Shown piece after piece: positions 1 through 64,000 of a stretch of DNA of 64,000 nucleotides. The stretch comes from Candidatus Latescibacterota bacterium (GTDB taxonomy: Bacteria > Latescibacterota > UBA2968 > UBA8231): positions 128,001 through 192,000 of the forward strand of contig CBDCSU010000005.1 in NCBI GenBank assembly GCA_965221775.1, given 5' to 3'. The notes below the pieces were generated by a model, which was not told the origin of the DNA, searched no databases, and saw nothing but the letters and a program-made list of their open reading frames with translations. How positions within the stretch are numbered: the stretch's first letter is position 1; each line of letters starts with the position of its first letter. The translations under genes and the position numbers were made by a program.

Positions 1-397
1 CCATCTCCTCAACCGTCAGGCCGTGGTCGCCCGTCCAGGAAACCGCTTCGAGATCCTCGACGCCGGGGGTGAGATCGGCCGCCAGGTGGTGCTTCTGCAC
101 CTTGTCCTCGAAGCGGCCCATGCCGGTCTCTTCGAGGGCCATGCGGGAGAACGTCTCGGCGTGATCGCGGGTCGTCTGCCGGATCGCCTCGACGATCTTG
201 CGCCGCAGCTCCAGACTCTCGTCGACGAGGGCCTTCTGCGCCCGGGCAGCGGCGGCCACCGCCTCGTCGGCGGAACGGAACAGCCCGGCCCCGGACCCGT
301 CCGCCGACGAGGGGGACCGGGCGGACTCCGACCCGACGACCTGCTGCACCACCTCCTCGACGATGCGGCGGACCCGCTCTTCGCTCACCTTGGACAC
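1..397 (-). CDS. EutE/PduP-family acylating aldehyde dehydrogenase, 5' part (truncated by window start), with N-terminal BMC encapsulation peptide
   Basis: Not in the ORF track. Hand translation from GTG at 397: MSKVSEERVRRIVEEVVQQVVGSESARSPSSADGSGAGLFRSADEAVAAAARAQKALVDESLELRRKIVEAIRQ...ALEETGMGRFEDKVQKHHLAADLTPGVEDLEAVSWTGDHGLTVEEM. ETGMGRxEDK, TPGVEDL and TGDxGLT are EutE/PduP hallmarks; the frame is open to position 2. Confidence 0.9.
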   Translation of the reverse strand, partial: MSKVSEERVRRIVEEVVQQVVGSESARSPSSADGSGAGLFRSADEAVAAAARAQKALVDESLELRRKIVEAIRQTTRDHAETFSRMALEETGMGRFEDKVQKHHLAADLTPGVEDLEAVSWTGDHGLTVEEM

Positions 398-408
398 GGT
401 GGTCCCCG

Positions 409-675
409 TCAGATGCCGGCGGCGCTCTTGAGCTTGTCGATGGGCCGCGGGATGACGTGCACGCTGCGCAGCTCCCCCACGGCCTGGGCCGCCTGGGCCC
501 CGGCGTCGACGGCCGACTTCACCGAGGCCACGTCCCCTTCCACCACCACCGACACCAGGCCTCCGCCCACGCGCTTCTGCCCCGCGAAGCGGACGTCCGC
601 CGTCTTCAGCATCGCGTCCAGCGCCTCCACCGCCGCCGCCAGACCCCGCGTCTCCACCATGCCGAGAGCACTCAT
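409..675 (-). CDS. BMC hexamer shell protein (BMC-H, EutM/PduA-like)
   Basis: ALGMVETRG...[12 protein letters not shown]...[23 protein letters not shown]...HVIPRP; 88 aa, single BMC domain. Confidence 0.95.
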
Positions 676-687
676 GACCGTTCCTCC

Positions 688-1245
688 TCAGCCCAGATAG
701 AGGGAAAGGACCGCTTCGGACGGACGGGCGATGACGTGGCGGGTCAGGAGCTCGCCCACTCGTTCCGCCGCCTCCGCCCCCGAGGTGACCGCCGACTGCA
801 CGCTGCCCACGTCCCCGGTGACCAGGACCGTCATGTAGCCGCCTCCGATCTCCTGCACCCGGACGACCTCCACCTCCGCCGCCTTCTCCATGGCGTCGGC
901 GGCCTCGATGACACCCGTCGAGCCGCGGGTTTCCACCAAGCCCAGGGCGCGGACGCCGCTCACCTCCCCGCCTCCCTTCGACGGCAGGATCGCCCCCAGG
1001 TCGGAATGAGGGCGGGGAATCACGTGCACGGCGCGCACCTCCCCGACCTTCGACGCCTCCTGGGCGCCGGCGTCGACGGCCGACTTCACGGCCGCCACGT
1101 CACCGCCGCAGAAGACGGTGGCCATGCCCGAGCCCACCCGGTCCCAGCCCAGCAGCTCCACCTTCGCCGCTTTGGATATCGCGTCTCCCCCGGCGATGAT
1201 GCCCGTGAGCCCCACGGTCTCCAACATGCCAAGAGCCTCTGTCAT
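688..1245 (-). CDS. Tandem two-domain BMC shell protein (BMC-T)
   Basis: 185 aa containing two complete non-permuted BMC domains (ALGMLET...[10 protein letters not shown]...HVIPRP and ALGLVETRG...[10 protein letters not shown]...HVIARP). Confidence 0.92.
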
Positions 1246-1532
1246 CTCTCTCCTGCCTGCTCGGAAGCGCTATCGATGTGAACCCGGTCGACTCGCCCGA
1301 TGATGGCGGCGTCGGCCGGAACCCTGTCCTCGAAGGCGTTGCATGCCTCGCGGGAAACCTCGACAACCACCAGGTCTCCCTCCGCCATGGCCTGCCAACC
1401 GACGGCCACCTCGGGATCGCCCACGCCCCGCAGCTCGCCGTCCACGTCCTGCACCAGGTGCAGGCTCTTGTCGCGGTACGGCTCGACCGTCCGTGACAGA
1501 ACCACCTGCCCGAGGACGCGGGCGAGCTTCAC
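1242..1532 (-). CDS. BMC vertex pentamer (EutN/CcmL family), divergent
   Basis: [11 protein letters not shown]...GDLVVV...[10 protein letters not shown]; 4-bp overlaps with both neighbours. Confidence 0.85.
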
Positions 1533-1789
1533 GGCGGCTCTTCGGCGCCGTCTAGGATACCCACGACGACGCTGCGCACGGGAGGGAACTCCAGGCCCGT
1601 CACCGCGCTGCCGGCGGCGCCCGAATCGGCCACCAGGACCCGGCAGCCGGGACCGGCGCCCACGGCGTCGACCGCCAGTTGCAGGGCGGCGGCGCCGTCG
1701 CCGTCGTCGACCACCAGGATCCGGCGATGGTCGAGGGCGGGATGATGCTCGGCGGCCACCACGTTGCCGATGACCCGCGCCACTCTCAT
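1529..1789 (-). CDS. BMC vertex pentamer (EutN/CcmL family)
   Basis: MRVARVIGNVVA...AVDAVGAGPGCRVLV...SVVVGILD. Confidence 0.9.
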   Translation of the reverse strand: MRVARVIGNVVAAEHHPALDHRRILVVDDGDGAAALQLAVDAVGAGPGCRVLVADSGAAGSAVTGLEFPPVRSVVVGILDGAEEPP

Positions 1790-2088
1790 GCGGCAGCCTG
1801 GACGAATCGACGGCCGCCGGAGGTCACCGAGTCGACGATGCCCACGAGAACGGCATCCACGGGCAGGTCACCCATCCCCGGGCTCTGACGGGCGGAGCTG
1901 CCTTGCACCAGGAGGACGACCTGGCCCTGGCCGGCGCCCACGGAGTCGACGCAGACCAGGTGCCTGCGAGTGGGAAGGGCTTCCTCGCCATCGACGGTGA
2001 GCAACTCCACGAGCAGCAGTCTCCGGCCCTCGAGAGTGGCGACCTTGGCCGAGGCCACCGCCTGCCCCTTGACCCGCGCCAGGACCAT
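1786..2088 (-). CDS. BMC vertex pentamer (EutN/CcmL family)
   Basis: MVLARVKGQAVASAK...LEGRRLLLV...VDSVGAGQGQVVLLVQGSSAR...PVDAVLVGIVD. Confidence 0.93.
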   Translation of the reverse strand: MVLARVKGQAVASAKVATLEGRRLLLVELLTVDGEEALPTRRHLVCVDSVGAGQGQVVLLVQGSSARQSPGMGDLPVDAVLVGIVDSVTSGGRRFVQAAA

Positions 2089-2094
2089 CTCGCT

Positions 2095-3363
2095 TCAGGA
2101 CACGGCCGCGGGCTCGTGCAGAGCCAGGTTCCTGAGTCCCGCCCGGATGTCGTCGCCGTCGTATCCGTAGTATCCGGCGATGCGCTGCACCACGTCGTCC
2201 ATCAGCACGTCCGGGCAACTGGCGCCGGAGGTGATCACCAGGCGCGCGGGCAACTCCTCCGGAAGCCACATCCCGGTCTCGACGACCTCCTTCCGGTGGA
2301 TGTCGTAGTGGCGGATGCGCTCGCGGGACAGCAGGTCGGCGGCCGAACCGATCAGGTAGCTCGGCATCACCCGTTCGCAGATCTCCACCAGGTGAGAGGT
2401 GTTGGAGCTGTTGTAGCCGCCGACGATGACGGCCAGGTCCGGCTCGCTGTCGAGCAGCGCCCGGGTGGCGTTCTGGTTCCAGTTGGTGGCGTAGCACAGG
2501 GTGTCGGCCGTATCTGCAAAGTGATGGTCGAGGGCCTCGGAGCCGTAACGCTCGGCCATGGCGTCGCGGAGGATGGTGGCCACCTCCTTGGTCTCCTCGG
2601 CGAGCATCGTCGTCTGGTTGACGACGGCCACCCGCGCCAGGTCCCGCTCGGGGTCGAAGCCCTCCGACCACTTGCCCTCGAAGGCCTCGCGGAACTCGCC
2701 CACACCGGTCCGGCCGGTGACGTAGGCAGCCACCTTCAGCGCCTCTTCCCGGTCGAGGACGACAAGGGTCCTGCCGTACTGCTGGGTGTGCGAACGCGTG
2801 GCCTGCGTCTCCTCGTGGCGGTACTTGCCGTGGATGATGATCGTGTAGCCCTCGCGGGCGAGCTCCTCGCCGCGGGTCCAGACCTTGGAAACGAAGGGAC
2901 AGGTGGTGTCGTAGTGCTCGCGAAACTCCTCCGACGCGGTGTCGATGCCGCTGCGCCGCAGGGATTCCTCGATCTCCCGCGTCGTCCCGAAGGCCGGTAT
3001 CAGGACGACATCGTCGGAGGAGATCTCCTCTTCGGAGACGAGGCGCTCCCCGTTCTGGTCGTGCATGAAGCGGACCCCCCGGCCCTCGAGGTCGTCGTTG
3101 ACCAGGGGATTGTGGATGATCTCGCTCACCAGGTTGAAGCGCTTGTCGGGATGCCGGTCCATGGCGGAGAAGGCCATGTGGATGGCCCGCTCCACGCCGT
3201 AGCAGAACCCGAAGTGGCGGGGGACGAGGACTTCGAGCTGGCCCACGGTCAGGCGGGTCGGCGCCAGCGAGCGCTTGCCCTCGTTCTCCCGGAAGTCCTT
3301 GATCCGCTGAATCACGGGGCCGGAGTAGTGATTGGGCACCCGATCGAACTGCTTGAAGGCCAT
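2095..3363 (-). CDS. ispH: 4-hydroxy-3-methylbut-2-enyl diphosphate reductase (IspH/LytB), long form
   Basis: FGFCYGVERA, EIIHNP, DTTCPFV, HGKYRHEET, NQTT, TLCYAT, GGYNSSNT, TSGASCPD motifs with three Fe-S cysteines; start moved to ATG 3363. Confidence 0.96.
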   Translation of the reverse strand: MAFKQFDRVPNHYSGPVIQRIKDFRENEGKRSLAPTRLTVGQLEVLVPRHFGFCYGVERAIHMAFSAMDRHPDKRFNLVSEIIHNPLVNDDLEGRGVRFMHDQNGERLVSEEEISSDDVVLIPAFGTTREIEESLRRSGIDTASEEFREHYDTTCPFVSKVWTRGEELAREGYTIIIHGKYRHEETQATRSHTQQYGRTLVVLDREEALKVAAYVTGRTGVGEFREAFEGKWSEGFDPERDLARVAVVNQTTMLAEETKEVATILRDAMAERYGSEALDHHFADTADTLCYATNWNQNATRALLDSEPDLAVIVGGYNSSNTSHLVEICERVMPSYLIGSAADLLSRERIRHYDIHRKEVVETGMWLPEELPARLVITSGASCPDVLMDDVVQRIAGYYGYDGDDIRAGLRNLALHEPAAVS

Positions 3364-3371
3364 GGCGCAGG

Positions 3372-3399
3372 AATCTATGGACCCCCCGGGGAGTGTCAA
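3372..3399 (-). promoter_or_regulatory. sigma70-like promoter for ispH and the BMC genes
   Basis: Minus strand TTGACA (3399-3394), 16 nt, TAGATT (3377-3372), then 8 nt to the ispH ATG. Confidence 0.6.
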
Positions 3400-3422
3400 A
3401 CCTATATTGGTTCCGCCAAACG

Positions 3423-4109
3423 ATGACCCGTCCGGTTCCCTCCATCACCGCCATCGCCCTCGTCAGCGGGGGCCTCGACAGTTGCGTCGCCCTCGCCGAA
3501 GCCGTGCGCCGGACGGCCGGCGAGGTGGCGGCCCTGCACGCCCGCTACGGCCAGCTGACCGAGAGCCGCGAGCGCCGGGCCTTCCTGGAGATCGCCGATC
3601 ACTACGGCCTCGCGCACCGCCGGGAGGTCGACCTGCGCTACCTGCGGGAGCTCGGCGGATCGAGCCTGACCGACCGGGGAATCCCCATCTCCGGGGCAAA
3701 CCCTCGCGCCGGAGAGGTCCCGTCAACCTACGTGCCCTTCCGCAACGCCAGCCTCCTTTCGGCGGCCGTCGCCTGGGCCGAGGTTCTCGGCGCCCCGGAG
3801 ATCTACTGCGGCGCCCACGCGCCCGGCTCGCCCTACCCGGATACGCAGCCCGCCTTCTTCGGCGCCTTCGGCCGTCTGGTGGAGGCGGCGACTCCGCCCT
3901 CTGTGCGGATCGGCGTGCGCACGCCCCTGCTCCATCTCGACAAGGCGGCCATCGTCCGCCGCGGCATGCAGCTGGCAGCACCGCTGGACCTCACCTGGTC
4001 CTGCTACCTCGACACCGAGTCCCCCTGCGGCGACTGCCACAGTTGCCGCCTCCGGTCCCGCGGCTTCGCCGCCGCGGGCCTTCCCGATCCCCTGGAGAGC
4101 CGATGCTGA
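3423..4109 (+). CDS. queC: 7-cyano-7-deazaguanine synthase
   Basis: SGGLDS PP-loop, YGQ, STYVPFRN, YPD, TWSCY...PCGDCHSCRLR zinc motif. Confidence 0.95.
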   Translation: MTRPVPSITAIALVSGGLDSCVALAEAVRRTAGEVAALHARYGQLTESRERRAFLEIADHYGLAHRREVDLRYLRELGGSSLTDRGIPISGANPRAGEVPSTYVPFRNASLLSAAVAWAEVLGAPEIYCGAHAPGSPYPDTQPAFFGAFGRLVEAATPPSVRIGVRTPLLHLDKAAIVRRGMQLAAPLDLTWSCYLDTESPCGDCHSCRLRSRGFAAAGLPDPLESRC

Positions 4110-5686
4110 TCGGATACGTGAGTGACGAGCGCTACGTGGCCCTGCCGGACACGCTTCTGGAGTTCACCGGACCCGCGGGAGACGTGGTGCAGGCGCGGTC
4201 CGGCGCCTCCGGCGCCGTGTACGCGGATCTGCCGCCGGGCCCCTGGGAGGTGGTCCTCGCCCGCCAGGGCTACGGCAGCAAGCGCGTGAGCATCAGCGTC
4301 GTCGAGGGCCGCCCCTGTCACTTCCGGCTCCTCGCCGACGGGCTGCTGGGCTATGCCTGGCCCAAGTGGGTGCGCGGCGGCGAGCGCTCCGAGTTCCGCG
4401 TTCACAGCCACGAGGCCTACAAGCTGGAACTGTTCCGCTACGGCCGCGAGAAGGAGTTCGTGCGCACCATCGGCTGGTACGACGAGCACGGCCCCCGGGC
4501 GAACGTGCAGATCACGCCGGACGGGGACTACACGCAGACCGGGGTTCAGTGGAACCGCCACGGCTACACCAGCCCCCGCCATCCGCAGCAGGTGGCCGCA
4601 CCCGAGCGCAGCGGCCTCTACTACTTCCACGCTTCCACCGAAAGGGGCCGCTTCTTCTCGTTCCCGTGGATCGTGGCGCCCGCCGCCCCCGCAGCCCCGG
4701 TGGCGGTCCTGGCCAGCAACATCACCTGGAACGCCTACAACAACTTCGGCGGCCGCAGCAACTACATCCATCCCGACCGGGTGCCGCCCGTGCCGACGGT
4801 CAACGCCCGTCTCGACCTGGACCGCTACACCGACCCCGACCACGACACCTACGGAGCCGACGACTACGTCCCCCTCTCCTTCGACCGGCCCGAGCCGGTC
4901 AACCACATCCCCCTCCAGGCGCGGCTCACCGGCCCCATCGAGGGGCGCGCGGCCTGCCACCTGGCCGAGGCCGAGTGGCGCCTCCTCGGATGGATGGAGA
5001 GGCAGGGCTTCTGCTACGACCTTTGGGCGGAGACCCAGCTCCACTACGGCCAGCTGCGGCTCGACGACTACCGGGTCCTGGTGATCAGCACCCATCCCGA
5101 GTACTGGTCGGAGGAGATGTACCGCGCCGTGAAGTCCTGGGTCTTCGAGCGCGGCGGCAAGCTCATGTACCTGGGCGGCAACGGGCTCAACTGCAGAATC
5201 GAGATGCTCGACGAAGGTACGATGAAGGCCTTCAACGGCAACGCCCGGGAGCTCGCCCGCCGCGGGGCCGAGAGCCGCTTTCACCCCCAGGTCGAGTCGG
5301 AGGCCAACCTCCTCGGTGTCGTCTACTCCGAATCGGGCATCATGACCGCGGCGCCCTACCGGGTCATCGACGCCGGCCACTGGACTCTTGCCGGCACCGG
5401 CCTCGCCGAGGGCGACCGCTTCGGCCAGGCCAGCCTGCACATGAGGATCCCCGGCGGCGCCTCTGGACACGAGACAGACAAGACCTCGCCGAGCTCACCC
5501 GCCAACGTGCACGTCGTCGCCAAGGGGATGAACCCCGACGAGGGCGGCGGCGAGATCGTCCACTTCGACACCCGCAGCGGCGGCGAGGTGTTCTCCGTGG
5601 GCTCCATCACCTGGCCCGCCTCGATCCTCGTGGACGACGCCGTCTCCCGCATTACGGCGAACGTGCTGACCCGCTTCCTCGCCTGA
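4103..5686 (+). CDS. N,N-dimethylformamidase large-subunit-like protein with N-terminal carboxypeptidase-regulatory-like domain
   Basis: ATG at 4103 overlaps the queC stop. Motifs SGLYYF, TWNAYNNFGG, LSFDRP, EWRLLGWME, STHPEYWS, GGKLMYLGGN, SGHETD, GGEVFSVGSITW match the DMFase beta-subunit family as I recall it. Confidence 0.75.
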   Translation: MLIGYVSDERYVALPDTLLEFTGPAGDVVQARSGASGAVYADLPPGPWEVVLARQGYGSKRVSISVVEGRPCHFRLLADGLLGYAWPKWVRGGERSEFRVHSHEAYKLELFRYGREKEFVRTIGWYDEHGPRANVQITPDGDYTQTGVQWNRHGYTSPRHPQQVAAPERSGLYYFHASTERGRFFSFPWIVAPAAPAAPVAVLASNITWNAYNNFGGRSNYIHPDRVPPVPTVNARLDLDRYTDPDHDTYGADDYVPLSFDRPEPVNHIPLQARLTGPIEGRAACHLAEAEWRLLGWMERQGFCYDLWAETQLHYGQLRLDDYRVLVISTHPEYWSEEMYRAVKSWVFERGGKLMYLGGNGLNCRIEMLDEGTMKAFNGNARELARRGAESRFHPQVESEANLLGVVYSESGIMTAAPYRVIDAGHWTLAGTGLAEGDRFGQASLHMRIPGGASGHETDKTSPSSPANVHVVAKGMNPDEGGGEIVHFDTRSGGEVFSVGSITWPASILVDDAVSRITANVLTRFLA

Positions 5687-5694
5687 GGCACAAC

Positions 5695-5723
5695 TTGCCG
5701 GCCCCGAGGGCGTGGCCTAGTTT
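5695..5723 (+). promoter_or_regulatory. sigma70-like promoter for queF
   Basis: TTGCCG (5695-5700), 17 nt, TAGTTT (5718-5723), then 8 nt to ATG 5732. Confidence 0.45.
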
Positions 5724-5731
5724 CTCGGGGG

Positions 5732-6079
5732 ATGCCCCATCCCGAGGACCTCCTTGAGATCTTCCCGAACCCCGAACCGGGTCGGGAGTACACGATCGAC
5801 ATCGACTGTCCCGAGTTCACCTCGGTCTGTCCCAGGACCGGCCAACCGGACTTCGGTACCATCCATATCACCTATGTCCCGGGCGACAGCTGCCTGGAGC
5901 TCAAGTCTCTCAAGCTCTACCTGCAGTCCTATCGCCAGCAGGGCATCTTCTACGAAGCCGTGACCAACGCCATCCTCGATCATCTCGTGGCCGCATGCGC
6001 ACCCAGGCGGATGACCGTGGTCGGCGACTACAGCGCTCGCGGGGGCATCACCACCAAGGTGACCGCCGCCCACCCCTGA
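5732..6079 (+). CDS. queF: NADPH-dependent preQ0 reductase (unimodular QueF)
   Basis: [25 protein letters not shown] QueF motif, FYE, RGGI. Confidence 0.96.
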
Positions 6080-6136
6080 CCGTACGGGGGCCGTGGCGCC
6101 ACGGCTTCGCCATCCATCTCATCGGAGCGTATTCCC

Positions 6137-7075
6137 ATGGCAGAATCCAGGGATGAAGAGGAGGTCGTCGCCGGCGAGGGCGAGGGCCAGCAGGGCAAGG
6201 ACAAGCCCTGGTATCCTTACATCACCAAGACCCAGTTCGAGAAGTTCCTCTCCCGACTGCAGAGCAAGGTTCCCGAGGAGATCGACCGCGACTACGTGCG
6301 CGCCATCATCCGCACGCCGTCCATGATCTACCGCTTCCTCCGCGGCGTCGAGGCCATGGGCCTGATCGACGCCGAGCAGCACCCCACGGACCGGCTGAAG
6401 AGCCTGGTGCAGAAGGAGTCCCGCCGGCAGGCCATCGCCGAGGTGCTCGACGACCTCTACCCCGAGCTGCTGGGCCAGTACCGCGACAGCAACGGCGAGA
6501 TGACCGACCGCGACATGGTCGCCTACTTCCGCCGCGAGACGGGGATGGGGAACGACTCGGCCAACAAGATGAAGATGTTCTTCAAGTACCTGCTCACCGA
6601 GGCCGAAGGTGGAGAGCCTGCCGCCGCCGCCGAAGAGGCTGAAGAGCCCCCCGAGGCCGAAGAGCCGAGCAAGGCCGACGCCGACAGCGCCCCGTCCCGG
6701 GAGAGCCGCGAGCCCCCGGCGCCGAGCTCCGGCAACGGGCGTCGCGGTGAGGCCCGGGCTCAGACATCCGACCGGCGGCCCCAGGGCCGGGGTGGAGACC
6801 GCGGCGACCGGGAACGCAGTGAACGCGGTGAGCGTGGAGAACGTGGGGACCGGGAGCGCGCCGAGCGGGGCGAAAGGGGAGAACGAGGAGAGCGGGAGCG
6901 AGACCGGGAACGATCGGTCAACAGCAACCGCCCCCTCACGGAGGCCCAGCGCGCCTACCTCGATACCCTCAAGTCCGTGTTGCGCGTCAACGTCGACGGC
7001 GACTGGGACGACGACATGATCCGCCTCGCCTTCGATCGGCTGGAGCGGCTGTTCGACCGCGTGCGGCGCAACTAG
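6137..7075 (+). CDS. Hypothetical protein: DUF5343-like N-terminal domain, E/R/G-rich disordered linker, short C-terminal helical domain
   Basis: PYIT..FEKFL..L...VPEEID..Y...MGLID....PTDRL..L...Y..L pattern recalls DUF5343; followed by an intrinsic terminator. Confidence 0.6.
   Translation: MAESRDEEEVVAGEGEGQQGKDKPWYPYITKTQFEKFLSRLQSKVPEEIDRDYVRAIIRTPSMIYRFLRGVEAMGLIDAEQHPTDRLKSLVQKESRRQAIAEVLDDLYPELLGQYRDSNGEMTDRDMVAYFRRETGMGNDSANKMKMFFKYLLTEAEGGEPAAAAEEAEEPPEAEEPSKADADSAPSRESREPPAPSSGNGRRGEARAQTSDRRPQGRGGDRGDRERSERGERGERGDRERAERGERGERGERERDRERSVNSNRPLTEAQRAYLDTLKSVLRVNVDGDWDDDMIRLAFDRLERLFDRVRRN
6790..6915 (+). repeat. Coding low-complexity repeat (ERG/DR)n
   Basis: Encodes GGDRGDRERSERGERGERGDRERAERGERGERGERERDRER with varied codons. 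Confidence 0.8.
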
Positions 7076-7097
7076 AGAGACAGGTCACAGAACCACC

Positions 7098-7144
7098 GCA
7101 GCCCCCGTCTCGTCCTGGGCGAGACGGGGGCTGCCGCTTTTTTC
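7098..7144 (+). terminator. Rho-independent terminator
   Basis: GCAGCCCCCGTCTCG-loop-CGAGACGGGGGCTGC (15-bp stem) followed by a T tract, between convergent genes. Confidence 0.9.
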
Positions 7145-7158
7145 GGGCGTTCCTTTCC

Positions 7159-8121
7159 CTACTCCTCCCACACCCCCATGGCCGAGAACTTTTCTACGCG
7201 CTGATCGATGAGGTCCTGCGGTTGCAGCGGACGCAGTTCGGCCAGGGCCTCCTGGATGTGGTGCTTCAGGCTCGAGGCGACCTGGTCGTAGTCGCGGTGA
7301 GCGCCGCCGAAGGGCTCGGGCACGACCCGGTCGATGACCTTGTGCTCGATCAGGTCCGCCGCCGAGAGCCTGAGGGCCTCGGCCGCCTCCTCCTTGCGGT
7401 CGCGCGTGCGGAAGAGGATGGTGGAGCAGCTCTCGGGGACGATCACCGAGTAGACGGCGTGCTCCAGCATCAGGACGCGGTCGCCCACGGTGATGCCGAT
7501 GGCCCCGCCGGAGAAGGCCTGACCGAGGATGGCCACCACGATCGGAACGGGCAGGTGGGACATCTCGTAGAGATTGCGGGCGATCGCCTCCGCCTGCCCC
7601 CGCTCCTCCGCCTCGACGCCGGGAAAGGCGCCCGACGTGTCCACCAGGGTCAGGATCGGGCGCCGGAACTTGGCCGCCATCTGCATCAGGCGCAGGGCCT
7701 TGCGGTAGCCCTCGGGATGGGGCATGCCGAAGTTGCGCATCTTGCGCTCGTCCACGTTGCGCCCGCCCTGGATGCCGACGACCATCAGCGGCTCGCCATC
7801 GAGACGGGCGGGACCGCCGACGATCGACTTGTCGTCACCGAAACAGCGGTCGCCGTGGAGCTCGACGAAGTCGGTGAGGATCCGCTCGATGTAGTCGAGG
7901 GCGTAGGGACGTTGCGGATGGCGGGAGAGCTGCACCCGCTGCCAGCGAGTGAGTCGGGAGTAGATCTCGCGGCGGAGCTTCTTGACGCGCTCCTCCAGGG
8001 AGCGGATCTCGCGGCTCAGGTCGAGGCCGTCCGTCTCGGCCTGAGCCTCCATGTCGCTGATGCGTTTCTCGAGCTCCAGGATGGGGCGCTCGAAGTCGAG
8101 ATGGAAGCTGTCGTCACTCAT
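7159..8121 (-). CDS. accA: Acetyl-CoA carboxylase carboxyltransferase alpha subunit
   Basis: [50 protein letters not shown]. Confidence 0.97.
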
Positions 8122-8188
8122 GACCGGCGCCCGGGTTCGGGGGGAAGGCGGAGATCACTGGAGGAGACACCGATTCCCGGGATCTTCT

Positions 8189-9391
8189 TCACGTCAGCTT
8201 TGCCAGGGCCTCGCCGAGACGGTCCATGGCCCGGTGGAGGTTGTCCATCGAGGTGGCATAGGAGAGGCGGAAGTGCGCTTCCGTGCCGAATCCCGGGCCG
8301 GGCACGCAGGCGATGCGGGCCTCGTCGAGGAGGTAGTCGCATAAATCGGTGACGTCGGTGATCACCCGCTCCCCGGTCCCCAGCCCGAAGTAGGCGGAGA
8401 CGTCGGGGTAGACGTAGAAGGCGCCCAGGGGCAGGGCGCAGGTGACGCCCTCCAGCCCGTTCAGGCGATCGACGACGAAGCGGCGGCGGCGGTCGTACTC
8501 CAGGCGCATCTCCTCCACCACCTCCTGAGGTCCCTCGAGGGCCGCCACCGACGCCTTCTGCGAGATCGAGGAGGGATGGGAGACGGTCTGACTCTGGGCC
8601 TTGTCCATCAGGCCGATGACGTCGTCGGGCCCGGCGGCGTAGCCGATCCGCCAGCCGGTCATGGCGTAGGTCTTGGAGACACCGTTGACGACGATGGTGC
8701 GCGCCTTCAGCTCCGGGCTCAGCTGAGCCGTCGACACGTGCTCCGCCCCATCGTAGACCAGCTTCTCGTAGATCTCGTCGCTGAGGACGTAGAGCCCGTG
8801 CTCGAGGGCGACCTCGCCGAGGACGGCCAGTTCCTCCCGGGAGTAGACGGCGCCGCTCGGGTTGGACGGACTGTTGATCAGGACCATCCGGGTCCTCGGC
8901 GTCAGCGCGGCGCGCAGCTTCTCCGGGGTGAGCTTGAGGCCCTCCTCGTCCCGCGTCTCGACGATCACGGGATCGGCGCCGACGAGCTTGGGCTGCTCGG
9001 TGAAGGTCACCCAGTAGGGCGTGGGGATGACCATCTCGTCGCCCGGGTTCAGCACCGCCGCCACGGCCAGGGCCAGGGAGTGCTTGGCGCCGTTGTTGAC
9101 GACCACCTCCTCCGGGCCGTACTCCAGGCCGTTGTCCCTGCTGAACTTGCCGCAGACGGCGGCCTTCAGCTCGGGGATCCCGGAGGGCGGCGAGGTATAC
9201 TTGGTGAACCCCTCGTCGAGGGCCTGCCTGGCGGCCTCCTTGATGTGCTCCGGGGTGTCGAAGTCCGGCTCGCCGGCGGAGAGGGCGATCACGTCGACAC
9301 CCTCCCTCCGGAGGGCCGCCGCCTTGGCCGAGGTGGCCATCGTCGCCGACGGGGCGACGCGCTGGATGTAGAGGGACAAGGCTTCGTTCAT
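8189..9391 (-). CDS. PLP-dependent class I aminotransferase (aspartate aminotransferase-like)
   Basis: GEPDFDTP, NSPSNPSG, SDEIYE, NGVSKTYAMTGWRIGY (PLP lysine), RLSYA; start re-picked at ATG 9391, overlapping the argJ stop. Confidence 0.93.
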   Translation of the reverse strand: MNEALSLYIQRVAPSATMATSAKAAALRREGVDVIALSAGEPDFDTPEHIKEAARQALDEGFTKYTSPPSGIPELKAAVCGKFSRDNGLEYGPEEVVVNNGAKHSLALAVAAVLNPGDEMVIPTPYWVTFTEQPKLVGADPVIVETRDEEGLKLTPEKLRAALTPRTRMVLINSPSNPSGAVYSREELAVLGEVALEHGLYVLSDEIYEKLVYDGAEHVSTAQLSPELKARTIVVNGVSKTYAMTGWRIGYAAGPDDVIGLMDKAQSQTVSHPSSISQKASVAALEGPQEVVEEMRLEYDRRRRFVVDRLNGLEGVTCALPLGAFYVYPDVSAYFGLGTGERVITDVTDLCDYLLDEARIACVPGPGFGTEAHFRLSYATSMDNLHRAMDRLGEALAKLT

Positions 9392-10602
9392 GTGGTGTAC
9401 TCCGCGTTGAGTCGAACGTATTCGTAGGTCAGGTCGCTGGTGAAGATCTCCGCCCGGGCCGCCCCCGCCCGCAGATCGATCTCGATGTCGATCTCCTCCG
9501 ACTTCATGGCCGCACTCAGGGCCCCGGCGTCGAAGTCGATACCGGCGCCGGCGCCGTAGACCGGCCGGCCGCAGAGGGACACGGCCACCGCCTCGGGGTC
9601 GATCTCGACGCCGGCGTACCCCACGGCGCAGAGGATCCGGCCCCAGTTGGGATCGTTGCCGAAAGCGGCGGTCTTCACCAGGCTGGAGTTGGCCACGGCG
9701 AGACCGACCTGCCGCGCCTCGGACTCGCTGCGTCCGCGCAGAACGCGGACGGTGATGAGCTTGCTCGCCCCCTCTCCATCGGCGGCGATGGCCCGCGCCA
9801 TCCTGCGGCAGACGTGCTCCATGGCCTCGGCCAGCCGCTCGAGAGCCTCCTCGGAGAGGCCGGGCGAGGCGTCGGCCCCGCCCATGGCGGCGCCGTTGGC
9901 CAGGGCGATCACCGTGTCGCTGGTGCTCATGTCGCCGTCGACGGTGCAGCAGTTGAAGCTGCGCCCCACGGCGCCAACCAGGAGCTGCCGCAGCCGCGCC
10001 GCGGGAACGGCGGCGTCGGTGGTGATCAGGGCGAGCATGGTGGCCATCTTCGGGGAGATCATGGCCGCTCCCTTGGCGACGGCGCCCACCGTCGCCGGCA
10101 GGCCGTCGAGGTCGACGCGGACGGCGGCGTGCTTGGCCACGGTGTCGGTGGTCATCATCGCTTCCGCCGCCTCCACCCCGCCATCCCCGGAGAGCCTCTC
10201 CACGACCCGCGGGATTCCCGCCTCGATCCGCTCCATCGGCAGCGGCACGCCGATGAGGCCCGTGGAGCAGACGAGCACGTCCGTCGCGGGCAGGCCGAGC
10301 CGCTGCCCCGTGGCCTCGCACATGCGCACCGCGTCGGCGCGGCCCCGGTCGCCGTTGCAGACGTTGGCGATGCCGCTGTTGATGATCACCGCCCGGGCGC
10401 GGCCGTCGGCCAGGTGCTCGCGGCAGACCGGGATCGGCGCCCCCTGAACGCGGTTGGTCGTGTACACCGCGGCGCCCGTGGCGGGTCCGTCGGATACGGT
10501 CAGGGACAGGTCCCGGCTCCCCGAGGGCTTGATACCGCAGGTGACGCCGGCGGCGCGGAACCCCCTCGGGGAGGTGACGCTGCCGCCCTCGATCTCGATC
10601 AT
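9388..10602 (-). CDS. argJ: Bifunctional ornithine acetyltransferase / N-acetylglutamate synthase
   Basis: PRGFRAAG, NSGIAN, MTTDT, KGAAMISPKMATML, VDGDMSTSD, DGEGASK, DPNWGRI, DLTYEYVRLNAEYTT. Confidence 0.96.
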   Translation of the reverse strand: MIEIEGGSVTSPRGFRAAGVTCGIKPSGSRDLSLTVSDGPATGAAVYTTNRVQGAPIPVCREHLADGRARAVIINSGIANVCNGDRGRADAVRMCEATGQRLGLPATDVLVCSTGLIGVPLPMERIEAGIPRVVERLSGDGGVEAAEAMMTTDTVAKHAAVRVDLDGLPATVGAVAKGAAMISPKMATMLALITTDAAVPAARLRQLLVGAVGRSFNCCTVDGDMSTSDTVIALANGAAMGGADASPGLSEEALERLAEAMEHVCRRMARAIAADGEGASKLITVRVLRGRSESEARQVGLAVANSSLVKTAAFGNDPNWGRILCAVGYAGVEIDPEAVAVSLCGRPVYGAGAGIDFDAGALSAAMKSEEIDIEIDLRAGAARAEIFTSDLTYEYVRLNAEYTT

Positions 10603-12170
10603 CAGAGCCCCTCGCGCATGAGCTTGAAGTGCAGGCTGTCGGCCAGGGCGATCCAGCTGGCTTCGATGATGTTCTCCGAGACGCCCACGGTACCCCAGAC
10701 ATCGTGGCCGTCGGAGGACTCGATCAGCACGCGGACGCGGGCGGCCGTCCCGTCGCTGGAGGACATGACCCGGACCTTGTAGTCCTCCAGGTGGACGGTC
10801 TTCAGACCCGGGAACACGGCCTCCAGGGCCTTGCGCAGGGCCCGGTCGATGGCGTTCACGGGGCCGTCGCCCTCCCCCACGGTGTGGTGGACGCGCCCCT
10901 TCACCTCGACCTTGACCACCGCCTCGGCCACCTCGGGCTCCCCTTCGGCCTCCTTGCGGCTGGAGACGTGAAAGCTCAGGGGCCGGAAGCGGTCGCGGTA
11001 GAGGCCCATGCAGCGCCGCGCGAGCAGCTCGAAGGAGCCCTCGGCGGCTTCGAACTGGTAACCCTGGTGCTCCAGCCGCTTGACCTCGGTCAGCACTTCG
11101 TTGACGGCTGGATCCTTCTTGCTCAACTCGGGGAAGAAGCGCCCGAGCTTGGCCACCACGGTGCTGCCCCCCGACTGGTCCGAGACCAGGTAGCGGCGGC
11201 TGTTTCCGGTCGCCTCCGGATCCTCCTGCTCGTAACAACGGGGGTTCTTGTTCATGGCGTCGATGTGCACGCCGCCCTTGTGGGCATAGGCGCTCTCGCC
11301 GACGAAGGGCTGGCGGTGGTCGTGGGCGACGTTGGCCGTCTCGGAGAGGAAGCGCGAGAAGTCCATCAGCTGCGCCACCTTGTCGCGGCCGATGGTGGCC
11401 TGCCCCATCTTCAGCTCCAGGACGGGGATGACGGTGCACAGGTTGACGTTGCCGCAGCGCTCGCCGTAGCCGTTGAAGGTGCCCTGCACCTGCGCCGCCC
11501 CCAACTCGACGGCGGCGATGGTGTTGGCCACGGCCAGGCCGGCGTCGTTGTGGGTGTGGATTCCGAGAGGCAGGTCCACGGCGGCGGCGGCGGCCTGGTA
11601 GACGCGCGCCACATCCGCGGGCAGGGTGCCGCCGTTGGTGTCGCAGAGGACGAGGATCCGCGCCCCTCCACGCTCGGCGGCGCGCAGCGTCTCCAGGGCG
11701 TAGCCGGCGTCGGCGGCGCAGCCGTCGAAGAAGTGCTCGGCGTCGAAGGTCACCTCGCGGCCCCTGGCCACCAGGTAGGCCACCGAGTCCTCGATGAGCC
11801 TCAGGTTCTCCTCCCGCGTCGTCTTCAGCACCTCGGTGACGTGGAGGTCCCAGCTCTTGCCGAAGAGGGTGACGCTGTCGGTGCCGGCCTTGAGGAGGGT
11901 GTTGAGGGTGGCGTCTTCCGCGGCGGCGTTGGTCGGCCGCCGGGTGCTGCCGAAGGCGGTTACCCGGGCCCGCAGGTTCAGCGCCTTCACCTGCTCGAAG
12001 AAAGCGAGGTCCTTCGGGTTCGTCGGGTTCGGCCAGCCTCCCTCGATGTAGTGCACGCCGAGGTCGTCCAGCCGGTGGGCGATCTCCAGCTTGTCCTGCA
12101 GGGAATAGGTGATCCCCTCCGCCTGGGCCCCGTCCCGCAGCGTCGAGTCGTAGATCTCTACCGAGGACAT
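10602..12170 (-). CDS. cimA: Citramalate synthase (CimA, bacterial type)
   Basis: YDSTLRDGAQAEG, IEGGWP..NPKD, DAEHFFDG, LCDTNGG, HTHND, GYGERCGN, AHKGGVH, YQFEAAEGSFEL, DYKVR, WGTVGVSENII. Confidence 0.92.
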   Translation of the reverse strand: MSSVEIYDSTLRDGAQAEGITYSLQDKLEIAHRLDDLGVHYIEGGWPNPTNPKDLAFFEQVKALNLRARVTAFGSTRRPTNAAAEDATLNTLLKAGTDSVTLFGKSWDLHVTEVLKTTREENLRLIEDSVAYLVARGREVTFDAEHFFDGCAADAGYALETLRAAERGGARILVLCDTNGGTLPADVARVYQAAAAAVDLPLGIHTHNDAGLAVANTIAAVELGAAQVQGTFNGYGERCGNVNLCTVIPVLELKMGQATIGRDKVAQLMDFSRFLSETANVAHDHRQPFVGESAYAHKGGVHIDAMNKNPRCYEQEDPEATGNSRRYLVSDQSGGSTVVAKLGRFFPELSKKDPAVNEVLTEVKRLEHQGYQFEAAEGSFELLARRCMGLYRDRFRPLSFHVSSRKEAEGEPEVAEAVVKVEVKGRVHHTVGEGDGPVNAIDRALRKALEAVFPGLKTVHLEDYKVRVMSSSDGTAARVRVLIESSDGHDVWGTVGVSENIIEASWIALADSLHFKLMREGL

Positions 12171-12181
12171 GGACGGCCAGG

Positions 12182-13252
12182 TCAGGGAGACGCGGCGGCG
12201 ACGGCCCCGGCCACCATGTCTCCCACCTCGCTCGTGGAATAGCCCATCTCGCCGGCGCCCATGCCCTTCAGTTGCCGCAGGGTCGACACGATGGCGGCCT
12301 CGAGGATACCGGCCCCCTCGTGCTCGCCCAGGGTGTCGACCATGAGCTGGCAGGCGCCGATGGCGGCCATGGGGTTGATGACGTTCCGGCCCGTGTACTT
12401 CGGCGCCGATCCGCCGATGGGCTCGAACATCGACACCCCCTCGGGATTGATGTTGCCCCCCGCGGCGATGCCCATGCCTCCCTGGATCATTGCGCCCAGG
12501 TCGGTGATGATGTCGCCGAAGATGTTGTCGGTGACGATCACGTCGAACCACTCCGGGTTCTTCACCATCCACATGCAGATGGCGTCCACGTGGGCGTAGT
12601 CGCGCCGGATGTCGCCGTAGTCGGCCTCGCCCACTTCGTGAAAGGCCCGCTCCCAGAGGTCGAAGGCGTAGGTGAGGACGTTGGTCTTGCCGCACAAGGT
12701 GAGGGTCCTGTCCTTGTTGCGGCGGCGGGTGTAGTCGAAGGCGTAGCGCAGGCAGCGCTCGACCCCCTTGCGGGTGTTGATCGACTCCTGCACGGCGATC
12801 TCGTCGGGGGTGCCCTTCTTGAAGAACCCTCCCGCGCCGGTGTAGATCCCCTCCGTGTTCTCGCGCACCACCACGAAGTCGATCTCCTCCGGCCCCTTGT
12901 CCTTGATGGGGGTCGGCACATTGGGGTAGAGCTTCACCGGCCGCAGGTTGATGTACTGGTCCAGCTCGAAACGCAGCCTCAGGAGGATCCCCTTCTCGAG
13001 TATGCCCGGCTTCACGTCGGGGTGTCCGATGGCCCCCAGATAGATGGCGTCGAACTGCCGCAGCTCGTCGACGGCGGAGTCGGGCAGGGTCTCCCCGGTC
13101 CGGAGGTAACGGTCTCCGCCGAAGTCGAAGTCGGCGCTCTCGTATGAGAATCCCACCCTCTCGGCCAGGGCAGCCAGGGCCTTCATCCCCTCGGCGACCA
13201 CCTCGGGGCCGGTGCCGTCCCCTGGCAGGACGGCGATCTTGTACGATTTCAC
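12182..13252 (-). CDS. leuB: 3-isopropylmalate dehydrogenase
   Basis: IAVLPGDGTGPEV, LRFELDQYINLRP, RENTEG, NIFGDIITD, FEPIGGSAP; GTG start 13252; lies in the leu cluster. Confidence 0.9.
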   Translation of the reverse strand: MKSYKIAVLPGDGTGPEVVAEGMKALAALAERVGFSYESADFDFGGDRYLRTGETLPDSAVDELRQFDAIYLGAIGHPDVKPGILEKGILLRLRFELDQYINLRPVKLYPNVPTPIKDKGPEEIDFVVVRENTEGIYTGAGGFFKKGTPDEIAVQESINTRKGVERCLRYAFDYTRRRNKDRTLTLCGKTNVLTYAFDLWERAFHEVGEADYGDIRRDYAHVDAICMWMVKNPEWFDVIVTDNIFGDIITDLGAMIQGGMGIAAGGNINPEGVSMFEPIGGSAPKYTGRNVINPMAAIGACQLMVDTLGEHEGAGILEAAIVSTLRQLKGMGAGEMGYSTSEVGDMVAGAVAAASP

Positions 13253-13326
13253 TCTGCTCTCTTTCTGTTCCGGCGGCCCGGCCAGCGCGGTCCGACGACC
13301 GTCATGCCGACGAGGGCCCACACTCT

Positions 13327-13947
13327 TCAGGACTCCATAGCAAAGGAGGACAGGTACGGCAGCCTCCGCGCCGTCCGTCCAATCTCGTCTCCGGCCTGCA
13401 GCAACTCTCCAAGGGCGTCCCAGGTACCGGTGACCAGCTGCTCGCGCGGCCCCTCTGGCATGGCGGCCGCCATCGACTCGCCTCCGAAGCGCGCGGCCTG
13501 CGCCCCCACGTCGACCTCCACCACCAGGGCCGGATCGTCCTCCACGGCCCCCATGAGGCGCTCCACGTCCCCTTCCGAGGCCCTGAGGCACGGGAGGCCC
13601 AGGGCGGCGCAGTTGCCGAAGAAGATCTCGGCGAAGGAGACGGCGACGAAGGCCTCGATGCCCCAGCGCATCAGGGCCTGGGGGGCGTGCTCCCGCGACG
13701 AGCCGCAGCCGAAGTTGGCGTTGGCCACGAGGATGGAGGCGCCGGCGAAGCGCGGATCGTCGAAGGGGTGGCCGGCGGCGGCGCGGTCGTCCTCGAAGGC
13801 GTGCTCCCCGAGGCCGTCGAAGGTGACGGTTCGCAGATAGCGCGCCGGGATGATGCGGTCCGTGTCGATGTCGTTGCCGCGCACCGGTACGGCGCGGCCC
13901 CTGATCAGGCGGCGGATGCTGGAGGAGGTTTCGGCCCTCGGTGTCAT
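13327..13947 (-). CDS. leuD: 3-isopropylmalate dehydratase small subunit
   Basis: DIDTDRIIPARYL, NFGCGSSREHAPQAL, SFAEIFFGNC. Confidence 0.97.
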   Translation of the reverse strand: MTPRAETSSSIRRLIRGRAVPVRGNDIDTDRIIPARYLRTVTFDGLGEHAFEDDRAAAGHPFDDPRFAGASILVANANFGCGSSREHAPQALMRWGIEAFVAVSFAEIFFGNCAALGLPCLRASEGDVERLMGAVEDDPALVVEVDVGAQAARFGGESMAAAMPEGPREQLVTGTWDALGELLQAGDEIGRTARRLPYLSSFAMES

Positions 13948-13948
13948 C

Positions 13949-15355
13949 TCACCCTCCGTTCAGCATGGTGCGCACGTCGGTCACCCGTCCGCTCACCGCG
14001 GCGGCGGCGACCATGGCCGGGCTCATCAGCAAAGTCCGCCCCGTGGGACTCCCCTGGCGGCCCTTGAAGTTGCGGTTGCTCGACGAGGCGCAGAGTTGCC
14101 GCCCCTCCAGCTTGTCGGGATTCATGGCCAGGCACATGGAGCAGCCCGCCTCGCGCCACTCGAAACCGGCGGCCCGGAAGACCTCGTCCAAGCCTTCGCG
14201 GCGAGCCTGCTCCCCCACCTTCTGCGAGCCGGGTACGACGAGTGCCTTCACGTCGGCGGCGGCCTTTCTGCCCTTTGCCACCTTCGCAGCCTCGCGCAGA
14301 TCGGAGATGCGCGAGTTGGTGCACGAGCCGATGAAGGCCACGTCCACCGGGGTCCCGGCGATGGGCTGGCCCGCCTCGAACCCCATGTAGTCGAGAGCCT
14401 CGGCGACCGCCCCGGCGTCGGCTCCGGCATCCCCGGGGGAGGGCAGGCAGCCATCGACGCCGCAGGACTGACCCGGGTTGATGCCCCAGGTGACGGTGGG
14501 GGCGATCCCGGCGGCGTCGATCTCCACGACGTCGTCGTAACCGGCGCCGGGGCCGGAGGCGATGGAGCGCCACCAGTCGACGGCACGGTCGAAGTCGGCT
14601 CCCCGGGGCGCCTCCGGACGGCCCTGGAGATACTCGAAGGTGGTCTCGTCGGGATTGACGTAGCCGCAGCGGGCGCCGCCCTCGATGGACATGTTGCAGA
14701 CCGTCATGCGCTCCTCCATCGACATGCGGTCGAGAACCCCGCCGGCGTACTCGTAGGCGTACCCGACGCCCCCCTTCACGCCCAGTGACCCGATGACATG
14801 AAGGGTCAGGTCCTTGGCGTACACCCCGGGGCCGAGGGTTCCGTCCACCGAAACGCGGCGCACCTTGGGACGGGACATGGCCAGGCACTGGGAGGCGAGC
14901 ACGTCCCGCACCTGGCTGGTGCCGATGCCGAAGGCGACGGCCCCGAAGGCGCCGTGGGTGGAGGTGTGGCTGTCGCCGCAGGCGATCGTCATCCCCGGCT
15001 GGGTCAGCCCGAGCTCGGGCCCGATGACGTGGACGATGCCCCGGCGGGGATCGTCCATGCCGAAGAGGGGTATCTCGAACTCGGAGGCGTTCTCCTCCAT
15101 GGCCACCATCATCCGCTCGGCGAGATCGTCGAGGAAGGGGCGGTCGCTCATGTCGGTGGGGATGATGTGGTCCACCGTGGCCCAGGTGCGCTCGGGGTGC
15201 ATCACCCGCAGGCCGCGCTCACGCAGCATCTGAAAGGCCTGGGGGCTCGTGACCTCGTGGATCAGGTGCAGCCCGACGAAGAGCTGCGTCTGTCCCGATG
15301 GCAGCTCGCGGACCGTGTGGGCGTCCCAGACTTTCTCGAAGAGGTTCTTCCCCAT
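13949..15355 (-). CDS. leuC: 3-isopropylmalate dehydratase large subunit
   Basis: [51 protein letters not shown]. Confidence 0.97.
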
Positions 15356-15388
15356 CTCCCTCGGGTCTCCTTGCGGAAGGGCGGCGCC

Positions 15389-16963
15389 TCAGTGAGCGCG
15401 GTCGGGGGCCTTCTGGTCGAGCCGCACCTGCCGCCCCCGGCGCAGCTCCAGCCGGTTGATGGCGTCCACGTAGGCCCGGGCGCTGGCCTCGATGATGTCC
15501 GTCGAGGTGCCGCGTCCGGTGGTCTTCAGGTCGCCGTCGCTGACGCGCACCGTCACCTCTCCCATGGCCTGGCTGCCCCCCGTGATGGCCTGGATCGAGT
15601 ACTCCTCGACCTTGGCCCGGGTGTTGGTCACCTGGTTGATCGCCTCGTACGTGGCGTCCACCGGTCCGTCGCCCCAGGCCGACTGCTGCACCCGCTCCTC
15701 GCCGTCGACGCGGATGCGCACCGTCGCCGAGGGCACCGTGCCCGTGCCGCTCACCGTGTGCAGGTACTCCAGCGCAAAGCGGCCGCCCTCGCCCTCGCGG
15801 ATCTCGTCCTCGACGATGGCCATCAGATCCTCGTCGAAGACCTCCTTCTTCTTGTCCGCCAGTTCCAGGAAACGCTCGTAGATCTCGTCGAGCCGCTCGG
15901 CGTCCATCTCGTAGCCCAGCTCCTCCAGACGATGGCGCAGGGCGTGCCGGCCGGAGCGCGCCGTGAGGACGATGGAGGTCGCCTCCCAGCCCACCTCGGT
16001 GGGGTCCATGATCTCGAAGGTGTCGCGCGACTTGAGCACGCCGTCCTGGTGGATGCCGGAGCTGTGGGCGAAGGCGTTGGCCCCGACGATCGCCTTGTTG
16101 GGCGCCACCGCGATCCCCATGAGACGGCTCACCAGGCGGCTCGTGGAGAGGATCTCCCTGGCCACCACCTCCGTGCGCAGGCCGAAGTAATCCGCCCGCG
16201 TCTTCAGGGCCATCACCACCTCCTCCAGCGAGGCGTTGCCGGCGCGCTCCCCCAGGCCGTTGAGGGTGCATTCCACTTGGCGCGCCCCCGCCTGCAGGGA
16301 CGCCAGGCTGTTGGAGACGGCCATGCCGAGGTCGTCGTGGCAGTGCACGCTGATCACCGCCCGGTCGATGTTCGGCACCTCGTCGCGCAGCCGCCGGATG
16401 AGACCGGCAAACTGCTCGGGCACGGTGTAGCCCACCGTGTCGGGGATGTTGATCGTCGTCGCCCCCGCCTCGATGGCGGCCTGCACGATCTCGGCCAGGT
16501 AGGAGAACTCCGCCCGCGTCGCGTCCATGGGCGAGAACTCCACGTCCTCCGCGTACCCCCTGGCCCGGGTCACCGCCTTCACCGCCATGTCGAGGACCTC
16601 CGAGGCGCTCTTGTGCATCTGCCGCGCCAGGTGCGCCTCGGAGGTGCCCACGAAGGTGTGGATGCGCGGCCTGGGGGCATCCCTCAGGGCCTCGCCGGCG
16701 CGGTCGATGTCCTTGGGGATCACCCGCGCCAGGGCGCAGATCGCCGGCCCTTCCACCTCGAGCCCGACGCGCTGCACGGCCTCGAAGTCCTCGTTGGAGG
16801 AGATCGGAAAGCCCGCCTCGATGACGTCGACCCGGAGGCGGGCGAGCTGGTGTCCGATCTCGAGCTTGTCGCGCAGGGTCAGGGACGCCCCGGGCGACTG
16901 CTCGGCGTCGCGCAGGGTCGTGTCGAAGATGATTACGCGATCCTCGGACTTGGATGGTGCCAT
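15389..16963 (-). CDS. leuA: 2-isopropylmalate synthase
   Basis: IFDTTLRDAEQSPG, NIPDTVGY, HCHDDLG, GERAGNA, AHSSGIHQDG, C-terminal regulatory domain (GDGPVDA); start ATG 16963. Confidence 0.96.
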   Translation of the reverse strand: MAPSKSEDRVIIFDTTLRDAEQSPGASLTLRDKLEIGHQLARLRVDVIEAGFPISSNEDFEAVQRVGLEVEGPAICALARVIPKDIDRAGEALRDAPRPRIHTFVGTSEAHLARQMHKSASEVLDMAVKAVTRARGYAEDVEFSPMDATRAEFSYLAEIVQAAIEAGATTINIPDTVGYTVPEQFAGLIRRLRDEVPNIDRAVISVHCHDDLGMAVSNSLASLQAGARQVECTLNGLGERAGNASLEEVVMALKTRADYFGLRTEVVAREILSTSRLVSRLMGIAVAPNKAIVGANAFAHSSGIHQDGVLKSRDTFEIMDPTEVGWEATSIVLTARSGRHALRHRLEELGYEMDAERLDEIYERFLELADKKKEVFDEDLMAIVEDEIREGEGGRFALEYLHTVSGTGTVPSATVRIRVDGEERVQQSAWGDGPVDATYEAINQVTNTRAKVEEYSIQAITGGSQAMGEVTVRVSDGDLKTTGRGTSTDIIEASARAYVDAINRLELRRGRQVRLDQKAPDRAH

Positions 16964-16998
16964 GGCCAGTGCTCCGTCAGATGCCGGTGGGCGCGCCC

Positions 16999-18003
<1,005 letters not shown>

Positions 18004-18155
18004 CGCTATGCTCCTTGCCCCGGGAAGGGGCGGCGGCCGCGGCCGCCTTGTGGGGTCACCGGAGTGGGCACAACTCCGTCACCGCCCGTGAAATCGCTTC
18101 AGAGGCTCCGTCCGGCGTCTTCGATTGAGGTGCGTGAGAAGGGAAGCGGCGGAGC

Positions 18156-18290
18156 CTATTCGATCGGCCCGGCAAGGAGGAGGCCGGGAATCGGGCGATC
18201 GAGCGGAATGAGCGGCAGGGAACGCAGGGAGAGACGGGCCCGCGGTGTCGGGTCTCGATGTGGGCTCGGGGCGCTCGATGCGATGCTCAT
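18156..18290 (-). CDS. Putative ilv-leu attenuator leader peptide (44 aa)
   Basis: Hand translation MSIASSAPSPHRDPTPRARLSLRSLPLIPLDRPIPGLLLAGPIE*: 8 Leu and 3 Ile in the last 25 codons, including LLL; lies between the promoter and ilvC. Confidence 0.65.
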   Translation of the reverse strand: MSIASSAPSPHRDPTPRARLSLRSLPLIPLDRPIPGLLLAGPIE

Positions 18291-18326
18291 GGGAAGGCCG
18301 GAACCGGTATCTGGTGGAAAGCGCGC

Positions 18327-18355
18327 AATATAGAGGAGACCCGCAAGGATGTCAA
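18327..18355 (-). promoter_or_regulatory. Near-consensus sigma70 promoter of the ilvC-leu operon
   Basis: Minus strand TTGACA (18355-18350), 17 nt, TATATT (18332-18327). Confidence 0.8.
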
Positions 18356-18428
18356 GAATGGGCGGGTGACAGCCGCGTCCGCCCGGAGCCCGCCCCCGGG
18401 AGCGGGCCTGGCGATGCCGCGGGCAGGG

Positions 18429-19886
18429 TCACCCCCCGAACAGCTTCGGAAGCTGGTTGCTCAAAGTGACGATGGTGAAATAGCCGAAGAACGCGCTGGC
18501 CCACACCATCGCCAGGAAGCGCACGACGGGAGTGCGCAAGGTCCCGCCCAGGACGCGGCTGTTCATCCACAACAGCAGCAGCGAGTAGATCAGCATGACG
18601 CCGCCGTTCAGAGCGGCGCTGAGGACGAGCAGCACCAGCGGCTGCGCCAGGCCGGGCACGACCAGCCCCGCCAGCAGGATGGCGCACCCGAGCAGGATCT
18701 GGCCCCACAGGAGCAGGAAGTAGAGGCGGCTGTCGGTCCAGACCTCGCTGTCGCGCAGCCAGTTGACCTTGATGATGTCCGTCGAGATGCGGGCGCAGGC
18801 GTCGAGGAGCCCCAGCTCCGTCGTCAGCAGGATGGCGATCCCCATCCAGTGGAAAGCGTGCTGCATCCACGGCCCGTAGCGGTCGCCGATGAACCGCCCC
18901 TCGGCGCGGATGAAGCCGAAGCCCTTCTCCAGCCCGGGGGTCCCCTGGGTAGTGGCGTAGGCGATGAGGGAGAGCATCATCAGGGAGAGCACCGACAGCA
19001 GGTAGAAGTTGAGCAGGTGCTCGCGGTTGGCGGCGCCCCACCAGTCCTTCCACCGGCGCAGGTTGTCGGCGCCGTGCTCGAAGTGGGCGCCGATGCCGGC
19101 CACCGCCTCGGCGCGCCCCGTGAGGGGACTCGTCAGGCGGCCGGCGAAGCGCCCCATGGCATAGCCCTTCTCGCGCACGTAGTTGCTCTGGGCGAGGTTC
19201 ATCGTGCCGCCGGCGCCGGCGAAGGCCAGGGCTCCGAGGAGCAGGGGCAGCTCCATGCCCTCGGGGATGTGACCCACGTTGGCGATGCCGCGCGCCATTT
19301 CCCCCACGTGCACCAGATCGACCACGAGGAAGGCGAGGATCAGCATGAACAGGAAGATGAACGCCACCAGGATCTTCTGAAGCCTCTCCACCGTGTTGTA
19401 GACCACGGGCCCGAGGGTCAGTGCGGCACCGATGGCCAGCAGGCTGAGGATCGAGATCAGGGTGCGCGCCTGCGCGCCTCCGCCGATCTCCCAGGTGAGC
19501 ATGGTCGCCGCTCCCGCCGCCCACCCCGGCCACATCCAGGGGATGACGTTGCATACGAGGAAGACGGCGGCCCAGCCCTTCCACAGGCGGCAGAATCCGG
19601 TGATCGCCGACTCGCCCGTGGCCAGGGTCCAGCGCTCGATCTCCATGTTGATGAAGTACTGGGTGGTGACCCCCACCATGCACGCCCAGAAGGCGACGAA
19701 GCCGAAGCGGTAGGTGATGTAGGGCCAGAGGACGAACTCGCCGCTGCCGAGGGAGAGTCCGAGCAACAGGACGCTGGGGCCGAGGAGCCTGCGCCACGAC
19801 GGCGCTTCGGGCAGATCCTGGTAACGAGCCGGAGGCAGCCGGTCGCTGGGGATGACCTCGTGGGGGACGGGCCGGGACCCGCTCAC
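18429..19886 (-). CDS. Nramp-like (APC-fold) membrane transporter
   Basis: LGPSVLLLGLSLGSGEFVLWP, EIERWTLATGES, AFAGAGG; about 11 hydrophobic segments; GTGA overlap with the upstream gene. Confidence 0.75.
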   Translation of the reverse strand: MSGSRPVPHEVIPSDRLPPARYQDLPEAPSWRRLLGPSVLLLGLSLGSGEFVLWPYITYRFGFVAFWACMVGVTTQYFINMEIERWTLATGESAITGFCRLWKGWAAVFLVCNVIPWMWPGWAAGAATMLTWEIGGGAQARTLISILSLLAIGAALTLGPVVYNTVERLQKILVAFIFLFMLILAFLVVDLVHVGEMARGIANVGHIPEGMELPLLLGALAFAGAGGTMNLAQSNYVREKGYAMGRFAGRLTSPLTGRAEAVAGIGAHFEHGADNLRRWKDWWGAANREHLLNFYLLSVLSLMMLSLIAYATTQGTPGLEKGFGFIRAEGRFIGDRYGPWMQHAFHWMGIAILLTTELGLLDACARISTDIIKVNWLRDSEVWTDSRLYFLLLWGQILLGCAILLAGLVVPGLAQPLVLLVLSAALNGGVMLIYSLLLLWMNSRVLGGTLRTPVVRFLAMVWASAFFGYFTIVTLSNQLPKLFGG

Positions 19887-20980
19887 CGGCGGCGGCTCTC
19901 CCGGAAGGCGACCAGCGGATGCTCGCGGTTGGCCATGGGCATGGGCACCCGGGCGCCGGTGATCTGCGACTCGTAGGCCCCCAGGATCATCTCCAGGGCG
20001 GCCACGGCGCCGGCGGCGCTCGACAACGGCTCGCGGTCCTCCTCGGCGGCCTCGATCAGGTCGGCGATGGCGCGCTGGTTGCCCGAGGGCAGCTCGTCCT
20101 CGGGCAGTCCCTCCAGCGGCTGCCAGCCCTGTCCGGCGTCGGCGGGCAGGAAGACCGGATGGGGGTAGATCACCAGCTCCGAGCCGGCCCCGCCCCGCAG
20201 CGAGATCACGCCCTCGCTGCCGACGATCTCCATGCCGTAGCGCTTGTTCGAGCCGACCTGGTCCTTGCGCGAGTCGAAGAACCCGGCCACCCCCGACTCG
20301 AAGGCGAAGTACGAGTTCACGCAGTCGCCGGCCACCGGCCCCACGGGCTCGCCCGCCTCGCGCACGTCTTCCGGCGTGAGCTCCCGGCCTTCCACCGTGA
20401 CCTGCGCCGACATCCAGCCCACGTCGCCGACGAAGTACCGCATCATGTTGAACAGGTGCGTCCCCAGGACGATCATGTCCTCGCCGCCGCCGCGGCGGTC
20501 CTGCTTGCCGTGGGCGTAGATCGCCTGCACCTCGCCGATGCGGCCCTCCCGCAGGATCCCCCGCAGCTGCTGGATGCGGGGCAGGTAGACGGCCTGGTGG
20601 GCGACGGCGACCTTGAGGCCCGCCTCCCGGGCCTTGCCGACGATGGCGTCGCCCTCGGCCAGGTTCCACGTCATCGGCTTCTCGCAGTAGACGTGGGCGC
20701 CCGCCTCCAGGCAGGCGGTGACCATCTCCAGGTGGCAGTCGGTCCACCGCGGGCATACGCTGACGAGGTCCGGGGACTGCTCCTGCAGCATCCTCCCGTA
20801 GTCCGCGTAGGACGCGCCGGCGCCTGTCTCCGCCTGCGCCTTCGCACGGCCCTCCTCGTCGGGGTCGGCCACGGCCACGAAGTCGACGGCCGGATGGTCC
20901 CTGTAGGCCAGGTGCAGGCCATGACCGTAGTTGCCCTGGCCGGTGCGGCCGATGGCGGCCGCTCGATAGCGTCGATTCAC
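19883..20980 (-). CDS. Gfo/Idh/MocA-family oxidoreductase
   Basis: AVADPD, GAHVYCEKPM, GRIGEV, LGTHLFN; GTG start after an AAGGAGG RBS. Confidence 0.9.
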   Translation of the reverse strand: MNRRYRAAAIGRTGQGNYGHGLHLAYRDHPAVDFVAVADPDEEGRAKAQAETGAGASYADYGRMLQEQSPDLVSVCPRWTDCHLEMVTACLEAGAHVYCEKPMTWNLAEGDAIVGKAREAGLKVAVAHQAVYLPRIQQLRGILREGRIGEVQAIYAHGKQDRRGGGEDMIVLGTHLFNMMRYFVGDVGWMSAQVTVEGRELTPEDVREAGEPVGPVAGDCVNSYFAFESGVAGFFDSRKDQVGSNKRYGMEIVGSEGVISLRGGAGSELVIYPHPVFLPADAGQGWQPLEGLPEDELPSGNQRAIADLIEAAEEDREPLSSAAGAVAALEMILGAYESQITGARVPMPMANREHPLVAFRESRRR

Positions 20981-21042
20981 CAGATCCCTCCTTTGGATTC
21001 CGGACCGTCGGACATAAGCGTCCAACGGTAGTGCCAGGCGCC

Positions 21043-21071
21043 TTGACCCGCCAAGAGGCTCCCGCCATCTT
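21043..21071 (+). promoter_or_regulatory. sigma70-like promoter, probably giving a leaderless transcript
   Basis: TTGACC (21043-21048), 17 nt, CATCTT (21066-21071), then 6 nt to GTG 21078. Confidence 0.5.
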
Positions 21072-21077
21072 GCCCGC

Positions 21078-21818
21078 GTGAGACTGAGCGTCCTCCAGGC
21101 CTACGAACGGCTCCTCCGGCACTACGGCCCCCAGGGATGGTGGCCGACCACGGCGCGCGGAGGTCTCCGCCCCCTGTACCGTCCCGGCACGGCCGGCGCC
21201 GTTCCCGCGCCGCGGCAGCAGTGGGAGATCGCCGTCGGCGCCATCCTGACGCAGAACACGACCTGGCGGAACGCTTCGGCCGCCCTGTCGGCCCTGGTCC
21301 GGAAGCGGGTCCTGAGCATCCGGCGCATGGCCGCCCTGCCCCGGCCGACCCTGGCGGCCACCATCCGCAGCGCCGGCTACTTCAACCAGAAGGCGCGCAA
21401 CCTGCAGGAGCTGGCGGCCCACCTCGCGGCCGTGAGCGGCGGGCGCATCGCCCCCTTCCTCTCGCGGCCTCCCGACGAGCTGCGCGGCGAGTTGCTCTCC
21501 CGGCGTGGCGTCGGCCCCGAGACGGCGGACAGCATCCTGCTCTACGCCGCCGGCCTTCCCTTCTTCGTCATCGACGCGTACACCCGCCGCATCGGCGCGC
21601 GCCTGGCATGGGTGCCGGAGGGGATCGCCTACCACCCGCTGCAGGAGCACCTCCAGTCGCGCCTGCCGCGGGACCCCGCCCTCTACAACGAGTACCACGC
21701 CCTGCTCGTGCGCCACGCCGTCACCCACTGCAGGGCCCGCCCCCTGTGCGAGGGCTGCTGCCTCCGGGACGCCTGCCCGGCCGGCGACGCCTTCGCTTCA
21801 TCCGGAGAGATATCGTGA
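21078..21818 (+). CDS. Endonuclease III-related HhH-GPD DNA glycosylase
   Basis: YGPQGWWP, GAILTQNTTWRN, GVGPETADSILLYA, FVIDAYTRRI, C-terminal CxxxPxCxxCxxxxxC Fe-S motif. Confidence 0.9.
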   Translation: MRLSVLQAYERLLRHYGPQGWWPTTARGGLRPLYRPGTAGAVPAPRQQWEIAVGAILTQNTTWRNASAALSALVRKRVLSIRRMAALPRPTLAATIRSAGYFNQKARNLQELAAHLAAVSGGRIAPFLSRPPDELRGELLSRRGVGPETADSILLYAAGLPFFVIDAYTRRIGARLAWVPEGIAYHPLQEHLQSRLPRDPALYNEYHALLVRHAVTHCRARPLCEGCCLRDACPAGDAFASSGEIS

Positions 21819-22765
21819 CCGCCCTGGACTGCCTCGGTGGAGAGCGCCCCCTGGCGACGGAGGAGTTCGCCCGCCGCGCCCACGCCTACGTCCTGAACCC
21901 GAACCGCAACCCGGTGAAGGAGGTCCTCGACAGGTACGGGTCGGTGGAGGAGACGCCGCCCCTGCTCGGGATCTTCAACGACGTCCCCTGGTACCAGGTC
22001 CGCGACGACGAGGTGCACGCCTGGGCGAAGGCCGGACTCTCATGGGTCGTCAACGACGCCGAGCACCTGCAGCGGGAGGGCTGGTACGGACGCCAGCAGA
22101 ACGCCATGGAGGGGCGGGTGGGACTGCTCCAGGTGCAGCGTCTCCACCGCGAGGCCTTCAGCGCCCACGGCGACGTCTTCCAGCTGGGGGCGCGGGCGAC
22201 GATGAAGCCGTACGGGACCACCCTCGAGGAGGCGGAGAGGTTCTTCCGCGCGGTGAACTTCCCCACGCCGGGCCAGGCCACCCGCGACGACCGCGGCGGC
22301 TATCCGGTCCGCTACGGCGACCGCAAGTTCGCCTTCACTCCCGATTCACTGCGGGGACAGGAGACCGAGACCCAGGGGTGGATCCAGTTCGAGACGGCCG
22401 AGTACATCGTCGACCGCGAGGTTCGCGACGGGGTCCTCGACCTGATGCAGGCCCAGGGCCCGAACAAGGCCTGCGGCTTTGTCGGCCCCTTCGACGCCAT
22501 CCTGCGCCAGGGCGAGATCCCGGAGATCGAGGAGGCGATCGACGCCCTCTTCCGCGCGGCCTCCCGGCGGGGCCTTCACATGGGCCGCGTCGTGGGCTCC
22601 GGGTCCATGGAGGATCCCGGCGAGATCGAGGACAACATCGTCCGCGCCATGGAGAACGGCGCCCGGCTGATCTGCGTTCACCCCTTCACCAGCGACCTGG
22701 TCTTCCGCGGAGCGATGAACGTGACCGAGCCGTTCTTCAAAGCCGCCGAGCGGTGCGGCTTCTGA
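21815..22765 (+). CDS. Divergent HpcH/HpaI aldolase-like protein
   Basis: WVVNDAEH, WIQFET and FVGPFD echo the DxEH, QIET and FIGPxD motifs of class II pyruvate aldolases; GTGA overlap with the upstream gene. Confidence 0.6.
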   Translation: MTALDCLGGERPLATEEFARRAHAYVLNPNRNPVKEVLDRYGSVEETPPLLGIFNDVPWYQVRDDEVHAWAKAGLSWVVNDAEHLQREGWYGRQQNAMEGRVGLLQVQRLHREAFSAHGDVFQLGARATMKPYGTTLEEAERFFRAVNFPTPGQATRDDRGGYPVRYGDRKFAFTPDSLRGQETETQGWIQFETAEYIVDREVRDGVLDLMQAQGPNKACGFVGPFDAILRQGEIPEIEEAIDALFRAASRRGLHMGRVVGSGSMEDPGEIEDNIVRAMENGARLICVHPFTSDLVFRGAMNVTEPFFKAAERCGF

Positions 22766-22773
22766 TCCTCCGA

Positions 22774-22802
22774 TTGCGCCCCCCGGGGATCCTCCGTATG
22801 TT
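22774..22802 (+). promoter_or_regulatory. sigma70-like promoter facing an apparently non-coding region
   Basis: TTGCGC (22774-22779), 17 nt, TATGTT (22797-22802); the same -35 occurs in TTGCGC-16-TATCTT at 24831-24858. Confidence 0.4.
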
Positions 22803-23117
22803 CGGCGGGCCCCCCGAAGTGCAGCACCACGTTCCCTCGCAACCCCCCTCCCTCTGACAACGACGGACGAGCCGCCTGCCGCTCAGGCGCCTCCGTCGAT
22901 CCCCCTCCTCGGTCCCGGCTGCCGGACCGCTTCCGCGGACGATCCGACAGCATCACGAGGCCCTCTGCTGGCGGCTTCAAGGCGAGGAGATCGGGTCCCA
23001 CCGGACATCGACCGGCCCAGCCTGCCGACATCACCGGAACTCCGAGTCCAGGAGATCGGTCCCGGCCGGCGGGCGCGGATCGTCAAGAGCTCACCGCGGT
23101 CTCCCCGACCGGAACGG

Positions 23118-23150
23118 AGAGGGCCTGGCGCGACGGCGCCGGGCCCTCTT
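23118..23150. terminator. Strong hairpin between convergent genes
   Basis: AGAGGGCCTGGCGC-gacg-GCGCCGGGCCCTCT, 14-bp stem with one GU pair; only a short T tail. Confidence 0.55.
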
Positions 23151-23165
23151 CGCGTACCCACCGTC

Positions 23166-24449
23166 CTACCGGGAGACGAACTTCGGGCGGCCGAACCCGT
23201 CGTTGACCACCAGGCTGCGCGCGGGGATGTCGGCGTGGTCGGGGATGGCGAGATCGCTCTCGAGCCGGTTCTCGAGGATCGTCCCGTCGCCGATGGTCAC
23301 GTCGGACCCCAGCAGGATCCTCCCCGGCATGGCCTCTCCCGCCCGCACCGTGCCGATGACGACGGAGGCGTTGACCCGGCACCGGGGGCCGGTCTCCACG
23401 AGACCGTAGATCTCCACGCTCGGCCCGATGACCGAGTGGTCTCCCACCCGCACCGGGCCGAAGAGGTCGGCGTCGGTGCCGATGAAGACGAAGTCCCCGA
23501 TCTCCGGGTGGCGCCGGTAGAGGCGCCGGGTCAGGCCGCCCAGGGTGCAGGGATAGAAGTGGCATCCGGAACCGATGACGCCCGTCTGGCCCGTGGTCAG
23601 GCCCCGGTGCGGATGGTCCAGGAAGTTGGCGTCCCCGATGCGGGTCTCGGGATGGATGTCGGCCTGGTAGTACCGCCCCCCCAGCTCCGAGATGGCCCGC
23701 GGCAGCAGGGGCACGGGATCCCGGTGCAGGCGCGGCTCTCCGTCGAGAGGGCCGCTGCGGGTCAGGGCATGGGCCACGTCGTGGTAGAACAGGACCCGCC
23801 ATCCCGGGTAGGTGCTGGTGACCAGCTGCATCTGGTACCCGAAGACGCCTTCACCCGGGAGGCCGTCGAGGAACTCCTGGTAGCAGGCCTGGTCGCGCTC
23901 GGCGATGGCGGTGTCGAGGTGGGCCGCGAAATCCAGTTCCGCCAGGTCCGCCTCGCCCAGACCGCAGGCCCGGCGCAGGTAGGCGTCCCAGACGGCCGGG
24001 TCCTTCAGGGAGGCGAAGCGGTTCCACTGGGCCCGCTGCTTGAGCTCCACGAGCTCCCACAGGACCGAGTAGGCCGCCGCCAGGGCCCGGTCCTCCAGGT
24101 CCTCGCCGGCGCCCACGGCCAGGTGGGACTGGGCCACCATGGCGTACAGCTGATCGGCCACCTCGGCGATGGAAGCGCTGAAGTCGCCCACCGGATGCCC
24201 GGCTTCCAGGGCGTTGTGCGAGCCGGGAGCGACGCACTCCAGCAGGTTGCCGAGGACCGTCTCCAGGATGTCGCGGTTCACGAAGCCCCGGCCCGACCGC
24301 TGGGACAGGATGGCGGGGTTGACGCGATCGATGCGCAGGGCTGCCAGCTCCTCGGCGGAATAGCAGGCCCGCAGGCGCTCGAGGATCCTCCCCAGCAGCT
24401 CGCGCTTGCGCTTTTCGTAGCGCTGGTCGAAGAGGGTGGCCGTGCTCAT
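23166..24449 (-). CDS. Serine O-acetyltransferase-like left-handed beta-helix acyltransferase with long N-terminal helical region
   Basis: PLLPRAISE, ADIHPETRIG, FLDH, TLGG, RRHPEIGD and hexapeptide repeats; start ATG 24449. Confidence 0.7.
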   Translation of the reverse strand: MSTATLFDQRYEKRKRELLGRILERLRACYSAEELAALRIDRVNPAILSQRSGRGFVNRDILETVLGNLLECVAPGSHNALEAGHPVGDFSASIAEVADQLYAMVAQSHLAVGAGEDLEDRALAAAYSVLWELVELKQRAQWNRFASLKDPAVWDAYLRRACGLGEADLAELDFAAHLDTAIAERDQACYQEFLDGLPGEGVFGYQMQLVTSTYPGWRVLFYHDVAHALTRSGPLDGEPRLHRDPVPLLPRAISELGGRYYQADIHPETRIGDANFLDHPHRGLTTGQTGVIGSGCHFYPCTLGGLTRRLYRRHPEIGDFVFIGTDADLFGPVRVGDHSVIGPSVEIYGLVETGPRCRVNASVVIGTVRAGEAMPGRILLGSDVTIGDGTILENRLESDLAIPDHADIPARSLVVNDGFGRPKFVSR

Positions 24450-24472
24450 GGGGCGAGTCCCGCGCCGGGGCC

Positions 24473-24781
24473 TCAGTCCATGTGGAACGCTTCCTCGAGG
24501 GGTGTGATGACCGGCGAGCTGTCCGGATTGCACTCCATGAGAGGCTCCATGTAGCGCCACCACTCCCGCATCAGCTCCTCCCGGGGCAATCCCTCCAGGG
24601 CCTCCGGATCGTCGATCTCGAGGCAGGCGAAGAGCGTCGTCCCGTCGCGGAAGATGGTGTAGTTGCGGATCCCCGTGTCCCGCAGCAGCCGGGCCAGGTC
24701 GGGCCAGACCTCGTCGTGGCGTCGTTTGTACTCCTCCTCGTTCCCCGCCTTGAGCTGCATCCTGAACCCCACACGAGCCAT
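24473..24781 (-). CDS. rhaM: L-rhamnose mutarotase
   Basis: EEEYKRRHDEVWPDL, GIRNYTIF, MREWWRYM, NPDSSP..PLEEAFHMD. Confidence 0.9.
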   Translation of the reverse strand: MARVGFRMQLKAGNEEEYKRRHDEVWPDLARLLRDTGIRNYTIFRDGTTLFACLEIDDPEALEGLPREELMREWWRYMEPLMECNPDSSPVITPLEEAFHMD

Positions 24782-24909
24782 GAACACGCCTCCCTCGATC
24801 GGTGGATCGGCCCTGCGCAAGGGTACTCCGTTGCGCCCTCCCCGGCAATCTCTATCTTGTGGTTTTTTCACGGACTTGAGTGCGTTTTCCCCATCGCCGG
24901 AAGGTCGGC

Positions 24910-25698
24910 ATGCACCCCTTCGAGGACCTCCAGGTACCCCGGGACGGAATCGGTCTCCACTGGTTCGGCCAGAGCAGCTTCGGCCTGCGCCATCCCGACG
25001 GCAGCATCCTGCAGACCGACCCGTACTATCCCCGGCACCGCCCGGCCGAACAGTTCGTCCACGCCCGGCCGCCCCTGATGGAGGAGTCCCTGCGGACCGA
25101 CTGGGTCCTGCTGACCCACGACCACGGGGACCACACCTGCATGGAGAGCATCGACCGCATCCGCGGCGCCTTCCCCGAGGTCCGCTTCGCCGGCCCCCCG
25201 GAGAGCTGCGAACGACTGGGCCGGGGAGGCGTCTCCCCCGACCGGATCACGGAACTGACCGCCGGGGTCTCCGCCGACCTCGGGCCCTTCATCGCCCACG
25301 CCGTTTGGGCCAAGCCGCCCGGTGGCGATCCGGCCGCCGGCATCGAGCCCCCCGACGTGCAGCACCTCGGCTACGTGGTCGACGCCGGCGCCATGCGCCT
25401 CTATCTGTCGGGTGATCCGATCAACAACCTCGCCGACAACGAGGAGCTCCTGGCCCCGATCCGGGAGCTGGAGCCCCACGTCGGCCTGATGACCACCCAC
25501 CCGACGGAGGGCGAGTTCCCCTTCTTCGAGGGCTGCGCCCGCGTCGCCGGCGCCCTCGGTCTGGGCGTCGCCGTGCCCGCCCACTACGGCTGCTTCGTCT
25601 CCCGCGACTACGACCCGCACGAATGGGCCGGCCACCTGCCCGACGGCATCGACCCCCTGATCATCCCCTACAACCAGAGTTGCGTCCTCAGCCTATGA
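24910..25698 (+). CDS. MBL-fold metallo-hydrolase (UlaG-like)
   Basis: HWFGQSSF, TDPY, THDHGDH, LYLSGD, VPAHYG; upstream TTGCGC-16-TATCTT promoter. Confidence 0.88.
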   Translation: MHPFEDLQVPRDGIGLHWFGQSSFGLRHPDGSILQTDPYYPRHRPAEQFVHARPPLMEESLRTDWVLLTHDHGDHTCMESIDRIRGAFPEVRFAGPPESCERLGRGGVSPDRITELTAGVSADLGPFIAHAVWAKPPGGDPAAGIEPPDVQHLGYVVDAGAMRLYLSGDPINNLADNEELLAPIRELEPHVGLMTTHPTEGEFPFFEGCARVAGALGLGVAVPAHYGCFVSRDYDPHEWAGHLPDGIDPLIIPYNQSCVLSL

Positions 25699-25734
25699 CC
25701 CTCGCGGCGAGGGACCCGGGCTGCGACCGACCGT

Positions 25735-26646
25735 CTAACCGCCGGCCGACCACAGCGCCCGCAGGCGGGGCAGCAGGACCTCCGTCTCCCGGTCGTGCAC
25801 CTCTCCCTGCCAGCGGTCGTTGATCTCGGGGATGCTGCGCTCCCTGGAGGCCTCCAGCACCTCTGGCAGGTCCAGCTGGTGCCAGATGGCGGTGAGCAGG
25901 CCGTCCTCGCGCAGGTGGATCTCGCGGAAGCCCAGGGGAAAGCCGATGAGGCAGGCCGTGTCGACGATCAGGAAGTCCCGGTACATGCGGATGCGGTTCA
26001 GGTGCCGGTGGCCGGTGAAGACGGCGACCACCGCCGGCTGCCTGGAGACCGTCTCGATGAGCCGCTCCGCTTCCTTGACGAGGCCTTGATTCGGGTCTAC
26101 CGGAGGAGCGAAGCCGGGGAGCACCCACGGGTGAAGGACCAGGATGAGGGCGCAGCCGTCGGCCAGCGCCGCACGGCCGGCGGCGGCCAGCGCCGTGTCG
26201 TGGTCCTCGGTCCACTCACCCGGGCCCACCATCATGGGGCTCTCCTGGTAGATGTTGGCCAGGGCCAGCCGCAGCCCCGGGGCGGCGTCGACGACATCGA
26301 GCAGCTCGGGGAGATGGATCTGCTCGGCCAGGGGGGCGAAGGTGCCGGTGCCGGCATCGCAGTCGTGGTTCCCCGGGACGCAGTACAGGGGCGCCCGGAG
26401 CCTCTCGAAGGCGGCTGCCACGTCGTCGACCGACTGCAGGTACAGCTCCCACGGCAGCTCGAAGGCCGATCCGCCGCAGAGCAGGTCGCCCCCGTGAACG
26501 ATGAACTCGGGCCGCGAGGCGTTGATCTGCTCCACCATCGCCTCGAGGACGTCCCTCCCCTTGGTGAGCATCTTCGGCGGTCCGAAGTCCTTCTCCGGCC
26601 GGGGGTGGTAGTGGCTGTCGGTGACGAATACGAAACGAACGGTCAT
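25735..26646 (-). CDS. Calcineurin-like metallophosphoesterase
   Basis: TDSH, GGDL, PGNHD, HP, TGHRH motifs. Confidence 0.88.
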   Translation of the reverse strand: MTVRFVFVTDSHYHPRPEKDFGPPKMLTKGRDVLEAMVEQINASRPEFIVHGGDLLCGGSAFELPWELYLQSVDDVAAAFERLRAPLYCVPGNHDCDAGTGTFAPLAEQIHLPELLDVVDAAPGLRLALANIYQESPMMVGPGEWTEDHDTALAAAGRAALADGCALILVLHPWVLPGFAPPVDPNQGLVKEAERLIETVSRQPAVVAVFTGHRHLNRIRMYRDFLIVDTACLIGFPLGFREIHLREDGLLTAIWHQLDLPEVLEASRERSIPEINDRWQGEVHDRETEVLLPRLRALWSAGG

Positions 26647-26722
26647 GCCCTCTCCTCCTTGCGGACCGGTTCCGAGGGGAGCTCCGACCGGGGGCGGCTT
26701 GCGCAAGCCCTCTCCCGGGGGC

Positions 26723-27562
26723 TCACCACGGACGGAACTCGGCCATGCGCCCGAAGCCTGCGAAACCGGGCGCGCCCACGTACTGCACCGCGGTCCGGCT
26801 GAGGCTGTCGGCGTGGGGGATGTGGATGTGGCCGCAGAAGGCGGCCACCAGGTTCTCCGCCCCGGCCAGGGTCTCGACGAAGGCGTCCGTCGCCAGGGGG
26901 TCCCACCACTCCACCTCCGGGTGCCACTCGGGATCGGCCATCAGGTTGTGGCCCACCGAGGCGATGGAGGCATCACGGAGGGTGGGCAGGCTGATGGGGA
27001 TGTGGTAGAGCAGCACCGTGGGCCGCTGCTTGCCGAGGCATTCCCGGACGAAGGCGAGCTGCTCCTCGTCGACCCGGAAGGTGGAGTTGTCGACGCAGAC
27101 GAACTCGATCCCTCCCACCTCGCGGCTGCAGTGCGAAGGACTCCCCTTGTGCAGCGGCTCGAGTCGGTCCCACCAGGCCTCGCGCAACAGGCCGTCCTCG
27201 TTCTCCACGCCCGGCAGGAGCCAGTCGTGGTTGCCGGAGGTGAAGAGCCAGGGGGTCTCGATCCCGCGGAGCACTCCGGTCACGAACTCGATGCTGGAGG
27301 GGGTGGGGAAATTGATGATGTCCCCCGTGAGGGCGATGAGATCGACGTCGCTGGCCGCGACCCGCTCGATGGTCTGGCGGAAGATCACCTCCCTGGCGTG
27401 CGCCATGGTCGAGATGCGGTCCACACGGGCCGGGTTCGGCCCCTTCTCCTGCTCGGGGACGGCCACGTGGGCGTCGGTGCAGTGGTACATGGTCACCGGC
27501 TCCCGGATCCCTTCCAGGCGGATGCGAGCGGTGTCGTCAAGCCAGGTATGGGTCACACGCAA
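26723..27562 (-). CDS. Calcineurin-like metallophosphoesterase
   Basis: TDAH, TGDI, SGNHD, HIP, CGHIH motifs; TTG start at 27562 after AGGAGG. Confidence 0.85.
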   Translation of the reverse strand: MRVTHTWLDDTARIRLEGIREPVTMYHCTDAHVAVPEQEKGPNPARVDRISTMAHAREVIFRQTIERVAASDVDLIALTGDIINFPTPSSIEFVTGVLRGIETPWLFTSGNHDWLLPGVENEDGLLREAWWDRLEPLHKGSPSHCSREVGGIEFVCVDNSTFRVDEEQLAFVRECLGKQRPTVLLYHIPISLPTLRDASIASVGHNLMADPEWHPEVEWWDPLATDAFVETLAGAENLVAAFCGHIHIPHADSLSRTAVQYVGAPGFAGFGRMAEFRPW

Positions 27563-27656
27563 GGGTTTCCTCCTGCTCTCTGAAGGTGGAGTGAGGTGAC
27601 GGCTCCCCGAGCGGGTGCTCTCCGGGTGGAGCGCTCCCACCGGGGCCGGGGCCGCC

Positions 27657-29303
27657 TCATCGGTCCTCCTGCACCACGCGAAGGACCTGGTCGGCGGCCA
27701 CGCCGGAGATGCGCTGCGTCGAGCCGTCGGGCCACCGGACCTCCACGTCGGCCCGGGACGACTGGTTCAGACCGAAGTGAAGGCGCGGATCGTGACTGGA
27801 CAGGTAACTGCTGCCCGACTGCCGTTCCTTGATCTGGCTGCGCCCGTCGGCCGTAACCGTCACCCGGGCACCCAGGGCATCGGGGTGGCGCGCCCCCACG
27901 AGCTCGACGAAGAGCCAGCGGCGCCGGTTGCCGCCGTCGTTCCTCAGCAGCCGGGGGGAGGAGGAGACCGTGGTCACCAGGAGGTCGACGTCGCCGTCGT
28001 TGTCGTAGTCCCCGGCGGCCGTGCCGCGCCCGACGTTGGGCTCGATGAACTGCGGTCCCAACTCCGCCGAGACATCGGTGAAGCGGAGGCCGCCGTCGTT
28101 GCGGAACATCTGGTTCGGCTGGCGGTACCTCTGGCGCGGGTCGGCCTCCTGGACCCGGTGGACGACGTGGCCGTTGGCGACGAACAGGTCGAGGTCGGCG
28201 TCGTTGTCGAAGTCGATGAGCTTCGTGCCGAACCCCAGGGGCAGCTTCGACGGCCCGTCCAGTCCGGCCTCGTCGGAGACGATGCCGAAACGGCCCTGGC
28301 CCTCGTTGCGGTACAGGGTGTTCGTCTCGCCGGCGAAGTTGGTGACGAAGAGATCCTGGTCGCCGTCGTTGTCGTAGTCCCCGAAGTCGACGCCCATGCC
28401 GGCTTCGGGGTGGCCGAACTCGTTGTAGCGGGTGCCGCTGGTCAGTCCGACCTCGGCGAAGGTGCCGCGGCGGTTGTCGTAGAGGAAGTTCATGGTGCCG
28501 TCGTTGGCCACATAGATGTCGGTGTCCCCGTCCAGGTCGTAGTCGGAGAAGGCAACCCCCAGGCCGCGGCCCTCCAGGATGATGCCGGCGGGGCGGGTCA
28601 CATCGGTGAAGCGGTCGCCGTCGTTGCGGTAGAGGAGATCGCCGATCGGCTCGTAGACCGCGGGCTCGCAGTAGGAACGATTGCCCGTCCCGTCGCCGCA
28701 GGGGACGTTGATCTCCAGGGTGAAGCGGACGTAGTTGGCGACGAAGAGGTCGATGTCCCCGTCCAGGTCGTAGTCGAGGAAGCCGGGGCTGCTGCCCCAG
28801 CGCGGATCCCCCAGGCCCGACTCGCCGGTGACGTCGGCGAACCGCCCGCTCCCCTCGTTCCGGAGCAGGACGTTGGGCCCGAAGTTGGCCACGAACAGAT
28901 CCTGGTCGCCGTCCCCGTCGTAGTCGGCCGCCGCCACCCCCTGTCCATACCCGGGATCCCCGGCACCCGAGCCGGCGGTCACGTCCGAGAAGGTGCCGCC
29001 GCCCTGGTTGCGGAAGAGCCGGTTCACCGGCGGTGTTCCGGGGGGCCTGCCGGTCAGGTCGGTGCCGTTGACCAGGTAGATGTCCTGCCAGCCATCGCCG
29101 TCGGCGTCGAAGAAGGCGGCGCCGGCGCCGTAGGTCTCCGGGTAGTAGAACTCCCCGGAGAATCCGTTGAAGTGGATGAAGTCGATCCCGGAGGCGTCGG
29201 CGACATCCGGGAACCGGGGGAACCCCTGGGGGCCCTGCGACGGACCGCCGCAGGCAAGGGTGCCCAGCACCACGAGGAGAGCCGGGAGGGGAGTCCGCGA
29301 CAT
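27657..29303 (-). CDS. CRTAC1/ASPIC-UnbV family FG-GAP-repeat lipoprotein
   Basis: Lipobox-like LGTLAC, repeated DYDxDGDxDLFVxN...LxRNxG motifs, C-terminal GARV...SGSSYLS...LHFGL...VRWPDG (ASPIC/UnbV). Confidence 0.92.
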   Translation of the reverse strand: MSRTPLPALLVVLGTLACGGPSQGPQGFPRFPDVADASGIDFIHFNGFSGEFYYPETYGAGAAFFDADGDGWQDIYLVNGTDLTGRPPGTPPVNRLFRNQGGGTFSDVTAGSGAGDPGYGQGVAAADYDGDGDQDLFVANFGPNVLLRNEGSGRFADVTGESGLGDPRWGSSPGFLDYDLDGDIDLFVANYVRFTLEINVPCGDGTGNRSYCEPAVYEPIGDLLYRNDGDRFTDVTRPAGIILEGRGLGVAFSDYDLDGDTDIYVANDGTMNFLYDNRRGTFAEVGLTSGTRYNEFGHPEAGMGVDFGDYDNDGDQDLFVTNFAGETNTLYRNEGQGRFGIVSDEAGLDGPSKLPLGFGTKLIDFDNDADLDLFVANGHVVHRVQEADPRQRYRQPNQMFRNDGGLRFTDVSAELGPQFIEPNVGRGTAAGDYDNDGDVDLLVTTVSSSPRLLRNDGGNRRRWLFVELVGARHPDALGARVTVTADGRSQIKERQSGSSYLSSHDPRLHFGLNQSSRADVEVRWPDGSTQRISGVAADQVLRVVQEDR

Positions 29304-29325
29304 GGAGCCGGAACGGTCCGCCGCC

Positions 29326-30927
29326 CTACCGGAGGGGCGACAGCAGCGTCACCACCAGCAGGGCCAGGCCGATCCATCCGAGCAGGACCTGGAGGTTGGC
29401 CAGGAAGCGGAGCACGCCGGTGGGGCGCCAGTCGGGGTGGCAGCCGCGCACGAAGGCCTGCAGGCTGAAGAGGATGCAGTCGACCAGGGAGGGCCTTGCG
29501 CTGCCGGAGACCGGCGCCAGCCCCCCTCGCCCGAGGCGATACAGGAGACCGAAGAGAAGGACGGCGGAGACCGCGGCGCCGGCGAAGCGGCCGGGGTCGG
29601 TGCCGTAGCGGGTACTCCGGCCGAACAGTTCCAGGCCCCAGCGCGCCGGGTCCGTCCAGCCGAGATGCCGGCGGCGCAGGTCCATCCACTCGACGAGGCA
29701 GGCCTCGGCGTCGCGGAACCTGCCCTGGCGGCGCAACTGGGCCCCCAGGTCGGCGTAGACCGGCTCGAGGTCGTCCAGCGACCCCGGATCGGCCGCGGCC
29801 AGCCGGCCGCGCAGCTCGGACCAGCGGAAGCGCAACTCGTCCCAGCGCGCTTCCTGCAGATAGAGGATGGCGCTGTCGCCGAAGGTGACCTGAGCGGGAT
29901 CCGTCGCCAGAAAGGTGACCGTCGAGCTTCGGATCCGGCGCAGGTCAAGCCCCTTCTGGATCCTCCCGGCGAGGTTCAGCTCCCCGGAGAAGGTGCCCCC
30001 GCGGAAGTCCGCGTCCTTGCGGAAATAGGCGCCGGCGAAGCCAATGTCCTCCCTGGCCCTGATTCCACTGAAGACCGCGGGGTCAGCGAAGATGAAGTCC
30101 GCGAAGGAGGCCGGGCCGTCGAAGCGGGCGTGGTCGAAGGAGACCTGGCGCTCGGCGCGGGCCTTGTCGAAGCGGGCGGTCCCGGCGAAGACCGCCTCCC
30201 AGAACAGGATGCGGCCCCAGAAACGGGCCCCGGCGAAGGAGACGTCCGACCACTCCGTCTCCTTGAAGGAGGCGACGTCGCCGAAGACTGCGCTGCGGAA
30301 GTCCGCGGGGCCGCCGAACCGGGCGCCCTCGAAGTAGGCGCCGCTGCGGAACCGGACCCGTTGGAAGATGCTCTCCCCCTCGAAGCGAGTCTCGATGAAG
30401 GAGCCGACCCCCAGGAACCCGCCATCCGTGAAGTCGGCCCGGGCGAGGAAGGCCGCCCCTTTGAGGTTGGCCTGGCGTTCGACGCGGGTGGCGCCGAAGG
30501 CGGCGGGTCCGTGGAAACGCGCCCCCTGAAGGGACACCCCCCCCTCGAAGGCGGATCCCTGCACCCGCACCGGGGCCAGGAAGACGACGCGCGGCAGGAA
30601 GGCCTCCCCCGTGAAGCGCACGTCCTCCAGGTCGAGGGGGCGGCGCACGGTATCGAGCCCGGCCGACGACGCGTCGAGGGAGCCGGCGACCAGGGCATGA
30701 CGCAGCCGGAACGGGGTGCCGGAGTCGCGACCCAGTTCGGCCAGAAGGTCCGCCGCCGACAGCCGCGTGCGAGCCTCGTCGGTCGGCGGGGTGCCCGCCG
30801 CCTCCTGGGACGCCGCCGGGACCGGCCAGGGGAGGCCGAGACAGAGGATGGCCGGAAGGAGCCTCGAGAATCCCCGTGGCGAAAGCCCGCCGGGGCGGGT
30901 GAGATGTCCCTCTATGGGGGCAGGCAA
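29326..30927 (-). CDS. Pentapeptide-repeat protein with C-terminal two-TM channel-like segment; start uncertain
   Basis: Many AxFxxAxF repeats (ARFGGPADFRSAVFGDVASFKET); C-terminal YGTDP-TM-FSLQAF-TM; signal-like RLLPAILCLGLPWPVPA near the N-terminus. Start may be TTG 30927 or ATG 31029. Confidence 0.75.
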   Translation of the reverse strand: MPAPIEGHLTRPGGLSPRGFSRLLPAILCLGLPWPVPAASQEAAGTPPTDEARTRLSAADLLAELGRDSGTPFRLRHALVAGSLDASSAGLDTVRRPLDLEDVRFTGEAFLPRVVFLAPVRVQGSAFEGGVSLQGARFHGPAAFGATRVERQANLKGAAFLARADFTDGGFLGVGSFIETRFEGESIFQRVRFRSGAYFEGARFGGPADFRSAVFGDVASFKETEWSDVSFAGARFWGRILFWEAVFAGTARFDKARAERQVSFDHARFDGPASFADFIFADPAVFSGIRAREDIGFAGAYFRKDADFRGGTFSGELNLAGRIQKGLDLRRIRSSTVTFLATDPAQVTFGDSAILYLQEARWDELRFRWSELRGRLAAADPGSLDDLEPVYADLGAQLRRQGRFRDAEACLVEWMDLRRRHLGWTDPARWGLELFGRSTRYGTDPGRFAGAAVSAVLLFGLLYRLGRGGLAPVSGSARPSLVDCILFSLQAFVRGCHPDWRPTGVLRFLANLQVLLGWIGLALLVVTLLSPLR

Positions 30928-31170
30928 GTGGCAGTCCGGGTCTGAACGGCAATCCGGAAGTGCTTCCGGCTTCGACAGAGATTCGACATAGGGCCATCTC
31001 GACGCAACCGTTGCCCCCCGCCCTCCCATGCCGTTAATTTCGCCGTTCGGGACTGACCTTATATATGGTAGGTGGGAGGGCTTCTGGAAGATGGTCGGTG
31101 TCCCTTTTGCGGACCCGGTTCGTTGTCCTAACTTACGCCCGCCCCGCCATAGCGGGCTGAAGCGAAGCTC

Positions 31171-33351
31171 ATGAGACCTCTTGCCTACTGCGCCAGCGCC
31201 GTCCTCGCCCTCACCACGGCAGCCTCCGCCGAGGTCATCATTATGGGCGGCCCCGGCAGTCCCTGGGAGGAGGGCGGAGGCGGGATCCAGGCGCAGGTGA
31301 TCCGCGGCGAGTCCGTGGAGAGCACGAACACCCCGGGCGGCGTCATCGACTTCTCGGTCGAGGGCTACGACAACTGGATCTTTGCCCAGCGCGTCGACCC
31401 GGACCTGAACATCGCGGTTGGTTCCCCCGGGCGCGGCGGCGCGCTCACCACTCCCACCCACCGGGCGATCCGCAACGACCTCACCAGGATCATCGACAAC
31501 AACGGCGAGACGGGGCTGGATCTCCGGGAAACCCCGGTTCTGGGTCTGATCGTCGACCTGGATCTCGGCGCCCGCTTCGGCGTCAATCGCTTCCGCTTCT
31601 TCCCCCGCAACGCCGCTGCGGAGATGCCGGCCCCCGACTTTCCCTTCCAGAACGACTTCCTGCGCGGCTTCGAGGTCTTCCTCAACGACGGCACACCCGA
31701 GTCGACGAGCCAGGGAAGACCGATCCTGACGAGCGTGGCCGTGGAGGGGCAGAACGAGGAACCGGTGGTCGACATCCGCATCCCGGCGCAGTATGTCCGT
31801 CTCGTCCGCCTCAAGTCGCTCACCTCGGTCGGATTCGACCTGGCCGAGTTCCAGATCTTCGGGACCGGTTTCGTCCCCGAGGCGGCCTACATCTCCAACA
31901 TCATCGACTTCGGCGCGCCGACCCTGCTCGGCAATCTCCGCTGGGTCCAGGAAAAAGTGGGAGACGAGGCCTTCTCGCGGATCAGGGTGCGCACGCGCTC
32001 GGGGATCGACCCCCAGCCACTGATCTTCAACAAGATCCGTCCCGCCGAGGACATCTTCCGCATCGCCGGCCAGTTCTCCCCGCGAGAATCCCACGTGCCC
32101 TGGAAGTTCGCCGACAAGGTCGACGACCCCGACCTCAAGGCGCTCGTCGAGAACGTCCTGGACAACATCGACGTCGACCTCCGCGACGCCACCCAGACCT
32201 TTGACGAACTGGCCCTCGAGCAGCGCGAAGAGCTCAGCCTGACCGAGGCGGACTACAGGGCCCTGCCCACGAAGGACAGGGGCGCGATCCGCCACGACGT
32301 GACCGGCTGGAGCGAGTGGTCATCGGTCTATCCTCCCGAGGCCGTGGTCACGGCCGACGGGCTCGAGGTGGAAGGGCTCGGCGTCCCGATCGTCTCTCCC
32401 AGTCCGCGGCGGTACTTCCAGGTTTCGATCGAATTCTTCAGCGATGACTTCGAATCGGCCATCGGCGTCGGCGGACTCGCCTTCGACGTGCTCACCCGGC
32501 CCTTCTCCGAGGCCCTCGTCGGGGAGATCCGGCCGCGAAGGGCGGAACTCGCCGAGAAGACCCTGTTCACCTACGCGGTCCGCACCCGCTTCGAGCCGGG
32601 CCGCGACCGGGGCTTTGACCGGTTGAAGATCCAGACACCCTTGCGCGTGGAGGAGGTGGGATCGGTGGAGATCCGGTGGGCCGACGGCAGCGTGGAGTCG
32701 GCGGACTTCACCGGCATGCCCCTGTCGGACTCGGACCTGCCCGTGGCCCGGGGGGACTTCTCCATACTCGATGTAGAGGAGAAATCCTTCACCGTGGGGT
32801 TCCCCGCCGTAGCCGAGGATGGGGCCGAGCTGCGCGTCACCTTCGACAACGCCGTGCTCCGCTTCGGCACCACCTTCTCCGGTCAGGCCCTGAGCTCGGA
32901 GACCGGCGACCTGTTGGGGCAGCACCTTCTCCCCGGCAACGCCGCCGATCTGGGGGCGGGCGATGGGGACACCCTCCCGCTGGGCTCGCAGGTGGCGGGC
33001 AACCTGGCCGTGCACGTGGGGATCACAGACGACCTCCTCGTCAACGTCAAGGCCGCGCCGGCAGTGATCACACCCAACGCAGACGGGGCCAACGACCAGA
33101 CCTCGATCGGCTACGACCTGACCACCATCGGCGCGCCGACGCGGGTGGAGGTTGTCCTTCACGACCTGTCCGGCCGGCCGATCCGCCGTCTGTACTCCGG
33201 GGATGACGTGAGCGGACGCTTCGCCCTCCCCTGGGACGGCCGTGATGACGCCGGCCGGATCGTGCCGCCGGGAAACTACGTCTTCAGCGTGACGGTTGAC
33301 GCGAAGACGGGACAGGCGCGGGCCTTCGGCACCGTCGCCGTGACCTACTAG
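31171..33351 (+). CDS. Secreted multidomain protein A1: discoidin-like domain, Ig-like domains and C-terminal FlgD-Ig/T9SS type-B-like domain
   Basis: Signal peptide (TTAASA-E); LDLG..FGV..FRFFPR and LAEFQIFG; C-terminus PAVITPNADGANDQ...DLSGRPIRRL...WDGRDDAGRIVPPGNY...VAVTY. Confidence 0.8.
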   Translation: MRPLAYCASAVLALTTAASAEVIIMGGPGSPWEEGGGGIQAQVIRGESVESTNTPGGVIDFSVEGYDNWIFAQRVDPDLNIAVGSPGRGGALTTPTHRAIRNDLTRIIDNNGETGLDLRETPVLGLIVDLDLGARFGVNRFRFFPRNAAAEMPAPDFPFQNDFLRGFEVFLNDGTPESTSQGRPILTSVAVEGQNEEPVVDIRIPAQYVRLVRLKSLTSVGFDLAEFQIFGTGFVPEAAYISNIIDFGAPTLLGNLRWVQEKVGDEAFSRIRVRTRSGIDPQPLIFNKIRPAEDIFRIAGQFSPRESHVPWKFADKVDDPDLKALVENVLDNIDVDLRDATQTFDELALEQREELSLTEADYRALPTKDRGAIRHDVTGWSEWSSVYPPEAVVTADGLEVEGLGVPIVSPSPRRYFQVSIEFFSDDFESAIGVGGLAFDVLTRPFSEALVGEIRPRRAELAEKTLFTYAVRTRFEPGRDRGFDRLKIQTPLRVEEVGSVEIRWADGSVESADFTGMPLSDSDLPVARGDFSILDVEEKSFTVGFPAVAEDGAELRVTFDNAVLRFGTTFSGQALSSETGDLLGQHLLPGNAADLGAGDGDTLPLGSQVAGNLAVHVGITDDLLVNVKAAPAVITPNADGANDQTSIGYDLTTIGAPTRVEVVLHDLSGRPIRRLYSGDDVSGRFALPWDGRDDAGRIVPPGNYVFSVTVDAKTGQARAFGTVAVTY

Positions 33352-33362
33352 GAGGAGCGAGC

Positions 33363-36179
33363 TTGAGGGCAATCAGGCTTCTCGCCGTCACCGCCGCGCT
33401 GCTGTCCGGCGCCCCGGTGCTCGGCCAGCAGGACTACGGAACGCGGCTCGGCCTCCAGCGCGGGGGGGAGGTGAGCTTCGCGCCCCAGGGCTCCGGGGTG
33501 CTCTTCGGGGCCCTCGATCCTGCGATCAAGAAGTGGTACATCCCGCAGGAGCTGTACAACTATTACGGCTGGCGCCAGTGGGAGTACACCAACTACGCCC
33601 GGGAGCCCTACGAGCGCTACGTGGGAACGAACCGGGAAGGCGACTACTTCTACGACGTCTACGGCAACTTCACCACCCACGGCTGGCTCATCTACGACTG
33701 GCGGCAGTTCCAGCCCCAGTCCGAGGGCAGCGGCATCTTCCAGGCCACCCGCTTCAACTCCTGGTTCAACGCGGTCACCGTCAGCGGCGACTCCCAGGGG
33801 CAGTACTCCTACTCCATCACCGTGGGAGACCGCATCCGCACCACCCTGACTCCGATGACCTTCTCCAAGCCCGGGTTCAACGGTGTGCAGATCGATTTCT
33901 CCTCCGACAAGTACCACGCCACGGTCCTGTCGTCGCGCATCAGCGAACCGATCCAGGGCTCCTCCCAGGGCCTGGCGGGTGTCACCGCGCCGACGCGGCG
34001 GACGAATCTCACCTCCCTCTTCGGAGGCCGCGCCACCTTCCAGGTGGGCGACTTCATCCTCCTGGGCGCCACCCTGGTGAACGCCACCAACGGCAACACC
34101 GTCCTGGACATGTTCGACGGCGACCCCGTGGCCGGCAACCTGACCTCCGGGCAGAGCACGGCCCCCCTCTCGGCGATCGCCGTCGTCCTGAGCGACGACT
34201 CGCCCGAGGACGGCGAGGGAGGCGCCGCCCTCTTCAGCCACGATGTGCGCATCACGGCGAGGAACTTCGACACGGGGGCGGAGACGGTCTACACCCTGAG
34301 CGACGTGGTGCGCCCCGGCAGCCAGTGGCCCATCGTCTTCGGCGGCGCCCCGGGCTCCGGCTTCCTCGCCGCCGACGGCGAGGAGCGCATCATCCTCAAC
34401 TACGACTTCAACGACCCGGCCTTCGCCCCGCCCGCGGGAGTCGATCCCACGACGATCGTCAAGGTCGAGTTCGACTACGTCCTGGCCAATGACTACAAGG
34501 TCGAGTTGTGGTCCGACCGGCAGAGTTCCCGCCAGGGCATTCCCCAGGCGCCGCTCACCTCGGAGGTCATCGACGAGGCCCGGCCCGCCCTGCTCACCCT
34601 GCGCCGGGCCGAGGGCAACGTGGCCGACCTGACGAACCTGCAGCGCATCCGCTTCGACTACGGGCTGCCCACGGCCAACCTCGTGGGCGGCTTCACCATG
34701 GAGGGGACCGGTCTCTTCGGCCTGGACTTCTACGCGGAGTGGGACCGCAACAAGCGCTACACCCAGTATCCGAATGCCGAGGTATTCAATCTGCGGGAGC
34801 AGCACAAGATCGCGTCGGAGTCGTCCGACGCCTGGTACGTCAACCTGTCGCGGGAAGAGTACCCCTGGTTCGCCTTCGGCGAAGCCTATTCCATCGACGG
34901 CGCCTACTCGACCACGGCCTACCTGGTCAACAACGAAGGCAACACCGTCTACGACGACTCCCAGCTCTATCTCTACGAGTTCGTCGACGACAACGACGAC
35001 CAGGACCGCTCCCCGGACTGGATCCGCTTCGACTCGTCCAGGGACCGGGCCATCTACCCGGGGTGGGACCAGAACAACGACTTCATCTCCGACTTCAACC
35101 AGAACGACAACGCCTCCGCGAACAACACCATCCCCGACTACGACGAGCCCTTCCTCCGCTATCGCGTCGATCGTCCCGAGTTCCTCTTCGGCATCGACCT
35201 GAACAACAACGACTGGATCGACCGCTTCGAGGACGACGACCTGCCCGACTATCCGTACAAGCCCGACCGGCGGGGCTACAACGCCTTTGCCGGCTACCAC
35301 CTGACCCCGTGGGCACGGCTGTCCCTGGGCCGCACCGACGAGGATTCTCCCTCCTCCGACGCGGCGAACCAGACGAACTACGCCCTCTTCACCGTCGACT
35401 GGCAGCAGGCGGGCCTCGGCCGTCTGCGCCTCTTCGACATGCTCAAGCTGGCCCGTGACACGATCCCCGACGACCGCCGCGAGCCCACCCCCCATGTCCT
35501 GGCCCTCACCGTCCAGCCACTGGTGCGGGACACGCTGCCCGCCCAGGACACCTGGGTGAACTCGGCATACGGCGAGTTCACCTTCGAGGGCGTCCCCCGG
35601 CTCCAGATGGTGCACAAGCTGAAGTGGGAGACCTACCGGCAGAACAAGGAGAGCCCGCGCGACAGCGACGGCCGGCGCCTGCGGAGCGACACCGACCTCT
35701 TCGGTCTCATCAACAAGGCCGACTACACCCTCGGCCTGGGACGGTTCGACCTGCAGCCTCGGATCAAGAACGAGTACCTGAGACGCGAGGCCTTCGCCCA
35801 GCTGGAGCCACGCCGGGAGGAGTGGACCCTCACCCTGCAACTCATCGGACGCCTGCCCGTCATGCGTCACACCGTCATCGAGTCCGGCCTGGAGCAGCTC
35901 TGGTTCAGCGACCTGGTGCCGGACGAGGATGCCCTCCTCGCCGAGGCCCTTCAGCAGGAGACGGGCGACTGGCGCTCGACCAACCTCGCCTTCCAGCTGT
36001 CGACAACCTCCGACTACCTCGGATACAAGCTCACGACCCAGGTCGGCTTGCGCCTGGGGCGCATTCTCACCGAGCAGGTCGTCGAGGAGGACGATCGACC
36101 GGGTTCCTTCATTCTCGAGAACCGAGGAAGCACCGAGACGACGACCTTCATCACCGTCTACGCCGGACTCGAGAGATGA
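33363..36179 (+). CDS. Large exported protein B1, putative outer-membrane protein with Asp/Asn-rich motifs; paralog of 37834-40821
   Basis: TTG start after AGGAG; signal peptide (APVLG-Q); aromatic-rich alternating strands in the C-terminal third; DDNDDQDR and DQNNDFISDFNQNDN motifs. Confidence 0.7.
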   Translation: MRAIRLLAVTAALLSGAPVLGQQDYGTRLGLQRGGEVSFAPQGSGVLFGALDPAIKKWYIPQELYNYYGWRQWEYTNYAREPYERYVGTNREGDYFYDVYGNFTTHGWLIYDWRQFQPQSEGSGIFQATRFNSWFNAVTVSGDSQGQYSYSITVGDRIRTTLTPMTFSKPGFNGVQIDFSSDKYHATVLSSRISEPIQGSSQGLAGVTAPTRRTNLTSLFGGRATFQVGDFILLGATLVNATNGNTVLDMFDGDPVAGNLTSGQSTAPLSAIAVVLSDDSPEDGEGGAALFSHDVRITARNFDTGAETVYTLSDVVRPGSQWPIVFGGAPGSGFLAADGEERIILNYDFNDPAFAPPAGVDPTTIVKVEFDYVLANDYKVELWSDRQSSRQGIPQAPLTSEVIDEARPALLTLRRAEGNVADLTNLQRIRFDYGLPTANLVGGFTMEGTGLFGLDFYAEWDRNKRYTQYPNAEVFNLREQHKIASESSDAWYVNLSREEYPWFAFGEAYSIDGAYSTTAYLVNNEGNTVYDDSQLYLYEFVDDNDDQDRSPDWIRFDSSRDRAIYPGWDQNNDFISDFNQNDNASANNTIPDYDEPFLRYRVDRPEFLFGIDLNNNDWIDRFEDDDLPDYPYKPDRRGYNAFAGYHLTPWARLSLGRTDEDSPSSDAANQTNYALFTVDWQQAGLGRLRLFDMLKLARDTIPDDRREPTPHVLALTVQPLVRDTLPAQDTWVNSAYGEFTFEGVPRLQMVHKLKWETYRQNKESPRDSDGRRLRSDTDLFGLINKADYTLGLGRFDLQPRIKNEYLRREAFAQLEPRREEWTLTLQLIGRLPVMRHTVIESGLEQLWFSDLVPDEDALLAEALQQETGDWRSTNLAFQLSTTSDYLGYKLTTQVGLRLGRILTEQVVEEDDRPGSFILENRGSTETTTFITVYAGLER

Positions 36180-37837
36180 GACACCCGCTCCTGCCGGCGG
36201 CTGCATTCGCCCTTGTCACTTCCCTGGTTGGATGCGGCTCCGATCCAGATGAGCCCGTCCTGGCCACCGTCGCTGGAGATCCGATCACCCTCTCCGAGCT
36301 TCGCGCCTTCGCCGAGCGCATCCCGGAGGGCATGCAGGAAGGCGAGTCGCCCTACGAGAGGAGCCGCCAGCTTCTGGAGAGCCTGGTCGACAAGGAGTTG
36401 TTGCTGAGGGCCGCGCTGGACACCGGGCTCGAGTCGGACGCCGAGGTGCAGGACGATCTGGAGCAGTTCGAGCGCAGGTACCTGCGCAAGCTGCACTATC
36501 GCGATTACATCGCCCGGCGAGTGACGATCACCCCGGAGGAAGTGGAGGCGCACCATCGCGCCACCGGGCGCCACCGGGCCTTGCGGCTGGGCGCCATCAT
36601 GCTGCATGAGGAGACCCTGGCGGACTCGATTCATGCCCTCCTGAAGGCTGGAGCCGACTTCAAGGCCTTGGCGAGAGAGCACTCGGTCCACGAGCCGACG
36701 GCCCCGAAAGGGGGAGACTTCGGCACCTATCTGGTTCGGGACCAGATGCCCCCGGAGGCCGGCAAGGTTGCCCCCTACCTCCAGGTGGGAGCCTTCACCG
36801 AGCCCTTGCTCGAGCTCCTGCGCCGCGAGGGGCGGTTCTACGTGATTTACATGGTTCTCGACGAGGTGCCCTCCCCCTTGAGCGTTTCCGAGGGAGTTGT
36901 CGTCGAGGAGGTGGCCCGGCGCAAGCGCGACGAGCGCATGCTTGAGTACCTCGACTCCCTGCGGACCGTCTACCCCGTTCGGGTGCGCGGTGCCACGGTG
37001 CGCCTGGTGGCGGAGCGGATCTCCGAAGCCGGGGAGGCCGGTCCCGACCTGAGCGACTCGGAGGTCGGGGAGGTGATCGCTACCTACGGCGACCGGGAGG
37101 TCTCGGTCAGCGGCTTCTTCGAGATGGCGCGCCGGGCAAAGGCGAAAGTCGGAGGGGCCGACAGCCTCGCCATCGCGCAACTGCTGAGCGACCGGATCCT
37201 CTCCGAGCTGTTCATCGAGGCCGAGATCGAGGCCTCCGGGCTGCGGGAGGACGCCGGTCTCCGGAAGGCCGTGGACCTCAAGCGCCAGGAGGTGCTCGTC
37301 ACCGCCCTGCGGCGCCGCGAGGTGACCCGGCACGTCCGCGCCTCCGACGAGGAGGCCCGCCGGTTCTACGACGAGAATCCGGACCAGTTCACCCGGCCGG
37401 AGTACACGTCCATCGTCGAGATCGTCGTCGCCTCCGACACCATGGCCATGCGTCTCCGGCGGGAGCTGGAGGCCGGCGCCGACGCCGAGGCCCTGGCGGC
37501 GGAGCACACCCTGCGCCCGGGGGCCGCCCATCACAACGGCCGGCTCAACGTCAGTGTCTTCACCCAGAGCTTCTTCCCTGTCCTGGCCGAGAAGCTTGCC
37601 GGGGTGGAGGTCGGCGCCGTGGGAGGTCCCTTCGAGGTAGCCATGGGGCATTCCGTCTTCAAGGTGCTGGAGCGGGAAGCCTACAAGGACCCCTACAACG
37701 ATGAGTCGAAGCGCCGCGCCAAGGCCTACGTGCGCATAGACAAGGCGGCACGGGGGTACTCGCAGTACGTCCGCGGGCTGCGCGAGGAATATCCCGTGCA
37801 GATCTTCGAGGACCGGCTTCGGAGGGTCGAGGGATGA
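36176..37837 (+). CDS. PrsA/SurA-like lipoprotein with two parvulin (PpiC) rotamase-like domains
   Basis: Lipobox LVGC; ADFKALAREHS....PKGGDFG and ADAEALAAEHT.R......GRL; 4-bp overlaps with both neighbours. Confidence 0.82.
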   Translation: MRHPLLPAAAFALVTSLVGCGSDPDEPVLATVAGDPITLSELRAFAERIPEGMQEGESPYERSRQLLESLVDKELLLRAALDTGLESDAEVQDDLEQFERRYLRKLHYRDYIARRVTITPEEVEAHHRATGRHRALRLGAIMLHEETLADSIHALLKAGADFKALAREHSVHEPTAPKGGDFGTYLVRDQMPPEAGKVAPYLQVGAFTEPLLELLRREGRFYVIYMVLDEVPSPLSVSEGVVVEEVARRKRDERMLEYLDSLRTVYPVRVRGATVRLVAERISEAGEAGPDLSDSEVGEVIATYGDREVSVSGFFEMARRAKAKVGGADSLAIAQLLSDRILSELFIEAEIEASGLREDAGLRKAVDLKRQEVLVTALRRREVTRHVRASDEEARRFYDENPDQFTRPEYTSIVEIVVASDTMAMRLRRELEAGADAEALAAEHTLRPGAAHHNGRLNVSVFTQSFFPVLAEKLAGVEVGAVGGPFEVAMGHSVFKVLEREAYKDPYNDESKRRAKAYVRIDKAARGYSQYVRGLREEYPVQIFEDRLRRVEG

Positions 37838-40821
37838 GGATCAACGCCATGGATGGAGCCCGGCGGAACGGACCCGGCAGAGGTCTCCTCGTCCTCCTCC
37901 TCCTGGCGGGCACCTCGGTTGCCGCCGGCGCCCAGCTCGACTACGGCCACCTCCTCGGAGAGCAGGAGCGGGGCCCCCCCCAGTACGGCGTCACCGGGCC
38001 GAGGGTGCTCATGGAAACCCTCGACCCGACGATCAAGCGATGGTACCTGCCGCAGGAGCTCTTCCGAGAGTACGGCCGGCGCCAGTGGTCGTACACGAAC
38101 TACGCGCGCCAGCCCTACGTGCCGTACGTGGGTCATGAGCAGGAGGGCCAGTATTTCTACGACTACTACGGCAACCTCGTCACCCAGGGGTGGCTGGTCT
38201 ACGACTGGCGCCAGACCCAGGCCCGGACCCTCGACAGCAGCAGAATCACCAAGCTCGCGCGCTACGACAGCTGGTTCCACCGCCTCATCATCTCCTCCGA
38301 TGCGACAGGCGACAACAGCTACTCCCTGACCGTGGGCGACGAGATCTTCGCCAGCCTGACGCCGATGACCTTCCGCAAGGCCGGCTTCAGCGGCGTCATG
38401 ACCGACTTCGCCTCCAGCCGCCTTCGCGCCACGGGGCTCTTCGCCCGCCCCTCCCACCCGGTGGTGCTGATCTTCGGAGGAATCGCCTCCGTCCCCCAGA
38501 GCAACTACACCAACCTGACGGCCGCGCGCCTCGAGACGGATGTCACCGACTTCCTGACCCTCGGGGCGACCTTCGTCAACGCTCACAACGCGGCAGGCAT
38601 CCGTGACTCCTTCCAGGGCAACCCCTTCAGAGGGGCCCTGACCACGGGACAACTGAGCAGCCGCGTGAACCTGCTCCTCGTGCGGCTGCGGGACGACTCG
38701 CCCGAAGACGGCGAGGGCGGGCCCATCCTCTTCGACTCCGACCTGGAGATCACCACCTCCCTGTGGCACGAGGTCGACGTCGAGGGCGGGACCCGGCGCG
38801 TCCTCCGGGACACGACGATCAGCGGCCGGAGCATCGGCTTCTACCCCGCCATCGAGGGCGGAGAGGTGCGGGACGGGTTCCGCCGGGCCGACGGCCAGCA
38901 CAGCATTACCATGCACTACACCCTGGCCCCGGAGGAGGGGGAATCCGAGGCCGGGACTCTCCGGCTGCTACTGCAGAGGGCCCTTCAACTGAGCCTGGAC
39001 GAGGCGGACGAGGCCGTCACCCGGATCAGGAACGTGCGCTTCCGCCTGCGCCTGGCCAACGACTACGCCATCGAGGTCGCCTCCGACCGCCAGGCCAACC
39101 GGCACGACATCCCCCAGTTCCTCGAGGTGGCGCGGGCGGCGGGCAACGTGAAGAACCAGTTGAACCCGGAGGAGGTCGTCTTCGACTACGGCCTGCCCAC
39201 GGCGACACAGGTCGCCGGCCTGACCACGGAGATCCGCGACCTGGCGGGCTTCGACTTCTACGGCGAGTTCAACGTCAGCACGAGTGTCCGCCAGTATCCC
39301 AGCACCCTCCTCGAGAAGCACGACAGCTTCTCGGGCATCGTCGGCGACGAGCACGCCCTCGGCTTCCAGGTGAACCTCTCGAAGAAGGCCGGACCGTTGC
39401 GGCTCCTCTTCGAGGGCTTCGGCATGGACGACGCCTACTCCACGAGCATCAAGCCGGTCTCCACCCGGGGAGTCGTGGACTACTCGCCCGAGGCAACCGA
39501 GGGGATCTACGACTTCGTCGACGACAACGACGACCAGGACCGGCACCCCGATCAGGCTCGGAGGTTCCACGGTGGACTGATCCGGCCCCTTGGGACGTCG
39601 GTCAGGGGCTTCCTGGAGACCCCGTTGGGTGTCGCCGACCCGGCCGTGTTCCCGGGCTACGACGAGAACGGCGACCTCATCTCCGATTTCAACCAGAACA
39701 GCAACGGCGACCAGGACAACTACTTCCCCGACTACGAGGAGCCCTTCCTGCGCCACAGGAGCGACCGTCCGGAGTTTCTTTTCGGAATAGACCTCGACAA
39801 CAACGGCGTGGCCGAGCGCTTCGAGAACGACGATCTCCCCGACTACCCCTACAAGAAGGGCCACTGGGGTTACAACGCCCACGGCACCCTTCGCGTCAAC
39901 CCCGACCTCGAGCTCACGGCAGGCTACCTGCGCCAGAACCTGCGCAACGCCGACCGCTCCAACCACACTCCGTACGGCCTCGTCGAGTTGGTGCGGGACC
40001 ATCCGAGATGGGGACGGCTGCAGCTCTTCGACATGGTCAAGCTCGCCCGGGACACGATCGCCGACCCCATCAACTTGTGGATGATGCCCAGTCTCGACTA
40101 CGGAGCCGCCGGCCAGTCGGTGGGCGTCAGCATTCCCCGGCCCGACCCGCTGGCGGCCGAGGACACCTGGATCAACAGCTTCGCCGCCGACTGGAGCTAC
40201 GCGAGCCCACGGGGCTGGTCGATGCGGCACCGGGTCAAGTGGGACTGGTGGCGGCAGCGGAACTCGGAGCCCACCTTCGCCGTCGACGAGGAGGGCGCCG
40301 CCCTGCTGGACGAGGAAGGAGAGCCCGTGGTGCTCTTCGACCCCCTCGGACCTTCGGCCCGCAACGGCCGGGAAACCTCCGGCTTCACCGGCTTCATCAA
40401 CAAGGCGGACCTGCTCTTCCACATGGGGCGGCTGTCCCTGTCGCCGCGGATCAAGAGCGAATGGCGCAACGAGGCGCCCTTCTCCCGGGACGAGGAGCGG
40501 CGCCGATCCTGGGACGGCATCGCCTCCCTGCTTGTGCGCATGCCTTTCATGGCACACACCCACCTCGAGTTCGGACTGGAGGGGCGCAACTTCGCCGAGT
40601 TGCGGGCCGACGAAGACGAGCTTTCGCCCAGCACCCTGACCGGGGACTTCCGCGGCGTGGTGTACGCCGTTCAGTTGACCAATCGCCGGCCTTTCAAGAG
40701 CTACCTCGCCACCACCCAGGTCGGACTCCGCTTCGACCGGCGTTCCCTGGAGGTCGTCGAGGGAGACCGCGAGCAGCGCACGGCGGGGCTGGCCTTTGTC
40801 ACTGTATTCATGGGTCTCTAA
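37834..40821 (+). CDS. Large exported protein B2, paralog of 33363-36179
   Basis: Signal peptide (VAAGA-Q); collinear shared blocks LDPxIKxWYxPQEL, RQWxYTNYAR, LTPMTFxKxGF, DDSPEDGEGG, FDYGLPTA, DDNDDQDR, RPEFLFGIDL, LPDYPYK, GxINKAD, TTQVGLR. Confidence 0.72.
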   Translation: MRINAMDGARRNGPGRGLLVLLLLAGTSVAAGAQLDYGHLLGEQERGPPQYGVTGPRVLMETLDPTIKRWYLPQELFREYGRRQWSYTNYARQPYVPYVGHEQEGQYFYDYYGNLVTQGWLVYDWRQTQARTLDSSRITKLARYDSWFHRLIISSDATGDNSYSLTVGDEIFASLTPMTFRKAGFSGVMTDFASSRLRATGLFARPSHPVVLIFGGIASVPQSNYTNLTAARLETDVTDFLTLGATFVNAHNAAGIRDSFQGNPFRGALTTGQLSSRVNLLLVRLRDDSPEDGEGGPILFDSDLEITTSLWHEVDVEGGTRRVLRDTTISGRSIGFYPAIEGGEVRDGFRRADGQHSITMHYTLAPEEGESEAGTLRLLLQRALQLSLDEADEAVTRIRNVRFRLRLANDYAIEVASDRQANRHDIPQFLEVARAAGNVKNQLNPEEVVFDYGLPTATQVAGLTTEIRDLAGFDFYGEFNVSTSVRQYPSTLLEKHDSFSGIVGDEHALGFQVNLSKKAGPLRLLFEGFGMDDAYSTSIKPVSTRGVVDYSPEATEGIYDFVDDNDDQDRHPDQARRFHGGLIRPLGTSVRGFLETPLGVADPAVFPGYDENGDLISDFNQNSNGDQDNYFPDYEEPFLRHRSDRPEFLFGIDLDNNGVAERFENDDLPDYPYKKGHWGYNAHGTLRVNPDLELTAGYLRQNLRNADRSNHTPYGLVELVRDHPRWGRLQLFDMVKLARDTIADPINLWMMPSLDYGAAGQSVGVSIPRPDPLAAEDTWINSFAADWSYASPRGWSMRHRVKWDWWRQRNSEPTFAVDEEGAALLDEEGEPVVLFDPLGPSARNGRETSGFTGFINKADLLFHMGRLSLSPRIKSEWRNEAPFSRDEERRRSWDGIASLLVRMPFMAHTHLEFGLEGRNFAELRADEDELSPSTLTGDFRGVVYAVQLTNRRPFKSYLATTQVGLRFDRRSLEVVEGDREQRTAGLAFVTVFMGL

Positions 40822-40831
40822 GGACGGGATC

Positions 40832-42751
40832 ATGACCAGGACGGGACGTACCATCGCGCAGGCCCTGACCCTGCTGCTGGGCCTGGGCACCGCCGCCCAG
40901 GGGCTGACCATCTACCGCATCGGGGGCTCGACTCTGCCTCCGCCCGAGTTGCCCGAGGGGGCCGACTTCGTGCAACTGGACTGGCAGGCCGCCGTGGACA
41001 GCGATCACGGCGCCATCGATCTGCTGCACGGGCTCGAGCCCGACGCCCTGGAGCCGGACAAGCTGGACCCGGCGGTAAACCTGGCCCCCATCTTCGAGGA
41101 GATCGGCGGGAGCATCTTCAACTACGCTACGCACGGCTTCGTGGCCGGGTACAAGGCAGACGACGTCCTCTTTGACGGCGATCCCGAGACCGTGCTTCTC
41201 GGGGACGGCCACTGGGGCGGAGCCCACCACTACCCCTTCCTGGAACTCGTCTTTGATTTCCCGGGCACCTTCACCATCGCGCGGATCGTGATGTATCCGC
41301 GCGAGCGATACCTGTCGAGCCGCTTCGTGCAGTGGTTCCGCATCGGGTTCAACGACGCCAAACGCAGCCGAAGGGGCGGCCCGGTCATCCGCGCCCGCAA
41401 CTGGGAGTTCGAGATCGTCTACGAGGACGTCGAGAACTCCCGGGGGCACATCGAGCTGACCGCCCTGCCCGAGTACCCGGTAAAGGAGCTGCTCGTCTCG
41501 CTGGCCGAGAACACGCAGGGCATCTGGGAAATGGCCGAGATCGAGGTCTACGGCCGGGGCTACACGCCCGAGGCGGCCTACGTGAGCCAGGTCATCGACC
41601 TCGGGGGCCCCTCCGCCCTGGGGGACCTCAGTTGGTCCGCCGAGGTCGACCCCGGAGCCGATCTGAAGTTGCGCATGCGGGCCGGGGACGATTTGGGTCC
41701 CAACCTCTACTGGCGTTACACCTTCCGCGGCAGTGGGTCCACCAGCCGGTTGGACGAGCAAGGCCAGCCCCTGACAAAGGACGGATACGAGAGCCTGGAC
41801 AGGCGGGAACGGGCCGGGACCACGCCGGACACCGAGAGCTGGGACGGTTGGAGCACGCCCCTCGACCACTCCGAAGGGACCGTGCCCTTCCGGGCCTCAC
41901 GGCCCCGCCAGTTTCTCCAGGTGCGCGCCGATTTCAACTCCACCGTCGACGCCGGCTCCCGCCTCCAGTACCTGCAGTTCGCGGTCTCCCAGCCGCCGGC
42001 GGCCACCGTGGTCCTCGGGGAGATCACCCCGACCATGGCCTCCGTCGACGAGGTGACGCCCTTCACCTACCTGATGACGCCTGTCATGCGCTCCGGGAAC
42101 TACGGGTTCGACCGCATCCTCATCGACACGCCCACCACCGTGGCCGGCATCGATGGCGTGCGCTTCAACGGCCAGCCCGTGGCCTACGAGGTCCTGCGCC
42201 TCGACGAATCGGGCTTCGAGATCGCCGTCCCCCGGGTCGACGAGAGCCGCGACGGCGAGCTCATCGAGATCGACTTCCGCTCCCGGATCTTCCGCTTCGG
42301 CACCGTGTTCTCCGGCCGGGTCATGGACAGTCAGCGCCCCGAGGAGGTGGCGCAGGTGGTCTCCCCCGGCGAGGCGGACCCGATCGTCGACAGCAACACC
42401 CTGAGCGTCGGCCTGGACGAGGTGGGCCGGCGGACGGTCAATGCCCTCACCCTCGAGCCGCCGGTCTTCAGCCCCAACGGAGACGGCATCAACGACCGGA
42501 TGAGTCTCGAGTACGAGCTGGTGAACGTGGAGGGTGACGCCGAGGTGGCCGTCGTCCTCTACGATCTGCGGGGCTCACCCTTGGAGGAGGTCTTCCGCGG
42601 GCCGGCCGGCAGCGGCCGGTTCCGCGCCGAGTGGGACGGCCGCGATGCCGGGGGACGCCTCCTCGGTCCGGGGATCTACATCCTGCGGATCGAGGTCGAG
42701 TCGGACCTCGGAATCAGGTCCAGGGAAAGGGTCGTCTCCCTTGTCTACTAG
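40832..42751 (+). CDS. Secreted multidomain protein A2 with C-terminal FlgD-Ig/T9SS type-B-like domain
   Basis: Signal peptide (GTAAQG-L); FDGDPET, MAEIEVYG, SQVIDLG, RPRQFLQ, GFDRILIDTP; C-terminus PPVFSPNGDGINDR...WDGRDAGG..LGPGIY...VSLVY. Confidence 0.8.
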   Translation: MTRTGRTIAQALTLLLGLGTAAQGLTIYRIGGSTLPPPELPEGADFVQLDWQAAVDSDHGAIDLLHGLEPDALEPDKLDPAVNLAPIFEEIGGSIFNYATHGFVAGYKADDVLFDGDPETVLLGDGHWGGAHHYPFLELVFDFPGTFTIARIVMYPRERYLSSRFVQWFRIGFNDAKRSRRGGPVIRARNWEFEIVYEDVENSRGHIELTALPEYPVKELLVSLAENTQGIWEMAEIEVYGRGYTPEAAYVSQVIDLGGPSALGDLSWSAEVDPGADLKLRMRAGDDLGPNLYWRYTFRGSGSTSRLDEQGQPLTKDGYESLDRRERAGTTPDTESWDGWSTPLDHSEGTVPFRASRPRQFLQVRADFNSTVDAGSRLQYLQFAVSQPPAATVVLGEITPTMASVDEVTPFTYLMTPVMRSGNYGFDRILIDTPTTVAGIDGVRFNGQPVAYEVLRLDESGFEIAVPRVDESRDGELIEIDFRSRIFRFGTVFSGRVMDSQRPEEVAQVVSPGEADPIVDSNTLSVGLDEVGRRTVNALTLEPPVFSPNGDGINDRMSLEYELVNVEGDAEVAVVLYDLRGSPLEEVFRGPAGSGRFRAEWDGRDAGGRLLGPGIYILRIEVESDLGIRSRERVVSLVY

Positions 42752-42781
42752 ATGCCCAGATAGCTGACAGGAGGTCCGCAC

Positions 42782-45439
42782 ATGACACGGATCATCAGCT
42801 TCTACACCGCCCTTCTGGTCCTGGCTGCCGCCACCGGCCTGACGGCCCAGGGCCGGGCGTACCGGATCGCCGGCGACGAGCTCGTCGTCGACCGCCGCAG
42901 CCTCTGGCAGAACTGGAGCTTTCCCGAGGAAACCCTCGAACTCTCCCCCTCGGGGGAGGTGCGGCCCCTCGCCCTGCGCAAGGACATCGCCGCCGTCCCC
43001 GAGATCGTCCGCTTTCTGCGCCTCCATCCACCGCCGAACCTCAAGCACAAGGAGCCCGAGGAGATCACCCTCGCCGACGCCGTGCAGGCCGGCTCCAACC
43101 CCCGTGACGCGGTCAACGTCCTCGACGGGGACCCGACGACATACTGGCAGCCCGACCTGACCGACATCCCACCCGTCGAGCTCGGCGCGCGGTGGTGGCT
43201 CATGGTCGACCTGGGACGGAACGTCATCGCCAAGAGGCTGGTGGTCCGGTTCGCGGAGGAGGGGTTGGGCGACCCGTTCCTTCAGTTCGACGTCCTCGTC
43301 TCCAACGGCGAGCGTTCGCCGTCCGCCGCCGCTTCGAAACACCCGCTCTTCGCGACGGTGTACCGAACGTTGAGGCCCAACAAGGACGTGCGGGTGCTGG
43401 ATCTCACCTTCGAGGACGTATACACCGATTCCATCGTCGGCGAGGCGCCGCTGGCCGCCATCCTGCCGCCATCCACCGTCGACCGTGACCACAGCGTGCA
43501 GGCCCCCAGGGAGCTCGCGGGCGCCTCGCTGCGATACGTCATGGTGGTCGTCCGTGACAGCGACTTCGACCGTGGCAGGCTGGTCAGCCCCGAGGCCTAC
43601 GCCGCCCTGCCCGAGGACGACAAGGGCGCCGTCGTCCACCACAAGCTGCAGCGGGACGGCCGGCTCACCGAGTTGAGCGAGGCCGACTACCTGCGTCTGC
43701 CCGCCGGACAGCAGGGAGAGATCCTCCACTACCGCAAGGAGCGGCCCCGCCTGGCCGACATCGAGGTGTGGACCGAGGGGGACAACGTCCTGCCCGCCAT
43801 CTACAAGCGCGGCGGGGAAATCAGCGGCAACGCGAACCTGAACTACGGCAGGCTGGTGGACGGCTTCGTGGGCTCCTTCACCGAGGTCAACTTGGGCAAC
43901 GAAGGGTACATCCTCTTCGACCTGGGGGCCACCTTCTGGCTCGACGCCTACCGGCTGATGTACGGCGGGGTCACGAACCGCGAGAGAAGGAGCTTCAACT
44001 CCTACGATCTCGAGGCCTCCGACGGATCCCTGAACCCCGACGGCACCCTGAAGTTCAAGACCGTGGCCCGCCGCATACAGAAGTTTATGCGCAAGGACTT
44101 CGAGGTTCACGACTTCGACCTCGTGAAGACCCGGTTCTTCCGCCTCGTCTTCGAGCTGGGCTTCACCGCCGAGCAACCTCACACCGCCGCGCCAGGGGAG
44201 ATCTACCTCTACGGCCGCGGATACATCGCCGAGGTCCGCATGGAGTCGGGCCTGGTCGAGCTCGGAGCCCGGCGCAACCTTCTGAGCATGTCCTGGGAGG
44301 CGGACACCCCGCCGGGGACCAGGATCTCGATCCAGACCCGCGCCGGCAACGAGCTGCGGGAGGTCCTCCACTACTACAAGGCCGACGGCACGGAGATCAG
44401 CGAGAAGGCCTACAACAATCCGTCCCTGCTGCCCTCCTTGAAGGGCGACATCGTCGCCGAGATGGTAGAAGGAGACGACTGGAGCGGCTGGAGCCAGCCC
44501 TACGAGGACGCCTCGGGAAGTCCCTTCCTCTCTCCCTCCCCGAGGGAGTTCCTCAACATCGCCGCGACCCTGGTTTCGGACGACCCCGATCTGCACCCCA
44601 CGCTTCGCTCCCTCCGGCTGCGCTTCAGCAACCCCGTCGCCCAGGGGCTCCGGGCGGAGGTGACCCCCACCCGGGTCGACTCGCTGGGGGTGCAGCGGGA
44701 CTTCTCCCTGTTCCTGCGGCCCGAGTTCGACAATCGGGACCCGGGCTTCGACGAGCTGCTGCTCAGGACGCCTCCCGACATGTCCCTGGAGTTCGCCGGT
44801 CTCTACGCCGGGTCGGCCGAGGAGTTCGACGGCGGGGGCGGTACCCTGGTGGAGGACATGGAGCTCATGCCGACCGGTCCCGACAGCCTGCGCCTCTCCT
44901 TCCCCATCGTGCGGCCCCGTGGGATCGAGGTGTTGCGCCTCGACTTCCGAACCGCCCTGTTCACCACCGGCGCCCAGTTGCAGGCCGCGGTCAAGCGGAC
45001 CCGGGACGGCGAGGACGCCTGGCAGCGGGTTGATCCCGGAGACGCCCTCGCCAGCGTCGACAGCGACGCGATCACCCTCATCGGCGAGGCCACCGGCGGA
45101 GGCCTGCTCACCGGTGTGGACCTGAGTTCCCCGGTGATCACGCCCAACGGCGACGGGATCAACGACGAGGCCCGATTCTCGCTCAGCGTCGTCCGCGTCG
45201 CCGACGGAAGCCCCGTGGACCTGCGGATCCACGACCTCGGCGGCCGGCTCCTTCGCCGGATCGTCGAGCACGGATCCTCGAGCGCCGGCCTCTATGAGAT
45301 CACTTGGGACGGCCTGGACGACAATGGGCTCGTCGTGCCACCGGGGATCTACCTCGCGCGCCTCCGGGTCGACACCGACGACGGCGGGCGCAGGCTGAGT
45401 GGCAACGAGGTGGTGCGGACCCTGGCCGTGTCCTACTGA
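42782..45439 (+). CDS. Secreted multidomain protein A3 with two discoidin-like domains and C-terminal FlgD-Ig/T9SS type-B-like domain
   Basis: AGGAGG RBS; signal peptide; LDGDPTTYW, VDLGR, LADIEVW, FDLGATF, GEIYLYG, SPSPREFL; C-terminus SPVITPNGDGINDE...DLGGRLLRRI...WDGLDDNGLVVPPGIY...LAVSY. Confidence 0.8.
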   Translation: MTRIISFYTALLVLAAATGLTAQGRAYRIAGDELVVDRRSLWQNWSFPEETLELSPSGEVRPLALRKDIAAVPEIVRFLRLHPPPNLKHKEPEEITLADAVQAGSNPRDAVNVLDGDPTTYWQPDLTDIPPVELGARWWLMVDLGRNVIAKRLVVRFAEEGLGDPFLQFDVLVSNGERSPSAAASKHPLFATVYRTLRPNKDVRVLDLTFEDVYTDSIVGEAPLAAILPPSTVDRDHSVQAPRELAGASLRYVMVVVRDSDFDRGRLVSPEAYAALPEDDKGAVVHHKLQRDGRLTELSEADYLRLPAGQQGEILHYRKERPRLADIEVWTEGDNVLPAIYKRGGEISGNANLNYGRLVDGFVGSFTEVNLGNEGYILFDLGATFWLDAYRLMYGGVTNRERRSFNSYDLEASDGSLNPDGTLKFKTVARRIQKFMRKDFEVHDFDLVKTRFFRLVFELGFTAEQPHTAAPGEIYLYGRGYIAEVRMESGLVELGARRNLLSMSWEADTPPGTRISIQTRAGNELREVLHYYKADGTEISEKAYNNPSLLPSLKGDIVAEMVEGDDWSGWSQPYEDASGSPFLSPSPREFLNIAATLVSDDPDLHPTLRSLRLRFSNPVAQGLRAEVTPTRVDSLGVQRDFSLFLRPEFDNRDPGFDELLLRTPPDMSLEFAGLYAGSAEEFDGGGGTLVEDMELMPTGPDSLRLSFPIVRPRGIEVLRLDFRTALFTTGAQLQAAVKRTRDGEDAWQRVDPGDALASVDSDAITLIGEATGGGLLTGVDLSSPVITPNGDGINDEARFSLSVVRVADGSPVDLRIHDLGGRLLRRIVEHGSSSAGLYEITWDGLDDNGLVVPPGIYLARLRVDTDDGGRRLSGNEVVRTLAVSY

Positions 45440-45451
45440 AGCCAAAAGTGG

Positions 45452-45480
45452 TTGATTTCCAGGGATTTTCTTAGTAACGT
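45452..45480 (+). promoter_or_regulatory. sigma70-like promoter of duplicated gene C1
   Basis: TTGATT (45452-45457), 17 nt, TAACGT (45475-45480), in an AT-rich patch. Confidence 0.6.
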
Positions 45481-45564
45481 TCGTAGGCCCACCGTCGATC
45501 ACCCACGACCGAGGGTATCCCCCCGGTCCTTCACCCTTTCCATCATGCGATTGGAGTCATGACC

Positions 45565-46488
45565 ATGAGAAAGACCCTCACCATGGCGGTCCTGCTGCTG
45601 GGCGTCGGCTCGGCGCAGGCCCACCTGCCCCCGGGCAATGTCCTAGGGGTCTGGCAGTGGCCTTCGAATGCCCTGCCCACCTTGGACGGCGACATCAGCG
45701 AGTGGGAGGTCATCCCGGATTACCTGTGGCTCAATCCGGCCACCTCCCTGGACAACGATGGCAACCCCCTGTTCACCGGCGTCCATGGCAACGACAAGGG
45801 CATGTCCGGCCCCGAGGGTGACGCCTCCGACCTCACCATCCGCGTCGCCGTCGCCTGGAACGACGAGTTCGACCGCATGTACTTCGCCCAGGAGCGCTTC
45901 GACGACGTGTACGACCGCGACGTGGCGGAGCCGCCCGGCGAGTGCGGCGGCGACGACAGCATCGAGATCCATGTCGACGCCGACCACACCGGTGGTGTCA
46001 TGGTCACCGGCGACGAGGAGACGCAAGCCAGGTCGGCCCAGATTGCCCACTGGCGCTGGCCGCCGATCGGGGAAGGGAATAACGCCTGGAGCTGGATGTG
46101 GGTGAGCGCCGCCACCTGGCACGACAAGGAGCCCTATGCCTGCTGCCCCACCGCCTTCGACATCGACGGTGGGCACGGCGACACCGATGTGACGCTGGTC
46201 TCCGAGTGGTGGACCGTCTACTTCAACAACTTGGTTCACCTGTCGCCCGAGGAGAGCGTGGTCGCCCCCCTTTCGGAGGGCCAGATCATCGGCATGACCT
46301 TCGCCCTTTGCGACATCGACGGGGCCGCCCAAGACGGCCCCAATACGGTCTGGGTGTCGGGCGGTGAAGGCGCGGCGAGGTATTACGCTGACAGCGATGT
46401 CCTCGGCGACTGGGTCCTGTTGGAGAACATGATGACGGCCGTCGAGTCCAATAGCTGGGGTCAGGTCAAGGCCAGCCTCCAGCAGTAG
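45565..46488 (+). CDS. Secreted CBM9/DOMON-like protein C1 with C-terminal AVESNSWGQVKAS motif
   Basis: Signal peptide SAQA-H; PTLDGDISEW, VAWNDE.DRMYF, DDSIEIHVDAD and IIG....CDID resemble CBM9-like sugar-binding domains; start at the second ATG, 8 nt after GGAG as in its paralog. Confidence 0.7.
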   Translation: MRKTLTMAVLLLGVGSAQAHLPPGNVLGVWQWPSNALPTLDGDISEWEVIPDYLWLNPATSLDNDGNPLFTGVHGNDKGMSGPEGDASDLTIRVAVAWNDEFDRMYFAQERFDDVYDRDVAEPPGECGGDDSIEIHVDADHTGGVMVTGDEETQARSAQIAHWRWPPIGEGNNAWSWMWVSAATWHDKEPYACCPTAFDIDGGHGDTDVTLVSEWWTVYFNNLVHLSPEESVVAPLSEGQIIGMTFALCDIDGAAQDGPNTVWVSGGEGAARYYADSDVLGDWVLLENMMTAVESNSWGQVKASLQQ

Positions 46489-46523
46489 AGCGGCTGTACC
46501 AGCGCCGCTGGTCAACGGTTTCC

Positions 46524-46560
46524 AGGGAGGCAGGCCCCCGCGGCCTGCCTCCCTTTTCTT
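46524..46560 (+). terminator. Rho-independent terminator
   Basis: AGGGAGGCAGGCC-loop-GGCCTGCCTCCCT followed by TTTCTT. Confidence 0.88.
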
Positions 46561-46577
46561 GCCTCGGCAGGAATGCG

Positions 46578-46606
46578 TTGATTCTGGGGGGTTTTGGTGG
46601 TACTAT
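46578..46606 (+). promoter_or_regulatory. sigma70-like promoter of duplicated gene C2
   Basis: TTGATT (46578-46583), 17 nt, TACTAT (46601-46606). Confidence 0.65.
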
Positions 46607-46680
46607 ACCCGCAACCGCTCAGGATCGAGGTATCCGGCCCCGATCGATCACCCTCCCATCATGCGATTGGAGACAGGACC

Positions 46681-47613
46681 ATGAGAAAATCCCTCACCAT
46701 GGCGGCTCTGCTGCTGGCCTTCGGCTCGGCGCAAGCCCACGTGCCCCCAGGCACCGTCCTCGGGGTCTGGCAGTGGCCTTCGCATGCCCTGCCCGTCATG
46801 GACGGCGACATCAGCGAGTGGGAGGTCATACCCGAATACCTCTGGCTCACCATGTCCACCCTGGACAACGACGGCAACGCCCTGTTCCACGCCGTGGCGG
46901 GCGATCACAAGGGCATGGACGGCACCGATAATGACGCCGCAGACCTCACCATCCGCATGGCCGTCGCCTGGAACGACGAGTACGACCGCATGTACTTCGC
47001 CCAGGATCGCTTCGACGACACGTGGGACCGCGACGTGGCGGAGCCGCCCGGCGCGTGCGGCGGCGACGACAGCATCGAGATCCACGTTGACGCCGACCAC
47101 AGCGGTGGCCTCATGGTCACCGGCGACGAAGAGACGCAAGCCAGGTCTGCCCAGATTGCCCACTGGCGCTGGCCGCCCATCGGAGAAGGGAACAACGCCT
47201 GGAGTTGGATGTGGGTGAGCGCCGCCACCTGGCACGACAAGCCGCCCTATGCCTGCTGCCCCGACTCCTACGACTTGGACGGTGAGCACGGCGGCACCGA
47301 TGTGAGTCTGATCTCCGAGTGGTGGTCCGTCTACTTCAACAACCTGGTTCACCTGTCGCCCGAGGAGAGCGTGGTCGCCCCCTTGTCGGAGAACCAGATC
47401 ATTGGAATGGGGATCGCCTTCTGCGACATCGACGGGACCTCCAACGAGTCGGGCCACAATTCGGTCTGGCGGTCGGGCGGTCCCGGTGGCGCGAGGTGGT
47501 ACGCCGACAGCGACGTCGTCAGCGACTGGCTCCTGCTGCCGGTGGATCCAGCTTTGGCCACCGCCGTCGAGTCCAACAGCTGGGGCCAAGTCAAGGCCAG
47601 CCTGGAGCAGTAA
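46681..47613 (+). CDS. Secreted CBM9/DOMON-like protein C2, close paralog of C1
   Basis: MRKSLTMAALLLAFGSAQA-HVPPG; long stretches identical to C1 (MVTGDEETQARSAQIAHWRWPPIGEGNNAWSWMWVSAATWHDK); ends TAVESNSWGQVKASLEQ. Confidence 0.72.
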   Translation: MRKSLTMAALLLAFGSAQAHVPPGTVLGVWQWPSHALPVMDGDISEWEVIPEYLWLTMSTLDNDGNALFHAVAGDHKGMDGTDNDAADLTIRMAVAWNDEYDRMYFAQDRFDDTWDRDVAEPPGACGGDDSIEIHVDADHSGGLMVTGDEETQARSAQIAHWRWPPIGEGNNAWSWMWVSAATWHDKPPYACCPDSYDLDGEHGGTDVSLISEWWSVYFNNLVHLSPEESVVAPLSENQIIGMGIAFCDIDGTSNESGHNSVWRSGGPGGARWYADSDVVSDWLLLPVDPALATAVESNSWGQVKASLEQ

Positions 47614-47648
47614 GAGCGGCTGCACCCAACGCCGCTGGTAACCGTTCC

Positions 47649-47686
47649 AGGGAGGCAGGCCGCCGCGGCCTGCCTCCCTTTCTCTT
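47649..47686 (+). terminator. Rho-independent terminator
   Basis: AGGGAGGCAGGCC-loop-GGCCTGCCTCCCT followed by TTCTCTT; same stem as at 46524. Confidence 0.85.
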
Positions 47687-47726
47687 GCCCCAGGATCTGA
47701 CGACCGCCCCGGAGGGGATCGACTCG

Positions 47727-49196
47727 ATGGACAGCAAGGGACCCGCCCCCGCCAAGACCGCCGACGAGAGCTCGGCTCCAGCCGCGCTCTGGCGGCGGGG
47801 AGCGGACCTGTGGGACGTCAAGGGCCACGTGGAGCGCCCGGCGAAGCGGATCCCCGTGGTCGAGGAGGTCGATGTCCTCGTCGCCGGCGGCGGCATCACC
47901 GGGATCATCGCCGCCCTGGCCGCGGGTCGGCTGGGCGCCCGGACCCTGGTGGTGGAACCCTTCGGCAGCCTGGGCGGCAACATGGGCCCCGGCATGTTCG
48001 CCGGCGGATCCCTGCACCTGGCCCTGAAGAACCCCGAAGCCTTCCCCGACGGCCTCGGCGGCATTCCCCAGGAGTTCAACGAACGGGTTGTTCACCACGA
48101 GGAGCGGCGGGTCGGCTCCGACTACCTGCGCGACAGCAAGACCGTGCCCTACGTGGCCACGCGGATGCTCGAGGAAGCGGGGGTGGAGATCCTCCTCTTC
48201 AGCGCCGTGGTCGACGTGATGAAGGAGGAGGACCGGCTCACCGGCATTTTCGTGGAGAACAAGTCGGGCACCCTGGCCATCCGCTCCCGCGTCGCCGTGG
48301 ACTGCACGGGTACGGCAGACGTGGCCGACCGCGCCGGGGCCCCCGTGGTCGAGCTGGAGGAGAATCCCTCCATGGGCGTCTACTTCGGCATCATGGGGGT
48401 CGACGCCGAGCAGTGGGAGCGGGCCCGGGACGGACGCCCCGCCCTCACGGCGGAGGACGAGGCCTGGCTGGAGGAGCACCAGGTGCCGCCGCAGCTCATG
48501 CCCTGGGCGCGCCAGGCCTGGGAGGCGGGGGACTTTCGGATCGTCCAGGTCGTGGACGGCTTCGCCACCCTCGAGATCACCCTCATGGAGCCCAAGGGGG
48601 ATCCGCCGTCGGTCAACTGCCGGACCCGCGTCAACGGACGGTTCCATCCCGGTGACGGTCTCGCCCTCTCCCGCATACAGCGGCAGCAGTGGTGCTTCAT
48701 CTACGAGTTCGTCGAGTTCATGAACCGCTACGTCCCGGGTTACGAGGACGCCTACCTCTACGTCGTCTCCCCGTACTTCCAGGCCCGGGGGGGCAAGAGC
48801 ATCGAGAGCGAGCGCGCCCTCACCGTGGAGGATGTGGCCGCCGGGGCCCGCTTCGACGACGTGATCTACACCTACTACGACGACAAGCGCTTCGTGGAGG
48901 GCGGAGTCGACGTCCCCTACCGCATGCTCATCCCCAGGGGAGTGGACGGCCTGATCGCCTCCGGGCGCAGCGCCATGAAGCGCGGACCCCAGTTCCGCCA
49001 GCGCTACAGCGCCCAGCAGATGGGTCAGGTAGCCGGTACGGCGGCGGCCCTGGCCGCCCGCGAGGGCGTCTCCCCCCGCGACCTGGACGTGCGGCTCCTG
49101 CAGCAAACGCTGCTGGCGGCGCGGCACCACATCGCGCCGCCGGAGCGGCTGCGGCAACTGGGCCTCACCCCGCCGGACCCCGCGCAGGAGGGTTGA
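47727..49196 (+). CDS. FAD-dependent oxidoreductase (FAD_oxidored family)
   Basis: DVLVAGGGITGIIAALAAGRLGARTLVVE, VDCTGTADVA, VPYRMLIPRGVDGLIASGR, MGQVAGTAAALA. Confidence 0.88.
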   Translation: MDSKGPAPAKTADESSAPAALWRRGADLWDVKGHVERPAKRIPVVEEVDVLVAGGGITGIIAALAAGRLGARTLVVEPFGSLGGNMGPGMFAGGSLHLALKNPEAFPDGLGGIPQEFNERVVHHEERRVGSDYLRDSKTVPYVATRMLEEAGVEILLFSAVVDVMKEEDRLTGIFVENKSGTLAIRSRVAVDCTGTADVADRAGAPVVELEENPSMGVYFGIMGVDAEQWERARDGRPALTAEDEAWLEEHQVPPQLMPWARQAWEAGDFRIVQVVDGFATLEITLMEPKGDPPSVNCRTRVNGRFHPGDGLALSRIQRQQWCFIYEFVEFMNRYVPGYEDAYLYVVSPYFQARGGKSIESERALTVEDVAAGARFDDVIYTYYDDKRFVEGGVDVPYRMLIPRGVDGLIASGRSAMKRGPQFRQRYSAQQMGQVAGTAAALAAREGVSPRDLDVRLLQQTLLAARHHIAPPERLRQLGLTPPDPAQEG

Positions 49197-49197
49197 C

Positions 49198-50169
49198 TTG
49201 AGCGGCGAGCCGGGAGAGCGCTTCTCCTTCATCCAGATCACCGACTGCCACCTTCTGGACACGCCGGACAGCCTGCTGCGGGGACTCTGTCTGCACTTCA
49301 CCCTGCAGCGGGTGCTGCAGCACATCGCCCGCCACGAGGCCGATGGTGCGGACTTCATCCTGGGCACCGGCGACTACGTGAGCTTCCCCCTGGACCGGCC
49401 CTACCAGTGCTTCGCCGGCGCCATCCACCTGCGCCCCACAGCCCCCTTCCCCGGCCCGCAGCGACTGGGCTTTCCGGGCATGGAGGGGATGCCCATCTAC
49501 TTCGTCCCCGGCAACCACGACCAGAACGGGCCCTTCCTCCGCCACCTCTTCCCCGGGTCGCCGACTCCCGATTCCCTCGACTTCGCCTTCACCCACAAGG
49601 GCGTCCGCTTCCTCTGCCTCGACACGCCGAGGTTCGTCAACCGCCCCATCCCGCCGCCTCGGCGGGACCGCATGCCCGACTCCTCCATGCGGCTGCTGGA
49701 AGAGGAGTGTGGCCGGCTGCCGCGGGAGACGCCCATCATCGTCGTCATGCACCTGCCCGCCGCCCCGGTGGCGGAGATGCCCTGGGTGGAGGAGGAGATG
49801 CCCGAGGACATGGACCGGGTGTGGGAGCTCCTCCACGGCCGCAGGGTGCTGGCCCTCCTGCACGGCCACATCCACGCCACCAAGGAGCGCGAGGTGGAGG
49901 GCGTGCCCGTCCTCGGTCTGCGCTCCACGGGCAACCAGTGGGCCGACGGGGACGTGCAGGTCCTGGTCCCCACTACCCTGGCTCCCCACTTCCGCGTCGT
50001 CACCGTAGATGACGGGCGCCTGAGCCACCGCAACGTCGAGGTGGACACGACCTGGGGCAACGTCGGCCTGCAGCCCGGCCTGCCCCTGACGGAGCGCGCC
50101 TTCCTCGAAGAGGGAGGCCCCGCCGTGCGCCACCTCATCCACGGCGATCCCGCCACCAGGGAGTGGTGA
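49198..50169 (+). CDS. Metallophosphoesterase (CpdA/Icc-like)
   Basis: FIQITDCHL, TGD, PGNHD, MH, HGHIH motifs. Confidence 0.85.
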   Translation: MSGEPGERFSFIQITDCHLLDTPDSLLRGLCLHFTLQRVLQHIARHEADGADFILGTGDYVSFPLDRPYQCFAGAIHLRPTAPFPGPQRLGFPGMEGMPIYFVPGNHDQNGPFLRHLFPGSPTPDSLDFAFTHKGVRFLCLDTPRFVNRPIPPPRRDRMPDSSMRLLEEECGRLPRETPIIVVMHLPAAPVAEMPWVEEEMPEDMDRVWELLHGRRVLALLHGHIHATKEREVEGVPVLGLRSTGNQWADGDVQVLVPTTLAPHFRVVTVDDGRLSHRNVEVDTTWGNVGLQPGLPLTERAFLEEGGPAVRHLIHGDPATREW

Positions 50170-51698
50170 TGGAGATCCGCTCCGGCTACCGGGAGGTGGA
50201 GCCCCTGGACGTGAGCTGCGTCGAGCAGATGCTCGTGGACGACCACGTCGTCGAGGACGCCTGGGAGCTCCGCCGTCACCTCCATCCCCCTCTGCGCCAC
50301 CCCGCGGGCCCCGTGCTCCTGGCCGACCGCCCCTGGGAGGACGGCATCCGCACCTGCAACGTGCTGCGAGACGAGGGGGCGGGCCTCTACCACATGCTCT
50401 ACCAGTCGGTCAACGTGGAGGCCTACCAGCGCTACATGAACTACGGGGGCCTCGACCCCCATCCCTGGGACCGCGCCGCCCACGGCACGCCGAAGTACGT
50501 CTGCTACGCCCGCAGCACGGACGGGCTCAACTGGGAGAAGCCGGCCCTCGAAGAGTTCCCCTGGCGGGACCACCCCCGGACCAACGTCGTCTTCCCGGGC
50601 GCCAGCCGGGCCCAGTCGCCGGAGGTCGTGTGGAACCCCGACCGCGGCGACGAGGAGCGCCGCCTGGTGATGCTCTACCGGGACACGATCGGCTACCCGG
50701 GCCCCGGCCAGCAGGATGGGCGTTGTCTCGCCTATTCCCCCGACGGAATCCGCTGGACGCCGGACGAGTCCAACCCCGTGACCCGCGGCGGCAGCGACGG
50801 CCAGAACCCGGTCTGCTGGGACCCGCAGACGGAGCGGTGGTTCTGCTTCTGCCGGCCCAAGGTGATGGCCGTCGACGCGGCGGCCACGCCGCGCCCCTCG
50901 CGGGGCAACACCCGCCGGCGCATGGCGGTCATGACCAGTCCGGACCTGCGCCGATGGTCCTTTCCGCGCGCCGCCATCGTGCCCGACGAGCTCGACATCA
51001 GCACCTTCTGCGTCGAGGGATCGGCGGCGGCCTTCAAGTGGGGCAGCCACTTCTTCTCCTTCGTGCCGATCTCCGACCACTACGGCTCGGGCCGCTGGCG
51101 GACCCAGCTGGCCTTCAGCGCCGACGGCTACCGCTGGAGCCGCCTGCCGGACCGCCCCTGCTGGCTCGAGCCCGGTCCGGAGGGGAGCTGGGACGAGCAC
51201 GCCGCCGTGCCCGCCTGTCCGCCGGTAGACTTGGGCGACAACTGGCTCATTTACTACATCGGGCAGCGCCAGCCGCCGCTGCGCCACGCCCACTCCTTCT
51301 CGCTCACCGCCGTGGGCGCCGCCGTCGTCCCCAGGGGGCGCCTCATCGGCCGCTTCGCCGGCGACGACGACGGCTTCCTCCTCACGCGGGAGCTGCTGGT
51401 GGGAGGACGCCACCTGGAGATCCACTGCGAGCGCGTCATCGACCGGGACGGGCGGCCGCCCTGCGAGATCCGGGTCGGGCTGGCGCGCCGGTCGGGGGCC
51501 GCCGGCGACCACCGCGACGCCGGCTACCACGAGGGCTTCGCCTTGGAGGACTGCCTGCCCATGGGGATGACCAGCTCTGCCCTGCGGGTGCGCTGGCGAG
51601 GCGGCGACGACCTCGGGGCTCTCGTGGGCAAGCCCGCCTTCCTGCGCTTCCACCTGCGCAACGCCGGGCTCTACAGCTTCCGCTTCACCGACGGCTGA
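50169..51698 (+). CDS. Beta-propeller glycoside-hydrolase-like protein with BNR/Asp-box motifs
   Basis: YARSTDGLNWEKP, AYSPDGIRW, TSPDLRRW, FSADGYRW Asp-box repeats; GSWD; C-terminal beta-sandwich (LRFHLRNAGLYSF); TGATG coupling to the upstream gene. Confidence 0.7.
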   Translation: MEIRSGYREVEPLDVSCVEQMLVDDHVVEDAWELRRHLHPPLRHPAGPVLLADRPWEDGIRTCNVLRDEGAGLYHMLYQSVNVEAYQRYMNYGGLDPHPWDRAAHGTPKYVCYARSTDGLNWEKPALEEFPWRDHPRTNVVFPGASRAQSPEVVWNPDRGDEERRLVMLYRDTIGYPGPGQQDGRCLAYSPDGIRWTPDESNPVTRGGSDGQNPVCWDPQTERWFCFCRPKVMAVDAAATPRPSRGNTRRRMAVMTSPDLRRWSFPRAAIVPDELDISTFCVEGSAAAFKWGSHFFSFVPISDHYGSGRWRTQLAFSADGYRWSRLPDRPCWLEPGPEGSWDEHAAVPACPPVDLGDNWLIYYIGQRQPPLRHAHSFSLTAVGAAVVPRGRLIGRFAGDDDGFLLTRELLVGGRHLEIHCERVIDRDGRPPCEIRVGLARRSGAAGDHRDAGYHEGFALEDCLPMGMTSSALRVRWRGGDDLGALVGKPAFLRFHLRNAGLYSFRFTDG

Positions 51699-51753
51699 GC
51701 GCGCCCGCCGCGCGGGATGGACCCCGTCCGCTGCCGCCCCGGGGGAGTCCCGC

Positions 51754-53706
51754 CTAGCCGTAGAAGATGATGTTGCCCACCATGCCGGTGAAGTGGTCGA
51801 TGATGAGGTAGATCCCGCCCGGGACCACGAAGCCGAGGATGATGCCGAGGAAGAAGGGCCGGGTGCGCAGGTAGAGGCGCACGCCGCCGTAGCGCAGGAC
51901 GATGACCTTCACCAGCCAGGCGAGGAACATGTTGAACCACAGGTGGTCCAGGATCCACACCGGCCCTACGACGTAGCCGATGGGGTGCAGGGGCCACCAC
52001 AGGAAGACCGCCCGCGCCAGCATGAGGCCGCCCATGATGAGGCTTCCCGCGCCGATGTGGAGCCAGGTCAGCAACTGCGGCCCCGTGGGAGTCCGGATCA
52101 TGCGCTCGGCGAAGTCGTAGCCGCCGCCGTAGGGCCGGTAGAGATTGATCGCCCCCGACGCGTGGCCCAGCTCCATGATCGTCCACACCGCCCCGAAGAA
52201 GGCGATGGCCACGGCCGCCACCATGACCCAGAACAGGGGCCGCTTGGAGGAGGGCTTCATGTCGTCGCTGAGGCGCAGCGACTGGGCCGCCGAGGTCATG
52301 ACGAAGTTGCGGCCCTCCGACCACCAGATGCAGAGGCCGAGGATCACCATGCTCGGCTCTCCCAGCCTCGCCGAGCCGATGAGGGAGGCCATGATCCCCG
52401 CCGGGACCACCGGAGGCGCGCCGTCGGAGAGCCCGCCCTCGGCAACGATGCGGGAGTAGCCCACGAGCAGCACCCCCACGAGGAAGATGAGGGCGACCCC
52501 GTAGATGACGGGCAACCCGGCGAGGGCCAGCCAGCCGACCATGACCAGGCAGCCCGTCACCAGGATGATGACGGCGGCCCGGTAGGAGAGGATCTCGTCG
52601 CTGTCGTCGACGCCGGGATCGCCGTAGAGGGCCTTGCGGAAGACGGCCTTCAGGTGAGTCCGCCCCATCCACAGGCCTCCGAAGAACAGGGCCAGCATGC
52701 CGCCCATGGCTTGGTAGGCGAGGATCAGGTTGGGGACGGCGTGGCCCACGTCCTCGGTGGCCACCATGCCCGTCTCGGTGATCCCGATGCCGAGGCGGGC
52801 GAAGACACCCCGGGCCACGAAGGAGAGGAGGTTGAAGAACCAGATGCTGAAGGCGATGTCCGTCTTGAGGAAGTAGAAGAACCCCAGGATATTGAAGCGC
52901 AGGAGGAAGTAGAGGTCGTGGACGCCGTCGAAGATGGGAAGGGTGAAGTGGATCGGATCGACCCGGGTGGCCACGGCGACGATGCCGGGAAAGTAGTTGT
53001 AGAGCCCGTGGAGGGTGCCGTAGAGAGCCGGCACGGCAAAGCCGGCCCACATGACCGGGTCCTTGTAGAACCGCCCGAGCCTCCCCTTGTCGCCGTCCTC
53101 GCCGACCATGGCCAGCGGCACCTGGAGGAGGGGAAAGATGAGGCGCTCGTTCTCCACCCACTGGCGCCGCATGATCACCATGGAGGCGATCATCACCAGG
53201 AACAAGGCCCAGAGGAAGGGCATCCAGGCGGCGAAGACGCGCAGCCAGGGACCCCACGGGATCTCCTGGCCCTGGGCGACGCCTTCGAAGAAGAGCTGCA
53301 CCAGCTCGGGCGAATGGGGAACGATCCAGTCGGGCAGATGCGGCAGGACGATGTTGCGCCAGTCGTTCTCCGGCGTGGCGTAGTAGAAGGGGTAGGTCAG
53401 GGAGCAGATATACTTGTAGACGAACAGGCGCGGCAGGGGCGAGGCCATGACGAGCATGACGTAGACCAGGAGCAGCTCGCCCCGCCGCAGTCCCGCCCTT
53501 GGCGAGATCAGCTTGAGGGCGGGATTCACCAGCAGCGTGATGAGGAAGAGCACGAAGACGGCGCCGGGCATGCTCGTGCCCGTGGACATGAGGGAGCCCT
53601 TCAGGTAGAGGGCCCCGTACGCCGTGCCCGCCGAGACGACGAAGGCGCCGATCGAGCCCACGAGGAGGGCGCGCAGGGTGAAGATGCTTTCAGGCTGCTT
53701 CTGCAT
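51754..53706 (-). CDS. DUF6785/DUF6784-like polytopic membrane protein (putative transporter)
   Basis: TLRALLVG, IPWGPWL, RRQWVENERLIFPL, YSRIVAEGG, WWPLHPIGY, RYGG.RLY...RPFFLG; many TM segments. Confidence 0.72.
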   Translation of the reverse strand: MQKQPESIFTLRALLVGSIGAFVVSAGTAYGALYLKGSLMSTGTSMPGAVFVLFLITLLVNPALKLISPRAGLRRGELLLVYVMLVMASPLPRLFVYKYICSLTYPFYYATPENDWRNIVLPHLPDWIVPHSPELVQLFFEGVAQGQEIPWGPWLRVFAAWMPFLWALFLVMIASMVIMRRQWVENERLIFPLLQVPLAMVGEDGDKGRLGRFYKDPVMWAGFAVPALYGTLHGLYNYFPGIVAVATRVDPIHFTLPIFDGVHDLYFLLRFNILGFFYFLKTDIAFSIWFFNLLSFVARGVFARLGIGITETGMVATEDVGHAVPNLILAYQAMGGMLALFFGGLWMGRTHLKAVFRKALYGDPGVDDSDEILSYRAAVIILVTGCLVMVGWLALAGLPVIYGVALIFLVGVLLVGYSRIVAEGGLSDGAPPVVPAGIMASLIGSARLGEPSMVILGLCIWWSEGRNFVMTSAAQSLRLSDDMKPSSKRPLFWVMVAAVAIAFFGAVWTIMELGHASGAINLYRPYGGGYDFAERMIRTPTGPQLLTWLHIGAGSLIMGGLMLARAVFLWWPLHPIGYVVGPVWILDHLWFNMFLAWLVKVIVLRYGGVRLYLRTRPFFLGIILGFVVPGGIYLIIDHFTGMVGNIIFYG

Positions 53707-53792
53707 GGGCGTGGGGTCGGCTCCCTCGGGTTTTTGCCGAAGCGGGTGAATATAGACGGATTCCGCGACTGGAGCCCGGGGGGGAGGCCTGA

Positions 53793-55577
53793 GTGAGGCC
53801 CTTTCTCGGCGTCCTGCTGCTGGCCCTGGTACTGCGCCTCCTGCACGCCTGGCAGATGGCCTCGAGTCCGCTCTACGACGAGCCGGCGGTGGACGGCATG
53901 ACCTACCTGGCCCACGCCGAGGCCCTGGCCGCCGGCGACTGGCTGGGCCGGGACCGGCCCGCCTTCTGGCAGCCGCCCCTCTATCCCTACGTGCTGGGGG
54001 TGGTGAAGGCCGTCTTCCCCGACTCCTTCTTCCACGCCGTGCGCTGCATCCAGGCCCTGTGGGGCGCCCTCGCCTGCGCTCTCACATATCTCCTGGGAGC
54101 CCGCCTTTTCTCAACCAGGGTCGGTCTCGCCGCCGGCCTGGCCGCCGCCCTCTGCGGCCCCCTGATCTACTTCGACGCGGAGATCCTGCCCGCGAGCCTG
54201 GCCACCGTCCTCGGCTTGGGGGGCCTGCTGCTGCTGCTGTGCGCCCGGCGGCGGGGTACGCCGACGGCCTTCCTCCCGGCAGGTCTGGTGTACGGCCTCG
54301 CGGCCCTGGCGGTGCCGACGGTCCTCGGCTTCTGCCTCCTGGCGGCGGCCTGGATCGCCTGGAAGGGTCCCTCGGCGAGCGCCGCCGTCCTCTTCCTACT
54401 CGGCATCGCCGCGGCGGTCCTGCCCGTGGCCTGGCGCAACTACGCCATCGGCGGCGAGCCGGTCCTCATCTCCTACAACTCGGGCATCAATTTCCACATC
54501 GGCAACAGCGCCGACCACGAGCGCCTGGTGAGGATCCGCCCCGGGTGGGAGTGGGACGACCTCGTGGCCGAGCCGGTGAACGCCGGCATCGAGGATCGCT
54601 CCGCTCGCTCCGCCTGGTTCTGGAAGCGGGCCCTGGAGTATATGCGCGCCGAGCCGCTGGACTATGCCGCCCTGCAGGCACGCAAGAGCCTGCGCCTCCT
54701 CAACGGCCACGAGGAGGGCCGCAACCAGGGCATCTACTACTGGCGCCACTACTCCGGGGTCCTGGCGGCCACCCTGTGGAAGCGGGTCGTCGCCTTCCCC
54801 TTCGGCGTCATCGCCCCTCTCGCCGTCCTCGGCCTGGTCCTGGCCCTCCATCGCCGCGGGCTGGACCCGGCGGCCCTCTTCGTCCTCGCCTACGCGGCGG
54901 GCATCGTCGCCTTCTTTCCCACGGCGCGCTACCGGGCGCCCATGCTCCCCGTCCTGCTGATCCTGGCCGCCCACGCCGGCTGGTGGCTGTGGGACCGCTT
55001 CCGCGAGGGCCGGTACCGGGACACCGCCCTCGCGGCCACGACAGCGGCCGTCGGGGCGTTGGTCAGCAACCTCGGCGCCGGTCCCATGGACATGACCGGG
55101 GACGCCGCCATCCACTACAACATCGGCCAGGCCCACTCCCGCCAGGGCCGCGCCGCCGAGGCCGCCCGGTCCCTCACCCGGGCGGTGGAGATGGACTCCA
55201 CCTACTGGCAGGCCTGGAACGACCTGGGCACGATCCATGCCCGACAGGGGGATGCCGCAGAGGCCGCCGCCATCCTCGAGCGGGTGACCCGGGCCCGCCC
55301 CGACCGCCCCGAGCCGTGGGTCAACCTCGCCCACTGCTACCGGGCCCTGGGCCGGGTCGAGGAGGCCGTCCCCGCCTACGGCCGGGCCCTGGCGGCCAGC
55401 AACTACCTGCCGATCCTGGCCGCCGAGCTGATGCAGCTTCACCTGCAGCGCGGCGATCCCGACGCGGCGCGGAAGGTCCTCGGGGACGCCCTCGAGCACC
55501 GCCCCGGCGACCGCGAGAGACTGCTCCACATCTTCGCCCGCCTGCAGTCGCCGGCCGCCCCGGGCCGCCGGCGATGA
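53793..55577 (+). CDS. GT-C (ArnT/PMT-like) membrane glycosyltransferase with C-terminal TPR repeats
   Basis: D..TY...A, QPPLYPYVLG, WRNY, SGINFHIGN, ARYRAP; TPRs (AIHYNIG, AWNDLG, PWVNLA). Confidence 0.8.
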   Translation: MRPFLGVLLLALVLRLLHAWQMASSPLYDEPAVDGMTYLAHAEALAAGDWLGRDRPAFWQPPLYPYVLGVVKAVFPDSFFHAVRCIQALWGALACALTYLLGARLFSTRVGLAAGLAAALCGPLIYFDAEILPASLATVLGLGGLLLLLCARRRGTPTAFLPAGLVYGLAALAVPTVLGFCLLAAAWIAWKGPSASAAVLFLLGIAAAVLPVAWRNYAIGGEPVLISYNSGINFHIGNSADHERLVRIRPGWEWDDLVAEPVNAGIEDRSARSAWFWKRALEYMRAEPLDYAALQARKSLRLLNGHEEGRNQGIYYWRHYSGVLAATLWKRVVAFPFGVIAPLAVLGLVLALHRRGLDPAALFVLAYAAGIVAFFPTARYRAPMLPVLLILAAHAGWWLWDRFREGRYRDTALAATTAAVGALVSNLGAGPMDMTGDAAIHYNIGQAHSRQGRAAEAARSLTRAVEMDSTYWQAWNDLGTIHARQGDAAEAAAILERVTRARPDRPEPWVNLAHCYRALGRVEEAVPAYGRALAASNYLPILAAELMQLHLQRGDPDAARKVLGDALEHRPGDRERLLHIFARLQSPAAPGRRR

Positions 55578-55587
55578 CGCCGCTGCC

Positions 55588-57126
55588 GTGAACCCTCGTC
55601 CTGGAGCTCCCATGGTCACTCACCGGGTGCGGACGCACCTCGAAGGTCAAATCCTGCCGCCCCAGGAGCAGCTGGCCTGGAAGATCGCCGCCATGGCCGC
55701 CGCCGCACCGGCGGCGCCGGAGGATGCCGCCGAGATGGTCGGCAACCGGATCATCGACAACGCCGCCGTCGCCGCCGCCGCCTTCGACCGCGGCCCCGTG
55801 CGCCACGCCCGCCTCCTCGCCCTCGGCTACCCCCACCCCAAGGGCCGGGGTGCCAGCCTCTGCGGCCTGCCGCCGGAACGCAACGTCCACTGCGAGTGGG
55901 CCGCCCTGGCCAACGGCGTGGCCGTGCGCGAGCTCGACTTCCACGACTGCTTCCTCGCCGCCGACTACTCCCATCCCGCCGACACCATCCCCGGCGTCCT
56001 GGCCGCCGCCCAGCAGACGGGCCGCGGCGGCGCCGACCTGGTGCGCGGCATCCTGGCGGCCTACGAGACCCAGATCTCCCTGGTGCGGAGCGTCTGCCTG
56101 CACGAGCACAAGATCGACCACGTGGCCCACCTCGCCCCCGCCGTCGCCGCCGGCGTCGGCGCCCTGCTGAAGCTGCCGGTGGAGACGATCTTCCAGGCCG
56201 TGAACCAGGCCGTTCATCTCGGGTGCTCGACCCGGCAGTCGCGCAAGGGGGACATCACGAGCTGGAAGGCGTATGCCCCCGGCCAGTCCGGCAAGACCGC
56301 CCTGGAGGCGGTGGGCCGCTCTCTCCTCGGCGAGCGCGCGCCGTCGCCGATCTACGAGGGCCGCGACGGCGTCATCGCCTGGCTCCTCTCCGGTCCCGAC
56401 GCCGAGTACGAGGTCTCCCTGCCGCCGCCGGGTGAGCCCCTTCGGGCGATCCTCGACTCCTACACCAAGGAGCACTCCGCCGAGTACCAGGCCCAGGCCC
56501 TGATCGACATCGGCTTCGCCCTCCACGCCCGCGGCCTCGACCTCGAAGCCGTGCGCGAGGTGGTGGTGCGCACCAGCCACCACACCCATTTCGTCATCGG
56601 CACGGGGTCCGGAGACCCGGAGAAGATGGAGCCTTCCGCCTCGCGGGAAACCCTCGACCACAGCGCCATGTACATCCTCACCGTGGCCTGGGAGGACGGC
56701 CGCTGGCACCACGTCGACTCGTACACGCCGGAGCGGGCGAGCCGCCCTTCCACGGTCTCTCTGTGGCGGAAGGTGCGCACCGAGGAGGTGGAGGAGTGGA
56801 CCCGGGCCTACCACGAGTCCGACTTCCGGCGGCGGAAGTTCGGCGCCGAGGTGGTGGTGCGCATGGCCGATGGTTCCGAGGTGGCGGAGCGTCTCGACAA
56901 CCCCAACGCCCACTCCCTGGGAGCGCGCCCCTTCGAGCGCCCGGACTATATCGGCAAGCTGCGGTCGCTCACGGAAGGACTCGCCGACCCGGAGGAGATC
57001 GAACGCTTCCTGGGGCTGGTGGACCGGCTTCCGGAACTGGATCCGGAGGAGGTGCGGCGGCTCAACCTGACCCTGCGGGAGGGCCGGGAGGAGGAGGGGC
57101 TGGAGCGCGTCGGGATCCTGGCCTGA
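55588..57126 (+). CDS. prpD: MmgE/PrpD-family protein (2-methylcitrate dehydratase-like)
   Basis: ANGVAVRELDFHD..LAADYSHP, HKIDHVAH, RQSRKGDITSWK, YTKEHSAEYQAQA, SRETLDHS; start may be ATG 55612. Confidence 0.82.
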   Translation: MNPRPGAPMVTHRVRTHLEGQILPPQEQLAWKIAAMAAAAPAAPEDAAEMVGNRIIDNAAVAAAAFDRGPVRHARLLALGYPHPKGRGASLCGLPPERNVHCEWAALANGVAVRELDFHDCFLAADYSHPADTIPGVLAAAQQTGRGGADLVRGILAAYETQISLVRSVCLHEHKIDHVAHLAPAVAAGVGALLKLPVETIFQAVNQAVHLGCSTRQSRKGDITSWKAYAPGQSGKTALEAVGRSLLGERAPSPIYEGRDGVIAWLLSGPDAEYEVSLPPPGEPLRAILDSYTKEHSAEYQAQALIDIGFALHARGLDLEAVREVVVRTSHHTHFVIGTGSGDPEKMEPSASRETLDHSAMYILTVAWEDGRWHHVDSYTPERASRPSTVSLWRKVRTEEVEEWTRAYHESDFRRRKFGAEVVVRMADGSEVAERLDNPNAHSLGARPFERPDYIGKLRSLTEGLADPEEIERFLGLVDRLPELDPEEVRRLNLTLREGREEEGLERVGILA

Positions 57127-57137
57127 ACCGGGAGGTC

Positions 57138-57941
57138 TCAGCTCCGGCGCAGCAGCTCCTCCCAGGTGTCGGCGGCTTCCCAGCCGAGCAGGCGGCGGGC
57201 CTTGTCGACACGGTACTTGCCGTGGGGCTGGCGGGCGCAGATGAGGAAGACCTCGTGGGGAGAGGGCATGGCCGGGGCCCGGAGGCCGTGGAGCATGGCC
57301 CGGCCCGTGTCCTCCCAGGAGACGGTGAAGGGCCCGACACCCCGCCCGCGCTCCTCGGGCAGGACCTGGCGCGGCCGGAAGAGGCAGTAGAGGAAGGTCA
57401 GGGTCTCCACCCCGCGCCCCTCGGCGAAGACCCGGGTGATCTCGCCCCCCAGGTATTTGGTCAGCGCGTAGAGGTCGTCCCCTGGATGCAGGGGGATCTC
57501 GTCCGGCACGTCGTGGTCGTGCCAGGAGTCGGCGGCGTGGTGGAGGGCGACGTGGAAGGGCCCGGTGTGGATCAGCCGCTCGAGCCCGCACTCGGCGGCG
57601 GCCCGGGCCACGTGGAAGGCGCCCACGGTGTTGACGGTGAAGGCCTTCTCGGGGTGGTCCCGAATGACGGTGACGTCGATCGCCGCGTCCATCCCGCGGC
57701 AGGCCTCCAGGACCTGGTCGTAGCGGGTGACGTCCACGACCCTGCGCTCGTGGGGCGCCGGCAGAAGCGGGGGCAGGGGCGCCCTCGCGCTCTGCCGCCG
57801 CTCCTCGGCCACGATCCGGTCGAGGGGCTCGAGATCGGTGCAGCGCAGCGTGTAGTGGTCCTTCAGGGCCTCCATCGTCGTGGCGCCCACCGGGCCGCCG
57901 GCCCCGAAGATCACCACCCTCCCGCCGTCGACTGCGGCCAC
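57138..57941 (-). CDS. NAD-dependent epimerase/dehydratase family protein
   Basis: VVIFGAGGPVG, YALTK (YxxxK), ARRLLGW; GTG start after GGAGG. Confidence 0.8.
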   Translation of the reverse strand: MAAVDGGRVVIFGAGGPVGATTMEALKDHYTLRCTDLEPLDRIVAEERRQSARAPLPPLLPAPHERRVVDVTRYDQVLEACRGMDAAIDVTVIRDHPEKAFTVNTVGAFHVARAAAECGLERLIHTGPFHVALHHAADSWHDHDVPDEIPLHPGDDLYALTKYLGGEITRVFAEGRGVETLTFLYCLFRPRQVLPEERGRGVGPFTVSWEDTGRAMLHGLRAPAMPSPHEVFLICARQPHGKYRVDKARRLLGWEAADTWEELLRRS

Positions 57942-57945
57942 CGCG

Positions 57946-58598
57946 TCAGCTCCCTCCGGCGAAAGGTCCGCCGGTGAGGACGTGGTCCACCTGCCAGGAG
58001 TAGCCTCCGGCACCGGCTTCGCTCCGCAGGGCCGCCGAGACGGCCGTCGCCGCGTCCCCGGAAGAGGTGCCTTCAGGGTCGTCGAGGTCCCCCATGCGCA
58101 GGCAGCACACCTCGATGGCGCCCGTGCGGGCGATTTCGCGGCAGACGAGTTCCGCCAGGTACGGCGCCAGAGACTCGGCGTCGGCGCGCGGCCGGGGACG
58201 CCACCACGGTTCGACGAGGTAATCCGCCGGGTAGTCGTGCATGAGCGAGATGGGACTGACGAGGACGATGCGGCCGACCCCGCCTCGCGGGCGGTCTGCA
58301 CGAGGACGTAGGTGCCGCGGCCCAGAACGTCGAGCAACTCCGCCTCCGGCGCGGCACCCTCCCCCGCGGACGGACCATGGGGCTGGGCGTGGACGACGGC
58401 CGCGGCGCCCTGCAGGGCCTCGCGGGCGGCCTCGGGGAGGCGCAGGTCGGCGGCCCGGTAGTCCATCGCTCCACCGAGATCGGTCCCGGGAGCCGGGCTC
58501 TGCCCGATGGCGATGACCTCCCCGGCAGCGGACAGGCCCCGGCAGAGGGCCGCCCCCGTGGGCCGGTCGGCCCCGGTGACGGCGACGGGGCCGGTCAC
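57946..58598 (-). pseudogene. Epimerase-like gene with a single-base frameshift (pseudogene or sequencing error)
   Basis: The N-terminal part VAVTGAD...GTYVLVQTAREAG continues in another frame as (V)GRIVLVSPISLMHDYP...YLAELVCREIAR...CLRMG. Adding one base to the C4 run at 58278-58281 restores a single ORF. Confidence 0.75.
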
Positions 58599-59413
58599 CA
58601 CGACAGCTTGGAGGTCAGGTTGTGGAAGAAGTAGCTCGGCTCGAAGTAGATCAGCCGCGCCGTGCGCTCCGAGGAGCCGATCTCCACGTCGTCTCCGGGG
58701 GCGAGCTCCGCCAGGCGCCGGCCGTCGGCGGTGAGCAGGACCTCGGGCTCCCGGGTCTCGGGGCTCACGTGCAGACGCACCCGCGCCTCGGGCCGCAGGA
58801 TCAGCGACCGCGAGGTGAAGTTGTACTCGTTGATCCCGTCGAGCACGAGACAGCGGACCTCGGGAGTCACGATGGGGGCGCCCGTGGCCAGCAGGAAGCC
58901 GGTGCTGCCCGTGGGGGTGCCGACGACGACGCCGTCCCCGCAGATCGTCCGGATCTTCGAGCCGTCCACGAAGACGTCGATGAAGACGAGACGGTTGCTG
59001 CTGCGTACCAGCACCTCGTTCACGGCGCGCACCTCGCCGCCGGGGTAGCGGCAGGTGAGGGCGAGGCGCTCGCTGAGGATGTAGTCACCGGCCACCAGGC
59101 GGCCGAGGATTCGTTCCAGGTCGGAGCGGTCGCCGGCGGTGAGAAAGCCCACGGTGCCGTAGTTGATGGCCAGCACCGGGGCCTCCGGACAGAGGTCCAG
59201 GGCGCGCAGGACGGTGCCGTCCCCGCCCATGGCCATCACCAGGTCGAGGTCTTCAGGAGGCGGTGCTCCGTCCTCGAGGACGCACAACTCGATGCCGTGC
59301 CCGTCAAGGAGGCGGCGCATCTCGTCGAGGGGAAAGGGCTGTCCCTCGTCGCGCAGGAGGGCGCCGATCCTGCGGAGGGAGGGCACCCCGGCCGGTCCCA
59401 TCCTATCCGGCAC
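58595..59413 (-). CDS. nadK: NAD kinase family protein
   Basis: GGDGT, INYGTVGFL, NE, GDGVVVGTPTGST, DG, FF..L..KL.W. Confidence 0.85.
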   Translation of the reverse strand: MPDRMGPAGVPSLRRIGALLRDEGQPFPLDEMRRLLDGHGIELCVLEDGAPPPEDLDLVMAMGGDGTVLRALDLCPEAPVLAINYGTVGFLTAGDRSDLERILGRLVAGDYILSERLALTCRYPGGEVRAVNEVLVRSSNRLVFIDVFVDGSKIRTICGDGVVVGTPTGSTGFLLATGAPIVTPEVRCLVLDGINEYNFTSRSLILRPEARVRLHVSPETREPEVLLTADGRRLAELAPGDDVEIGSSERTARLIYFEPSYFFHNLTSKLSW

Positions 59414-60314
59414 GCGCCTCCGTGCCGGCCTGGGCCTCGTACGCCTTGATCAGCGCCTGGGTGCCTTCGTCGGCGCCGCCGAGGCGCTCGACGATGTTGA
59501 AGTACTGGTGGGCGATGCTCGTACCCGGCAGGGCCAGCTTGACATCGTTGGCCGCCTCGAGGACGAGCTTGAGGTCCTTCTGCTGCAAGCGCACCATGAA
59601 CCCGGGCTCGAAATCCCCCTTGAGGATCCGCGGGCCCAGATTGGTCATCTGCCACGAACCCGCGGCGCCGCCGGAGATGGCGTCGAGGACCTTCTGCACG
59701 TCCATGTCGGAGGCCGCCGCCAGCATGAGGGCCTCGGCCATGGCCAGGTTGGCGCAGGCCACGGCGATCTGGTTGCAGGCCTTGGTCGTCTGACCGGCGC
59801 CGCTGCCGCCGATGAGGTTGATGTTCTTTCCCATGGCCTCGAAGACGGGCCGACAGTCGTCGAAGACGGCCTGCTCGCCCCCTACCATGATCGACAGCGT
59901 CCCCTGCCGGGCGCCCACGTCGCCGCCGCTCACCGGCGCGTCGAGCATGCGCACGCCCGACTCCTTGAGGCGCGCGGAGATCTCGCGGGTGACGCGGGGC
60001 GAGATGGTGCTCATGTCGATGACGGTGGCTCCCCTGCGGGCACCGTGGACGACGCCGTCCTCGCCGAGGATCACCGCCTCCACGTCGGGCGTGTCGGTGA
60101 CGATGGTGATGATCACGTCGCTGCCTTCGGCCGCCTCCCTCGGGGAGGCCGCACGGCGGCCGCCGGCCTCGACCACCTCCCGCACGCCGGGGCGGTCCGA
60201 GCGGTTGTAGACCTTCAGCGAAAACCCGGCCTTCATGAGATTCAGGGCCATGGGGGCTCCCATGATCCCGAGACCGACGAAGCCGATGCGCGTCTCTGCG
60301 GGTGTGGCTGGCAT
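59403..60314 (-). CDS. Beta-hydroxyacid dehydrogenase (2-hydroxy-3-oxopropionate reductase / 3-hydroxyisobutyrate dehydrogenase family)
   Basis: IGFVGLGIMGAPMA, DMSTISP, DAPVSGG, GAGQTTKACNQ, PGF...LQQKDL. Confidence 0.9.
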   Translation of the reverse strand: MPATPAETRIGFVGLGIMGAPMALNLMKAGFSLKVYNRSDRPGVREVVEAGGRRAASPREAAEGSDVIITIVTDTPDVEAVILGEDGVVHGARRGATVIDMSTISPRVTREISARLKESGVRMLDAPVSGGDVGARQGTLSIMVGGEQAVFDDCRPVFEAMGKNINLIGGSGAGQTTKACNQIAVACANLAMAEALMLAAASDMDVQKVLDAISGGAAGSWQMTNLGPRILKGDFEPGFMVRLQQKDLKLVLEAANDVKLALPGTSIAHQYFNIVERLGGADEGTQALIKAYEAQAGTEARAG

Positions 60315-60334
60315 GACCAAGTGCTCTCCTGGGG

Positions 60335-62152
60335 TCAGAAGTTCGAGTAGAACTGGTGGCGGTTGTCCTCGATGTCGGCATTCTCGTAGATCTGCGCATA
60401 CCACACCTGCAGCGACTCGGCGCGGCGCGTCTGCAGCAGCTCCGCCTCGACCCCGGCCCGCTCCTCCTCGAAGGCGGCCTCGTCGATGGCGGTCTTCCCG
60501 GTCAGGTGCAGGAGGTAGGCGCCGTTGCCCTGAACCACGACGCCGCTCACCTGGCCGGCCTCCAGGGCGAAGGCGGCGCCGGCGAACTCGCCGCCCCGGC
60601 CGACACCGGGGACGAAGTCCATTCTCGCGAAGGGCCCGCCGGTGCGGACCTCCAGTCCCGCGGCGGCCACGGCGTCGGCAAAGTCCTGCCCCGCCTCCAC
60701 CGCCTCCTTCACCGGGAGCAGCTTCTCGCCGGCGATCCCGGAGCGCTTGAGGCGCCGCACCGACGACTCCAGCTGCGGCCGGACCTCCTCGAGAGGGAGG
60801 AGGCCCTCGGCCCGTCGCCCGGTGAGCTCGGCCACGAAGTACCCCGCCTCGGTGCTGCCCACGGGGCTCTGCTCGCCGACCTCGCTGTCGAAGAGCCGCC
60901 CCACGACCCAGCCCGTGCCGCCGCCTGTCACGCTCGGAAGCGACCCCCCGCGGCCGATCCAGCCGGCCTCGCGGACCTCCAGCCCCTCGCTGAGCGCCGC
61001 CTGGCGCAACCCGCCCTCGGCCGCAGCGGCCGCCAGGGCCTCGGCCCGCTCGAGGATCTCGTCTTCCGTCTGCGGCGAGGCCCGGTACTTGAGCAGGAGG
61101 TGGCGGGCCCGGACCCGCTCCTCCTCGCCGGGCTCGGCGGCAGGGCGCTCCTCTAGCTTGATGAGGTGCCAGCCGTAGGTGGTCTGCACCGGCTGCGAGA
61201 CCTCGCCCGGGGCCAGGGCGAAGGCCGCCTCCTCGAACTCGGGTACCATGGAGCCGCGGCCGAAGAGACCGAGGTCGCCGCCGTTCTCCGCGGTGCCCTC
61301 GTCGTCCGACATGGCCGACGCCATGTCGCCGAAGTCGGCCCCCGCCTCGACGATCTCGCGGCGCAGGCGAAGGATCTCCTCGGCCACCTCGGCCGAGTCC
61401 GCGGCGCTCGGCTGGCGGGGCATGAGCACGTAGATCACCTCGATCTGCTCGGGGTGCCGGAAGTCGGACTCGCGCTCCTCGTACCGGGCCCGCAGGTCCT
61501 CGTCGGTCACCGCCACGCCGACGGCCGGGACCGTCGACACCGGCACGAAGGCGTACTCGACGGTGGCCTTCTCGTTGCGGTCCTCGTAGTGCCGGCGGAC
61601 CTCCTGGGGGGTGACGCGGGCCGTCTCGGCCAGCAGCCCCTGCAGGCGCCGGGCGATCAGCTGCTGGTGGATCATCCGCTCCACCTGGGCGATGAAGGGG
61701 CGCTGCTCCCGCACCGTGGTCTCGTCGCTGAAGATCTGCTGGTAGAGCTCGAGGTCGAACTCGCCGTCGCGCTGGAAGGCGGACAGTTCCCGAACCACGT
61801 CGGGCGGCGAGTTCCTCGCGTAGAAAGCGAGCTCCTCGTCGGTGATCTCGATGCCCAGGCGGTCGACCTCCTGGCGCAGCAGGACCTCCGAGACCAGGGC
61901 CTGCCAGACCTCGCCCACCAGCTGACCGGTCTCCCCCCCCTCCTGCCGGCGCAGGCGCGCCGCGTTCTGCAGCGCCTGCTGGAAGAGGCGGTACGAGACC
62001 TGCTCCCCGTTGATGGAGCCCACCACGTCCGTGCCCCGCCCGGTGGACGTGCCGGAGTAGTCGGCTCCCCATTCCACGACGATCAGACCGACAAAGGCGA
62101 GAATCACGAACCACATGATGATGCCCGTGCGCTCTCGCAGTTTCGTCATCAT
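60335..62152 (-). CDS. PpiD-like membrane-anchored periplasmic chaperone/PPIase
   Basis: MMTKLRE followed by an N-terminal TM, SurA-N-like region, rotamase NGGDLG.FGRGSMVPEFEEAAF...PVQTTYGWHLIK, C-terminal ADIEDNR. Confidence 0.88.
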   Translation of the reverse strand: MMTKLRERTGIIMWFVILAFVGLIVVEWGADYSGTSTGRGTDVVGSINGEQVSYRLFQQALQNAARLRRQEGGETGQLVGEVWQALVSEVLLRQEVDRLGIEITDEELAFYARNSPPDVVRELSAFQRDGEFDLELYQQIFSDETTVREQRPFIAQVERMIHQQLIARRLQGLLAETARVTPQEVRRHYEDRNEKATVEYAFVPVSTVPAVGVAVTDEDLRARYEERESDFRHPEQIEVIYVLMPRQPSAADSAEVAEEILRLRREIVEAGADFGDMASAMSDDEGTAENGGDLGLFGRGSMVPEFEEAAFALAPGEVSQPVQTTYGWHLIKLEERPAAEPGEEERVRARHLLLKYRASPQTEDEILERAEALAAAAAEGGLRQAALSEGLEVREAGWIGRGGSLPSVTGGGTGWVVGRLFDSEVGEQSPVGSTEAGYFVAELTGRRAEGLLPLEEVRPQLESSVRRLKRSGIAGEKLLPVKEAVEAGQDFADAVAAAGLEVRTGGPFARMDFVPGVGRGGEFAGAAFALEAGQVSGVVVQGNGAYLLHLTGKTAIDEAAFEEERAGVEAELLQTRRAESLQVWYAQIYENADIEDNRHQFYSNF

Positions 62153-62158
62153 TTTGCG

Positions 62159-63181
62159 TCAGCTCTCCTGGTGGGCGCCCACCCTGGCCGGGCCTGGCGC
62201 CGGGTCTCTCATCAGGCAGGCCACGCGCCGCCCGTCTCCGGGATCGACGAGGCCGGGCACTTCGCGGCGGCAGCGGTCGCGCGCCTCGGGACAGCGGGGG
62301 TGGAAGGCGCAGCCCCCGGGCACGCGGGCGGGGCTGGGGACATCGCCGCCCAGCACCATCCGCTGCCGGCGGGCGGCCGGGTCCGGCACCGGCACGGCGG
62401 CCATCAGCGCCCGCGTATAGGGATGGCTCGGCGAGCCGAACAACTGGTCCCTGGTGGCAAGCTCCACGATTCGTCCCAGGTACATCACGGCCACGCGGTC
62501 GGCGACATGCCGGATGACGCCGAGGTCGTGGGCGATGAAGAGGTACGTGAGCCCGAGATCGCGCTGGATGTCCTGGAGCAGGTTCACGATCTGCCCCTGC
62601 ACGGAGACATCGAGGGCGGAGACCGGCTCGTCGGCGACGATGAAGGCCGGGCTCACGGCCAGGGCCCGGGCGATGCCTATCCGTTGCCGCTGACCCCCGC
62701 TGAACTCGTGCGGGTACCGGGAGGCGGCGCCGGCCGGCAGGCCGACCATCTCCAGAAGCTCGGCCACCCGTTCGGACATCCGGCCTTCCAAGAGCCCGTG
62801 GATCCGGAGCCCCTCTCCGAGAAGGGTGCGCACACGCATTCTCGGATTCAGCGAGCTGTACGGATCCTGGAACACCATCTGCATGTGCCGCCGCAGCGAC
62901 CGCAACTCGCGGCCGTCGAGGTCGGCGAGGTTGCGGCCCTGAAAGTACGCCGCCCCCGAGGTGGCGTCGAGGAGCCGCAGGATCAGCCGGCCGAGGGTTG
63001 TCTTGCCGCAGCCGCTCTCGCCGACGACGCCCAGGGTCTCCCCGGTCCACACCTGCAGGGAGACGTCGTCCACCGCGCGCACCCAGCCGCGGACCCGGCC
63101 CCAGGCCCCGCGGCGGACCGGGAAGTACTTGCTCAGGCCGCGGGTCTCGACAATCGGCTTCACCGCCTCAGACGGATGCAT
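62159..63181 (-). CDS. Oligopeptide/dipeptide ABC transporter ATPase (OppF-like)
   Basis: [52 protein letters not shown]. Confidence 0.93.
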
Positions 63182-64000
63182 CCCACCTCCAGCAGGCGGC
63201 GCCGTGGCCCGGGCCGACCTCCTCCAGGGGCGGGGACTCACCGCGGCAGCGGTCCTCCGCCAGGGGGCACCGGGGGTGGAAGCGGCAGCCCGAGGGGAAA
63301 TCGGTGGCCTCGGGGACGCGGCCGGGGATGACCTCCAGGCGGTTCAGGGGACCCTCGAGCTGCGGGACCGAGCGCAGCAGCCCCCTCGTGTACGGATGCC
63401 GCGGGTCGGCGAAGAGCCGCGCCGTCTCCGCCGTCTCCACGATGCGCCCCGCGTACATCACCGCCACCCTGTCGGCGGTCTCGGCCACGACGCCGAGATC
63501 GTGGGTGATGAGCAGGACGGCCATGTGGAACTCGGCCTGCAGCCGTTGCAGCAGGTCCAGGATCTGGGCCTGGGTGGTCACGTCGAGGGCCGTGGTCGGC
63601 TCGTCGGCGATGAGCACGTCGGGGGCGCAGGACAGGGCCATGGCGATCATGACCCGCTGCCGCATTCCGCCGCTGAGCTGGTGCGGGTACTCGTCGACGC
63701 GCTGCTCCGGAGCCGGGATGCCGACCCTCCGCATCATGTCGATGGCCCGCTCCCGCGCCTGCTGCCGGCCCGCGTCCCGGTGACGGCGGACGGCCTCGGC
63801 GATCTGGTCGCCGCAGGTCAGGACCGGATTGAGGCTGGTCATCGGCTCCTGGAAGATCATGGCGATCTCGTTGCCCCGGACGCGGCGCATCTCCTCCTCC
63901 TCCAGGTCGAGGAGATCGCGCCCCCGGAGCCGGACCCGGCCCCCCTCGATCCGGCCCGGGGAGGAGACCAGCCGCAGCACGGACAGGGCGGCGAGGCTCT
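63168..64000 (-). CDS. Oligopeptide/dipeptide ABC transporter ATPase (OppD-like), 5' end beyond the window
   Basis: [45 protein letters not shown]; frame open to the window end (..[10 protein letters not shown]). Confidence 0.93.

Follow-up and report, generated by a model that had tools for sequence, protein, structure and literature searches.

Large predicted outer-membrane barrels with T9SS-tagged surface proteins in Latescibacterota: a possible motor-driven capture and uptake system

Several described envelope systems share parts or layout with the locus reported here. Ton/SusCD systems combine an ExbB-ExbD-TonB motor (PF01618, PF02472), a plug (PF07715), a 22-stranded SusC barrel and SusD lipoproteins as surface binders, and TonB-type transducers carry, according to one section of PMC12204202, a single His-bearing N-terminal membrane helix. 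Part of a report on T9SS (PMC12618676) presents type-B cargo as a distinct class of C-terminal domain (CTD), its gene being placed directly upstream of a small dedicated barrel. The Agl-Glt core comprises, in the portion of PMC3169522 that deals with it, TPR proteins, a TolQ-like and two TolR-like subunits and a TonB-like protein, while GltH, GltA and GltB are given there as 209-275 aa. Large barrels of a size similar to that considered below are also found in the FimD/PapC ushers and in Deinococcus SlpA. A search of the literature found no description of the present system, in line with an earlier reading of the DNA (made from the sequence alone) that no described system matches the locus.

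The locus belongs to a genome (G000) of the Latescibacterota, an uncultured and little-studied phylum that is frequently met in the sea and in sponges. Within the window (i.e. the whole stretch of 64,000 nucleotides that was analysed) the genes and their recurrent neighbours are arranged as follows.

27657..29303, minus strand: ASPIC/UnbV FG-GAP propeller protein, recurrent neighbour
29326..30900, minus strand: pentapeptide-repeat membrane protein (start uncertain), recurrent neighbour
31171..33351, plus strand: A1, 726 aa, secreted all-beta multidomain protein with CBM32/F5-8-type domain and Tyr-ending T9SS-type CTD
33363..36179, plus strand: B1, 938 aa, predicted outer-membrane beta-barrel
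36176..37837, plus strand: PPIase, 553 aa, lipoprotein made up of a SurA-like N-domain and a pair of parvulin domains (Rotamase and SurA_N matches)
37834..40821, plus strand: B2, 995 aa, 40% identity to B1
40832..42751, plus strand: A2, 639 aa, A-family paralogue with Tyr-ending CTD
42782..45439, plus strand: A3, 885 aa, A-family paralogue with F5/8-type domain and Tyr-ending CTD
45559..46488, plus strand: C1, 309 aa, secreted CBM9-like protein
46524..46554, plus strand: terminator-like hairpin 3' of C1 (hairpin scan)
46681..47613, plus strand: C2, 310 aa, 78% identity to C1
47649..47679, plus strand: terminator-like hairpin 3' of C2 (hairpin scan)
51754..53706, minus strand: DUF6785/DUF6784 multi-pass membrane protein, recurrent neighbour
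53793..55577, plus strand: GT-C (PMT_2) glycosyltransferase with a TPR tail, recurrent neighbour

The sequence-only reading had proposed eight exported plus-strand genes in three paralogue families, the first six overlapping or at most 30 bp apart, and this layout was borne out: all eight ORFs occupy the coordinates listed, the gaps from A1 to A3 amount to 11, -4, -4, 10 and 30 bp, and B1/B2 share 40% identity, the A pairs 25-29% and C1/C2 78%. A further 119 bp precede C1, and 192 bp separate C1 from C2. The eight genes have signal-peptide-like N-termini, with a lipobox in the PPIase (read by eye). As the hairpin scan returned 5 sites against 8.2 in shuffles, the number of hairpins by itself proves nothing; a sigma-70-like site noticed upstream of C2 on inspection fell under the scan's threshold. 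Contigs from RNA libraries (4/4 runs, 3 studies) span the cassette and bridge several gene junctions, which contigs cannot turn into proof of transcription; the deepest ones belong to C1, a depth from which expression level is not readable. The window is devoid of motor genes.

The AF2 model of B1 (pLDDT 87.3, pTM 0.85) shows 23-24 long strands, which sequence analysis found to be amphipathic, and in a fold search with the whole model the best matches were all outer-membrane barrels, none of them close. We predict B1 to be an outer-membrane beta-barrel of about 24 strands from an undescribed family, to which B2 (40% identical) would also belong. The barrel model and the amphipathic strands agree, as predictions, with the earlier placement of B in the outer membrane. 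B1 carries an inserted beta-sandwich, which to judge from loop lengths would face outward, and an Asp-rich loop that probably binds calcium; insert and loop may each have a known fold. Neither B1 nor B2 matched any entry of Pfam or NCBIfam, B profiles found nothing among PDB sequences, a search with 53 distant B proteins, taken to E 0.5, matched no TonB-type plug family, no usher family matched B in any family or profile search, and PF11751, the family of the ~300-aa PorP/SprF small barrel, gave no match in B (938-995 aa). In the ESM Atlas, B fell into unnamed clusters only (the nearest named one, DUF6029 at 0.88, is a lead only) and its inserted domain had no usable match; the clusters of ten distant B proteins carried hardly any taxonomic information, and a plasmid collection contained no B. 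Homology of B to SprA was rejected, the best hhalign probability being 3% (26-row SprA alignment, whose added rows span just the central part of SprA).

The A1 model (AF2, pLDDT 91.9) superimposes residues 59-212 on the CBM32 structure 4a42 (Z 15.8, rmsd 1.9, 123 aligned) and residues 599-706 on the PorU CTD 6za2 (Z 12.2, rmsd 2.5, 99 aligned), and contains further beta-sandwich domains. FlgD_ig scored above its cut-off in A1 (E 2e-8) and A3 (E 3e-8), and F5_F8_type_C_2 just under it in A3 (E 5e-6). A Pro-Arg motif, which presumably has a role in CBM32, is kept in A (62 and 59 of 62 rows), and 27/28 A copies end in Tyr. The type-B CTD family TIGR04131 reached 13-16 bits in the window's A1 and A2 (cut-off 35), and CHU_C exceeded its cut-off in one distant A (32 vs 27). 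With a Sec signal, an Ig-like CTD, and SprA and PorV in the genome as the criteria, A qualifies as T9SS cargo. The earlier reading had recognised no core T9SS component among the genes; this stands, but the A tail is a recognisable T9SS-type CTD (FlgD_ig, PorU CTD). SusD had no match among the eight window genes. The lectin-like character ascribed to A and C survives at the level of fold, through the CBM32-like domain of the A1 model and the match of the C family profile to CBM9-2 (1i82, E 3.5e-5). C1 has a His at its first mature position and a short C-terminal Trp-Gly tag, and lacks Trp at the checked CBM9 position, an aromatic residue being nearby in only about half of 20 rows. The earlier reading, which took the PPIase for a foldase, missed the replacement of its catalytic histidines: at the positions that we take, from parvulin motifs, to be those of the active-site His, the first (domain 1) is His in 2/75 rows and the second (domain 2) is Ser in 61/75, while the other two catalytic positions, inspected by eye in just the protein of the window, lack His as well. 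Since both catalytic histidines are lost, a holdase is likelier, and the lipoprotein is, by its sequence, probably a chaperone.

Co-occurrence and conserved gene order, which the sequence-only reading had asked of other genomes, were both found. Among 151 genomes, A is present in 93, B in 95, C in 93, a TPR protein in 73 and a PorV-like barrel subfamily in 76; the TPR protein, the PorV-like subfamily, A and C are confined to the 95 B-positive genomes, although these counts overstate independence because the genomes are related. At 79 related loci, A is found in 78 (directly preceding B in 70), the PPIase in 69 and C in 46, an association that exceeds chance. Genome G000 holds 28 A, 20 B, 3 TPR and 2 linked ExbB copies, and 27/28 A have a B gene no more than 15 kb away, as compared to 3/68 other CTD proteins. 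The B loci examined are without A in 9/10 cases in genome G003, where a cassette of DUF4159, B, C-like and DUF6785 genes is repeated, and in 4/5 cases in G012, where lone B genes occur, two of which have a GH42-like or a heparinase gene close by.

In three distant families, and at three places in G000, we identified a master operon (A-PorV-like-B-B(-B)-TPR-ExbB-ExbD-ExbD, accompanied by DUF4159 and lipoprotein genes). Its TPR protein is giant, its DUF4159 proteins have one N-terminal membrane helix bearing a His, and one linked lipoprotein has an AgmX/GltG TonB-like C-domain. The small PorV-like barrel is the gene downstream of A in ancestral loci, and stands directly between A and B in 8/30 loci examined, all 8 outside the window's family. 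Because it directly follows A in these distant classes and many B lack A, B is probably not the shuttle of A, and the earlier analogy between B and PorP/SprF is, on the same grounds, not supported as stated. The suggested search for sprA and porV was successful: SprA occurs in 143/151 genomes (89/95 of the B-positive ones), and G000 has SprA (608 bits), PorU (580 bits) and two PorV_fam matches above cut-off. GldL, GldM and GldN were each found in 0/5 genomes, a search in which no control genome gave a match, and the one for PorP/SprF, which had no positive control, also found nothing. Two further candidates were set aside. The occurrence of B without SprA in G015, read as T9SS independence, is likelier a gap (51 FlgD-type tails and 12 PorV matches), and replacement of TonB receptors by B is at odds with a TonB-type plug count in G000 (25) similar to that of B-negative relatives (18-36).

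The flanking genes recur as well. Within 15 kb of a B gene lie 11/13 genome copies of the ASPIC/UnbV FG-GAP protein, 5/5 of the GT-C (PMT_2) glycosyltransferase and 8/21 of DUF6785 (background 4.7%), the last of which matched no known transporter in PDB or Pfam, and relatives of the pentapeptide-repeat protein occur in 35 of the clustered loci. Glycoside hydrolases near B in G000 amount to 1 clear case among 77 unlabelled neighbour genes (a scan of the neighbour set only), on account of which the loci are unlike polysaccharide-utilisation loci.

Taken together, we consider it about evenly balanced whether these genes belong to a Latescibacterota-wide, proton-motive-force-driven system for capture and uptake at the outer membrane, with the window holding a satellite cassette. 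The TPR, ExbB/ExbD and DUF4159 genes, which the earlier reading missed, lie elsewhere in the genome. Such a system would work in the manner of Ton/SusCD with different parts. The two have in common an ExbB/ExbD motor, a putative transducer with one His-bearing helix, a multitude of paralogous barrels for few motors, and putative surface binders beside the barrel. In contrast to Ton/SusCD, B has ~24 predicted strands and matches no plug family, the putative transducer terminates in DUF4159, the binders have a T9SS-type tail instead of being SusD lipoproteins, the barrels are found two or three together, the operon includes a giant TPR protein, and few CAZymes are nearby.

As to mechanism, B1 and B2 would be large outer-membrane barrels, probably a hetero-pair, which the parvulin-like lipoprotein may help to fold. 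A1-A3 would be exported by Sec and cross the outer membrane via the genome's own SprA translocon, their Tyr-ending tail being caught by the dedicated PorV-like barrel encoded in the master locus, and would remain on the surface near B as binding proteins. The ExbB-ExbD motor, the TonB-like DUF4159 protein and the giant membrane-anchored TPR protein would open or gate B, the motor parts of the master locus being shared in trans among cassettes. C1 and C2 would be secreted binding proteins whose genes each have a terminator of their own, with cargo perhaps taken inward by the DUF6785 membrane protein; the cargo itself, probably large glycans or glycoconjugates, would be the weakest step.

In favour of uptake stand the barrel model of B with its amphipathic strands, the master operon, the confinement of A, C, the TPR protein and the PorV-like subfamily to B-positive genomes, and the TonB-type traits of the DUF4159 proteins and of one linked lipoprotein. 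Many barrels also share few motors (20 B for 3 TPR and 2 linked ExbB), as TonB-dependent receptors do, B expands without A (G003, G012), A and C have CBM32 and CBM9 folds, and DUF6785 is enriched. The lack of a detected plug in B, the few CAZymes, the TonB-type plug matches retained in G000, the missing Trp of C1, the TPR, FG-GAP and GT-C neighbours, and the lack of a transporter match for DUF6785 and of motor genes in the window tell against it. A bolder formulation, which we regard as tentative and on balance improbable, is that of an unrecognised class of trans-envelope machine. In it, ExbBD would drive hetero-oligomers of new 24-stranded barrels by way of a DUF4159 transducer and a TPR scaffold of giant size, and a T9SS without Gld proteins would supply surface modules, sorted by a third, Tyr-ending CTD class and by a PorV-like shuttle of their own. 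The machine would carry folded proteins or entire polymers across the outer membrane, and the window would be one among as many as dozens of specificity cassettes that are interchangeable.

What is new lies in the components and their architecture, and the function may parallel that of Ton or Agl-Glt. To our knowledge, it is seldom that a new family of large outer-membrane barrels, or a new use of an ExbBD-type motor, comes to light; the present family occurs in 95/151 sampled Latescibacterota genomes and in 20 copies in G000, alongside T9SS parts (SprA, PorU, PorV) outside Bacteroidota that are joined by what looks like a new sorting tail with a shuttle dedicated to it. The system thereby offers handles on the sorting of T9SS cargo classes, the role of DUF4159 and the ways in which symbionts feed or attach.

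A rather unlikely alternative, modelled on Myxococcus Agl-Glt or Flavobacterium SprB-SprF, would have A as adhesins on B barrels, moved or tensioned by ExbBD via the TPR scaffold for adhesin display or surface motility. The parts do parallel the Agl-Glt/Nfs core (AglRQS, GltC, D, E, G): both have TPR proteins, one TolQ-like subunit beside two TolR-like ones, a TonB-like C-domain, more than one outer-membrane barrel and multiple paralogous clusters; B pairs and triplets are conserved in position, A and B numbers in G000 are similar, FG-GAP propellers and GT-C genes cluster with B, and this richness in TPR, FG-GAP and GT-C neighbours suits surface assembly or adhesion as well. However, B is ~900-1000 aa long (vs 209-275 aa), the cargo is T9SS-tagged, at least 20 diverged barrels per genome are hard to fit to one motility machine, and B lacks A at most G003 and G012 loci. 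Domain searches gave only sub-cut-off GltG, GltE and Tgl matches via shared TonB-C or TPR domains, the sole Glt domain match being GltG, far below its cut-off, and the core complex alone is, in the relevant part of PMC3169522, unlikely to drive motility.

Less probable still is the model of the sequence-only reading, in which B is a dedicated export or assembly platform for Tyr-tailed A (either a translocon of the usher type or a PorP/SprF-type anchor of unusual size) and the parvulin lipoprotein acts as chaperone. The position of A directly 5' of B, its proximity to B and its conserved terminal Tyr are in keeping with such a platform, as are the weak type-B CTD scores and the end-to-end alignment of the B model with the 24-stranded barrel of FimD (Z 13.7, rmsd 6.8, 316 aligned). 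The FimD score nevertheless ties with those of unrelated porins, and beyond the large barrel of similar size and the inserted beta-sandwich, ushers differ by the absence of sequence similarity, an rmsd of about 7 Å and pilin and chaperone families that are not found here. Moreover, most B-positive genomes have SprA, the PorV-like barrel holds the shuttle position after A, and B is often without A. SprB-SprF loci likewise place CTD-class cargo beside a dedicated small barrel (and G000 has SprA, PorU and PorV), yet here the small barrel is PorV-like and not PorP/SprF, the CTD ends in Tyr and does not reach the TIGR04131 cut-off, B is roughly three times as large as a shuttle, and GldL, GldM and GldN were not found.

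Finally, it is very unlikely that B is a relative of Deinococcus SlpA that serves the envelope as a structural or passive porin and bears A and C as a glycosylated surface layer, given that similar barrel size, weak local profile similarity (SlpA_C in 11/53 distant B over ~70-110 residues, best E 2e-7, all under cut-off), a Foldseek rank of 2-3 and the GT-C linkage are set against a TM-score of just 0.27, the absence of SLH or any other wall-binding domain in the searches, and a tight link to the motor module that this reading leaves unexplained.

With respect to the history of the window's cassette, which is one of about eleven copies in the genome, B1 and B2 each group with the copy in the same position at 250-265 kb of contig C6 of G000 (tree support 0.99 and 1.0), and the two were duplicated together as a pair; C2, as its identity to C1 (78%) and similar flanks indicate, is a recent tandem duplicate.

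The eight-gene cassette belongs to a conserved, multi-copy envelope system of Latescibacterota, which falls outside every family tested and whose architecture is new, being known here from genes and predicted folds. Its eight open reading frames, their spacing and their paralogy were confirmed by an ORF check of the window, and Pfam/NCBIfam searches recovered FlgD_ig in A1 and A3, parvulin and SurA-like domains in the third gene, and weak CBM9 matches in C1 and C2. The joint recurrence of the families, for which the sequence-only reading had proposed a search, was found at the B loci: over 79 related loci (80 kept out of 129 confirmed relatives) A was present in 78, the PPIase in 69 and C in 46, with A immediately upstream of B in 70 and the order A-B-PPIase-B in 22. 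Of 151 Latescibacterota genomes, 95 gave a B match, and A (93, E up to 1e-20), C (93), the PorV-like subfamily of small barrels (76) and the TPR protein (73) were confined to the B-positive genomes; since the 151 genomes are related and partly incomplete, this co-occurrence is a pattern and not a statistic. None of the five was found in the 51 genomes of three sister families (SprA in 50 of the 51). The full-text literature (supplements and most subscription journals lay outside its scope, so that a brief mention is possible) held no description of the B/A/C system, nothing on Latescibacter together with type IX secretion (T9SS), and DUF4159 in a database paper only; the accessible portion of PMC7081726 mentions neither outer membrane, TonB nor motility, and that of PMC12635249 does not describe the system.

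Of the T9SS genes also proposed for searching, sprA and porV were both recovered above cut-off in the window's own genome (SprA, PorU and two PorV-family genes), GldL, GldM and GldN each went undetected in the five genomes searched (a search with no control genome), and SprA occurs in 143 of the 151 Latescibacterota genomes. This T9SS observation refers to two loci, L140 (9054-15206) and L141 (7119-11856).

The AlphaFold2 model of mature B1 (102-row alignment; pLDDT 87.3, pTM 0.85) comprises 23 long strands and a short one at 102-106 (the predicted strand number is probably 24), a beta-sandwich insertion (~225-413) and an Asp/Asn-rich segment (491-614) carrying many invariant residues; judging from loop lengths, both insertions would face outward. 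Lipophilic and polar columns alternate along the aligned B strands, and the best fold matches are outer-membrane barrels, none of them close (Foldseek TM-scores by query length <=0.27; best VIA match Z 13.7, rmsd 12.3; FimD usher aligned end to end, with Z 13.7 and rmsd 6.8, and porins scoring equally). B1 and B2 had no match in Pfam or NCBIfam, and profile searches gave no sequence relative of B among PDB entries and no homology to SprA. B is modelled as a large barrel of the outer membrane and belongs to a large undescribed family, with 1200 representatives at 50% identity (fragments counted in). Its named distant matches, with other phyla covered unsystematically, are Latescibacterota or unclassified, excepting one labelled Omnitrophota and one locus labelled Planctomycetota; the nearest relatives of B1 are records titled Latescibacterota or Gemmatimonadetes/Gemmatimonadota MAGs, the latter titles presumably being older labels for the same lineage. 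In a midpoint-rooted FastTree phylogeny (49 B proteins from six genomes, fragments <700 aa left out), one clade held 12 of the 20 copies in the window's genome (G000), B1 and B2 among them, and a second held triplets with positions conserved between G000 and G014. B1 and B2 each clustered with their positional counterpart in a paralogous cassette, an arrangement suggestive of a hetero-pair. Ahead of triplet-B loci (L081, L084, L086, L134), and adjoining A, there is a protein whose T9SS tail is of the canonical type A.

The 20 B genes of G000 lie in 11 clusters (two of them adjoining). Three places also encode a TPR protein of ~1090 aa, which has a hydrophobic segment at its N-terminus, together with a DUF4159 protein and a small lipoprotein; ExbB and ExbD join them at two of the three, and a PorV-like barrel at one. 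Three distant families carry an operon of A, PorV-like, one to three B, TPR, ExbB, ExbD and ExbD; among 30 loci around the PorV-like gene, TPR lies downstream in 16 and the order A-PorV-like-B was seen in 8, all outside the window's family. The window cassette is a satellite of this larger system. The DUF4159 proteins start with a single hydrophobic helix, which contains a His in G003, G012 and two G000 copies and lacks it in the master copy on contig C6 of G000; according to the accessible part of PMC12204202, which mentions neither Latescibacterota nor any DUF, such a helix plus motor synteny defines force transducers. Large membrane proteins occur near B loci (L120, L122, L123, L124, L146, L185), the three scanned having a spermidine-synthase-like domain and two of them TPR tails.

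From the genes, predicted folds, linkage and co-occurrence computed here we infer all interactions, export route, energy coupling and cargo. Energised uptake fits best, with about an even chance of being correct, and is favoured by the many diverged barrels, the few shared motors, and the adjacent binding-fold proteins and membrane protein; against it stand the absence of any plug family in B, glycoside hydrolases in just 1 of 77 neighbour genes (of 83, the other 6 falling outside fetched loci) and an undiminished TonB receptor set. Adhesin display or motility, in which the parts would parallel the Agl-Glt core (as far as the available text of PMC3169522 describes it) and with FG-GAP, TPR and GT-C genes neighbouring B, is a doubtful reading. 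That B exports or anchors A, as the sequence-only reading had proposed, draws on close A-B linkage and on the usher-like size of B, and we consider it decidedly improbable. B is probably not the shuttle of A, since the PorV-like gene holds the shuttle position and B multiplies without A: in the T9SS the cognate small barrel immediately follows type-B cargo (accessible text of PMC12618676), a slot filled here by the PorV-like gene, and A is absent from 9 of 10 fetched B loci in G003 (in most of which B stands beside a DUF4159 protein, a C-like protein and DUF6785), with a lone B in 4 of 5 in G012. SlpA_C matches are weak and local (11 of 53 distant B members), and a SlpA-like structural role for B is very unlikely.

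In the A1 model (pLDDT 91.9), one domain is of the CBM32/F5-8 type (structural match Z 15.8, rmsd 1.9), and the C-terminal domain matches its counterpart in P. gingivalis PorU (Z 12.2, rmsd 2.5); A tails in the window fall below the type-B cut-off. The A genes of G000 end in Tyr (27 of 28) or Trp (1 of 28), other similar-tailed proteins in Arg or Lys (51 of 68), and 27 of 28 A versus 3 of 68 others lie <=15 kb from a B gene (background 4.7%); when the A ORFs of the loci are pooled, truncated ones counted in, 220 of 243 have Tyr as their last residue. Judged by sequence, the Tyr-ending tail is the mark of a separate sorting class. Another contig of G000 carries lone, near gene-precise copies (loci L082, L143, L147), one of A2 (C4:821819-823757, DNA identity 96.5% across 1941 bp) and one of the PorV-like gene (C4:251405-252306, 99.9% across 902 bp); as several other genomes also have two equal-scoring PorV-like copies, these may reflect genuine duplication or conversion and need not stem from the 7.75% contamination alone.

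The parvulin histidines of the PPIase are substituted, which makes it more likely a holdase than an active PPIase. A further SurA/PpiD-like protein, membrane-anchored at its N-terminus and probably housekeeping, lies 13 kb downstream (60338-62152, minus strand). C1 and C2 arose by a recent tandem duplication, and a terminator-like hairpin follows each of them. The C family profile matches CBM9-2, C1 has no Trp at the CBM9 position checked, and the first mature residue is His in about 46 of 49 sequences (window 45622-45624 in C1), which could be a metal-binding rather than a sugar-binding site. A short C-terminal Trp-Gly tag (46420-46488 and 47545-47613), matched by no family model, terminates all but one of the 19 C proteins. 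It also ends 18 unrelated proteins of G000, whose genes all lie farther than 15 kb from B, and may act as a sorting or anchoring signal of its own. At the window's start (1-3363), small genes resembling bacterial microcompartment shell/vertex proteins were seen by eye beside a larger enzyme.
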